From the IMG/VR virus record IMGVR_UViG_3300012344_000009, positions 1 through 23,403 of that record: DNA of 23,403 bases; one strand, given 5' to 3'. A model generated the notes under the pieces. The model did not search any database. It was not told the origin of the DNA and saw only the letters and a list, made by a program, of their open reading frames with translations. The position numbers were made by a program, and so were the translations under genes. Positions 1-23,403 of this stretch are shown piece after piece (position 1 is the first letter of the stretch; the number at the start of each line of letters is the position of its first letter). The stretch is from a virus.

Positions 1-78
1 ATAGCGCTGGTAGATAAAGATAACAGCAATTTTATTTCTTATCTTTTGAATGACACGATAGAATACAACGGCGGTTTA
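1..78. repeat. Terminal overlap copy 1 (identical to 23326-23403), marking circular closure of the contig
   Basis: Bases 1-78 (ATAGCGCTGGTAGATAAAGATAAC...GGCGGTTTA) recur exactly at 23326-23403. One open reading frame runs through both copies. The unique length is therefore 23,325 bp. Confidence 0.9.
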
Positions 79-675
79 ATAGAAAAAACTCTTTGGAAGT
101 ATGACGAGAACATGACAGAGACAGAGAGCAACCCCACAAGTTTAGGCGATTTATTGAAGCAAACTTATGCGCGCGTGGACAAGCAGAATAAAACGATTGA
201 GTTAGTAGTTAGCAAAACGGAAGAGTTAGAGCAGAAAACTTCCTCTATCAAACTCTCTACCGACGAAATCAATATGGAAGTAAAGAAAAACCAACAAATT
301 ACAAACGGCAAAATTGAAGATGTGAATTCTACTCTCCAAGAGATAGAGAAAAAAGTAAATACGTCCATTACTGCCGATGATGTGAAAATTCTTATAGAGC
401 AAAACATAGGAACGACGGACAAAGTTAAAACCTCTACGGGTTTTACCTTTAATGAAGATGGATTAAACATAACGAAAAGCAATAGCGATTTTTCCACAAT
501 AATTGATGAGGATGGTATGACAATCAAGAACAAAAGTAAAGTGATGCTTGAAGTTAATAATATGGGCGTTGATGCTATTAACCTTACCGCTTCCCAATAT
601 TTAAGAGTAGGAAACACGCGATTTGAAGATTATAAAAATAAGAAGCGCACGGGCGCTTTTTGGGTAGGAGGTTAA
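1..675 (+). CDS. Tail-associated protein (Tal-like / prophage tail endopeptidase-type), 3' part of the gene starting at 22444
   Basis: Frame 1 is open from base 1 and continues the frame of 22444-23403 across the circular junction. It stops at TAA 673-675. The joined product is 518 aa. It sits directly after the tape measure and a small Dit-position gene and has a coiled-coil segment (KTEELEQKTSSIKL...). The family call is from visual similarity only. Confidence 0.7.
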   Translation: MALVDKDNSNFISYLLNDTIEYNGGLIEKTLWKYDENMTETESNPTSLGDLLKQTYARVDKQNKTIELVVSKTEELEQKTSSIKLSTDEINMEVKKNQQITNGKIEDVNSTLQEIEKKVNTSITADDVKILIEQNIGTTDKVKTSTGFTFNEDGLNITKSNSDFSTIIDEDGMTIKNKSKVMLEVNNMGVDAINLTASQYLRVGNTRFEDYKNKKRTGAFWVGG

Positions 676-681
676 TAATTA

Positions 682-2325
682 ATGGCTACAACTTTTAGCG
701 CCGGTTTAGTAGATGGCGGTAGATACCCGCTTAATACCGGCACGTTATATGCGTGTCGTTGTAATTATGGCGCGTCCTTAACGTATCAGCAAGTGATTAA
801 AGATGATGGTAAATACATTCGCGTAGTTGTTAGCGGAACTTATAGCGTTAGTTATAAATCCCTATCGGGTTATGTGATGAAAGCGCCCAACAATTATACA
901 TTTACTGTTTAGGACGTGAGTAGCAACCGCTACGATAGCGCGGAACACTCTATTGTTAACGGCTCATACACCTATGAATATAAATATGATACGTTATCAG
1001 CCCTAACTTTTAAATATCGTATCTATGCTTGGTGTCAATGCGTCCCGCAATACGCCGGTAAAGAAGCAAGCGATTATATAGAGTGCGTGCCTTCTACAAC
1101 AATAGGTGTTAGCGCCATTAGCGCAAGTAGCGCCGATATAGGCAAAGCAACCCGTATCACAATTACAAAAATGGATGATAGTTATACTGATAACCTCTAC
1201 TATACGGTTAACGGCACTAAAACGCTTATCGCGCAAAACGTATCAAGCCCGTATGATTGGGTTTTACCTACTTCTCTCTTCTCTCTCTTGGGCAGTAGCG
1301 CGCGCTCTATCTCTATAAGGTTATCAGTAGAGACGTTCAGCGGATCGGTAAGCCTTGGAACAGATGTAGTAGATATAAACGGATTGGCGGCGGAGGCTGA
1401 TTGTAAACCAACCTTAAATCCGCTATTAACCGTTCTCAATCCGCAAACTACGTTAACCGGTAATTCTACTACCGGTATCGTAGGTTTTAATAAAGTAAAC
1501 GTAAAACCGCAAGCAACAGCGCGTTATAACGCTACCATTACCTCTATCACCACGAAACATAATGGAAATTCCAAGAGTGGAGAAGAAGTAGAGTTTGATT
1601 TAGGTAATGATACTTTTACAATTACCGTTGTAGATAGCCGCGGTTTTAGCGCTTCAATCACTAAATCAGTTCCGCTTGTTAATTGGTTTAAGCCTACTCT
1701 TACTTTTAGCGCCGAAAATCCCGACGCAACAGATAACAGTTGTAAAATAAGCGCGTCTGGCTCATTCTTTAATTCCTCTTTTGGCGCAGTAGCCAATACG
1801 TTATCTATTTAGGTGCGCTGGAAAACCGGGAGCAATGAGTATAGCGAGTGGGTAAACGCTACTACAACACTAAATAGCAATTCATACACTTCAACGTATA
1901 CCGCCACGTTAGATTATACGAAGCAATGGACAATTCAAGTTAGGGCAGTAGATAAACTAACTACTATTTTAGGAAAAGAGATAATAGTAAATACACTACC
2001 CGTTTTCGATTGGAGCGCTACCGATTTTAATTTTAACGTGCCGGTTATGATACAAGCCTCTGCCCCCGGATTAATTGTAAAATCTCCAACAGGAGGATTA
2101 AGCGGGCTAAGAACTGAAAACGTAAACACGGGAAGTGCTATGTTTGTTGGAAATGAACACGATGGTAAAATACACGGTATATATTCCTACGCGCAAGGGG
2201 TATGGTTAATCCATAGCGACGGAACGAATTGCTATATATGCGGGAATAAAGTTCGTAAAATCACAACCGGCACGGCTACGCCTTCCGGTGGTAGTGATGG
2301 CGATATTTATTTTCAATATACGTGA
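682..2325 (+). CDS. Tail fibre / host-specificity protein (DUF859-like siphovirus protein), 547 aa with TAG read as sense
   Basis: ATG 682 follows GGAGG. ORF-track pieces 682-912, 916-1812 and 1813-2325 share frame 1 and are separated only by TAG (910-912, 1810-1812). It ends at TGA 2323-2325. The sequence is Ser/Thr/Asn-rich and beta-type, in the tail-fibre position. Confidence 0.6.
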
Positions 2326-2335
2326 GGTGGGCTAA

Positions 2336-2944
2336 ATGGGAACTTGGAGCGCAAGCGCGCCAACTAATCTTGCTACCTCTTGGACAAAAGTAGGCGAAAC
2401 AAGCGCTATTAACTGCTACTATTGTATTAGATATAGGCAAGATGGAGCGTGGCACAACAATTGGTTTTACTACGTTATGAAAGTTGTAGGCTATACAGCG
2501 CGCACGACAAGTAATTAGGCAGTTCAATGTATTGAATTATATGTTAACGATGGCAACACCGATATAGGCTTATCATTTTACCCCGTAGCAACTGATAGCA
2601 CAGGGGAAGTAGTGGGTGAGTATATTCTTAACTCACCGCACACTTCCTCTTTAACGAAAATTGCTACGCGCTATTATACCACTACGAATAATAAAACCCC
2701 TGATACATTAACTTTTGGTGTATATACTTCCGCATACACAAGCCGCGGCCCTTCCGTTGGTAGTGTAGGCGATAAAGTGCGTATCAATGCGCGCGTATCG
2801 GGCAGTAGCCCCGTCATTAAAGGCGCTACACCTTGGGTTAATATAAGTGGAACTTGGAAGTAGTGTATTGCTTGGGAAAATGTAGGAGGCACTTGGAAAA
2901 CAGTTTTACCGTATATAAATAGTGGAGGCACTTGGAGGTAGTAA
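2336..2944 (+). CDS. Tail fibre-associated protein with C-terminal GGTWK 13-aa repeats, 202 aa
   Basis: ATG 2336 follows GAGGTGG. Pieces 2336-2518 and 2612-2863 are in one frame, joined through TAG 2516, 2861 and 2939. The gene ends ...TGG AGG TAG TAA, with the true stop at TAA 2942-2944. The C-terminus reads ISGTWKQCIAWENVGGTWKTVLPYINSGGTWRQ. Confidence 0.7.
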
Positions 2945-2946
2945 AG

Positions 2947-3180
2947 ATGGATTTTCAACCGATATTAGAGGCAGTTTTTTAGCAAGGTATTTGGTGCGCG
3001 TTGTTCGTGTGGCTTTTTTATGATAGCCGAAAACGGAGCGAAGAACGCGAAGAAAAGTTATATACAATTATCACAGAACAAAAAAGTATTTTAACGCAAA
3101 TTTCCAACTCGCTTATCTTAATGGACGAACGAATTGGGAAATTAGAAAATACGCTTTTAGGAGGAAAAGGTAATGATTGA
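2947..3180 (+). CDS. BhlA/UviB-family holin-like protein, 77 aa
   Basis: Translation: MDFQPILEAVF(TAG)QGIWCALFVWLFYDSRKRSEEREEKLYTIITEQKSILTQISN... It has an N-terminal TM helix followed by a charged coiled coil, the pattern I recall for BhlA (QGPFAVLFCWLLFY..SKERESKLY). One TAG at 2980-2982. Stop at TGA 3178-3180. Confidence 0.75.
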
Positions 3181-3370
3181 TTGGAAAAGAGTTTTACGCA
3201 CATTAGTTCAATCCGCTGCGGGCGCGGGTATCGCCCTTATCACGGCGGTTTCGTAGGATTGGAGCAAACAGAGCCTTATTTCTGCGGGAATTACATTTGC
3301 TTCTACCGTTGTTATTGCCGTTCTTATGAACATCAAGGGACAGGTTGAGGACGATGAAACAACTAACTGA
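3173..3370 (+). CDS. Holin (two TM segments, phage holin 4-like), 65 aa
   Basis: ATG 3173 follows GGAGGAAAAGG and overlaps the stop of the previous gene. Translation: MIDWKRVLRTLVQSAAGAGIALITAVS(TAG)DWSKQSLISAGITFASTVVIAVLMNIKGQVEDDETTN. TAG at 3254-3256. Stop at TGA 3368-3370. Confidence 0.75.
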
Positions 3371-3980
3371 ATGGTTTAAGGCGCAAGTAGGTATCCAAGA
3401 GAAGGAAGAAAATAATGTTATCTATAATACTATCTACTATGGGCGCGAAGTGAGCGGAGATAATTTCCCGTGGTGTTGCGCGTTTATATGGGTAGGATTT
3501 AATGAGAACAATATGAGTAGCCTTTTTTGCGGAGGCACTAAAACCGCCTATTGCCCGTTCGTAGTTCATTGGGCGCGCACGCATAACCAATGGATAACGA
3601 GCGGATACCGCGAAGGGGATTTAATTCTTTTTGATTGGGATAGCGACGGCGTAGCGGATCACATTGGTTATTGTATTGGCGTAAACGGCAATACGGTTAT
3701 CGCGATTGAGGGAAACGCCGGTGATAAGGTTAGTTAGTGCTACCGCGTAGATAATATTATGGGCGCGTATCGTCCCGCATACCCAACCGAACAACCGCCT
3801 ATAACTCTTCCTGTCCTTGAAGATGAATACATCGTTAAGGCTGGTGATAGCCTATGGAGTATTGCCGAGAGGTATTTGGGAAGCGGGTTAAAGTGGCAAG
3901 AAATTTATAATTTTAACAACCTAAATAGCACAACAATTTTGATTGGATAGAAACTAAAATTACCGAAAAGAGAGGGGTAA
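3354..3980 (+). CDS. Endolysin: N-terminal CHAP-type peptidase plus C-terminal LysM, 208 aa
   Basis: The catalytic Cys context is FPWCCAFIW and the His context is DHIGY, followed by IAIEGN. The C-terminal LysM reads YIVKAGDSLWSIAERYLGSGLKWQEIYNFNNLNSTTILIG(TAG)KLKLP. TAGs at 3735-3737 and 3948-3950 join ORFs 3345-3737 and 3759-3950. Stop at TAA 3978-3980. The start could alternatively be TTG 3345. Confidence 0.85.
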
Positions 3981-3994
3981 AATCCTCTCTTTTT
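3969..3994 (+). terminator. Rho-independent terminator after the lysis cassette
   Basis: Stem AGAGAGG (3969-3975) pairs with CCTCTCT (3984-3990), with an 8-nt loop and then TTTT. It overlaps the endolysin stop codon. Confidence 0.7.
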
Positions 3995-4102
3995 CATTAA
4001 TAAAATCAGCGTGCCACATTGAAAATAATCAGGGGGACAGAATTTGAAAAGTGCTGATTTTTCAATGGTTTGTGGATTTTTTGAAAAGCCGTTTTAGAAA
4101 AC

Positions 4103-4152
4103 GCTGATTCGTAATCAGCAGGTCGTGTGTTCGAGTCACATTGCCAGCTCCA
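4103..4152 (+). other. 3' portion of a tRNA-Thr(CGU) gene (positions ~27-76 incl. CCA); putative attP core
   Basis: Layout: GCTGA-TTCGTAA-TCAGC (anticodon arm, anticodon CGT), AGGTC (variable), GTGTG-TTCGAGT-CACAT (T arm), TGCCAGC (acceptor 3' strand), T, CCA. No complementary 5' acceptor strand (GCTGGCA) or D arm lies upstream, so this is a fragment and not a gene. It lies 118 nt upstream of the integrase. Confidence 0.75.
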
Positions 4153-4153
4153 A

Positions 4154-4185
4154 ACCCTGTATCCGTTGAGGATACAGGGTTTTTT
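4154..4185 (+). terminator. Rho-independent terminator immediately after the tRNA fragment
   Basis: An 11-bp stem ACCCTGTATCC / GGATACAGGGT with loop GTTGA, followed by TTTTT. Confidence 0.8.
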
Positions 4186-4193
4186 CTATTTTC

Positions 4194-4222
4194 TTGACAA
4201 ATTTGTCCCTCTGATTTATACT
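4194..4222 (+). promoter_or_regulatory. Sigma-A/sigma-70 type promoter for the integrase (class 'TTGACAAAT')
   Basis: TTGACA (4194-4199), a 17-nt spacer, then TATACT (4217-4222). It lies about 48 nt upstream of the int ATG, which has an AAGGAGGA RBS. Confidence 0.7.
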
Positions 4223-4269
4223 GCGAATTAAAAAGATAAGTGGGACACTTTTAAGGAGGATTTAGGGCT

Positions 4270-5277
4270 ATGCGTATCAAAATGGCGGCTGATGAAGATA
4301 GGGAATTGACAGATGTTTTAAAAGAATTTCTTACTCTTAAAGCAAGCAACAACTGCGCGCGGAAAACAATTCACAATTATGAGCAAAGTATTTTGAAACT
4401 TCAAAAGGATGAAGCCATAGAAAAAATTAGCGAACTCACCGACGAAACAATAATTGATTGGAAAAAAAGAATGTTGGATAGTTCTCTTTCCGCTTCTTCC
4501 ATTAATCATTATTTGCGAGATGTGCGCGCGTTCGTCAATTACTGTATCAGCAAGCACTACATTCCATTTTTCCAATTTGAACTTATCAAGCAACAGGAAG
4601 AAGGTATTAAGTTCCTACCAAACACCGACATAGAAAAACTTTTAGAGAAACCGCTTAAAACAGAAACCTTCCCTACTTGGCGCTCTTGGATGATTGTTAA
4701 TTGGGTTTACGCAACCGGCAACCGCGAAAGCACTATCTGTGAAGTAAGATTAAGTGATGTAGATTTTAGCGGAAGCCGTATTTATTTGCGCCACACCAAA
4801 AGCCGTAAACTACAAACTATACCCCTCTCGCGCACGCTTGCTTCCTATCTCAAAGAGTATATACGCTACTTCCGCAAAAACTGCCCGCCTACCGCCTATC
4901 TCTTCCCCTCTATTGGAGATACCAAACTAACTACTGACGGGCTACGGAGAGGCTACGCGCGCTATTGTAAAAGCAGAGGCGTTTCTAATACTTCCCTACA
5001 CGGAATACGGCACACCTTCGCGCAAGAGTGGATTAACAACAACGGCAACCTCTACCAATTACAGATTATGTTAGGACACTCTACCCCAACTATGACGCAA
5101 AAGTATTTGCGTGCGGTAGGAACTCGCTTTGATAGTTTTGAGGATTTTAACCCGCTTGATAAAGCGCGCACCGCCAGCAGGACGAAAGAAGTAGTATTAA
5201 GTGTAAGGGAGAGTATAACCAACGATAAAAACGATAATCCGCAAATCGTAGTAATTCCCCCCGAAAACGGAGAATAA
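4270..5277 (+). CDS. int: Tyrosine recombinase / phage integrase, 335 aa, no TAG
   Basis: It has an N-terminal SAM-like domain and a catalytic region with ATGNRESTICEVRLSDV, HGIRHTFAQEW and LGHSTPTMTQKYL (R...HxxR...Y pattern). The ORF is intact under the standard code. Stop at TAA 5275-5277. Confidence 0.95.
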   Translation: MRIKMAADEDRELTDVLKEFLTLKASNNCARKTIHNYEQSILKLQKDEAIEKISELTDETIIDWKKRMLDSSLSASSINHYLRDVRAFVNYCISKHYIPFFQFELIKQQEEGIKFLPNTDIEKLLEKPLKTETFPTWRSWMIVNWVYATGNRESTICEVRLSDVDFSGSRIYLRHTKSRKLQTIPLSRTLASYLKEYIRYFRKNCPPTAYLFPSIGDTKLTTDGLRRGYARYCKSRGVSNTSLHGIRHTFAQEWINNNGNLYQLQIMLGHSTPTMTQKYLRAVGTRFDSFEDFNPLDKARTASRTKEVVLSVRESITNDKNDNPQIVVIPPENGE

Positions 5278-5296
5278 ACGATTTACCCCACCAAAA

Positions 5297-5340
5297 GGAA
5301 GAGAGAAGAGTAAAAAAAAATTTGCTTTTCTCTCTTTTTT
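5297..5340 (+). terminator. Probable terminator after int
   Basis: A long imperfect hairpin: AAGAGAGA (5299-5306) pairs with TCTCTCTT (5329-5336), with further A:T/G:T pairs inside. It ends in a T-run. Confidence 0.5.
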
Positions 5341-5399
5341 GTATTTATGGTATTGCTTTTTGCGCTTGCTTGTGTTATACTATTATATTTTATATCCCA

Positions 5400-5428
5400 T
5401 TGACAAATGCGCTTTAATGTGCTATAAT
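5400..5428 (+). promoter_or_regulatory. Consensus sigma-A promoter with extended -10 (class 'TTGACAAAT')
   Basis: TTGACA (5400-5405), a 17-nt spacer, then TGcTATAAT (-10 at 5423-5428). An AT-rich upstream tract precedes it. It drives 5514-6560. Confidence 0.8.
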
Positions 5429-5513
5429 GTTAACGTAATGAGGAAGGGGAAACCTCCTCCATTCAACAAAATATGTTTAAAAATATGATTACATAAAAGG
5501 AGTAAAAAACATT

Positions 5514-5810
5514 ATGAAGAATCTTAAAGTGAAGTTTGGCGCTAACCCGTTTGGTGATACGAAGGAGGAACTGCTGAAAAATGCGGAGCGTCGTTTGGCT
5601 ACTAATTATGATGATAACGGTAGCGGTTTTAAAGTTTATCAATACATTATGGAACACGGGGACGGCTGCGTTCTGGAATACGAAGAAAATCCCTATGAGC
5701 AGAACCCCGAAGATGCTGAAATGTATTTTGGTTTAATTGCCCTTGAACATATGGGCTATATCAAGCACAAAGAAGCAAATATTATTGAGTTTCGCCCGTG
5801 CGGACGCTAA
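5514..5810 (+). CDS. Hypothetical protein, 98 aa, TAG-free
   Basis: ATG follows AAAGGAG. It is intact under the standard code. The C-terminus LIALEHMGYIKHKEANIIEFRP looks like a winged-helix wing. I recognise no family. Confidence 0.7.
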   Translation: MKNLKVKFGANPFGDTKEELLKNAERRLATNYDDNGSGFKVYQYIMEHGDGCVLEYEENPYEQNPEDAEMYFGLIALEHMGYIKHKEANIIEFRPCGR

Positions 5811-5833
5811 TTTAAAGAAAGGGATTTTAATTT

Positions 5834-6190
5834 ATGTCTAAAAAGATAATGAATAAGAAATTTGATGTATTTTATTGCGATGACAAGCGCGATAGAAGTA
5901 TTTACTGTCAAGCGTGGGAAAACCTTTATCGTAAAGGTTGGGAAGGGAACGCTGCCGTTATCTACGATGACATTTTTAAGAAAAATAAAGATAAACTTTT
6001 CCGCCCTCCGTTTAGATTTGCCTATGCTAATTATCGCTCAACTATGAGTGATGAAGAAATTACCCACGCTATCGAAGTGCTTATTAAGTGCGGTTATTTT
6101 AAGAAGTTTGACAATAAAACAGTTTATTTTTATCCCAAAGGAAACGAAGAACTTATTAATGCTTTTCTTAACGAAGAAGAAAGCGCCTAA
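5834..6190 (+). CDS. Hypothetical protein, 118 aa, TAG-free
   Basis: It is intact under the standard code. The C-terminal part reads IEVLIKCGYFKKFDNKTVYFYPKG, the same helix-G-[YF]-hairpin pattern as its neighbours. Confidence 0.7.
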   Translation: MSKKIMNKKFDVFYCDDKRDRSIYCQAWENLYRKGWEGNAAVIYDDIFKKNKDKLFRPPFRFAYANYRSTMSDEEITHAIEVLIKCGYFKKFDNKTVYFYPKGNEELINAFLNEEESA

Positions 6191-6209
6191 TTATAGAAAG
6201 GTATCAAAT

Positions 6210-6560
6210 ATGGAAAATTACGAAAAGATTTTTATTAAAGAAAACATTCACCCCGGTATGAGCGCAAAGGCACATAGAGAACTTTATGGCAGAAAGTGCT
6301 TCCTGCTTGATTTAGAGGACGAATATATATGGGATGAATACCAGAACGCAGGTAAAATCTATCAAGCAATTATTGATATGCTTCCCAATGATACGATGCT
6401 CACCCGTGAAAAAGTTAATGAAGAACTTGAAGGGCGAGAGTGGGGAACTCTTGACGAAGATGATTATGAGGTAGGGATTAATCAACTCATTGATTGGGGT
6501 TTCCTTATTGAAGAGGAAGAAACGGTTAATGATATTCCTGTAATGTGGTTTAATTGGTAA
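6210..6560 (+). CDS. Hypothetical acidic protein, 116 aa, TAG-free
   Basis: The internal ATG 6210 (MENYEKIF...) of track ORF 6048-6560 is taken as the start, because the upstream part overlaps 5834-6190 in another frame. The C-terminus reads INQLIDWGFLIEEEETVNDIPVMWFNW. Stop at TAA 6558-6560. Confidence 0.65.
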   Translation: MENYEKIFIKENIHPGMSAKAHRELYGRKCFLLDLEDEYIWDEYQNAGKIYQAIIDMLPNDTMLTREKVNEELEGREWGTLDEDDYEVGINQLIDWGFLIEEEETVNDIPVMWFNW

Positions 6561-6565
6561 TGGCG

Positions 6566-6691
6566 GACGCTGACGCGCCCGCGCCAATAGTAGGAATAAT
6601 TAAAGGGTATAATGCCCGAGACAGGTAGAAGCGCAAACGCGCTTCTTTTTTTATGCGATCCGGCGCGCCCTCTTTTCTTCCCTACTCTTGG
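6566..6691 (+). repeat. Foldback repeat element A (purine arm 6584-6607, pyrimidine arm 6668-6691) enclosing the operon terminator
   Basis: CCAATAGTAGGAATAATTAAAGGG is an imperfect reverse complement of CCCTCTTTTCTTCCCTACTCTTGG. The leader GACGCTGACGCGCCCGCGCC matches GAGCGCTAACGCGCCCCCGCC of element B at 8156. Confidence 0.6.
6627..6652 (+). terminator. Rho-independent terminator of the 5514-6560 operon
   Basis: An 8-bp stem AGAAGCGC / GCGCTTCT with loop AAAC, followed by TTTTTT. Confidence 0.85.
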
Positions 6692-6800
6692 ACAATTCCC
6701 ATTAATCGGCGTAAGCCTTTTTTCATATATCTATGGACAAAAGTGATTAAATAAATATTCACTAATTTTAGTATAATACGAGAGGAATATTCAATACCTC

Positions 6801-6829
6801 TTGACATTTATTCATTTTTGTGATATAAT
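6801..6829 (+). promoter_or_regulatory. Consensus sigma-A promoter with extended -10 (class 'TTGACATTTA...TGTGATATAATATA'), presumptive early promoter
   Basis: TTGACA (6801-6806), a 17-nt spacer, then TGaTATAAT (-10 at 6824-6829). It is near-identical to the promoter at 9242-9270. The palindrome GAATATTC (6785-6792) lies just upstream. Confidence 0.8.
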
Positions 6830-6835
6830 ATACAT

Positions 6836-6965
6836 AGGTGAGTAATCATAAGGGCAAAACTGATTAATATATCTGCCCTGATTTTTAATTGTATATGAAA
6901 GCATAATGTTTTTCTCCTTTTTCCTTTTAGAGGGGTTTGAGTAGTAGCGAACCCCTCTTCTTTTT
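6836..6965 (+). ncRNA. Candidate ~130-nt leader RNA / sRNA between the early promoter and an intrinsic terminator
   Basis: The predicted start is ~6836. Hairpin AGGGCA (6851-6856) / TGCCCT (6874-6879) is followed by GATTTTT. A terminator with 9-bp stem AGAGGGGTT (6929-6937) / AACCCCTCT (6950-6958) is followed by TCTTTTT. There is no plausible + strand ORF. The next gene starts at 7014. Confidence 0.3.
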
Positions 6966-7013
6966 AGGGAAGCAAGAGAGACATTGTATAACGAATGAAG
7001 GAGAATAAAATAA

Positions 7014-7151
7014 ATGTTAGTTAAAACGGAAACCATAACCATTAAAGTAAGTGAAGCCGAGAAGAAGGCTATTCAACAGATGGCGCAAGAGCAAGATATT
7101 AGCGTTAGTAAACTCTTGTATCGCTTTATAAAAAAGAACGGATTAATTTAA
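7014..7151 (+). CDS. Ribbon-helix-helix (CopG/Arc-like) DNA-binding protein, 45 aa, TAG-free
   Basis: ATG follows GAAGGAGAA. Translation: MLVKTETITIKVSEAEKKAIQQMAQEQDISVSKLLYRFIKKNGLI, a beta strand followed by two helices. It is below the 60-aa cutoff of the ORF track. Confidence 0.55.
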   Translation: MLVKTETITIKVSEAEKKAIQQMAQEQDISVSKLLYRFIKKNGLI

Positions 7152-7166
7152 AGGAGAAACAAAACA

Positions 7167-7349
7167 ATGGAACAAAGAACGTATCTTTATACTATTTTCA
7201 GCCGGGATTTAGCATTTAAGTTAGCATAGAAAGGTTTTAAATGCTACGGAACGGGAACAAACAGCCGATATAACGACAAAGAGGTATATTTCTTTAAAAA
7301 TACACCAGAACTTCACTATGAAATATACCAATACAAAAATAATAAATAA
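7167..7349 (+). CDS. Small DUF5659-like protein, 60 aa
   Basis: ATG follows AAGGAGAA. Translation: MEQRTYLYTIFSRDLAFKLA(TAG)KGFKCYGTGTNSRYNDKEVYFFKNTPELHYEIYQYKNNK. TAG at 7227-7229. Stop at TAA 7347-7349. Confidence 0.55.
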
Positions 7350-7373
7350 ATTTTAGAAAGGAATTATAACAAA

Positions 7374-8090
7374 ATGTCTTATCCAAACCAGTTATTTACA
7401 ATTTCACAAAGATAGAAGTGTGAAAAGGATTTTTTCCAACTTTCTAATAAAGCGTTCAAAGACGCTTATAAAAATTTATCTAAAAAAGCCCTTGGTATGT
7501 GGGTAATCTTAATAGGCAATAGCCCAGCTTTTACTAACGAATTAAGCCGTGCTGCGTTTAAGAAAGAGTTGAATATGGACGGGAAATCGTATGAGCGCGC
7601 TTGGAGAGAGTTGAAAGAGAAGGGTTATGCGGTTTTGAAAGAAGGCTCAAAGAATACTTATTTAATTCTGGAAGAGCCTATAAAAATTATCCCCCTCCAA
7701 ACGGAGGGAGATAATAACCCCGACAAAATTGAGGGAGATAATATCCCCCCCAAAATTGTCGATTATCCCCCCCAAAATTGTCCTTTATCTCCCTCAAAAT
7801 TGTCCTTTATCTCCCCCAAAATTGACGTAAGAAACAGAGAACATATAAACAGAGAAACAGAGAAAGAACGCTTTCTTCATTCCTCTGCTTCGCAGAGTAA
7901 TGAAGAAAGCTCTACCCCCAAACCCCCAAAGGGGGCTTCTCCAAGAGTAGAAGAAAAAGTAGGGGCGGATTTTATAGAAATCTCATTAGCAGAACTTCGG
8001 GCGATGGCTCAACAGGGGTTAAGCATTGATGTGATAAATAAAAAACGCGGATTGTTTAGAGGGAATGGAGTAATTTATAAAGCGGTATAA
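7374..8090 (+). CDS. Putative replication initiator / replisome organiser (winged-helix N-terminal domain), 238 aa
   Basis: ATG 7374 is in frame with track ORF 7497-8090 through TAG 7413-7415. The N-terminal region FFQLSNKAFKDAYKNLSKKALGMWVILIGN...SYERAWRELKEKGYAVL resembles phage Rep/DnaD-like organisers. The gene contains an iteron array (see 7717-7827). Confidence 0.55.
7717..7827 (+). repeat. Iteron array, candidate origin of replication inside the rep gene
   Basis: There are five direct repeats of C-run + AAAATTG(T/A)C: CCCCGACAAAATTGAG, CCCCCCCAAAATTGTCG, CCCCCCCAAAATTGTCCTTTATCT, CCCTCAAAATTGTCCTTTATCT and CCCCCAAAATTGAC. The palindrome CCCTCCAAACGGAGGG (7692-7707) precedes them. Confidence 0.65.
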
Positions 8091-8113
8091 AGGGGTGTCA
8101 TTATTACACCCCT
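8091..8113 (+). terminator. Hairpin directly after rep (possible terminator, no U-tract)
   Basis: An 8-bp stem AGGGGTGT / ACACCCCT with a 7-nt loop, starting 1 nt after the TAA. Confidence 0.3.
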
Positions 8114-8156
8114 CTAATAAGTAGGCAACAAAATGGTGAGTAGAAACAAGAGGGGA

Positions 8157-8285
8157 GCGCTAACGCGCCCCCGCCAAGAGTAGGAAGAAAGGAATGGTAA
8201 GCGCGGAGCGCGCCCTCCCTCTTTTCTCTTCCTCTTGGCGCGGAGCGCGGAGCGCGACGCTATATATTAGGAGGAATTAATAATG
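8157..8285 (+). repeat. Repeat element B: foldback (8174-8192 vs 8217-8238), GC heptad triplet and shared 5' cassette up to the ATG of 8283
   Basis: Interval 8217-8285 matches 14621-14690, with a 43-nt identical core CCCTCTTTTCTCTTCCTCTTGGCGCGGAGCGCGGAGCGCGACG followed by TATAT..AGGAGGA..TAATG. CCAAGAGTAGGAAGAAAGG is the inverted partner of the pyrimidine tract. The tandem heptads GCGCGGA GCGCGGA GCGCGAC lie at 8238-8258. Confidence 0.8.
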
Positions 8286-8711
8286 ACAGATAGTAAATAT
8301 GGCGAACAACTTTTTAAATCATTGATGGAATAGCGTGGGCATAAAGTTGAAGATTTAACCGCGCAAAAAGCATATTAGATATAGGATATTGATTTTAAAA
8401 TTACTTCATCTACTGGAAAAGTAGCAACCTTCGAAGTGAAGTATGATAGTAAGATAAATAAAACCGGAAACTTGTTTGTAGAATATTTTAGCGCGCACAA
8501 CTATGGCGGATTAGGCTGGTATGAATTTTGTAAGGCTGATTTTATAGCCTACGGAGACGCGCACACTAATACCTTCTATTGCTTCCTCTTGGAAGATTTA
8601 CGATAGTTAATTAATTCTCACAAGTTTAATACGGCAACAACCGATAACGGAAAAGTAGCGGGCTATTTAGTTCCGTTGCGTTTGATAGAAAATATGGAGG
8701 TAGGAGAATGA
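8283..8711 (+). CDS. PD-(D/E)XK-type nuclease-like protein, 142 aa
   Basis: ATG follows AGGAGGA. The motif is ...DIDFKITSSTGKVATFEVKYD...NLFVEYFS... (D...ExK). There are four in-frame TAGs (8331, 8376, 8382, 8604), which is why the ORF track shows nothing here. Stop at TGA 8709-8711. Confidence 0.5.
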
Positions 8712-8872
8712 GATACACAGGAGTAGAAGAAAGTATTTTTTTTATTAGATAGGAATATATCAAGCGCTTTTTCCCCGAACGATGGGAGGAAGCGCGCAAT
8801 ATGAATTATGATGAATTGAAGAAATTAGTTGATGAAGTGAGGGGTATAGTAGATGGCGCGCAGGACGAGTGA
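8708..8872 (+). CDS. Hypothetical protein, 54 aa
   Basis: The start is an ATGA overlap with the upstream stop. Translation: MRYTGVEESIFFIR(TAG)EYIKRFFPERWEEARNMNYDELKKLVDEVRGIVDGAQDE. Stop at TGA 8870-8872. Confidence 0.45.
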
Positions 8873-9245
8873 TTTAACCGCGAAGGAACGCGCTTTTTGT
8901 GAGGCGTATGTATAGAATTATAATGCTTGTCAGGCTTATTTAAGCGCGTATGATTGTAAATTGGAAACCGCTAATTCCGCTGGTTGGAAATTGTTATCAC
9001 GTCCCGCCATTATCAATTATATCAAGGAATTACAGCAAGCATTAACGGAGAGATACGTTGACGCAGCCGCGATAATATTAAATGAATTGATGGAAGATAT
9101 AACTTATCGTGATGAACACGGGAAGCATAGTAGCACTTGGCTGAAAAGCGCCGATTTAGCGCAGAAACAATTAGGCATTCAAAAGTTAAAGGCAGACATT
9201 CAAGCAGAGCATACAGTTATCAATGTGAATATTGAGGAAACTTGA
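8853..9245 (+). CDS. terS: Terminase small subunit (Terminase_2-like), 130 aa
   Basis: Translation: MARRTSDLTAKERAFCEAYV(TAG)NYNACQAYLSAYDCKLETANSAGWKLLSRPAIINYI... This is the typical terS N-terminal HTH pattern (LT.ke..F...Y...gNa..Ay..AGy). TAG at 8913-8915 joins it to track ORF 8961-9245. Stop at TGA 9243-9245. Confidence 0.8.
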
Positions 9246-9270
9246 CATTTAGCATAAAATGTGATATAAT
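9242..9270 (+). promoter_or_regulatory. Consensus sigma-A promoter with extended -10 overlapping the terS stop, upstream of terL
   Basis: TTGACA (9242-9247), a 17-nt spacer, then TGaTATAAT (-10 at 9265-9270). The sequence TTGACATTTAGCATAAAATGTGATATAATATATAT is a close copy of the promoter at 6801. A GAATATT element at 9227-9233 occupies the same upstream position. Confidence 0.75.
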
Positions 9271-9314
9271 ATATATGAGAGATTTGTTTAATTTATACAA
9301 AAAGAGGGGAGGCG

Positions 9315-10567
9315 ATGCCAATGCCCGCCATAGATTTAAATATCAGTAAAAATATGTTCGTCCCCCTCTATTTTCCCTACCTCTTGGATTATAGTTATAG
9401 GGATAATGTTTACTACGGCGGCAGATAAGCGCGTCGGGCAAAACGAAGTTTATAATGTAGAAACTTCTTATTAAGGGGCTGAAAGAAAAACGAACTATCT
9501 TGTTAATGCGTAAACAAACAAATCAGTTGAGAGATACGCTTTTCAAGGAAATGGCGCAAGTTATAGACGAGTTTCATTTAACCCCGTATTTTGATATTAA
9601 TAGAACGGAATTACGTTTTACTTGTAAGATTAACGGGACGGAATTTAAGTGTTAGGGATTGGACGAGCCAGAAAAGATAAAGGGCTTTGTAGATATAGCG
9701 GATGTATTTATGGACGAGATTACCGCCTTTACCGCAGAAGATGTAGAGTTAATACAAGGCACATTGAGAAGCCCAAAATATAAATTACCGTTGTAGATGT
9801 ATTTTGCGTTTAACCCTATCAGTAAAGCCAACTTTGTATATAAGTATTTTGGTTTTGATACGGGTATCGTTCCGCCCAATACCTTTATACTGAAAAGCAC
9901 TTATTTAGATAATCCCTTCTTGGGCGCTAACGTGGCGGAGCGCTACGAAACCTTAAAGTAGCGTGATTACCGGCGCTGGTAGATAGAGGCGTTAGGCGAT
10001 TTTGTAAGCCTTGATAGATTGGTATTCAATAATTACAAGGTAGAAGAATTCGATTATACGAAGATACAAGGGAAATTGTTGTGCGGATTAGATTATGGCT
10101 TTGTAAATGATATTAGCGCCTTCGTTGCTTCCGTAGCAACCGCCGATAATAAGTTATATGTGTTCCGCGAATGGGGAGACACAAATAAAACAAACCCCGA
10201 ATTATCTACCATTATCTCTACTCTTGGGTTTAGTAAGAGTGTGATAATAGCGGATTGTGCGGAGCAGAAAAGTATAGAAGAGATGCGCCGATGTGGAATA
10301 TAGAAAATTAAGCCTTGCGCAAAAGGGCAAGATAGTATAATCCACGGCATACAAAAATTACAATAGTATGAAATAGTTGTTCATCCTTCTTGTTAGGGAA
10401 TAATTACGGAACTACAAAATTATTCGTGGTAGAAAGATAAAAGCGGTGAGTATATCAACAAGCCTATTGATGCGTTCAATCACTACATAGACGCGCTGCG
10501 TTATAGCCTACAATGTATTGATGCTAACCGTATAAGAACGATGGACAAAAGTATTTTTGGATTATGA
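9315..10567 (+). CDS. terL: Terminase large subunit (PBSX/XtmB-like), ~416 aa, 9 in-frame TAGs and a frame break inside Walker A
   Basis: The N-terminal 37 codons (frame 0) MPMPAIDLNISKNMFVPLYFPYLLDYSYRDNVYYGGR stop at TAA 9426. The rest is in frame 2: (I)SASGKTKFIM.KLLIKGLKEKRTILLMRK...GLDEPEKIKG...VFMDEITAF...NHYIDALRYSL. TAGs at 9458, 9653, 9794, 9959, 9980, 10301, 10364, 10394 and 10430. Stop at TGA 10565-10567. Confidence 0.85.
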
Positions 10568-10586
10568 AAGCAAAGGAGGAGTTAGG

Positions 10587-11903
10587 TTGTATTTATATGA
10601 TTAGGAATTAACCCCGCAAATCATTACGCGCATTATACAGACGTTTGAAAGCAAAGAGAAGCCGAAGTTAACCCAATACTATAATTACTACAAAGGCACG
10701 CAAGCAATTATGAATAAAATTGCCACAGATGTGGGAAAACCCTGTAATAAAATTGTAAGCAATTATTGCTTTAATATAGTTTAGAACTATTCCGGTTATC
10801 TGTCGGGAATACCGATTGCTTATGCTTCACCGATTGATATTAGTGAAATTATTAAGGTATTAAATTATAACGATTATAAGAGCGAAGATACGGAACTTTT
10901 ACGGCAAGCGCTTATTTATGGCAGGGCGTTTGAAGTTGCCTATATTGACGAGTTAAGCCAAATACGTTTTAAGTTGTTTGATAGCCGTGAATGTATTCCC
11001 GTGTATGATACGACGTTAGAAGAAAATTTGCGCTATGTTATCCGCTACTACAAAATCAATATGTATAACGATAAGGACGAGTATTTTGTAGAAGTGTATA
11101 GCGACGAAAAAGTTGATTTATATAAATCACAAGCCGGTTATAGCACGCTGACATTGATTAGTAGCGAGGCGAATTATTTTAATCAAGTTCCTATCACTAT
11201 CTTTTCTCTCAATAAAGAAGAGGAAAGTATTTTCGATAAGGTTATGACATTACAAGATGCCTATAACAAACTTATCAGTAGTGAAGTAGATGATTTTGAG
11301 GCGTTTTGTGATAGTTATTTGGTGTTGCGGAATTGCTACGCCGAACCGGAAGATATTCAAAAGATGAAAGAAAATCGCGTTTTACTTCTTGGGGAAGGAG
11401 CGGACGCGCAATATTTAACTAAAACTATCAGCGATACGCAGATAGAAAATATGTTATAGAATATTAACGACACTATCCACAAAATAGCAAACTCGCCCGA
11501 TTTTAATGATGAGAAATTAATGGCGCAGAGTGGAATTGCTATGCGCTATAAGTTAGTTGGTTTTGAAAATAACGCTTCCGCTATTGAGGGACAGATGAAG
11601 AAAGCCCTTCAAAAGCGCATTGAATTGATTTGTGAGATTTTACATTTAACAGGCGCGGATGAAGATTGGCGCGACATTGAAATTATCTTTACACGCAATT
11701 TACCCGTTAACGTTTTGGAAATTGCCCAGATTATTAATCAGTTGCGCGGAATCGTTAGTGATGAAACCTTATTAGCACAGATACCTTTTGTTAATGACGT
11801 GTCCGCAGAATACGAAAAAGTAAAAGCCCAAAAGGAAGAGAATATTAGTATTTATTCTTTTGCGCACGAGAGCGCCGATCCGGAAGAAGCGAGCGCTGAA
11901 TGA
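10587..11903 (+). CDS. Portal protein (SPP1 gp6-like), 438 aa
   Basis: TTG 10587 lies 7 nt after AAGGAGG. The frame is continuous with ORFs 10974-11459 and 11520-11903 through TAG 10602, 10782 and 11457. Motifs: YYNYYKGTQAI, NKIVSNYCFNIV.NYSGYLSGIPI, LIYGRAFEVAY. Stop at TGA 11901-11903. Confidence 0.85.
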
Positions 11904-12655
11904 GTAGTATTTATTGGGAAGCGCGCGAACAAGAGGCACTTTATAATGAATTACTTAAAGAGGGCGAGAACCAATTAATAGGGCAATACCGGCGTTCCGC
12001 CCTTACTGTTCTTCACCTACTCTTGGATTTATACGCGGATGGATTACCCACGATAACCGATATTTATAGATACAATCGTTATTATGAGTTGTTGGGCTTG
12101 TTGAACAATGATTTAAAGGCGTTGGGCGCAAAAGAGATAGCGATAACTACTACTCTTTTAACTGATATGTATACCAAGAATAAGGCGATAATTGGCGATG
12201 CGAGTATGCTTTTACCTACTTCTCCAAAAGAGGTAGAAATGGTTATCAATAAGATTTGGTGCGCCGATGGAAAGCATTGGAGTAGCCGGATTTGGACACA
12301 CAAAGATGAACTTGCTAACAAAGTGCGGAATGGAATAATTGATTGTATCAGCCGAGGCGTTAGCAAGGACGAATTAACAAAGGAATTAATGCGTATTTAC
12401 GGAACTGAATTTTATAAGGCTGACAGAATAGCCAGAACAGAATTAAGTTATGTATAGGGACAAAGCACCCTTAATCGTTTTAAAGAGATGGGCGTAGGCT
12501 ATTACAAGATAATTACCGCCCACGATGGTAGAGTATGCGATATGTGCGCAGCGCTTGACGGGAAGATATTCCCGATTGATAAGGCGGAGATAGGTGTGAA
12601 TTATCCGCCTATTCACCCTAACGGGCGTTGCTCCATATTAGCAGTAAAGAAGTGA
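11900..12655 (+). CDS. Minor head protein (SPP1 gp7 / Mu F-like), 251 aa
   Basis: The start is an ATGA overlap with the portal stop. ORF 11900-12457 continues through TAG 12455. Motifs: ADRIARTELSYV.GQST and a C-terminal ITAHDGRVCDMCAALDGKIF...PPIHPNGRCSI (Cys-rich MuF C-terminus). Stop at TGA 12653-12655. Confidence 0.85.
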
Positions 12656-12666
12656 GGTATAAATAA

Positions 12667-12972
12667 ATGAGAGTATTTTTTATTAAAGAACTCGCCGAAG
12701 GCGCGTTCGTTGATTTAATTGATGATGCTGGTGGCGATTAGGTTGTTCAAGAACTTATCCTTCAAGTGAAGAACGACGCGAATATTACCATTAAGGGAAG
12801 AGTTGTAGATAGCGCTGAACTTCTGCCTCTTTCCGTTATTAATCAAAATGGGTTAGCTGTTGCTAACTCGATTGAAAGCGCGGGTTTATATATTGTTCCC
12901 GTTGAAGGTATGAGCGGTGTAGAGATTAGCGCCGAGGGAAGTATTAGCGTTGTAGTGAAAGCGATAGGGTGA
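12667..12972 (+). CDS. Hypothetical protein, 101 aa
   Basis: ATG follows GAGGT. It joins track ORF 12766-12972 in the same frame through TAG 12739-12741. Confidence 0.55.
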
Positions 12973-12976
12973 TGCT

Positions 12977-14047
12977 ATGAATATCATTTCTTACGCTATT
13001 GGTAGAAATAGCGGGGGTAGTAGTGGCGGAGATACGCCAACGGCAGAAGAATTGACATTGACGGGTGATTGCGCATATGCGTTTTATCACGGAACTTTTG
13101 ATTGGTTGATTAATAAATATGGAAATTCAATTACTACAAACAATATTACGCAAGGCAATAATATGTTTAATTTTACAACTGTATTATCTATTCCTTTTAC
13201 TTTAAATTGCGCTGATAACCCATATGATAATAGCGCTTTTTTAAGAATGTTTTTAAACGCTCAAAAATTACAAGTTGCGCCGAACATAACCGGCTATTTG
13301 CGCGGGGTAGAAAGTATGTTTAGTGGTTGCCTTAATCTTCACGCTATCCCTGAATATAACATTAATTTTGATAGATAGCACGCTGACACAAGCGGGAGTG
13401 TAAACAATATATTTAAGGATTGCTATAAACTACGTTCAATTCCCACTAATTTTTTAAAGCAATTATATAACGCGAACAATTATGGGTATCAAACTTCTTA
13501 TTATAGTTTCTTTAATGGTTGTTATTATTTAGATGAAATTGTTGGAATACCGGTTTCATCCGCTACCCTTACTTTAAACTGTTTCAGCCATACGTTTTTT
13601 AATTGTAAACGTGTAAAAAATATTATTTTTGATACAGATAACGGAAACGTAAAAACTGCTAATTGGAAAGCGCAAACTATTGATTTAACAGAAAATGGCG
13701 GAGTTGGGCATAGCGCCGGTTATGGGCTTGACACAATAGGCGATGATGATGGGTATAGATTAACCAACGCTACACAAATAACATCATTAAATTACGATAC
13801 TTTAAAAAATAACCCTGATAGTTGGGCAACCGTAAAAGAATATAGCCGTTATAATCACGATAGCGCCGTAGAAACCATTAATAGCCTTCCCGATACGAGC
13901 GCCTATATAGAGGCGAACGGCGGAACTAATACAATTAAGTTCCAAGGCGAGAGCGGAAAGTTAACCGATGGAGGCGCTATTAATACTCTCACCGAAGAAG
14001 AGATAGCCGTAGCAACCGCGAAGGGCTGGACAGTTTCGTTTGTTTAA
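12977..14047 (+). CDS. BspA-type leucine-rich-repeat-like accessory/structural protein, 356 aa
   Basis: ORF 12977-13378 continues through TAG 13376 to TAA 14045-14047. Recurrent MF.gC..L..IP-type repeats are present (MFSGCLNLHAIPE, IFKDCYKLRSIPT, FFNGCYYLDEIVGIP, FFNCKRVKNIIF). The C-terminus reads NTIKFQGESGKLTDGGAINTLTEEEIAVATAKGWTVSFV. Confidence 0.55.
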
Positions 14048-14059
14048 TGGAGGTAAAAA

Positions 14060-14284
14060 ATGAAAGCAAAAAGTTTTAGTTTAGTTAGATACGACGCTGA
14101 TGATGGAATGGTTTTCGATTGGGCAGAACCCCGCTACGTTGATGTTCCTAATGATAAGGATAACCCGGAAGCGGGAACACACCAAGAACAAGAACATCTT
14201 TACGCGAAAACCGTTTTTATTGGCGATAATGATAGCATTGATAATTATATCGAAGTTGCTGAACCCGATGGGCAAAGTAATTAA
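14060..14284 (+). CDS. Hypothetical acidic protein, 74 aa, TAG-free
   Basis: ATG lies 6 nt after GGAGG. It is intact in the ORF track. Confidence 0.6.
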   Translation: MKAKSFSLVRYDADDGMVFDWAEPRYVDVPNDKDNPEAGTHQEQEHLYAKTVFIGDNDSIDNYIEVAEPDGQSN

Positions 14285-14341
14285 ATCTAATAGCGCTATT
14301 TTTTAATATAAAATGAAATCAAGGTAATGGAGGTTATCAAT

Positions 14342-14617
14342 ATGGAAGAAATCTGGAAAGATTGCCCGCACTACCCCAACTATCTAATTTCCAATAGAGG
14401 TAGAGTATTTGATTTAAGCGCTCACCGCATTGTGAAGATATGGCAGAACAATGAAGGCTATCAGTTGGTTTAGTTGCGGAATTACACCAATAGGAACGAG
14501 AAGATACATAGATTAGTTGCGCTTGCGTTCATTCCAAACCCACAAGGCTATTGTAAAGTTGAACATAAGAACGGGATTAAGAACGATAACCGCGTAAGTA
14601 ATTTAGAGTGGCGCTAA
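14342..14617 (+). CDS. Free-standing HNH homing endonuclease (NUMOD4 + HNH_3-like), 91 aa
   Basis: ATG follows GGAGGT. Translation: [25 protein letters not shown]...GYQLV(TAG)[50 protein letters not shown] at 14471-14473. Stop at TAA 14615-14617. Confidence 0.85.
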
Positions 14618-14690
14618 CCGCCCTCTTTTCTCTTCCTCTTGGCGCGGAGCGCGGAGCGCGACGTTATATTAATAGGAGGATTTATTAATG
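14611..14690 (+). repeat. Repeat element C: second copy of the 5' cassette (pyrimidine tract, GC heptads, TATATT, SD, ATG)
   Basis: Interval 14621-14690 matches 8217-8285 (43-nt identical core). It starts at the HNH stop codon and ends at the scaffold ATG. It lacks the inverted purine arm found in element B. Confidence 0.8.
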
Positions 14691-15239
14691 GAAGATAATA
14701 AGAACAATTCTATGGAAGAGAATGTAGAAAAAACCTACTCACAAGCAGATGTAGATAAGATGATTGAAGAGGGTAGGAAAAAGGCTACGGAGGAAGCCGA
14801 GCGAGAGGCAGAACGACGCTACAACAAAAAGCAAAAGGAAAGTGAACGCCTCTCGCAAATGAACGAAGAAGAAAAAAGGGCGTATCAATTAGAATAGCGG
14901 GAAAAGGCGATTGAGGCAAAAGAGCAGGAATTAGCCCTTGCCGAGAATAAAGCTGTTGCTACCTCTATTTTAGTTGAGAAAGGTTTAAGCCCTAATTTAG
15001 TTAATTTTGTAGTGGCAGTAGACGCGGATGATATGAACAACAACATTAAGTTGCTTGAAAAAGAATTTAAGGCGTGTGTAAAAGCCGAAGTTGAGAAACG
15101 TATTGGTAAGCATTCACCGCGTAAAACCGATAATGATGATACGGTTGATAGAGATACATTTAACAAGATGCCACTACACAAACAACAGGAGTTGTATAGA
15201 AGCAACCCCGAGTTATACAAACAACTTATTGGAGGTTAA
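14688..15239 (+). CDS. Capsid scaffolding protein (DUF4355-like), 183 aa
   Basis: It is highly charged and coiled-coil (EEGRKKATEEAEREAERRYNKKQKESERL...). ORFs 14688-14897 and 15012-15239 share a frame and are joined through TAG 14895. It lies immediately upstream of the major capsid gene. Confidence 0.7.
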
Positions 15240-15243
15240 TGTA

Positions 15244-16257
15244 ATGGCACACATTGTTTATGATAATTTTGTTTTAGAGAATAAGGTTGAAGAGATGGTT
15301 AAAACCCAGATTGATATGAATAACTATCTCACGCCGGATTATTCTCTTAGTGAAAGCGCCGGTATGGTTAAGAAAGTTAACGTTTACGATGCTACGGGCG
15401 CTGTTGAAGAGTTGGCTATGGGTGAGGGTAATAGCGACGCTAACGACATTGAGGTTGGTTTCACCCAGCGCGAATACCGCGTTAAAACCACACAGGGACG
15501 TTTCCCCTATTATGATGAGCAGGAAATGACAGATCCAATGGTGGTTGAAGTTGGTTTACAGAAAATTTCCGCCCTTATGGTTAATGATTTAACTGATAAG
15601 GCTATTGCCGAGATGGGCAAGGCGAAGATTTAGAAAGCCGTTTCTGCTTGGAACTTTGATACCTTCGCCGACGCTATCGCCCTTTATCCTTATGAGGACG
15701 AAGAGGGGCTGTTCTGCCTTATCAACCCGGCTCAAAAGGCTGCGATCCGCAAGGCTCTTAATGATAACCTTAAATACGTCGAGGGTTTCGCGCGCACCGG
15801 CTATATTGGCACGGTTTGTAATGTTCCTATCATTGTTAGCAAGGCTGTTCCCGAAGGTGAGGCTTATCTTGGCACTTCCAAGGCTATCACTTGCTTTGTG
15901 AAGAAGGGCGTTGAAATGGAGCAAACCCGCGACGCTGACAAGCGCAAGAACACCATTACCGCCCGTAAAGTTATGCTTGTCGCTCTCACCGATGCTACCC
16001 GTATGATTAAGATGGGTGCTGCGCAGGCTACCGCCGCTACCGTTGCTTCCGCTTCCGGTAAGGCTATTAGTGGCGCTGCTTCCACGGGTGCTGTTGTTGA
16101 GGTTTATGTGAATAAGGAACTTGTTGGTAGCGCTACGGCCGCTAACAATGCTTATACTTTTACCGCCTCCGAAGCGCTTGTTGCTGGTGATGTTGTTTCT
16201 ATCATTGCGCGCCTCTCTGGACACATTGATAGCACCGCGTCAAAGGTTGTGGAGTAA
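15244..16257 (+). CDS. Major capsid protein (HK97-fold, N4 gp56-type family) with C-terminal Ig-like domain, 337 aa
   Basis: Translation starts MAHIVYDNFVLENKVEEMVKTQIDMNNYLTPDYSL...GAVEELAMGEGN... Frame-1 pieces 15244-15633 and 15634-16257 are joined by TAG 15631. Codon usage is distinct, rich in GCT/GTT/GGT, consistent with a highly expressed gene. The long minus-strand ORF 15589-16224 is its shadow. Confidence 0.85.
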
Positions 16258-16544
16258 TGTTAGAAGAAATTAAAGCGCTGTTAGGCATTACCGATAATTC
16301 AAAAGATAATATCTTATCCGCTTTAATTTCTATGGCTACCGAAGAAGCAACAGAATATACCAATAGAGAAGAGAAAGATTTAGGCGCGGTTATCCGCAAA
16401 ATGGTTATCTATCAATATAACCGCGTTGATAGTTTGGGGCTGAATAGTGAGGGTTATAGCGGAGTAAGTTTCAATTACTCTACCGATTATCCCGGCGATA
16501 TTAAGCGCGCCCTTCAATCAATGAAAAGAGTAATTTCTTTATGA
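16257..16544 (+). CDS. Head-tail connector protein (gp6-like), 95 aa, TAG-free
   Basis: The start is a TAATG overlap with the capsid stop. Translation starts MLEEIKALLGITDNSKDNILSALISMATEEATEYTNR..., the typical connector N-terminus. Confidence 0.7.
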   Translation: MLEEIKALLGITDNSKDNILSALISMATEEATEYTNREEKDLGAVIRKMVIYQYNRVDSLGLNSEGYSGVSFNYSTDYPGDIKRALQSMKRVISL

Positions 16545-16819
16545 AGTTTTACGAATACATTGAAAACGGCGTAGATGAATATGGACAAGCTACTCTCCAA
16601 AAGGGAGAAGAATTTGAAATGGACATTTACCCGCAAACGCGCAATGAAGTTGATGATGTGCGGTTTTGCGAAAGCACCGATATAGGGTTAACGCGCTACC
16701 GCACTTCCGCCCCCATACTTTCCTCTTCTCTTGGTGGCGGAGCGAACGAAGCCCGTTTCGCTGTTCTCTATGTTATCCCCTCTAAAAGAATGAATACCTA
16801 TATCTTGAAGAAGTTATGA
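16541..16819 (+). CDS. Head closure / head-tail adaptor-position protein, 92 aa, TAG-free
   Basis: It has ATGA overlaps on both sides. It contains a degenerate copy of the pyrimidine-CTCTTGG-GCGGAGCG repeat at 16693-16752, encoding TSAPILSSSLGGGANEA. Confidence 0.5.
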   Translation: MKFYEYIENGVDEYGQATLQKGEEFEMDIYPQTRNEVDDVRFCESTDIGLTRYRTSAPILSSSLGGGANEARFAVLYVIPSKRMNTYILKKL

Positions 16820-17214
16820 AAGTAGAAGTTATAGGCGTTGGAAAGTTGGCAAAGAAATTAAAGCCAGCGGATTTAAAAGAAGCACTTAATGAAAGTTGCC
16901 TTTTAGTGGAGAATACGGCAAAAGAAAATTGTCCTGTTGATAGCGGTTAGTTAAGAAATAGCATTACTTCCAATGTTAGCGGTGATAAGGGCGAAGTAGG
17001 AACTAATGTTGAATACGCGCCCTATGTAGAATACGGCACGGGCGTTTATAATTCCGGCAGAACAACACCGTGGAGTTATAAAGATGCCTCTGGTGAATGG
17101 CATACTACAACAGGGCAAAAACCGTAGCCGTTTTTAGTTCCCGCATTGGACAGTAATAGAGATGAGATACTTAATATTTTCAAAGAGAAAGTAAAAGAGG
17201 GATTGAGTAAATGA
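16816..17214 (+). CDS. HK97 gp10-family head-tail joining protein, 132 aa
   Basis: Motifs: CPVDSG(TAG)LRNSITSNVSGDKGEVGTNVEYAPYVEYGTG...KP(TAG)PFLVPALD. TAGs at 16948 and 17125. Stop at TGA 17212-17214. Confidence 0.85.
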
Positions 17215-17546
17215 TTAGTTTAAAAAAAGAGGTAGTGAAAGAATTAAATAAAATCCTACCTGCTCACTATGAATTATTAATTTCTTCCCCGTCAATCCCT
17301 TGTATTACCTATATGGAAAGCGACAACGCCGATACATAGGTAGGAGATAGCATAGGGTATAGTAGAATTATCTACACCATTAAATTATGGGGAAGCAATT
17401 TAAAGCAACTTGAACCGTATGAGTTAGAAATAGGTAATTGTATGCGCAAGTTAGGTTATAAACGTATCAGTTATAACGAACTTTGGTATGATGATAAAAT
17501 TTCTATGATTATGCGGTTTGAAGGGTTGGCTTTTGAAAATTATTGA
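17211..17546 (+). CDS. Tail completion / tail terminator-position protein, 111 aa
   Basis: The start is an ATGA overlap. One TAG at 17337. Stop at TGA 17544-17546. The call rests on its position between the gp10-like gene and the major tail gene. Confidence 0.5.
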
Positions 17547-17563
17547 TACAAGGAGTTTTTACG

Positions 17564-17968
17564 ATGGCTGGTTATATTTCCAAGGGTATTAAGTTATCCT
17601 ATAAAGTTGATAGTGAATTTGTTGATTTAACGAATCTTCAAGAAATCCCCGATTTGGGTGGCACGGCTGAAAGTATTGAAATTACTACTCTTGCCGATGA
17701 TGCCCATATGTATATGAACGGCATTAAATCTTATGGTGATAGCCTTGATTTTAAGTTTCTTTATGAGCCTACGCAGTTTAATACACTCGCTGCGCTTGCT
17801 GGCGAACAAGATTGGAAGGTTTCTCTTCCTGATGGCGTGAATGGCGCTATTGATACCACTTGCTCTTTTAAAGGAACTGCGTCCGTTAAGATTGATAGCG
17901 TTGGTGTAAACACCGCTATGACATACACTCTGTCAGTTAAGCCTACGTCGGCTATGACGTTTGCTTAA
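17564..17968 (+). CDS. Major tail protein (phi13/TP901-1-like), 134 aa, TAG-free
   Basis: ATG follows AAGGAG. Translation: MAGYISKGIKLSYKVDSEFVDLTNLQEIPDLGGTAESIEITTLADDAHMYMNGIKSYGDSLDFKFLY... The track start at 17543 is less likely. Confidence 0.85.
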   Translation: MAGYISKGIKLSYKVDSEFVDLTNLQEIPDLGGTAESIEITTLADDAHMYMNGIKSYGDSLDFKFLYEPTQFNTLAALAGEQDWKVSLPDGVNGAIDTTCSFKGTASVKIDSVGVNTAMTYTLSVKPTSAMTFA

Positions 17969-17969
17969 T

Positions 17970-18016
17970 CCATAACGTTATGGGGTTGGGGAAGGTTTTC
18001 CTTTCCCTTCCCCAAC
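17970..18016 (+). terminator. Two consecutive hairpins after the major tail gene (attenuator / partial terminator)
   Basis: A perfect 14-nt palindrome CCATAACGTTATGG (17970-17983) is followed by an 11-bp stem GTTGGGGAAGG (17985-17995) / CCTTCCCCAAC (18006-18016). The trailing T-run is only TT. Confidence 0.45.
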
Positions 18017-18044
18017 TTGATAAATTGAAAGGAAGAATATTTTT

Positions 18045-18362
18045 ATGAATTACGTTGATTTTTGTGCTGGTGGAAAAGAATACAAGTTGCGTTTAACCAC
18101 CCGTTCTATTATTCAGTTAGAAAAGAATATCGGTTGTAATCCTTTGGCGATTTTCGGGGACGGAAATAAAATGCCCCAGATTACTACGCTTGTGGCTGTT
18201 CTCCACGCCTCTTTATAGGCGCTGGAACACGGTATTACCGTAAATGATAGTTATGATATTTTTGATGCTTATTTGGCTGATGGACATAGTTTAACTGATT
18301 TTATCGCCGTGCTTGTTGAATTGTATAAAGTATCGGGTATCATTCCAGAGGAAAAAAACTGA
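18045..18362 (+). CDS. Tail assembly chaperone (gpG-like), 105 aa
   Basis: Translation: MNYVDFCAGGKEYKLRLTTRSIIQLEKNIG... One TAG at 18216. It ends GAG GAA AAA AAC TGA (stop at 18360-18362). Confidence 0.8.
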
Positions 18363-18763
18363 TAGAAGAGGGCTATGATACCAACTCATAGCCCTCTTTT
18401 CTTTTTAGCGAAAATATAAAAAGTTGGTTAAACAATGCCCTTGATATAGGCATTGAAGAAAGTATTTTTTGGGGAATGACGTTAGCGGAATTACAACGAA
18501 AATTTGAAAGTTATAAGAGAACAAAAGAAATCCAATAGAAGGAGAAAGCAACATTCGATTATATTTTGGCGGATTTGATAGGTATGAGTATTGGGCGCTT
18601 GTATAACCGTAGCAATAAATACCCCAAAATTGAGGAAGTATACCCTTCCCTCTTCCCCCCGGACGAAGAAGTAGAACAAAAGAAAAAAGATGCTTTAAAT
18701 ATAGAAAGATTTAAACAGTTCGCTAATTCATTTAATAAGAAATTGGAGGGAGCGAATAAATGA
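18045..18763 (+). CDS. Tail assembly chaperone -1 frameshift fusion (gpGT-like), ~239 aa
   Basis: The slippery heptamer A AAA AAC (18353-18359) shifts frame 0 to frame 2. The -1 frame is open to TGA 18761-18763 through TAG 18389 and 18536, and includes track ORF 18566-18763. Confidence 0.75.
18353..18398 (+). promoter_or_regulatory. Programmed -1 ribosomal frameshift signal (slippery site plus stimulatory hairpin)
   Basis: AAAAAAC (18353-18359), a 6-nt spacer, then a perfect 13-bp hairpin AAGAGGGCTATGA (18366-18378) / TCATAGCCCTCTT (18386-18398) with a 7-nt loop. Confidence 0.8.
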
Positions 18764-21700
18764 CAGAAGAATTAAAAGTAATTATAGACGCTGCTACCGA
18801 TGGCTTTAAAAAGGGAATGAAAGAGGCGGAAAGCACCCTTCAATCATTCGGTAAAAACGCTACAAAGTTTGCGGGCGATTTTGCTAAAACTTCCGTAAAG
18901 GCAACCGCTGCCGTAGCAACTGCTTCCGCTACAATGGTAGGCACTATTTCAAAAGGCGCGTTAGATGCCTACGCTGATTACGAATAGTTAGTTGGTGGCG
19001 TTGATACCCTCTTTAAAGAAAGTAGCAAAGAGTTATAGGCATACGCTGCCGATGCCTATAAAAATCAGCAGATGAGCGCTAATCAATATATGGAGATGGC
19101 AACCGCATTTAGCGCAAGCCTTATCCAGAGTTTAGGCGGAGATACCGCCCAAGCCGCTAAATATGCTGATATGGCAATTACTGATATGGCAGATAACGCG
19201 AACAAAATGGGAACTTCAATCACAGATATTGAAAACGCCTATAAAGGTTTTGCGAAATAGAATTATACAATGCTTGATAACCTAAAATTAGGCTACGGCG
19301 GCACAAAAAGCGAAATGGAGCGCTTGCTTGCCGACGCAGAAAAACTGACAGGCATTAAATATGATATTAATAACTTAAATGATATTTTCGACGCTATCCA
19401 CGTTATACAGACGGAGTTAGGTATAACCGGCACTTCCGCCGAGGAAGCAATGAAAACAATACAAGGCTCTACCGCAATGGCAAAGGCTGCGTGGCAAAAT
19501 CTTTTAACTGCGTTCGCGGATGAAAACGCCGATATAGGGAAAGCGGTTAGCAATTTAAGCGAAAGCGTTATAGCCGTAGTTAATAACGTAGGTAAACGAG
19601 TAGCGCAGATATTACCCACGATAGCCCAAGGATTAGGGCAGTTTATGGGTGAAGTAATGGGAACGTTAAGCGGTTGGGCGTAGCAATTAGCCCCGCTTTT
19701 TATTGATGCTATATCAAATTTAGCCTCTGTAATTTCTTCTACACTTCCGCAACTCGCCTCCGCTATAACAAGCATAGTGCCGATGATGATTGAAAGTTTC
19801 GTTTCCATTATGGGGACATTAGGCGAGGCGCTAAACGGAGTTATTGAGGCGATAGTAGCAGATATACCCGCTATTTTATCTTCCCTTGCTTCTGGTTTAA
19901 CAGATGGGTTTTCTATTATAACTAATGCGTTAATGAGCCTTCTTTCCGGTATCGCCGAGGCTATCCCTATGGTGTTTACTACATTGGGACAGAAAATACC
20001 GCCGATGTTAACGCAAATAGCGCAAACAATTAGTAGCGGTGTCGGCGCATTGCTTGAAGCGGGCATTACATTGTTTAGCGGGTTAGTTTAGGCGCTTCCA
20101 ATGGTAGTAAAGAGTTTATCAACCGCTATTCCTGCTTTTATTACCTCTATTGGAAATACGCTTATTAGTGGCGTTGATACCATTTTTAACGCGGCCACTA
20201 CGTTGTTTGGCAGTATTGTTGATGTGCTTCCGGTTATTATCTCAAACCTATCTAATATGATGCTTCAATTAATCAGCACAGCAAGCAGGATTTTGAGCGA
20301 GGGAATAGACGTTATTATTGAGGGTGCTACTACTTTGCTTAACGGTATTGTTGAAGCGTTGCCAATAGTGGTAGAAGCCATTACAACGGCACTTCCCGAA
20401 TTGATAACCGCTATTTGTGATTTTCTCACAAGTTCAGTAGGCTTAATTATTAATGCTACAATGACGCTTTTTAATGGCATTGTTTAGGCGCTTCCTACGA
20501 TTATTGAAATGCTTGTAGCAATGCTACCCACCTTGATAACCTCTATTTGTGATGTGTTCTCTACGTCCGTTGGCTTAATGGTTGATGCCGCCATTACTTT
20601 ATTTAACGGAATAATTGAAGCAATCCCGTAGATTGTTAGCGCTATTGTTGGCGCGCTTCCTACGCTAATTGAAGGTATTATTAACGGCTTACTCTCTTGT
20701 ATTGGCTCGCTGGTTATGGGCTTCATAGAACTCTTTAATGCCTTTATGACGGCTTTACCCACAATTATTAATATTATCGTTGGGCAATTACCGCTTATTA
20801 TTAACAACGTTGTTCAAGCGTTAGTAAGCGGAATTGGTATGCTTGTTCAAGGTTTCATTCAATTATTTATGGCGTTCGTTCAAGCCTTGCCTTCAATTAT
20901 TAGCGTGATAGTAGGCAATTTACCCGTTATTATTGTAGGTATTATTTCAGCGTTGTTAACTAATATTCCCGCCCTTGTGGTTGGTTTTGTTCAATTATTT
21001 ATGGCGTTTATTACAGCAATCCCGCAAATTGTTAGCGCTATTGCTGGTAGTATTCCAGAAATTATTAAGGCTATTGTTCAAGGCTTGTTAGATGGTATTG
21101 GACAATTATTAGAAGCAGCCGGTAAATTAGGACAAGCCATTTGGGACGGAATTAAAGGTATTTTTGGTTTTGGTAATCCCGGCAAAGAGATAGCCGACGA
21201 AACCGCCCAAGGTATTACCGATGGCGAAGGTAAAGTGTATAACGCGGGGCAAAACGCAGGAACAGCGTATAATGATGGTTTAGCCTCTCAAAGTGGCAAA
21301 ACCTACGATACAAGTTTTGAAACCGGCGCTACCACAGTTCAAGGTATAGAAGATGGGCTTACGCCCCTTGAAAGCACAACAAATGATGCGTGTGCCACTT
21401 ATAACGCCTGTTGGCAATAGGCTTCTTACGACACAACCGCCACGCTTGGCACAATGAAAGATAATATTAATGGGGAATTAAGTTCTATGTCTACTGATGT
21501 TAGCACCTATGCTAACGACATAAGCACCAATGCCGTAGAAGGCTTTAATACGGCTGCGAACGACATAGAAGAGCCGTTAAATCAAATGAGTAGCACAGTT
21601 GAAGAAGCATTTAGCAAGATGGAAGAAACAGTAAACAAAACCGTTGATAAGGTAGTAAATGCCGTTGAAATTATGGTTAGCAAATTATTAGATACCGTAA

Positions 21701-22065
21701 ATTTCAAGTGGGAATTACCGTATTTAAAAATCCCGCACTTATCGGTATCAGGGCGTTTTAACACTAATCCCCCGTCCGTTCCCGTCTACAATATTGCTTG
21801 GTATGCGCACGGTGGCGTTTTTGATACACCTACCCTATTCAGCCATAACGGAAGCATTGGTGGTTTAGGCGAGAATGGCGCAGAGGCAATAGTTCCGCTT
21901 GAAAATAATACAGAATGGTTAGATAGAATTGCCGAGCGTTTAGGCGCTGGTAGTTCGCGCCCCATTGTTTTACAGGTGGACGGAAAAACTTTTGCGGAAA
22001 CAAGCGTTGATAGTATTAACGCACTTACCCGGCAAACGGGCAAATTAGGTTTAGTATTAGCATAA
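18760..22065 (+). CDS. Tail tape measure protein, 1101 aa, 8 in-frame TAGs
   Basis: Seven frame-1 ORF-track entries (18760, 19072, 19270, 19777, 20101, 20716, 21454) plus two short untracked stretches are separated only by TAG (18985, 19036, 19258, 19681, 20089, 20485, 20629, 21418). It has the TP901-type tape measure core (MERLLADAEKLTGIKYDINNLNDIFDAIHVIQTELGITGTSAEEA), hydrophobic repeats and a conserved C-terminal end (AWYAHGGVFDTPTLF...GENGAEAIVPLE). Stop at TAA 22063-22065. Confidence 0.9.
19939..21126 (+). repeat. Nine tandem 132-nt (44-aa) repeats inside the tape measure gene
   Basis: The repeat anchor L-[FL]-x-[GSA]-[IFL]-[VIAM]-x-[AV]-[LI]-P starts at 19939, 20071, 20203, 20335, 20467, 20599, 20731, 20863 and 20995, an exact 132-nt period. 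Confidence 0.85.
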
Positions 22066-22076
22066 GGAGGATAATA

Positions 22077-22430
22077 ATGGCTTACTTCAAAATTAACGAT
22101 ACAGATTATAGTATGTATACGAGCGCGCTTAAAATCACGAACGCCTCTAATTATACATCACAAACAAACGCACATTACGATACCGTAGTTGATTACATTA
22201 ACGACAAGAAAACCGTAGAAGTAGAAATTATCCCTCTGAATGATACCGTTATGTAGCAACTTACGGCAGATATTAGCGGGTTGGGTATGAGTATCTCATA
22301 CCTTAACCCGCAAACAAAAGAACTTAAAACTATCAGTTGTATCTTGCCCTCTACAAACATTGAATACTACACAATTCGACAAAACAATATAAGTTTCAAA
22401 AAACTTAAATTGAAATTCACGGAACTTTAA
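22077..22430 (+). CDS. Small tail component in the distal-tail (Dit) position, 117 aa
   Basis: ATG follows AAGGAGGA. Translation starts MAYFKINDTDYSMYTSALKITNAS... One TAG at 22254-22256. Stop at TAA 22428-22430. Confidence 0.5.
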
Positions 22431-22443
22431 GGGGGTATCATAA

Positions 22444-23403
22444 ATGAGTATTTCCCCGATCCGGACACTCACGGCTACGGCAGAGTTTTATTTAAATAAT
22501 TCAAAAGTAGCCGAATACGCAAACACAGACAAAATTATTTCATTCGATATTTAGCGCGTCGGTGAAGATAGCAAGTTTTTCGGTTTTGGTATCTGCCAGC
22601 GCCTTAACTTAAAGCTGATAGATAAAGAGCGGGCGCTTGCCTACACAACCGCCCACTCTATCAAAATAACAATTACCGACAATTCCGCGAACACCTTTAC
22701 TTTTCCCTACTTTTGGATTAGTGAAATCCATAGAGACGAAAAAACAAACCAATTAAGCATTACCGCCTATGATTTAATTTACCCCGCCAGCGCGCACACC
22801 TACGACGAACTCACAATAGAAAAGCCTTATACTATTACGGAACTTCTTTCCGCTATTGGAACGTTGCTTAAAGTTGAAGTGAACGAAGTAGGAGAAGCGT
22901 TTAATATTTCTTATGCGGAAGGCGCGAACTATGAGGGAACAGAAACGATTAGAGAAGTATTAGATGACATAGCGGAAGCAACAACCACAATTTATTTTTT
23001 GGACAAAGATAATAAACTCACGTTCAAAGAGTTAGACAGAGACGGAGAGCCTATTTTAACGATAGATAAGAGTTTATATTTTGAATTAACTACTTCCTCT
23101 AATAAGCGCCTTCAAACGATTTGTAGCGTCACAGAGTTGGGCGATAATGCCAGCGCCTCTACTACTTCTATCGGCTCTACGCAATATGTAAGAGATAACC
23201 CCTTTTTAGAGTTGCGCGATGATATAACCACTATTTTAGATAGCGCCATTGAACGAGTAGGCAATTTAACGATTAGCGTATTTAATTGTAAATGGCGCGG
23301 AATGCCAATAGAGGTAGGAAGTAAGATAGCGCTGGTAGATAAAGATAACAGCAATTTTATTTCTTATCTTTTGAATGACACGATAGAATACAACGGCGGT
23401 TTA
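22444..23403 (+). CDS. Tail-associated protein (Tal-like), 5' part; continues at base 1 across the circular junction
   Basis: ATG 22444 follows GGGGGT. TAG at 22552-22554. Frame 1 then stays open to the window end and continues at 1-675 (518 aa in total). It is absent from the ORF track because it has no stop inside the window. Confidence 0.7.
23326..23403. repeat. Terminal overlap copy 2 (identical to 1-78)
   Basis: An exact 78-nt match to the window start. Confidence 0.9.

Follow-up and report, generated by a model that had tools for sequence, protein, structure and literature searches.

Topaz phages are a clade of TAG-recoded phages with genomes of 22±3 kb that are found as prophages of Oscillospiraceae at tRNA-Thr and have TAG-free integrases (Borges et al., bioRxiv 10.1101/2021.08.26.457843; Nature Microbiology 2022). 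Metaproteomics has proven the reading of TAG as Gln in gut phages (Peters et al., PMC9523058). The crAss-like and Lak phages of code 15 do so mainly in late genes and in standard-code hosts. They are virulent phages of Bacteroidota with genomes of ~100-600 kb, and they often carry a suppressor tRNA(CUA) and sometimes RF2 (PMC9523058).

We analyzed a stretch of 23,403 nucleotides (the window). It very probably represents the genome, complete and circular at 23,325 bp, of a small temperate phage of the siphovirus type that reads UAG as Gln (NCBI code 15), with lytic genes that would be amber-locked after the model of Borges et al. The phage resembles Topaz in genome size (23.3 kb), in recoding TAG to Gln, and in having its structural and lysis genes in one recoded block and an integrase without in-frame TAG. 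Topaz prophages end in an integrase and tRNA-Thr, and the putative attP here is a 3' fragment of tRNA-Thr. Both have circular free forms, a Firmicute host (likely, in the present case) and close relatives that use the standard code. Membership in Topaz is defined by a TerL tree; the likeness described here rests on published features of the clade. In contrast to the crAss-like and Lak phages, this phage is 23 kb in size, temperate and likely to infect Clostridia, and its genome carries no translation component.

Because circularity, the TAG-free integrase and early block, and the tRNA-Thr attP all match the published Topaz clade, novelty is low. The amber recoding is correct but not new, as this kind of phage is known from gut metagenomes. 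The original prediction had called a compact 23-kb integrase-bearing example notable. This claim is not supported, since the Topaz clade had been described, and gene calls of close relatives in a public protein collection were already translated with TAG=Q.

TAG is a sense codon in nearly all lytic genes

We found that the genome closes as a circle (Table 1). A tail gene that begins at 22444 runs across the junction to 675, and its protein sequence is unbroken there. When TAA and TGA alone are taken as stops, the genome is one co-directional array of ~33 phage genes. The closest cultured relatives by TerL are Clostridium phages (39-40% identity). Together with the CHAP and LysM domains of the endolysin, which we took as a second clue, this points to a gut Clostridia bacterium as the likely host.

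Table 1. Features of the window, with positions, strand and in-frame TAG codons.
Feature	Position	Strand	Evidence and remarks	TAG codons
Terminal overlap	1..78	.	exact 78-bp match to 23326-23403; protein continuity over junction	
Tail protein, 547 aa	682..2325	+	phrog_372 tail protein, E = 4e-35	910, 1810 (CAA and TAG in L008)
202-aa ORF	2336..2944	+	TAG-TAA end	2516, 2861, 2939
Two small holin-like ORFs	2947..3370 (2947-3180, 3173-3370)	+	phrog_2429, phrog_4316	2980, 3254 (both CAA in L008)
Endolysin, CHAP + LysM	3345..3980	+	Pfam; TAG 3948 on Gln of LysM G-Q-x-L	3735, 3948; CAA in L008
3' part of tRNA-Thr(CGU) gene	4087..4151	+	anticodon arm, T arm, acceptor 3' strand, CCA; direct reading; ARAGORN mt mode Thr(cgt)	
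Terminator hairpin after tRNA-Thr fragment	4152-4182			
Tyrosine integrase, 335 aa	4270..5277	+	Pfam Phage_integrase, E = 5.8e-29; 11 Gln codons	0
Promoter of early ORFs	5400-5428		12/12 consensus	
Three small early ORFs, function unassigned	5514..6560 (5514-5810, 5834-6190, 6210-6560)	+		0 in each
Terminator of early ORFs	6627-6646			
Promoter and leader upstream of replication and late genes	6801..6958	+	12/12 consensus promoter 6801-6829; ~100-nt leader; intrinsic terminator 6929-6958	
DnaD-like replication initiation protein	7374..8090	+	phrog_186, phrog_678, phrog_19658	7413
142-aa ORF	8283..8711	+	TAG kept in L001 and L008 at 8376, 8604	8331, 8376, 8382, 8604
Small terminase subunit	8853..9245	+	Pfam Terminase_2, E = 1.7e-14	8913
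Promoter before terL	9242-9270		12/12 consensus	
terL segment 1, 37 codons	9315..9425	+	ATG to ...YYGGR; strong RBS before ATG; last codon AGA (9423-9425)	
Frame-breaking insert TAAGC, 5 nt	9426..9430	+	within Walker A motif; starts with stop codon TAA	
terL segment 2	9431..10567	+	ASGKT... to TGA; Pfam Terminase_3, Terminase_3C	9458, 9653, 9794, 9959, 9980, 10301, 10364, 10394, 10430 (n=9, terL)
SPP1-type portal protein	10557..11903	+	Pfam SPP1_portal, E = 9.8e-102	10602, 10782, 11457
Head and tail morphogenesis block	11900..18763	+	MuF, DUF4355 scaffold, connectors, tail tube, chaperones	
HNH/NUMOD4 gene (in block)	14327-14617	+		
Major capsid protein (in block)	15244-16257	+		
Tape measure, 1101 aa	18760..22065	+	44-aa (132-nt) repeats	18985, 19036, 19258, 19681, 20089, 20485, 20629, 21418

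TAG is a sense codon in nearly all lytic genes of the phage. Over 7,110 curated codons there were 50 in-frame TAGs and no TAA or TGA, and each of the three triplets was frequent (119-366 apiece) in the two off frames. Genes terminated with TAA (17) or TGA (16) and never with TAG. ORFs of at least 60 aa covered 63% of the plus strand with table 11 and 93% with TAG as sense (table 15), compared to 69% and 77% in controls in which TGA or TAA was made sense. Pfam domains extended over TAGs (Terminase_3 and Terminase_3C, SPP1_portal at 1e-101, and LysM). In relatives, which had been assembled independently (ENA, Logan and IMG/VR), 35 of the 50 window TAGs were also TAG in at least one genome, and 27/50 were CAA or CAG in a relative.

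These results bear out the original prediction that TAG is sense genome-wide (code-15 type) and that restored genes stop at TAA or TGA, one of them with TAG-TAA (2939-2944). Its estimate of ~51 in-frame TAGs agrees with our counts of 50 (curated starts) and 53 (longest ORFs). Its counts for the tape measure (8), terL (9), the ORF at 8283 (4), portal (3) and endolysin (2) were right, as were all of its quoted sequences and coordinates (TAG 20485, 20629, 3948 and 2939 are in frame). The name "nuclease" for the ORF at 8283-8711 was not upheld: there was no Pfam match, and the sole PHROG match was to phrog_13596, of unknown function.

UAG might instead be mainly a stop with low-efficiency readthrough, with the TAGs as attenuators that hold down the amounts of lytic proteins. 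Gln is what natural near-cognate readthrough places at UAG, and we found no dedicated decoder, both of which fit this idea. However, TAG makes up 20% (50/249) of all Gln-type codons, and TAGs occupy invariant Gln positions of catalytic domains. Yield is efficiency raised to the number of TAGs, so terL and the tape measure, both essential, need efficient decoding of UAG. We regard weak readthrough as improbable.

Placement of TAG and a possible lock on lytic genes

We found no TAG among the 17 Gln-type codons of the integrase and early block, compared to 50/232 elsewhere (Fisher p = 0.028), a depletion of modest significance that concerns four genes of this single genome. Beyond the integrase and early ORFs, nearly every gene has at least one TAG, and the spread is about one per lytic gene. 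Exactly one TAG was present in 17 genes (9.2 expected; P = 0.002), including most genes of the head and tail block, and 4 genes had none (8.3 expected; P = 0.02). Replication genes contain TAGs, and the divide is therefore between the lysogeny module and everything else, not between early and late genes. The three early ORFs, which had no Pfam or PHROG matches, are not kept in most recoded relatives. The leader that precedes the replication and late genes is kept in L001, L008, L012, L013 and L042, and its stem in L042 has a compensatory change (GGGCA/TGCCC to GGGCG/CGCC).

The tRNA-Thr(CGU) fragment is probably the attP core, and integration would then be at the 3' end of the host tRNA-Thr(CGU) gene. 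Relatives L008 and L012 have a full tRNA-Thr(CGU) at the matching map position.

Under the model of Borges et al., a standard-code host could translate nothing but the integrase and early module upon phage entry and in the lysogen. Each lytic gene, with at least one TAG, would be amber-locked until UAG becomes readable. With the lytic genes locked and the lysogeny module translatable, the genetic code would thus serve as a second, post-transcriptional lock between lysis and lysogeny, layered over the chain of consensus promoters and terminators. We found no suppressor tRNA in the whole genome or in relatives, and genes for a tRNA(CUA), a release factor or a synthetase are all missing from the complete genome. 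Decoding of UAG would thus have to rely on an external source, for which the candidates are the host, another recoded phage resident in it, or host tRNA-Gln(CUG) acting as a near-cognate reader when RF1 is limiting.

A host that itself reads UAG as Gln would remove the code conflict and the regulatory lock, and would make a suppressor tRNA needless. The absence of tRNA(CUA) and release factor genes from the phage and its relatives is consistent with this, as is one scan of reference bacterial genomes, in which we found no prophage of the family. We know of no bacterial lineage in which UAG encodes Gln. Moreover, avoidance of TAG by the integrase and early block argues against such a match of codes, and so does its avoidance by Topaz integrases (p = 1.2e-16) and the presence of published Topaz prophages in a standard-code Oscillospiraceae genome (Borges et al., 10.1101/2021.08.26.457843). 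Two sister phages, L010 and L011, are standard-code phages, and terL of L010 stops at TAG. We regard a recoded host as improbable too.

The amino acid encoded by TAG

Comparisons with relatives support Gln as the amino acid that TAG would encode, down to the codon level. The codons aligned to window TAGs in independently assembled relatives were TAG (83), CAA (46) and CAG (28), with at most 12 of any other codon. Apart from TAG itself, CAA was thus the commonest, although it is two substitutions away. Residues opposite window TAGs in recoded relatives, excluding the relatives' own TAGs, were predominantly Gln (53/117), followed by Glu (14) and Lys (12). Within the family, the log-likelihood was -250.9 for Gln and -393.6 for Glu, a lead of 143 nats, and Gln was by far the best-ranked of all residues both there and across diverse TerL sequences.

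Standard-code homologues agreed. In verified TerL homologues (from two cultured Clostridium phages, one Sporosarcina prophage and two standard-code sister phages), Gln was opposite TAG 9458 in 4/5, 9794 in 5/5 and 10364 in 4/5. Among 128 diverse TerL representatives, Gln was found at 9458 in 97/123 and at 9794 in 81/128. TAG 3948 had been placed on a conserved Gln of LysM; we found Gln there in 80/111 homologues; of the 14 homologues with contigs of 47 kb or more, 10 had Gln. The predicted assignment of Gln is thus upheld by relatives' codons, by likelihood and by standard-code homologues in which Gln is conserved, and this evidence is stronger than that given with the prediction.

A further argument, from paralogous repeats of the tape measure, stood in part. 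The 132-nt repeats are real (autocorrelation of 0.465 at 132 nt), and TRF reported no 132-nt repeat in this gene. CAA 20881 and CAA 21025 are in frame 396 nt downstream of TAG 20485 and TAG 20629, as claimed. However, these columns are mixed over the other 44-aa units (D, E, T or Q for 20485; M, V, I, T, S or Q for 20629), and the proof is weaker than stated. Several tape measure TAG positions are CAA in L005, L006 and L008.

Some TAG columns vary or hold other residues in relatives (in terL, for example, Leu at 9653 and Glu at 10394), as might be expected if TAG encoded another residue, e.g., Glu, Lys, Tyr, Trp or pyrrolysine. In contrast, both sets of likelihoods, the frequency of CAA, the columns of conserved Gln and the LysM motif all favor Gln, and we consider another residue highly improbable.

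A five-base interruption of terL

The original prediction held that reading TAG restores terL. Its nine TAGs are there, but the first 37 codons are in another frame, ahead of the insert TAAGC. This insert is common to three divergent genomes (the window, L008 and L012), in which synonymous sites beside it differ, and is missing in nine other relatives. Prophage decay or assembly error, by which the frameshift of terL and the stops within reading frames would be damage or mistakes, can practically be dismissed: the 50 interruptions are without exception TAG, with no TAA or TGA among them, orthologous TAGs are kept in independent ENA, Logan and IMG/VR assemblies, the genome closes as a circle, divergence is mostly synonymous in both terL segments, and three genomes with terL genes at only 80-84% identity share the insert letter for letter.

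The insert is a candidate for translational bypass. Short frame-breaking inserts in essential genes are likewise found in the terminase of Streptomyces phage phiHau3 (Antonov et al., PMC10732093) and in phage T4 gene 60. As in those cases, intact homologues are colinear with both flanks of the terL insert, the first codon of the insert, right after the take-off codon, is slow or unreadable, and the junction is in a motif without tolerance for added residues. The phiHau3 inserts are 10 nt long and led by UUA, and a tie to the lytic-lysogenic choice has been proposed (PMC10732093). Unlike phiHau3, the insert here is 5 nt, begins with a true stop (UAA) rather than a rare sense codon, and is inside the Walker A P-loop. 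Unlike both systems, its take-off and landing codons (AGA and AGC) agree at only 2/3 positions. Neither the insert nor the one-TAG-per-gene spread was found in the available part of the Topaz description by Borges et al. The conserved five-base interruption of terL is more unusual than the amber recoding itself.

Reading of TAG in the window

We found that TAG is a sense codon in the window (39.7% G+C). When the standard stop codons were applied, the three longest open reading frames (ORFs) were 340, 299 and 283 aa; with TAG read as sense they were 1101, 548 and 455 aa, and reading TGA as sense produced almost no change. ORFs of at least 60 aa covered 63% of the plus strand under the standard code (code 11), and 69%, 77% and 93% when TGA, TAA or TAG, respectively, was treated as sense. 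The rise from 63% to 93% is the outcome of the comparison of tables 11 and 15 by which the original prediction of a recoded phage was to be checked, and it agrees with that prediction. A curated gene set of 7,110 codons (coding density 91.5%) contained no in-frame TAA or TGA. As had been claimed, the genes end in TAA (17) or TGA (16), and none ends in TAG. The curated starts gave 50 in-frame TAGs and the longest ORFs gave 53, on either side of the earlier hand count of about 51. We obtained the same counts per gene (tape measure, 8; terL, 9; the ORF at 8283, 4; portal, 3; endolysin, 2), and every sequence string and coordinate quoted in the prediction was correct and in frame.

Several Pfam models extended across TAG codons: Terminase_3, Terminase_3C, SPP1_portal (1e-101), Mu F, Terminase_2, and CHAP with LysM. 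Readthrough of TAG generally restored the genes, as predicted; the exception was terL, which also contains a 5-nt frame-breaking insert. The public JGI endolysin protein (P0312) breaks off after 127 aa, at the first TAG in the frame of the gene. Standard-code annotation of this contig is fragmented, and such contigs need code-15 gene calling.

The amino acid inserted at TAG is very probably glutamine. A first table of TerL homologues, with Gln at most TAG columns, was set aside as circular because the relatives' database proteins had been translated beforehand with TAG as Gln: the source contigs of the closest public proteins are full of in-frame TAGs, at which the gene caller had already written Q. 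It was replaced by a codon-level alignment with TAGs excluded, a diverse set of TerL proteins, and a set of homologues verified to use the standard code.

In ten related loci, the codons opposite the window's TAGs were TAG (83), CAA (46), CAG (28), GAA (12), AAA (11), AAG (9) and GAG (9). CAA is the foremost codon other than TAG even though it is two substitutions away, so the signal lies at the level of the protein and is not mutational. When TAG cells were removed and six non-redundant loci were considered, 53 of 117 residues were Gln, followed by Glu (14) and Lys (12). For each of the 20 amino acids, a substitution profile was taken from these alignments, and the aligned residues were scored against it; Gln had the best likelihood score (-250.9) and Glu was second (-393.6). 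A relative could be aligned at 50 TAG positions. At 35 of these another assembly also has TAG, and at 27 one or more relatives have CAA or CAG.

For the diverse TerL set, 1.8 billion cluster representatives were searched, and 128 TerL representatives with 30-60% identity were used. Gln was present at the column of TAG 9458 in 97/123 and at that of TAG 9794 in 81/128, and made up 25% of the pooled TAG columns, compared to a background of 3.2%. The verified standard-code set consisted of the cultured Clostridium phages BG3P and CS29, a Sporosarcina prophage, and two sister phages with ORFs intact under code 11. Here Gln was found opposite TAG 9458 in 4/5, TAG 9794 in 5/5 and TAG 10364 in 4/5, and in 18/45 cells overall. 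Gln is thus the favoured residue opposite TAG, as expected from the original prediction, both within the family and in diverse TerL proteins.

Two further arguments for Gln had been made from individual genes. The first, that TAG 3948 falls on the conserved Gln of the endolysin LysM domain, was right: Gln occurs there in 80/111 homologues (10/14 among those on contigs of at least 47 kb), and the position is CAA in the relative L008. The second was that TAG is paired with CAA in paralogous repeats of the tape measure gene. The pairs and the 132-nt period are real (autocorrelation 0.465). The argument has less force than had been claimed, since both columns vary among the other repeat units, with D, E, T and Q at TAG 20485 and M, V, I, T, S and Q at TAG 20629. 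The codon, diverse-TerL and standard-code tests agree with one another and support the original reading of UAG as Gln.

Genome organization and distribution of TAG

The ends of the contig overlap exactly, indicating a closed circle of 23,325 bp. All credible genes are on the plus strand. The order begins with tail genes, two holin-like ORFs, the CHAP-LysM endolysin, the putative attP and a tyrosine integrase. The integrase is followed by three small ORFs without a family, a ribbon-helix-helix protein, DUF5659 and a DnaD-like initiator; then come a 142-aa ORF, TerS, TerL, an SPP1-type portal and MuF, and finally scaffold, capsid, connectors, tube, chaperones, the 1101-aa tape measure and more tail genes, one of which crosses the circular junction. 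A homing-endonuclease-like gene lies between head genes. The tape measure gene contains about ten diverged repeats; Tandem Repeats Finder reported none in this gene because they are too diverged, and we used autocorrelation instead. The locations of these and other features are listed in the table.

Locations of features in the window and in two relatives
Feature	Sequence	Position	Remarks
Terminal overlap	window	1-78 and 23326-23403	exact, 78 bp
Tail gene across junction	window	22444 to 675	
Endolysin gene	window	3345-3980	public protein P0312 ends at first TAG
Likely attP core	window	4087-4182	3' 55-65 nt of tRNA-Thr(CGU) and terminator hairpin, between endolysin and integrase
Complete tRNA-Thr(CGU)	L008	4509-4584, minus strand	spot equivalent to attP
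Complete tRNA-Thr(CGU)	L012	91-166, minus strand	spot equivalent to attP
Terminators	window	4152, 5295, 6627, 6929	
Sigma-70-type promoter	window	4194	11/12 match
Sigma-70-type promoters	window	5400, 6801, 9242	consensus, 12/12
TAG-free ORFs, candidates for immunity	window	5514-6560	
Promoter and leader	window	6801-6958	
terL, first segment	window	9315-9425	starts with ATG; last codon AGA, 9423-9425
terL, insert	window	9426-9430	TAAGC
terL, second segment	window	9431-10567	different frame
Identical terL insert	L008	~10064-10100	within AGATAAGCGC
Identical terL insert	L012	~5712-5750	within AGATAAGCGC
HNH/NUMOD4 gene	L012	5069-5629	free-standing, between terS and terL
HNH/NUMOD4 homing-endonuclease-like gene	window	14327-14617	between head genes
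Tape measure repeats	window	19600-21200	about ten, 44 aa (132 nt)

Promoters and terminators alternate, which indicates that the genome is a chain of co-directional transcription units. One of the perfect consensus promoters is followed by a conserved leader of ~100 nt, upstream of the replication and late genes. This leader contains a hairpin with the invariant loop AAACUGAUUAAUAUA, a CU-rich tract resembling an anti-SD sequence, and an intrinsic terminator; the hairpin stem has a compensatory change in L042, another relative. The leader had no match in Rfam. It may act in attenuation or antitermination, or may itself be a small RNA.

The genes between 4194 and 9270 are co-directional, and a divergently transcribed CI-type repressor is not evident there. 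In this interval the TAG-free ORFs downstream of the integrase are the sole candidates for immunity functions. The three early TAG-free ORFs had no match in Pfam or PHROG and are not conserved among the recoded relatives.

The fragment of tRNA-Thr(CGU) next to the integrase gene is a likely attP core. The 3' part of a tRNA gene beside an integrase is the usual sign of integration into the 3' end of that tRNA gene, and two relatives have the complete tRNA at the equivalent spot. Judging from this region, the phage would integrate next to a host tRNA-Thr.

TAG is distributed unevenly between this early region and the remaining genes. The integrase contains no TAG and 11 CAA or CAG codons. For the integrase and the next three ORFs together, TAG accounted for 0/17 Gln-type codons, compared to 50/232 in the rest of the genome (Fisher p = 0.028). 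Among the other 29 genes, a single TAG was present in 17 (9.2 expected, P = 0.002) and none in only four (8.3 expected, P = 0.02), where the expected spread is a random draw over Gln positions. This even spread fits one amber lock per gene. In the arrangement proposed by Borges et al. (bioRxiv 10.1101/2021.08.26.457843), the lysogeny module alone would be translatable in a standard-code cell, and every lytic gene would bear at least one amber lock, opening once UAG became readable.

The insert in terL

The start codon of terL is preceded by a strong ribosome binding site and by a consensus promoter. The first segment of the gene ends with YYGGR followed by TAA, and the sequence ASGKTKFIM continues in another frame. 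Compared to nine intact relatives, terL of the window has a 5-nt insert inside the Walker A motif. We found the identical insert, within the invariant AGATAAGCGC, in the genomes of two other relatives, L008 (IMG/VR, ERZ779851) and L012 (ERZ28613949; on a 48-kb contig that was read to 11.5 kb and may be a concatemer). Their terL genes are 80-84% identical to that of the window and differ at synonymous sites around the insert. Near the insert, the window is closer to the non-carriers L001 and L013 (83-85% identity) than to the other carriers (71%). L012 also has an extra homing-endonuclease gene just upstream of the insert site.

We scanned metagenomes for the insert pattern and obtained 26 matches, of which only L022 was in terL of this family; L022 is the 22,689-bp contig of L008. 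A scan of viral sequences returned only the same contig.

The insert is neither an error nor the mark of a dead gene, since both segments have diverged mainly at synonymous sites. Between the window and L008 there were 11 synonymous and 5 non-synonymous changes in the first segment, and 142 and 32 in the second. Both flanks are colinear with intact homologues and under purifying selection.

A -1 or +2 ribosomal frameshift could in principle join the two segments. However, these would add two residues or one residue, respectively, to the P-loop, in which exactly three residues separate GG from GK(S/T) in all TerL homologues with a detectable P-loop (107/107). A simple frameshift is therefore unlikely, and a bypass is the likelier of the two. 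If ribosomes skipped 5 nt, from AGA to the near-matching AGC, exactly GGRASGKT would result. AGA directly precedes TAA in 3/3 carriers, and the take-off AGA and landing AGC match at two of three positions. We regard the insert as a candidate for a programmed 5-nt translational bypass. Each of the three carriers has a predicted hairpin that would enclose the gap, which at n = 3 is no more than suggestive; the arms are G+C-rich Gly/Ala/Ser codons. If confirmed, the terL gap would provide a rare example from nature of programmed bypassing over a very short distance.

Decoding of UAG and comparison with known phages

A tRNA(CUA) was found neither in the complete genome, by ARAGORN (default, -ps, -ps80, intron and mt settings), Rfam (E<=1) or a scan for anticodon arms, nor in the fetched parts of more than 10 relatives. 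The sole Rfam match was weak (28 bits, compared to a gathering score of 175) and fell on the terminator portion of the model for a Bacteroides sRNA; it was dismissed. Apart from the tRNA-Thr(CGU) fragment at the putative attP, the searches of the complete genome detected no tRNA of any kind. Since the complete genome has no decoder that we could find, the UAG decoder is most likely external to it.

In one scheme, the family would switch code without a tRNA of its own, and a single cell state, in which release factor activity (especially that of RF1) is limiting, would serve both the amber codons and the terL gap. RF1 reads UAG and UAA. Host tRNA-Gln(CUG) would decode UAG by a G·U pair at the first position, and a UAA that is slow to terminate after AGA in terL would trigger the 5-nt bypass, restoring the P-loop. 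In that case the amber codons and the gap would both sense one signal, and this signal would commit the prophage to lytic growth. We think that this scheme is very unlikely to be correct.

The closest phage TerL proteins in GenBank are from Clostridium phages (39-40% identity), and a nucleotide search of GenBank phages gave only an 86-nt match. A scan of reference bacterial genomes revealed no prophage of this family, only a Sporosarcina prophage (37% identical). In public gut assemblies the family is abundant: a TerL with 77-91% identity is encoded on hundreds of 20-23 kb contigs from ENA and Logan, and the name of one sample suggests Hadza and Nepali cohorts. The sister phages L010 (IMGVR_UViG_3300045988_062240) and L011 (IMGVR_UViG_3300012979_000773) have ORFs that are intact in the standard code. 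Their TerL proteins are 68-71% identical to those of the recoded group, and the terL stop codon of L010 is TAG. The presence of standard-code sisters at ~70% TerL identity indicates that the family spans a code transition. With standard-code and recoded members in one family, it is a compact system for learning how recoding arises.

The original prediction considered a compact, integrase-bearing phage with this density of TAG to be notable. This did not hold, as amber-recoded temperate gut phages are a class already described, to which the element belongs. The recoding itself offers little that is new, and what is of interest is confined to the absence of a decoder and the gap in terL. Borges et al. 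(bioRxiv 10.1101/2021.08.26.457843) describe the Topaz clade as TAG-recoded phages of 22±3 kb in which standard-code and recoded members are mixed, integrases avoid TAG, and circular free forms exist. One member is a curated prophage of 23,706 bp in a standard-code Oscillospiraceae genome, with the integrase and a host tRNA-Thr at its ends. The window shares with Topaz its size (a 23,325-bp circle), structural and lysis genes recoded with TAG as one unit, a TAG-free integrase, and tRNA-Thr at the putative integration site (in the window, the attP fragment). On the host, which for Topaz is a standard-code Firmicute (Oscillospiraceae), the window provides clues that are indirect: its nearest cultured relatives are Clostridium phages, and its endolysin has CHAP and LysM domains. 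By size, recoding pattern, integrase and attP, the window is a close match to Topaz as described there, a clade that is itself defined by the TerL tree, in which members group with bootstrap support of 95% or more.

Phage-encoded suppressor tRNA(CUA) was found in about 40% of TAG-recoded genomes, according to the same preprint (bioRxiv 10.1101/2021.08.26.457843). Such tRNAs are thus frequent in code-15 phages but not universal, and the window is a genome without one. A complete genome that lacks a decoder sharpens the question of how UAG is read in those amber-recoded phages, ~60%, in which no suppressor tRNA can be detected. The nearest precedent for the terL insert is the terminase of Streptomyces phage phiHau3, in which bypassing is partly supported by experiment and a link to the lysis-lysogeny choice has been proposed (PMC10732093). 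The phiHau3 gene contains two 10-nt inserts that begin with UUA, whereas terL of the window contains a single 5-nt insert that begins with TAA.

Follow-up and report, generated by a model that had tools for sequence, protein, structure and literature searches.

A TAG-free integrase and early-gene island in a TAG-recoded temperate phage genome

The question raised by this locus is why five consecutive genes should contain no TAG in a phage that uses TAG as a sense codon almost everywhere else. The window, that is, the whole stretch of DNA analysed (IMGVR_UViG_3300012344_000009, 23,403 nucleotides), corresponds to a complete circular genome of ~23,325 bp with a 78-bp overlap between its termini, and independent samples hold the same phage on contigs of 23.1–23.4 kb. 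Once TAG is read as sense, it is, as judged from its predicted genes, the genome of a temperate siphovirus: ORFs of 100 aa or more then cover 80% of it instead of 48%, and they line up in a closely packed chain of genes on the plus strand. All stop codons in the curated gene set are TAA or TGA. TAG lies opposite Q in homologues at 142 of 468 positions (30%, or 7.5 times the background), and TAG and Q replace each other in alignment columns where standard-code relatives have Q. Comparison of the predicted proteins shows that the phage uses code 15 (TAG = Gln), as regards both the recoding and the Gln meaning. Whole-window megablast against 50,697 GenBank phages returned no match. Portals 54–59% identical to that of the window occur in MAGs labelled as Oscillospiraceae, Ruminococcaceae or Eubacteriales, which concern relatives rather than the window's own host, and the lysis genes of the window are of Gram-positive type. 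The features of the locus are collected in Table 1.

Table 1. Features of the TAG-free island and its surroundings (positions counted from the first nucleotide of the window)
Position	Strand	Feature	Remarks
2947–3980	+	Lysis cassette	Pfam families from identical contig
2947–3180	+	BhlA-type holin	Lysis cassette; contains TAG
3173–3370	+	Second small membrane protein	Lysis cassette; contains TAG
3354–3980	+	CHAP/LysM endolysin	Lysis cassette; contains TAG
4096–4152	+	tRNA-Thr(CGT), 3' part	Anticodon arm, T arm, acceptor strand, CCA; read from sequence
4152–4182	+	Terminator after tRNA fragment	Perfect 13-bp hairpin, then T run
4194–4222	+	int promoter	Near-consensus sigma-70, TTGACA-17-TATACT, 11/12
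4270–5277	+	Tyrosine integrase (int), 335 aa	PF00589 E=6e-29, phrog_1; 0 TAG, 11 CAA/CAG, TAA stop
5295–5340	+	Terminator-like hairpin 3' of int	
5400–5428	+	Operon promoter	Perfect sigma-70, 12/12 + TG (extended -10)
5514–5810	+	Orphan gene, 98 aa	0 TAG, 2 Gln codons
5834–6190	+	Near-orphan g5834, 118 aa	0 TAG, 1 Gln codon
6210–6560	+	Near-orphan g6210, 116 aa	0 TAG
6627–6646	+	Terminator of three-gene operon	
6801–6829	+	Promoter of rightward (early) operon	Perfect sigma-70; missed by the initial annotation
6929–6958	+	Terminator-like hairpin	Within 185-nt leader, P6801 to RHH gene
7014–7151	+	Ribbon-helix-helix (RHH) protein, 45 aa	NikA-like/RHH_1 matches; 0 TAG; opens early operon
7167–7349	+	DUF5659 gene	First TAG after island, at 7227
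7374–8090	+	DnaD-like/replication initiation protein	TAG at 7413, conserved in L056

The TAG-free island exists. Counted on the curated gene set, int and the genes 5514–5810, 5834–6190, 6210–6560 and 7014–7151 have 0 TAG in 712 codons, versus 51 in the 6,436 codons of the 28 other genes, close to the ~715 TAG-free codons, and the ~51 TAGs in ~6,400 codons, given by the initial annotation. Its landmarks hold as well: TAG is back at 7227, it hits every lysis gene (2980, 3254, 3735, 3948), and the short late genes 14060, 16257, 16541 and 17564, the four without TAG, do lack it. We also find the separate promoters it had assigned to int (4194, 11/12) and to the three-gene operon (5400, 12/12 + TG), with their terminators at 5295–5340 and 6627–6646. 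Consensus-like sigma-70 promoters occur at four sites in the window, versus 0.32 expected.

How improbable the island is depends on how the test is framed. For the block as specified in advance, the previously estimated Poisson P near 0.003 is reproduced (P = 0.003), and the hypergeometric test (0.004), shuffling of TAG among Gln-type codons (0.007) and Fisher's test of TAG versus CAA/CAG (0.01) give similar values. If the longest run is picked afterwards, however, P is ~0.2, as an equally long TAG-free run appears somewhere in the genome in 20–23% of random placements. The permutation approach that had been proposed gives a divided answer: TAG-free genes cluster along the genome (gene-order permutation P = 0.006), but the length of the run is within chance. 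Since the block P becomes ~0.2 after post hoc correction and int alone reaches only P = 0.086, the single genome is no more than suggestive. A sampling fluctuation, aided by low Gln in the small genes (the four genes other than int total only 10 Gln codons), would accord with the scan-corrected P of 0.20–0.23 and with the value for int. This is nevertheless hardly credible as an account of the pattern, given the clustering of TAG-free genes, the reappearance of the island in the diverged relatives L053–L056, and a clade-level depletion in integrases of P = 1.6e-11 or stronger, by which chance is refuted for the integrase.

The clade-wide data on integrase and portal are thus what places the TAG-free pattern beyond chance. 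Among 45 families, int is the most TAG-depleted (0 versus 92, P = 1.6e-11). After a metagenome scan, the 12 distinct integrases of TAG-recoded relatives, from 8 lineages, have 0 TAG versus 143 Gln codons; the comparison with recoded relatives suggested at the outset therefore turned out in favour of the island, the more so as homologues of g5834, g6210 and the RHH gene are TAG-free too. We compared the two genes in matched genome pairs whose integrases are 75–86% and whose portals are 81–93% identical. The portals hold 34 shared TAGs and 51 TAG/Gln interchanges, 85 columns with TAG in total, beside 145 Gln/Gln columns; the integrases hold 169 Gln/Gln columns, with 0 shared TAGs and 0 interchanges. 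These comparisons support the view that selection excludes TAG from the integrase.

The same data bear on whether the stretch from int to the RHH gene could be a mosaic cassette that came in recently from phages or hosts with the standard code and is too young to have gained TAGs. No part of the genome is indeed more variable than this module: in the closest relative, L009, the portal is 95% identical, the integrase 66%, and the three operon genes, near-orphans all, are absent. The GC skew of int is negative, in contrast to nearly all other genes. We consider such an import very unlikely all the same. In GC, GC3 and synonymous codon usage, the block genes fall inside the span of values seen in the other genes, and tests for foreign origin were negative; integrases that diverged inside recoded genomes stay TAG-free while TAG comes and goes in the portals of those pairs; no integrase from the standard-code relatives sampled exceeds 44% identity; and all five block genes stop at TAA, none at TAG.

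Upstream of int, relaxed ARAGORN reports a degenerate tRNA at 4068–4152, and in relatives a full tRNA-Thr(cgt) adjoins int. The fragment at 4096–4152 is probably the attP core. An Rfam match to BTnc005 at 4150–4258 scores 28 bits, versus a gathering score of 175 bits, and was dismissed as chance.

The rest of the island is a different matter. The three operon genes have no match in Pfam or PHROGs. The gene at 5514–5810 forms a cluster of its own among 1.84 billion representatives, g5834 has 3 homologues among 5.8 billion proteins, and g6210 has 8. The AF2 model of g5834 (pLDDT 52) was too poor for use. That of g6210 suggests a winged-helix-like C-terminal domain (pLDDT 78); Foldseek retrieved mostly winged-helix domains with this model, non-significantly, as none fell below E = 0.1. 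The C-termini of the three proteins look alike by eye, and paralogy was discarded after BLASTP found no significant similarity among them. An ORF on the minus strand (6812–7042) had no Pfam or PHROG match and was treated as non-coding.

Homologues of g5834 in L054–L056 (31–75% identity) have 0 TAG, as do five distinct g6210 sequences of 70–84% identity (versus 18 Gln codons, P = 0.008) and the RHH family (versus 19 Gln codons, P = 0.006). In L053–L056, this extends to a 140-aa replacement gene, and in L053 and L056, TAG returns at DUF5659 or rep. In other relatives, 2–4 small TAG-free genes follow int; Pfam searches of these TAG-free neighbours yielded only one more integrase and an LPXTG protein of the host in L011. 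L004 was rejected as a variant of the block, its DNA being 100% identical and only the gene calls different. Because the island genes other than int have few Gln codons, their lack of TAG reaches no more than nominal significance even when relatives are included, and it fails correction for the 45 families. The operon genes, absent from L009 and of no known function, do not represent a conserved requirement of lysogeny. The initial annotation had taken all of the island for genes that a prophage must express; what stands of this is selection against TAG in int, whereas the operon amounts to near-orphans with one weak winged-helix-like model.

Outside the island, at least one TAG is found in 24 of the 28 genes. 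The load is uneven, with nine TAGs in TerL, six in g8133 and one in MCP, and TAG per gene is overdispersed (chi2/df 1.55). TerL is interrupted at Walker A; the site, at 9415–9440, may reflect a programmed frameshift or hop, or the gene may be defective. Exactly one TAG occurs in 16 of the 28 genes (~8 expected, P = 0.0006–0.003) and none in 4 (7.5–8.2 expected, P = 0.02–0.05). The trend is the same clade-wide, in related and non-independent genomes, with 70 genes having none (versus 90) and 131 having one (versus 95). First TAGs also come closer to the gene start than Gln codons do, a comparison that draws on the same non-independent genomes and that automated start calls may bias at the clade level.

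These patterns weigh on a rival account of the lytic genes, namely tolerated drift: TAG would build up neutrally at their Gln sites and be purged only from genes that must work while decoding is poor, so that the island would be a passive footprint. This presumes that some permissive UAG decoding always accompanies lytic growth, and leaves TAGs without a regulatory role. It agrees with the free swapping of TAG and CAA/CAG at the same late-gene columns, as for near-neutral synonymous change, with the wide spread of TAG load just described, and with the finding of no switch component in the genome or in related loci. Yet TAGs are more even than under neutral placement, as the excess of single-TAG genes attests; TAG-free late genes are fewer than expected, both here and in the clade; TAGs precede Gln codons in position; and the DUF5659 gene in L056 has its single TAG at a different codon from the window's, so that it shifted instead of vanishing. 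We regard drift of this kind as unlikely.

Phage suppressor tRNA(CUA) are frequent in recoded phages, at ~40%, without being universal (Borges et al., bioRxiv 10.1101/2021.08.26.457843), and cassettes of theta-ribozyme and tRNA-Sup have been described (Kienbeck et al. 2024, PMC10879173). A search of the complete genome and ~100 related loci for a suppressor tRNA, with relaxed thresholds too, returned none, and neither the genome nor any related locus has a ribozyme, a known Rfam element or a release factor. ARAGORN calls with a CTA anticodon came up only at thresholds of 70–80%, inside coding regions and amid hundreds of noise calls; we set them aside. Families that are TAG-free specifically in recoded genomes, taken as candidates for a code switch, included no convincing one. 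With no suppressor or known RNA element found, a conditional switch is unsupported, and so is the earlier claim that lysis and virion production wait for amber suppression to be switched on.

Taken as a whole, we think it reasonably probable that this is a Topaz-type gut Oscillospiraceae phage with a selected TAG-free early module and with lytic genes that are readable only if UAG means Gln. Positions 4096–7151 would constitute an integration and early-decision module, made up of attP, int, the three-gene operon and the RHH regulator, in which purifying selection would bar the change from CAA/CAG to TAG. It would do so because the proteins of the module are needed while the host still terminates at TAG, during infection, lysogeny and excision. 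That the host terminates there we infer from the literature, following Borges et al. TAG being present in almost every other gene, the proteins for replication, packaging, the virion and lysis would be made in full only when UAG is read as Gln. The TAGs could then act as a regulatory lock under conditional suppression, whose source would be something other than a phage tRNA.

A more specific version holds that the lock is real and keyed by something other than a phage tRNA, and that one early TAG per late gene is its selected signature; we find this conceivable but doubtful. The key might be a host-encoded or stress-induced suppressor or a weakened RF1, a co-resident larger recoded phage supplying tRNA(CUA), or a small phage protein, as yet unrecognised, that inactivates RF1. 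In that case, the lysis decision would read the decoding state of the cell. More generally, if the lock works, the genetic code itself would divide the two arms of the life cycle of a temperate phage, and few systems for testing this would be simpler than the present 23-kb genome, which has four consensus promoters and brings no decoding machinery.

For this phage group, both the TAG-free integrase and the idea of a switch have been described before. 'Topaz' are TAG-recoded Oscillospiraceae prophages of ~22 kb (22 +/- 3 kb) that integrate at tRNA-Thr, with integrases that lack in-frame TAG clade-wide (p = 1.2e-16), for which recoding was proposed as a lytic/lysogenic switch (Borges et al., bioRxiv 10.1101/2021.08.26.457843). 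The window, as far as its sequence goes, matches this description: both have TAG reassigned to Gln, unidirectional genes, recoded structural and lysis genes, and a TAG-free integrase beside tRNA-Thr (a 3' fragment of it in the window), the window measures 23.3 kb, and nothing essential differs. The Topaz paper reportedly appeared later in Nat Microbiol, in 2022. The exact window integrase is present in run SRR1747039, from the accession series of the Topaz, Garnet and Sapphire contigs of Borges et al.; the phage is abundant in that run and in ERZ27300211. As both the idea and the key observation were published, the present analysis adds four points: independent confirmation at matched divergence, int versus portal; the extension of the island past the integrase, the only gene given as TAG-free in the Topaz paper, to the orphan operon and the RHH gene; the tendency of late genes to have a single TAG, placed early; and the clade-wide absence of a suppressor tRNA (~100 loci), which sharpens the question of what decodes TAG.

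Other recoded phages are alike in part. 'Garnet' (Borges et al.) is also a recoded prophage, of ~24 kb, whose integrase lacks TAG and adjoins a host tRNA, and for which the same switch was proposed, but the tRNA is Met, the host is Prevotella (Bacteroidetes), and the phage lineage is another. In crAss-like and Lak phages, as in the window, early genes are compatible with the standard code and TAG resides in structural and lysis genes, and recoding has been proposed as a timer of late gene expression. Those phages are large and mostly virulent, with their own tRNA(CUA) and sometimes RF2, aaRS or ribozymes, whereas the window is a temperate genome of 23 kb with none of these. The closest laboratory counterpart is given by the amber (sus) mutants of lambda, T4 and P22, in which an in-frame UAG is conditionally lethal and lytic growth needs a suppressor host. 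Those are single mutations, engineered or selected, whereas the window has ~50 natural TAGs that occur in nearly all lytic genes and persist across the clade.

Read in the standard code, the window breaks up into fragments except at ~4270-6560; once TAG is read as sense, ORFs of at least 100 aa cover 80% of it rather than 48%, and a tight gene chain appears, almost all on the + strand. In best-hit alignments against standard-code relatives, Gln lies opposite 142 of 468 TAG positions (30%, 7.5x background), every other residue reaching at most 1.6x background. Family alignments place TAG and Q of recoded genomes in common columns, where standard-code genomes have Q (e.g., MuF column 257: 14 TAG and 6 Q versus 13 Q). 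Judged from these comparisons, the window uses code 15, with TAG as Gln. It is a circular assembly of ~23,325 bp, since its first 78 bases are identical to its last 78 and a 518-aa tail gene spans the junction. Two contigs from independent samples (23,444 and 23,123 bp) carry the exact integrase with unchanged gene order: tail genes; BhlA-type holin and CHAP/LysM endolysin; integrase, three small genes, RHH, DUF5659 and DnaD-like replication protein; TerS, TerL, SPP1-type portal and MuF; and scaffold, capsid, tail and tape measure genes. No close relative was found among GenBank phages.

With curated starts, we counted no TAG in the 712 codons of the five genes from the integrase to RHH, versus 51 in 6,436 codons of the other 28 genes. 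This confirms the TAG-free block described in the initial annotation, whose listed TAG positions, TAG-free short late genes, two promoters and two terminators we also found as described. Its claim that the absence exceeds chance held with the block specified in advance (Poisson P=0.003, as originally estimated; hypergeometric P=0.004; TAG shuffled among Gln-type codons, P=0.007), but not for the longest TAG-free run anywhere (scan-corrected P=0.20-0.23). The integrase alone gave P=0.086 and gene-order permutation, for clustering of TAG-free genes, P=0.006; TAG counts per gene are overdispersed (chi2/df 1.55). Taken alone, this genome offers suggestive, not decisive, evidence.

By portal alignment against IMG/VR, GTDB genomes and metagenomes we gathered ~100 related loci, ~60 TAG-recoded and the remainder standard code; host labels on the MAGs are Oscillospiraceae, Ruminococcaceae or Eubacteriales. 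TAG depletion is by far the strongest in the integrase (0 TAG versus 92 CAA/CAG, P=1.6e-11) among 45 protein families, each represented in recoded loci by three or more distinct members. A larger set of 12 distinct integrases (at most 95% identical to each other, representing 8 lineages at <=60%) has 0 TAG versus 143 Gln codons. We also compared genome pairs of matched divergence (integrases 75-86% and portals 81-93% identical). Because the portals have 34 shared TAGs, 51 TAG/Gln interchanges and 145 Gln/Gln columns, versus 0, 0 and 169 for the integrases, the latter have evidently been kept TAG-free while diverging inside recoded genomes. The pattern argues for selection, and not for chance or recent import. 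In line with this, the block genes are unremarkable in GC, GC3 and synonymous codon usage, and no integrase of the sampled standard-code relatives exceeds 44% identity. The family test, the 12 integrases and the matched pairs together make a solid case for selection against TAG in the integrase.

Beyond the integrase, the three following genes are near-orphans: they match no Pfam or PHROG family, the second and third have 3 and 8 homologues, respectively, in 5.8 billion proteins, and the first falls in a single cluster among 1.84 billion representatives. The closest relative, L009, with a 95% identical portal, lacks all three. We recovered four contigs with diverged copies of block genes (L053-L056). 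Relatives with TAG in the same genes had been named as counter-evidence; homologues of the second (31-75% identical) and third gene (70-84%) and of RHH (72-93%) all have 0 TAG, as do a 140-aa replacement gene and an integrase fragment on the diverged contigs. TAG is back at DUF5659 or the replication gene in L053 and L056. Family-level P values for RHH (0/19, P=0.006) and the third gene (0/18, P=0.008) are nominal only, because these proteins contain few glutamines. Other relatives carry an integrase, then two to four small TAG-free genes, also with few Gln codons, then TAG-bearing replication genes. A TAG-free island reaching past the integrase is probable but not proven. In the model of the third gene product (pLDDT 78), the C-terminal half is a strand-helix-helix-hairpin, and the model's structural neighbours, non-significant and mostly winged-helix DNA-binding domains, weakly hint at a regulator. 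Overlapping the stop of this gene is a putative ORF, GC-rich and 64 codons long, with one TAG (6626), immediately 5' of the operon terminator; L009 has a counterpart of this ORF at 45% identity.

Of the 28 genes outside the island, 16 carry a single TAG (7.9-8.7 expected, P=0.0006-0.003) and only four are free of it (7.5-8.2 expected, P=0.02-0.05). The direction is the same in 19 related recoded genomes, which share kinship (TAG-free genes, 70 versus 90; one-TAG genes, 131 versus 95). The single TAG of DUF5659 occupies different codons in the window and L056. First TAGs come earlier than Gln codons in the window (P about 0.04) and in the clade (P about 0.0002-0.002, subject to the same kinship and to possible bias from automated start calls). 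Evenness, turnover and position are consistent with selection for a single early TAG in each late gene. First TAGs outside 4270-7151 tend to sit in the gene's first half. At the opposite extreme to the integrase are families TAG-enriched relative to Gln codons (table), such as the HNH endonuclease (18 TAG versus 14 CAR, P=8e-5); TerL has 66 versus 134 and the g8283 family 24 versus 43.

In the complete genome, ARAGORN detected no tRNA, relaxed thresholds gave no credible tRNA(CUA), and no Rfam family scored above threshold. The related loci, including the ~60 recoded ones, yielded no suppressor tRNA, only host-type tRNAs (Thr, Leu, Tyr, Met, Val) mostly adjoining integrases, and no family both recoded-specific and consistently TAG-free. 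The proposal that suppression is "switched on" is consequently left with no identified component. Homologues of a 356-aa head-module protein and of the 74-aa gene next to it occur in 8-9 recoded relatives but not in the sampled standard-code ones, a spread that may reflect only the greater distance of the latter. The reading as a translational lock, in which in-frame TAGs keep lytic genes untranslated until UAG is decoded, is partly supported: selection against TAG in the integrase stands and the key is missing; the lock is a reasonable published hypothesis, neither proven nor refuted by the present data.

Features of the window discussed in the text
Feature	Position	Strand	Remark
tRNA-Thr(CGT), 3' part	4096-4152		anticodon arm to CCA; read from sequence
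Promoter	4194	+	integrase
Integrase	4270-5277
Promoter	5400	+	three-gene operon
Three-gene operon	5514-5810, 5834-6190, 6210-6560
Putative ORF	6560-6754
Promoter	6801	+	RHH/early operon; perfect sigma-70 match
Early promoter and leader	6801-7013		leader, 185 nt
Leader segment	6906-6919		complementary to RHH ribosome-binding site
Terminator-like hairpin	6929-6958
RHH ribosome-binding site	6998-7011
RHH	7014-7151
DUF5659	7167-7349
TAG-enriched families	8133-8711, 9455-10567, 14327-14617		last, HNH
Promoter	9242-9270	+	before TerL; TTGACA-17-TATAAT with TG, perfect sigma-70 match
TerL N-terminus	9315-9460		9315-9431 encodes "...YYGGR", then TAA
356-aa/74-aa pair	12977-14284

Downstream of the tRNA-Thr fragment come, in order, a perfect hairpin terminator, the integrase promoter and the integrase, which reads as the standard attP-int arrangement; in relatives a full tRNA-Thr(cgt) adjoins the integrase. 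The four near-consensus sigma-70 promoters predicted in the window, all intergenic, compare with 0.32 expected, and 0 of 100 shuffles reached four. The early leader, with its hairpin and complementary segment, may act as an attenuator or in translational control of the early operon. The 9242 promoter, which closely resembles the early one, fits exactly into the gap from TerS stop to TerL start; in L009 and L053 an HNH endonuclease gene fills this gap instead. TerL itself is interrupted at Walker A: after the TAA, "SASGKTKF..." goes on in the -1/+2 frame, with a 5-nt insertion relative to the intact 414-aa TerL of L053. The interruption is identical in independent assemblies L001 and L002, the distinct relative L009 has the same stop and frame change, and TerL is intact in L017, L013 and L011. 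Skipping two bases would regain GxxxxGKT; either a programmed frameshift or hop or a defective gene could account for the interruption.

Many of these features are those of the Topaz clade of TAG-recoded phages (22 +/- 3 kb, Firmicutes hosts), which includes a 23,706-bp prophage bounded by integrase and tRNA-Thr in an Oscillospiraceae contig, and whose structural and lysis genes are recoded (Borges et al., bioRxiv 10.1101/2021.08.26.457843). In the same study only about 40% of TAG-recoded phages had a detected suppressor tRNA, and the trigger was still "not fully understood" in 2024 (theta ribozymes; Kienbeck et al., PMC10879173). The SRR17470xx accession series, source of the Borges et al. 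contigs, also yields the window's exact phage. Because Borges et al. published the Topaz features, the avoidance of in-frame TAG by integrases (p=1.2e-16) and, as an explicit hypothesis, regulation of the lytic-lysogenic switch by recoding, the TAG-free integrase is a correct rediscovery of what was already known.

Follow-up and report, generated by a model that had tools for sequence, protein, structure and literature searches.

How phages that use TAG as a sense codon read their ambers in standard-code hosts is the question at stake at the locus described here: a suppressor tRNA is undetectable in ~60% of TAG-recoded phages, and how tRNA-less recoded phages decode TAG is acknowledged to be an open matter in the preprint by Borges et al. 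(10.1101/2021.08.26.457843). The window, i.e., the whole stretch of viral DNA that was analyzed (23,403 nucleotides), is about the smallest system for this question, as it combines a genome of 23.3 kb with the absence of tRNAs and with few ORFs that can be translated without suppression. A preliminary description had pointed to a strongly promoted, TAG-free three-gene operon at positions 5400–6652 as the only unexplained candidate for a code-switching factor, with the caution that any such role was pure conjecture. This caution was justified: the mosaicism of the operon, its TAG statistics and its promoter all argue against such a role.

The recoding of TAG to Gln in this phage is real. Treating TAG as a sense codon lifts the coverage of the plus strand by ORFs from 0.64 to 0.92, and the longest ORF grows from 341 to 1102 aa. 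In-frame TAGs number 49–51, which agrees with the ~51 ambers counted initially, and genes end in TAA (18) or TGA (16), but never in TAG. At 33 of the 56 TAG positions that are variable compared to relatives, TAG stands opposite Gln. The +4 context does not differ between TAG and CAA/CAG (P = 0.42), on which basis a model of context-dependent leaky readthrough was rejected. The two ends of the window share an exact overlap of 78 nt, i.e., the window holds a complete circular genome of 23,325 bp (sister contigs: 23,444, 23,123 and 22,689 nt), so that the absence of tRNA genes applies to the complete phage and not to a fragment. ARAGORN reported 0 tRNAs over the complete genome, and an Rfam search at E ≤ 1 retrieved no tRNA; with permissive ARAGORN settings, matches with a CUA anticodon appeared only at noise thresholds, all of them within coding sequence. 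Among the ORFs of the genome, Pfam and PHROG searches revealed no homologue of RF1, RF2 or an aminoacyl-tRNA synthetase, nor is there any other translation-related ORF. The initial statement that neither a suppressor tRNA nor a release-factor gene is visible thus extends to the complete genome, where ARAGORN and Rfam uncovered no bona fide suppressor tRNA. Its corollary holds as well: lacking such genes, the phage must obtain TAG decoding from outside or via an unrecognized factor. In-frame TAGs in essential genes and a standard-code host are shared with the large recoded phages (Lak, crAss-like, Jade, Agate), whose suppressor tRNA, RF2/RF1 and aminoacyl-tRNA synthetases are, however, all absent from the present genome.

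The phage matches the published “Topaz” clade of Borges et al., a membership that had initially gone unrecognized. Topaz phages are temperate and TAG-recoded, have genomes of 22 ± 3 kb and Oscillospiraceae hosts, integrate at tRNA-Thr beside the integrase, and keep the integrase and lysogeny genes free of TAG; a curated Topaz prophage comprises 23,706 bp (10.1101/2021.08.26.457843; published Nat Microbiol 2022). The present genome is likewise circular and ~23 kb in size, uses TAG as Gln in structural, lysis and replication genes, has a predicted Oscillospiraceae host, and carries an attP at tRNA-Thr that adjoins a TAG-free integrase; moreover, one identical contig stems from the SRR17470xx run series, as in the data of Borges et al. 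The assignment is based on these genome traits; whole-genome megablast against 50,697 GenBank phage records gave no match. Most of the genome picture, including the lack of tRNA genes and of TAG in the integrase, has already been described. What is new here is the recognition of the operon as a mosaic cassette between conserved flanks; the cassette between integrase and lytic promoter, its mosaicism and the conserved leader elements are not described in the portion of the preprint considered (10.1101/2021.08.26.457843).

The tRNA-Thr fragment at 4103..4152 (plus strand, as are all features below), which had been noticed as the only tRNA-like sequence, is indeed tRNA-Thr sequence and can now be refined to the attP core. 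It runs from the anticodon stem of tRNA-Thr(CGT) to its CCA, thereby covering the 3′ half, and matches exactly in 58 GTDB genomes, almost all of them Oscillospiraceae or other Oscillospirales; 52 of the 58 matches fall within full-length tRNA-Thr(CGT) genes, mostly of Oscillospiraceae. In L060, similarity extends past the core to 4187. The 8 kb around the host tRNA-Thr loci contain neither a prophage copy nor a CUA tRNA. A weak Rfam match to BTnc005 at 4150–4258, with 28 bits where the gathering score is 175, overlies a terminator and was dismissed as due to chance. The tyrosine integrase (4270..5277, 335 aa; Pfam Phage_integrase, 5.8e-29; PHROG 1, 2.3e-44) is preceded by a promoter that scores 11/12 (4194..4222, TTGACA-17-TATACT) and followed by a terminator-like hairpin (5295..5340); it contains 11 CAA/CAG codons and no TAG among 335 codons.

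The operon lies downstream. Its promoter (5400..5428, TTGACA-17-TATAAT with an extended −10 TG) scores 12/12 and is embedded in a block, 5350–5460, that is conserved in all relatives. Downstream lie the orphan genes A (5514..5810, 98 aa, pI 5.0) and B (5834..6190, 118 aa, pI 8.3) and gene C (6210..6560, 116 aa, pI 4.2, net charge −18), then the GC-rich junction GGCGGACGCTGACGCGCCCGC (6561..6581), which is invariant in five relatives and forms the distal cassette boundary, and finally an intrinsic terminator (6627..6646), in the place of which relatives carry other hairpins. A, B and C with promoter and terminator constitute a real, discrete transcription unit, as had been described for 5514–6560, except that the start of gene C is corrected to 6210. 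The promoter is as perfect as was claimed, but it is not unique: equally perfect promoters are found at 6801 and 9242, and with the integrase promoter at 4194 it is one of four of this kind in the genome. It looks constitutive. None of the three genes contains an in-frame TAG, which makes the operon translatable before any suppression, as proposed; yet this absence is not significant when the operon is tested alone (P = 0.078 per codon, P = 0.23 per Gln codon), and becomes so only for the integrase, the operon and a downstream ribbon-helix-helix (RHH) gene as a block (P ~0.004–0.006). The ORFs that are fully translatable without suppression are the integrase, A, B, C, the RHH gene and four short late structural genes; in Rep and DUF5659, TAG occurs at codons 13 and 20.

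Comparison with relatives reveals the operon to be mosaic. At the nucleotide level, alignment is lost precisely at 5460 and at 6561, and between these positions the A-B-C arrangement of the window is replaced by B-C in L005 and L006, X140-C′ in L007, B′-C′ in L009 and B′-D119 in L069, so that the mosaicism is based on about five distinct cassette variants. Gene A is cleanly absent from all five relatives, and in L005 and L006 the promoter leads straight into B-C. Instead of B, L009 and L069 harbor B′ alleles with ~33% identity to B, and L007 an unrelated 140-aa gene (X140). In place of C, L069 encodes an acidic, unrelated protein of 119 aa (D119), the last codons of which are formed by the junction GGCGGACGCTGACGCGCCCGC. 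Each of A, B and C is thus missing in at least one close relative that is equally TAG-recoded and tRNA-less, and all cassette alleles seen are free of TAG. Directly 5′ of the cassette promoter, L009 encodes an EcoRI-type orphan adenine methylase (Pfam, 2.2e-29), which identifies the region as a hotspot for accessory or anti-restriction functions. A scan of IMG/VR with protein C retrieved nothing, and one with the integrase a single relative; scanning IMG/VR and JGI metagenomes with the 21-nt junction yielded only this same relative and 10 chance matches in genomes of 62–72% GC. L008, in which a metallophosphatase seems to be fused to the tail of C next to a tRNA-Cys, was rejected as an assembly chimera, given its far more AT-rich left part and its low-complexity join.

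The cassette proteins belong to no recognized family, as was noted at the outset: A, B and C match nothing in Pfam, PHROG, NCBIfam or PADLOC, and in these collections there is no match to known anti-defense, exclusion or regulatory families. Searches with curated HTH and winged-HTH families (Pfam, NCBIfam, PHROG) and with PDB profiles returned nothing for them. Their own families are very narrow, with 2, 3 and 8 clusters (2 for A) among 5.8 billion proteins, and a search of 1.84 billion representatives retrieved only C’s own family. A, B and C nevertheless have a genuine C-terminal tail motif in common. The strict form, [LIVM]..L...G[YFH][LIVF], a pattern set post hoc, after the data had been seen, has exactly three matches in the proteome of 7,100 residues, one in each of the three proteins, and in 2,000 shuffles never more than one cassette protein had a match. 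Rep and the gene at 7167, to which the pattern had also been ascribed, do not conform to the strict motif, and D119 lacks the motif glycine. The preliminary description had read the tails as a small paralogous winged-helix-like family, of which the shared motif holds up and a winged-helix-like fold is predicted for C, but paralogy of A, B and C is not statistically supported: A and B match each other in BLASTP with E = 0.011, C matches neither, and hhalign aligns the motif in register with a probability of only 1–3%.

In the AlphaFold model of C (moderate quality, pLDDT 64 for the whole model), residues 41–116 are predicted as H1-strand-H2-H3-wing with a pLDDT of 70–84; the model of B, built from 4 input sequences, is poor (pLDDT 52). 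The shared tail thus models as a winged-helix-like unit with a putative recognition helix and a wing. Over ~75 residues, the predicted topology of C resembles that of STIV F93, SSV1 F-93, PadR-like proteins and the N-terminal winged helix of plasmid Rep. These proteins top the Foldseek lists, which are dominated by winged-helix proteins, none of them significant (all E > 0.1); the best E-values for C are 0.11–0.18, with TM-scores of up to 0.58 per target and no sequence-family match, and no clear homology to a repressor or antirepressor emerges from this fold search. In contrast to DNA-binding winged helices, the putative recognition helix and wing of C are strongly acidic. Net charges are −18 for C, −11 for D119, −7 for X140 and −6 for A over the whole protein, and −13 for C, −9 for D119, −6 for A, −6 for X140 and −4 for B over the last 45 residues; with all tails negative, the basic DNA-contacting helix and wing expected of winged-helix DNA-binders are not what is found. 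B as a whole, with its lysine-rich wing, has a slightly basic character, and conservation between B and B′ is highest in its putative recognition helix.

Beyond the terminator lies the early lytic control region, the elements of which are conserved. Its promoter (6801..6829, 12/12 with TG) is flanked by two invariant operator-like boxes, TATGGACAAAAGTGATTAA upstream (6732..6750) and TAAGGGCAAAACTGATTAA just 3′ of the −10 (6849..6867); two matches to the box contrast with 0.09 expected. The leader RNA, 6836–6966, is highly conserved and includes a terminator-like hairpin (6929..6958) with an invariant GAGUAGUAGC loop that contains UAG-UAG. In three of five relatives, the UAG-UAG is in frame within a short leader ORF; as the reading frame is held in just these three, the idea of a leader peptide acting as an amber sensor is weakened. 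The TAG-free RHH gene (7014..7151), conserved in all relatives, encodes a 45-aa Arc/CopG/NikA-like protein, the strongest candidate for a factor that binds the operator-like boxes. Whatever the cassette contains, boxes and leader do not vary; in a test for repressor-operator co-variation, the boxes stayed constant while A, B and C were lost or replaced. The operon is therefore not the only unexplained candidate: the RHH gene and the highly conserved leader RNAs (leaders at 6929–6958 and 9303–9369) lack an explanation just as much and surpass it in conservation.

Small accessory loci called morons, as well as related hotspots, occur next to the integration or immunity region of phages, for example prophage exclusion and defense genes or anti-defense loci such as acr operons. 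The present locus resembles them in its autonomous promoter and terminator, in small orphan genes that turn over fast between conserved flanks, in its position beside the integrase, and in the orphan methylase in the corresponding region of a relative. Unlike in these hotspots, the operon includes no Aca-type regulator and no member that matches a known exclusion, defense or anti-defense family, a predicted winged-helix-like tail is common to all alleles, and the cassette genes are among the few genes of this genome that are fully translatable in the standard code. Judged by its sequence, 5400–6652 is probably a standard-code accessory cassette of the moron or counter-defense type and not a TAG-decoding factor. 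Located downstream of the integrase and upstream of the early lytic control region, the site would be a recombination hotspot, limited by a conserved consensus sigma-70 promoter on one side and by the conserved GC-rich junction and a terminator on the other, within which close phages gain, lose and swap small orphan genes. TAG-free genes behind a host-type promoter imply expression without a prior code switch, so that host RNA polymerase and ordinary ribosomes could express the cassette right after DNA entry or from the prophage, a timing suggested by sequence features. The products, which are mostly acidic, would combine a variable N-terminal part with the shared winged-helix-like C-terminal module. 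This layout makes host or competitor targets likely and operators of the phage itself unlikely; the proteins would most likely bind macromolecules of the host or of competitors in counter-defense, host takeover or superinfection exclusion, and would not be the factor that makes TAG readable. In principle, however, the shared module may give different alleles one common function, which counts against this reading.

An alternative, which we consider unlikely but of some weight, is that at least one of A, B and C is a repressor, an antirepressor or another protein of the lysis-lysogeny decision that binds DNA via its winged-helix tail. Immunity genes usually sit between integrase and early lytic promoter, TAG-free genes can be produced in a standard-code lysogen, no repressor-like gene besides the RHH gene is recognized in this genome, and the predicted fold as well as the basic character, lysine-rich wing and conserved helix of B would fit. 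However, boxes, promoter and leader remain constant where A, B and C have been lost or exchanged, the acidic tails of C, D119, A and X140 are ill-suited to DNA binding, and no HTH or repressor family is matched; moreover, the cassette is co-directional with the lytic operon and insulated from it by a terminator, and the conserved RHH protein is the better candidate for operator binding. Ordinary repressor or antirepressor roles, initially put on a par with code switching, are thus weakened by the invariant boxes and by acidity, with C at −18. Less probable still is a two-component addiction or abortive-infection module, similar to toxin-antitoxin systems, in which a first slot (B, B′, X140) would be paired with an acidic second slot (C, D119) in order to stabilize the prophage or exclude other phages. 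The two-slot layout does recur in relatives, small genes follow a strong promoter at short intervals, the slot-2 proteins are strongly acidic like many antitoxins and inhibitors, and B′ has a negligible HicA-like match (E = 0.013); but there is no significant match to a toxin-antitoxin or defense family, neither a toxin-like fold nor a catalytic motif was recognized, and the window holds three genes instead of two. Among the readings set out here, we give this one the lowest probability.

Only marginally more credible is the role that drew attention to the locus, namely that the cassette proteins enable decoding of TAG as Gln in a phage that has no tRNA of its own, for instance by antagonizing RF1 or by redirecting host tRNA-Gln or its charging. 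By elimination, the complete tRNA-less genome speaks for it, and the early TAGs in Rep and DUF5659 mean that suppression is needed for proteins beyond the integrase, A, B, C and RHH. All alleles are TAG-free and the tail motif is non-random, so a common acting module is conceivable; the absent +4 bias implies a global, efficient mechanism; and how tRNA-less recoded phages decode TAG is acknowledged as open in the preprint (10.1101/2021.08.26.457843). A code-switch role is nevertheless unlikely because the operon is mosaic: none of A, B and C is kept even among close, equally recoded relatives, and D119 has lost the motif glycine. Furthermore, with a constitutive consensus promoter no “switch” would be left and the lytic genes would be translatable in lysogens, the absence of TAG from the operon is not significant by itself, family and PDB profile searches show no likeness to any translation factor, and the host or a co-resident phage could supply a tRNA(CUA). 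The broader proposal that the phage itself triggers efficient UAG-to-Gln decoding through an unrecognized protein or RNA factor, with no phage tRNA involved, fares slightly better, yet its probability is small as well. Candidates for this factor are the winged-helix-like module that the cassette proteins share, e.g., as an RF1 antagonist, and the leader RNA at 6836–6966, which could sense suppression via its UAG-UAG loop.

Taken alone, the cassette, for which we continue to favor an accessory role, is an ordinary-looking hotspot of orphan proteins. For the question of how tRNA-less phages read their ambers, the genome offers ~1 kb of conserved non-coding sequence and, among its early ORFs, five that are translatable without suppression (integrase, A, B, C and RHH). 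As the cassette is mosaic and dispensable, attention moves to the host, to a co-resident phage, and to the RHH protein or the leader RNAs.

The three-gene operon at 5514-6560 forms an accessory cassette whose products are orphan proteins. The genome that carries it is circular and complete at 23,325 bp, since the first 78 nt of the window recur exactly at its end (1-78 and 23326-23403), and contigs of 23,444, 23,123 and 22,689 nt from other assemblies represent the same phage. Every gene is on the + strand, and the one at 22444 runs on across the circle junction into 1-675, encoding 518 aa in all. Along the map come tail fibre, holin, CHAP/LysM endolysin, attP, integrase, operon, RHH (a 45-aa Arc/CopG/NikA-like protein, 7014-7151), DUF5659, DnaD/Rep-like initiator, small and large terminase, portal, Mu-F-like head protein, major head protein, connectors, major tail protein and tape measure. 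The head-morphogenesis module includes a 356-aa orphan protein (12977-14047) with one TAG and no PHROG match, in which repeated F..C..L..IP-type segments suggest a putative leucine-rich-repeat likeness. An HNH/NUMOD4 homing-endonuclease-like gene lies between head genes (14327-14617), and similar genes lie between small and large terminase in the related contigs L007 (3875-4462) and L069 (11675-12268); they look like mobile insertions whose sites differ between relatives.

The tRNA-like sequence at 4103-4152, described preliminarily as a tRNA-Thr fragment, is the 3' half of a tRNA-Thr(CGT) on the + strand and is the attP core. It has exact matches in 58 GTDB genomes, nearly all of gut or rumen Oscillospiraceae or other Oscillospirales; 52 of the matches fall within full-length host tRNA-Thr(CGT) genes, and in some genomes the similarity extends to the downstream terminator. 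Topaz, a clade of TAG-recoded temperate phages, has genomes of 22 +/- 3 kb, circular forms of about 24 kb, integrases that avoid TAG and, within one Oscillospiraceae genome, a curated prophage of 23,706 bp bounded by the integrase and the host tRNA-Thr (Borges et al., 10.1101/2021.08.26.457843). The window agrees with this clade in size, circularity, TAG recoding, host group, tRNA-Thr site and TAG-free integrase, and is probably a further representative of it. The att region of L069 is laid out differently: a full-length tRNA-Thr(CGT) gene (6839-6914, minus strand) lies between endolysin and integrase, on the strand opposite to the integrase, in contrast to the + strand 3' half in the window.

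Reading TAG as sense raises the plus-strand coverage by ORFs of at least 100 aa from 0.64 to 0.92 and the longest ORF from 341 to 1102 aa, the latter being the tape-measure protein with 8 internal TAGs; reassignment of TGA brings no comparable gain in coverage or length. The curated gene set contains 49 in-frame TAGs, and its genes stop with TAA (18) or TGA (16), never with TAG. Comparison with two diverged relatives shows 56 TAG-variable positions; Gln stands opposite TAG at 33 of them, followed by Glu (4). No +4 context bias was found at TAG codons (P = 0.42), which implies that the decoder, whatever its nature, works globally and efficiently. C never precedes an in-frame TAG (0/49; 15-20% for other codons), which fits a general avoidance of CTAG, and TAG accounts for about 22% of the Gln codons in lytic genes.

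Across the whole genome, ARAGORN detected no tRNA gene and Rfam no tRNA at E<=1; permissive ARAGORN settings yielded noise calls in the tens to hundreds, and the few of them that have a CUA anticodon all fall within coding sequence. Likewise, no ORF matches a release factor, synthetase or tRNA-modifying enzyme. Since no part of the genome is missing, the lack of these genes is genuine and no fragment effect, which bears out the initial impression that neither a suppressor tRNA nor a release-factor gene is present. [quoted passage not shown] No later paper on the decoding mechanism was found. The simplest candidate source of TAG decoding is a host-encoded or co-resident tRNA(CUA).

The cassette has a promoter at 5400-5428 (+ strand; TTGACA-17-TATAAT with TG) and comprises, on the same strand, the TAG-free genes A (5514-5810, 98 aa), B (5834-6190, 118 aa) and C (6210-6560, 116 aa), followed by a terminator at 6627-6646. 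This architecture is observed directly; the timing of expression is what we infer. The preliminary description of a strongly promoted, TAG-free operon holds as far as the perfect extended -10, the terminator and the missing TAGs are concerned, but neither promoter nor TAG absence is distinctive. Zero TAG in 332 codons, including 6 Gln codons, is not significant for the operon alone (P = 0.078 per codon, 0.23 per Gln codon); significance is reached only when integrase, operon and RHH are taken together as one block (P about 0.004-0.006). Since the genome has four near-consensus promoters (4194, 5400, 6801 and 9242, vs 0.45 per strand in shuffled sequence), the perfect promoter does not single out the cassette.

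None of A, B and C has a match in Pfam, PHROGs, NCBIfam or PADLOC, in agreement with the earlier failure to recognise their families, nor among PDB sequences. Among 5.8 billion proteins they fall into 2, 3 and 8 clusters, respectively, all metagenomic, and a profile of C recovers only its own family from 1.84 billion representatives. The AlphaFold model of C (mean pLDDT 64; 70-84 for residues 41-116) has winged-helix topology. Foldseek gave no significant match for it (best E = 0.18 in PDB, 0.11 in BFVD), and winged-helix domains prevail in these non-significant lists (linker histone, ORC/Cdc6 WH, STIV F93, PadR, RTP, plasmid Rep, Fur/PerR, TubR); B is modelled poorly (pLDDT 52), with weak matches of winged-helix type. 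A strict tail motif, [LIVM]..L...G[YFH][LIVF], drawn up post hoc with the data in view, has exactly three occurrences in the 7,100-residue proteome, one in each cassette protein; in shuffles it never fell in more than one of them. The shared tail pattern thus stands for A, B and C, but not for the Rep and 7167 sequences formerly included, which do not satisfy the motif. The topology of C is in line with the proposed winged-helix-like character, but homology, and with it a small paralogous family, is not demonstrated: BLASTP aligns A with B at E = 0.011 and C with neither, and hhalign places the tail motif in register at 1-3% probability. The tails are acidic, which is at odds with canonical DNA binding; C has a net charge of -18 and a pI of 4.2, A has -6, and B has +2 overall but -4 in its tail.

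In relatives, conservation covers the promoter block (window 5350-5460) and the whole sequence from 6561 onward, but the content in between differs. Contigs L005 and L006 lack A and proceed from the promoter directly to B-C; in L007 an unrelated 140-aa protein, X140, precedes C' (70% identical to C); L009 carries B' (33% identical to B) ahead of C'; and L069 carries B' ahead of an unrelated acidic 119-aa protein, D119, but no C. X140 and B' share the tail motif, D119 has Lys in place of its Gly, and no cassette allele contains TAG. Distally, the variable stretch is bounded by a conserved GC-rich 21-mer, GGCGGACGCTGACGCGCCCGC, which provides the last codons of D119. Directly upstream of the promoter, where the window has the integrase 3' end, L009 (3-407) encodes the C-terminal part of an EcoRI-type adenine methyltransferase (Pfam PF13651, 2.2e-29); orphan methylases are typical accessory genes of the anti-restriction kind. 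This slot of variable content between constant flanks is therefore a hotspot where small accessory genes swap. One further arrangement, an in-frame fusion of an AT-rich part (tRNA-Cys and metallophosphatase N-terminus) with the final 50 codons of C in L008 (1-560), was set aside: the join falls in a low-complexity GATGA-rich stretch and is most likely an assembly chimera.

On balance, the cassette is probably a standard-code accessory unit of the moron, counter-defence or exclusion type, whose products, small and for the most part acidic, would bind other macromolecules to exert their effect. That A, B and C instead let TAG be read, as the preliminary description had considered, is very unlikely, because none of them is conserved within a narrow group of equally recoded phages, although a TAG-reading factor should be conserved wherever recoding is, and because a constitutive consensus promoter would defeat any switch. 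In its favour, a phage-encoded trigger is limited to the integrase, A, B, C, RHH or an RNA, since Rep and DUF5659 have TAG already at codons 13 and 20, and the cassette proteins have a tail module in common. A repressor or antirepressor role had been deemed equally possible; its repressor part is weakened by the region downstream. There, operator-like boxes (GGRCAAAASTGATTAA) at 6732-6750 and 6849-6867 (2 matches vs 0.09 expected), with a looser third copy at 6689-6707, flank the perfect promoter 6801-6829. The boxes are invariant in five relatives, and boxes, promoter and leader stay constant irrespective of cassette content. RHH, which is conserved, basic and TAG-free, is the likely binder and a better candidate than A, B or C.

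The early lytic leader (6836-7013) is conserved above the level of neighbouring genes. Its terminator-like hairpin (6929-6958) has an invariant GAGUAGUAGC loop and contains TAG TAG at 6942-6947. In the window, L069 and L009 these tandem ambers are in frame in a short ORF that stops right at the RHH Shine-Dalgarno sequence (in the window, ATG at 6906, MFFSFFLLEGFE-TAG-TAG-...-TGA at 6996-6998); in L007 and L008, 1-nt indels disrupt the frame. This arrangement could be a suppression-sensing device. Within 9242-9380, the fourth promoter, also a perfect extended -10 (9242-9270), heads the large-terminase and structural genes and is followed by a long leader hairpin with the AGAGGGG...CCCCTCT stem of the early leader and a T-run. 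This suggests that both leaders may be under common termination/antitermination control, and that late genes may be held back chiefly at translation, through their TAG codons. The preliminary observations are partly confirmed and their interpretation partly supported, and the genome is a compact system in which to study how recoding works when no suppressor tRNA is encoded.

Follow-up and report, generated by a model that had tools for sequence, protein, structure and literature searches.

A duplicated intergenic cassette in an amber-recoded phage: foldback arm, gene leader and a candidate RNA-level terminator or attenuator

In many Gram-positive temperate phages an activator-dependent late promoter of the RinA/ArpU family is located just upstream of terS. 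The R sites of the T7 early mRNA, which are RNase III sites, are paralogous intercistronic hairpins of ~20 bp or more that contain internal loops and lie upstream of gene starts. Correia and other MITE-like repeats, as in Neisseria, are intergenic foldbacks of ~100-150 nt that can terminate or promote transcription or be processed. In bidirectional intrinsic terminators the stem is flanked by A/G-rich and U/C-rich tracts.

Here we characterize a cassette that occurs in two copies, B and C, in a phage genome of 23,403 nt (the whole stretch of DNA that was analysed, called the window). One copy stands in front of gene 8283 and the other in front of the scaffolding protein gene 14688. An activator-dependent middle/late promoter had been proposed in the initial annotation, with a control element in the RNA as the alternative. 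With moderate confidence we read the cassette as a putative RNA-level terminator or attenuator joined to a 5' leader and copied by recombination, and consider the promoter reading unlikely. The following features are referred to throughout:

5295-5340, + strand: terminator after the integrase gene, built of a purine arm and a pyrimidine arm
6563-6697, + strand: foldback A, paralogue of foldback B, with an H1-like hairpin and a purine arm CCAATAG..., located at a mosaic junction with the relative G001
8152-8172, + strand: H1, GC hairpin GGGGAGCG-CTAA-CGCGCCCC, the 5' edge of foldback B
8174-8197, + strand: purine-rich 5' arm of foldback B, beginning with CCAAGAG, the reverse complement of CTCTTGG
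8201-8213, + strand: inner GC hairpin GCGCG-GAG-CGCGC, which aligns with the terminator stem of foldback A
8214-8238, + strand: 3' arm of foldback B, rich in pyrimidines and with CTCTTGG at its end; first half of the cassette
8240-8260, + strand: H3, the heptad hairpin: outer helix of 3 bp, internal 2x2 loop GA/GA, inner helix of 4 bp, loop GGA
8261-8285, + strand: A/U-rich spacer TATATATT, SD AGGAGGA (8269-8275) and ATG of gene 8283
8283-8711, + strand: PD-(D/E)XK-fold nuclease-like gene downstream of copy B, 142 aa, with in-frame TAG codons read as Gln
14327-14617, + strand: truncated NUMOD4/HNH_3 homing-endonuclease gene, 96 aa versus about 178 aa in the relative L036; its stop codon adjoins copy C
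14618-14669, + strand: copy C, comprising the 3' arm and H3 (14644-14664) only, with no 5' arm and no inner hairpin
14670-14690, + strand: spacer, SD AGGAGGA (14674-14680) and ATG of the scaffold gene
14688-15239, + strand: scaffolding protein gene (DUF4355)
16717-16755, + strand: degenerate third copy, in a variable loop of the coding sequence 16541-16819
18364-18400, + strand: terminator with a AGAAGAGGG...CCCTCTTTT arm followed by CTTTTT; its 3' motif is the motif with which the cassette starts

As in bidirectional intrinsic terminators, tracts of purines and pyrimidines lengthen a GC stem at the end of an operon. Paralogue A contains a textbook intrinsic terminator and relatives have canonical ones at site B, whereas B itself has a tract that is C-rich instead of U-rich and an arm of 24 nt with a fixed heptamer at its end, and copy C lacks the terminator hairpin. 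Like the T7 R sites, A and B are paralogous intercistronic hairpins of ~20 bp or more that have internal loops and are placed tens of nt before genes in long polycistronic transcripts, and they would be putative cleavage sites; unlike the R sites, the set includes a copy (C) that forms no duplex, and the sequences show no likeness. With Correia/MITE-like repeats A and B share foldback size and intergenic location. They differ from these in numbering two full copies and one half, in showing no target-site duplication at their ends and in having core words that among related viral contigs are absent beyond G001. The place at the head of the packaging block is that of RinA/ArpU late promoters, but here the scanned ORFs yielded no activator gene, a -10 at this spacing is unusable and the box is unconserved.

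The phage record is complete (23.3 kb, with a 78-nt overlap between its ends and thus 23,325 unique bases). For most genes to stay open TAG must be a sense codon, and it is read as Gln. The host is probably a gut bacterium of the Clostridia. Starting from the integrase gene (4270-5277), the gene order comprises a small TAG-free operon, a ribbon-helix-helix gene (7014), a DnaD/O-like replication gene (7374-8090) with internal iterons, gene 8283, terS (8853), terL, an SPP1-type portal gene, a Mu-F-like gene, the HNH gene, the scaffold gene, and then capsid, tail and lysis genes, every one of them on the + strand. Within the replication gene, repeats spaced by 22 bp (TATCCCCCCCAAAATTGTC and variants) together with inverted copies are found at 7686-7824 and likely represent the predicted origin of replication. 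The terL frame is broken within the Walker A motif (GGC AGA TAA GC..., window 9420-9445). The same break is present in G001, while terL is in frame in G002 and G003 and contigs of the X4 and X6 runs are 2 nt shorter at this place; the break may be either a common frameshift mutation or a recoding site. A tRNA search of the window found none. Among 4227 Rfam covariance models the sole match in the window was sub-threshold, at 4150-4258, and corresponds to a terminator; Rfam gave nothing relevant on four relatives.

Relatives were collected by a portal profile search, which provided 80 metagenome loci and four host genomes. In the following G000 denotes the window phage, and G001-G003 as well as the L-numbered loci denote relatives, where G003 is L019, a provirus. 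The one close relative is G001, an independent assembly of 22,689 bp whose portal is 94% identical to that of the window. DNA homology between G000 and G001 is lost over 5460-6561, which holds TAG-free small ORFs, and over 7362-8112, which holds the replication gene. It is back at 6561, where foldback A starts directly behind the preceding stop codon, and at 8112, ~20 nt past the rep stop and ~40 nt before the first hairpin of foldback B. Both resumption points thus follow gene modules that lack homology. Such a mosaic pattern would be accounted for by terminators that are conserved where modules end; a DNA-level recombination role at these junctions is possible.

The two cassette copies share an identical 43-nt core (8217-8259 and 14621-14663), as had been annotated. 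The repeat finder extended the match to 8214-8265 and 14618-14669 with 50 of 52 positions identical (96%), which is the longest repeat in the genome except for the 78-nt assembly overlap at its ends. A likeness of ~80% continues to a few bases past the ATG, and the 150 nt preceding each of the two genes, aligned locally without the SD, reach z = 36.8 against shuffles. Downstream of the core both copies carry TATAT(A)T, AGGAGGA and the ATG, and the three GC heptads are likewise present as described. The initial annotation saw the heptads as standing out by their GC content, but GC words alone are not conspicuous here, since GCGC occurs 172 times in the genome where 35 are expected. Among close relatives the frequency of GCGC is bimodal: some, like the window, have a 5-8x excess, and in others, e.g. 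G003, L032, L043 and L097, it is entirely absent (0 versus ~10-90 expected).

An assembly artefact is ruled out, as copy C of G001 carries the same 40-nt core and a 19.9-kb X4 contig covers both sites. This core is identical in three copies over two genomes whose flanking genes have diverged by ~10-15% at the DNA level. Exact 18- and 19-nt core words were found among related viral contigs in G001 alone; other matches in viral contigs were unrelated and mostly GC-rich DNA. In public runs site B differs from strain to strain: five deletions of 1 nt are present in X4, X1 diverges after 8203, and in the X6 contig 8203 is joined to 8282, the letters between them not being determined. The annotated degenerate third copy within a coding sequence proved real though weak. 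At 16717-16755 it is the best non-self match, with 31 of 39 positions identical and a score of 33 compared to a maximum of 25 in 2000 shuffled windows. In the loop that this copy encodes, the protein of 16541-16819 has 4 additional residues with respect to G002. A further look-alike at 2340-2387, consisting of GCGCGCC, a pyrimidine-rich stretch and CTCTTGGACAA, resembles the 3' part of foldback A (76% identity over 33 nt); it lies at the beginning of the 2336 ORF and is also found in G001. With TAG read as Q the frame 8133-8282 is open, but a coding function is ruled out by a 2-nt indel and a TGA in G001.

The genes downstream of the copies are unrelated at the protein level, in agreement with the initial annotation, whose gene labels also hold. 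For 8283 the nuclease label holds at the level of the fold: the structural model has a pLDDT of 84.9, and its best PDB matches are PD-(D/E)XK enzymes, namely I-Ssp6803I, D212 and Hjc (resolvases). Ten homologues all keep the residues D35, D37, E51 and K53, and the gene adjoins terS throughout the clade, while no sequence family names its protein. The scaffold label of 14688 is backed by a DUF4355 match (E = 1.3e-24).

Copy B (8217-8285) is not a free-standing cassette but the 3' arm of a ~115-nt foldback at 8152-8260. The 150-nt region around it folds at -66.5 kcal/mol (z = -4.8 compared to shuffles) and its 118-nt core reaches z = -5.0. The cassette folded alone is no better than shuffles (z ~0); for H3 z is between -0.9 and -1.2, and the segment 8237-8263 that contains it folds at -12.7 kcal/mol. 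Upstream of the 8283 homologue of G001 the same architecture is found, with H1 and the heptamers kept and a fold z of -4.9. H1 is conserved in G001 as well as in paralogue A, and has a terminator-like score when read on the - strand. The arms of foldback B differ in G001, where G-to-A changes in the purine arm stand opposite C-to-U changes in the pyrimidine arm. This covariation is anecdotal, as it comes from a single close relative, and complementary arms can also be maintained by conversion between the arms without selection on RNA structure.

The long foldbacks A and B are paralogues. They align in both G000 and G001, with the inner hairpin of B opposite the terminator stem of A. Foldback A encloses a canonical intrinsic terminator at 6627-6653 that is followed by seven U; its pyrimidine arm ends with CTCTTGG at 6685-6691 and its fold reaches z = -2.9. 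In the characteristic terminator design of this phage a GC hairpin stands between a purine-rich arm and a pyrimidine arm of the CCCTCTTTTCT type. The terminators at 5295-5340, 6929-6958 and 18364-18400 have in common a purine arm and a CCCTCTTTTCT arm (CCCTCT-TTTCT). From this shared build, the pyrimidine tract of the cassette corresponds to the descending arm and tail of the usual terminator of this phage. Foldback B contains a GC-rich stem-loop, i.e. the inner hairpin within the 24-nt arm pair. Regarding the U-rich tract after the stem, A has the 7 U, B of G001 has 5 U in 8, and B of G000 has CCUCCCUC followed by UUUU. Since no clean U-run follows the inner hairpin (CCUCCCUCUUUU), termination at B is uncertain. 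In copy C the pyrimidine tract is present and the stem is absent. An intercistronic duplex of ~20 bp or more, as in RNase III sites, is formed by A and B, not by copy C. Foldback B sits between the replication operon, with its perfect sigma-A promoter at 6801, and the first gene of the packaging block. Relatives of the G002 and G003 types have a canonical terminator immediately 5' of the SD of the 8283 homologue, such that site B is a conserved terminator position. In G002-type genomes the terminator likeness between sites B and C is not significant (z = 0-3).

Copy C has a different setting. The HNH protein preceding it stops at ...NLEWR, and its homologue in L036 is ~80 residues longer and reaches the scaffold start. 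In L036 and L037 the HNH gene extends to the scaffold SD and replaces the scaffold leader, with no leader in between. The position of HNH genes differs in relatives, being before the scaffold gene, between terS and terL, or upstream of terS, as expected for mobile genes. Insertion of the HNH gene into the loop of a foldback whose 5' arm would then lie upstream was ruled out, as 14284-14340 is without a purine arm. Copy C lies within a well-conserved block and not at a junction between G000 and G001. As it consists of the 3' half only and begins at the stop codon of the truncated HNH gene, it is probably secondary.

These data suggest the following picture. In the RNA, B would act as a leaky terminator, an attenuator or a processing site that keeps expression of the nuclease and terS low. 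The part after the arm, consisting of H3, the A/U spacer and the strong SD, would be the 5' leader of the next gene. For copy C the most economical history appears to be one of two steps: an HNH homing-endonuclease gene would have invaded the scaffold leader, and in the ancestor of G000 and G001 the 3' end of this gene would have been replaced by the 3' half of a B-type element including the SD region. Copy C cannot terminate since it has no 5' arm; it would only provide the scaffold gene with H3, spacer and SD within the long transcript from the 9242 promoter.

In most lineages the region upstream of the scaffold gene contains a terminator followed by two GGG-hairpin-AACU modules (e.g. L017:3104-3163, L043:11588-11656 and L104:10641-10667). 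In an alignment of 21 sequences the SD-proximal module has 8 pairs, with 96% of cells paired and 54 double-sided changes; 0 of 500 shuffles were as good and slid controls reached at most 43%. The GG/AA flanks of its internal loop are invariant. Rfam does not contain the motif, and G000 and G001 lack it. We consider this scaffold leader a candidate new RNA motif, which may serve e.g. as a 5' stabiliser or as a translational operator of the scaffold. The clade-wide hairpin before the scaffold SD is composed of an outer helix, a 2x2 purine loop and an inner helix closed by a small loop. In copy C, H3 is likewise found just 5' of the scaffold SD and its helix and loop build is similar, but it is without the invariant GGG and AAC flanks. 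A model of the leader, R1, had no match at either cassette, its best hit in the window (E of 0.08 or worse) lying elsewhere. Membership of H3 in the motif is thus not supported, given the missing R1 match and the missing 5' GGG and 3' AAC. A build of helix, 2x2 purine loop and helix is equally common in shuffled sequence, such that H3 and the clade hairpin merely resemble each other. In AT-rich relatives a TATAAT-like hexamer separates the two leader hairpins.

A second two-copy element is found in G003 and in Olsenella/Collinsella prophages. It is unrelated to the cassette, reads GATAAAAG-N10-TTTTTTCAAATA and stands ~100 nt before the homologues of 8283 and of the scaffold gene. G003, L103 and L104 have exactly two matches each, one per gene: at 16277 and 11431 on the - strand in G003 (L019), at 5720 and 10566 in L103, and at 5710 and 10563 in L104. 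In L102 the pattern was matched only before the 8283 homologue, and the scaffold-site copy was seen by alignment. Pairwise alignments of the upstream regions of nuclease and scaffold sites in the G003 lineage gave z = 7-14. The element may be a lineage-specific promoter pair. A shared cis element before both genes thus arose more than once, which argues against the cassette as pure junk.

The heptamer CTCTTGG that ends the pyrimidine arms is strongly overrepresented, with 16 copies in the window genome compared to 2 expected. The excess is 6- to 20-fold clade-wide and on both strands. G000, G001, G002 and G003 have 16, 20, 12 and 52 copies, those of G003 within 20 kb; Olsenella/Collinsella prophages have 37-43 per 17 kb; and the 80 metagenome loci have 307 compared to 51 expected and to 49 for the reversed control. 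In relatives it is the top or near-top 7-mer with a density of up to one per ~390 bp. The heptamer is found in phages of 20-24 kb and in prophages whose hosts belong to two phyla (Clostridia; Olsenella/Collinsella). A codon or peptide effect was ruled out, as every frame and both orientations are used, and so was a host Chi or uptake sequence in the four host genomes examined, where the heptamer is less frequent than its reversed control. A strong pyrimidine context 5' of the heptamer is confined to G000 and G001, and the majority of copies are intragenic and have no foldback. No protein tied to the heptamer was identified, and a literature search on it returned unrelated papers only. That the cassette and the foldbacks are the intergenic nodes of a clade-specific recognition system acting at the DNA level on CTCTTGG/CCAAGAG appears quite unlikely to us. 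In such a system a putative phage or host factor would read the heptamer, e.g. for self-marking, recombination or DNA protection, with the inverted pairs at A and B as its strongest sites.

We consider the promoter of the initial annotation, in which TATAT(A)T would be the -10 and an activator would bind the GC heptads, very unlikely. The absence of a TTGACA at proper distance had already been recorded, and indeed no -35 is present and no sigma-70-like site was called in 8200-8290 or 14600-14690. TATAT(A)T ends few nt before AGGAGG in both copies, and a start ~7 nt further on would fall in or after the SD. As the box adjoins the SD, an mRNA from such a -10 would lose it. Moreover, the box is not conserved, since copy B of G001 has ACACATAAAGGAGG where G000 has TATAT. 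Heptads 7 bp apart fall on different helix faces, and a cassette that is half a hairpin is no independent unit. In the scanned ORFs Pfam, PHROGs and NCBIfam gave no activator family, whether ArpU/RinA-type, sigma or other, and several small early ORFs matched nothing in them. Positions 6801 and 9242 were called as perfect extended -10 sigma-A promoters, and these predicted promoters can be sufficient to drive genes 8283 and 14688. From 9242 to 17000 no terminator was called on the + strand, which places copy C in the interior of a long transcription unit. On the other side, the location fits the start of the packaging and head blocks and is like that of RinA/ArpU-type late promoters upstream of terS, the A/T-rich two-copy element of the G003 lineage ~100 nt before the same genes could be a promoter, and the scaffold leader of AT-rich relatives has its TATAAT-like hexamer. 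The idea of a common cis element at the packaging and head blocks is backed by the pairs in G003 and the Olsenella/Collinsella prophages; its late-promoter interpretation is not supported. The role in the RNA that had been offered as the alternative fits better: the cassette is the 3' arm of a foldback with z between -4.8 and -5.0 and leads into a small hairpin.

Two further explanations place the cassette outside RNA function. In one the cassette, or CTCTTGG with its inverted pairs, is a DNA-level site that is bound by a protein or recombinogenic, and the foldbacks are module-junction or loading sites. The clade-wide excess of the heptamer in all frames and orientations, which is not found in the four host genomes, and the return of G000/G001 homology at 6561 and 8112 by foldbacks A and B speak for it. 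Most heptamers, however, lie in genes and have no foldback, such that heptamer and cassette may be separate matters. In addition, the heptamer was matched to no binding protein, the same mosaic pattern would follow from terminators conserved where modules end, and copy C is in a conserved block and not at a junction. Overall, we regard such a site as rather unlikely. The other explanation, which we find doubtful, is a relic: copy C, and the close match of B to C in this strain, would go back to a recent ectopic recombination or gene conversion in which a usable SD was carried along by chance, the core itself being unselected. In G001, B and C are weakly alike (z ~3) and its copy C is nearly identical to both G000 copies, which fits a recent conversion at site B of G000. 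The variation of site B among the X1, X4 and X6 contigs, the ability of L036 and L037 to manage without a leader between HNH and scaffold genes, and the occurrence of the 18- and 19-nt core words in no related viral contig besides G001 agree with this. It is opposed by the identity of the 40-nt core in three copies despite the divergence of the flanking genes, and by the other lineage, in which two similar elements evolved independently upstream of these two genes, where a shared cis element would thus be useful.

If read as an RNA-level terminator or attenuator with a gene leader, the cassette matters mostly for annotation, as transcript punctuation in an amber-recoded gut phage. It shows the invasion of a gene leader by a homing endonuclease that was apparently patched with a copied leader. 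If the attenuator reading is true, entry into the packaging genes would be gated at the RNA level, and such gating would come on top of the lock on lytic genes that a published hypothesis ascribes to TAG recoding. The by-products of the analysis may matter more. These are a heptamer that is enriched throughout the clade and not in the host genomes examined, and an apparently undescribed hairpin leader of the scaffold gene, with strong covariation, in a whole clade of ~23-kb phages.
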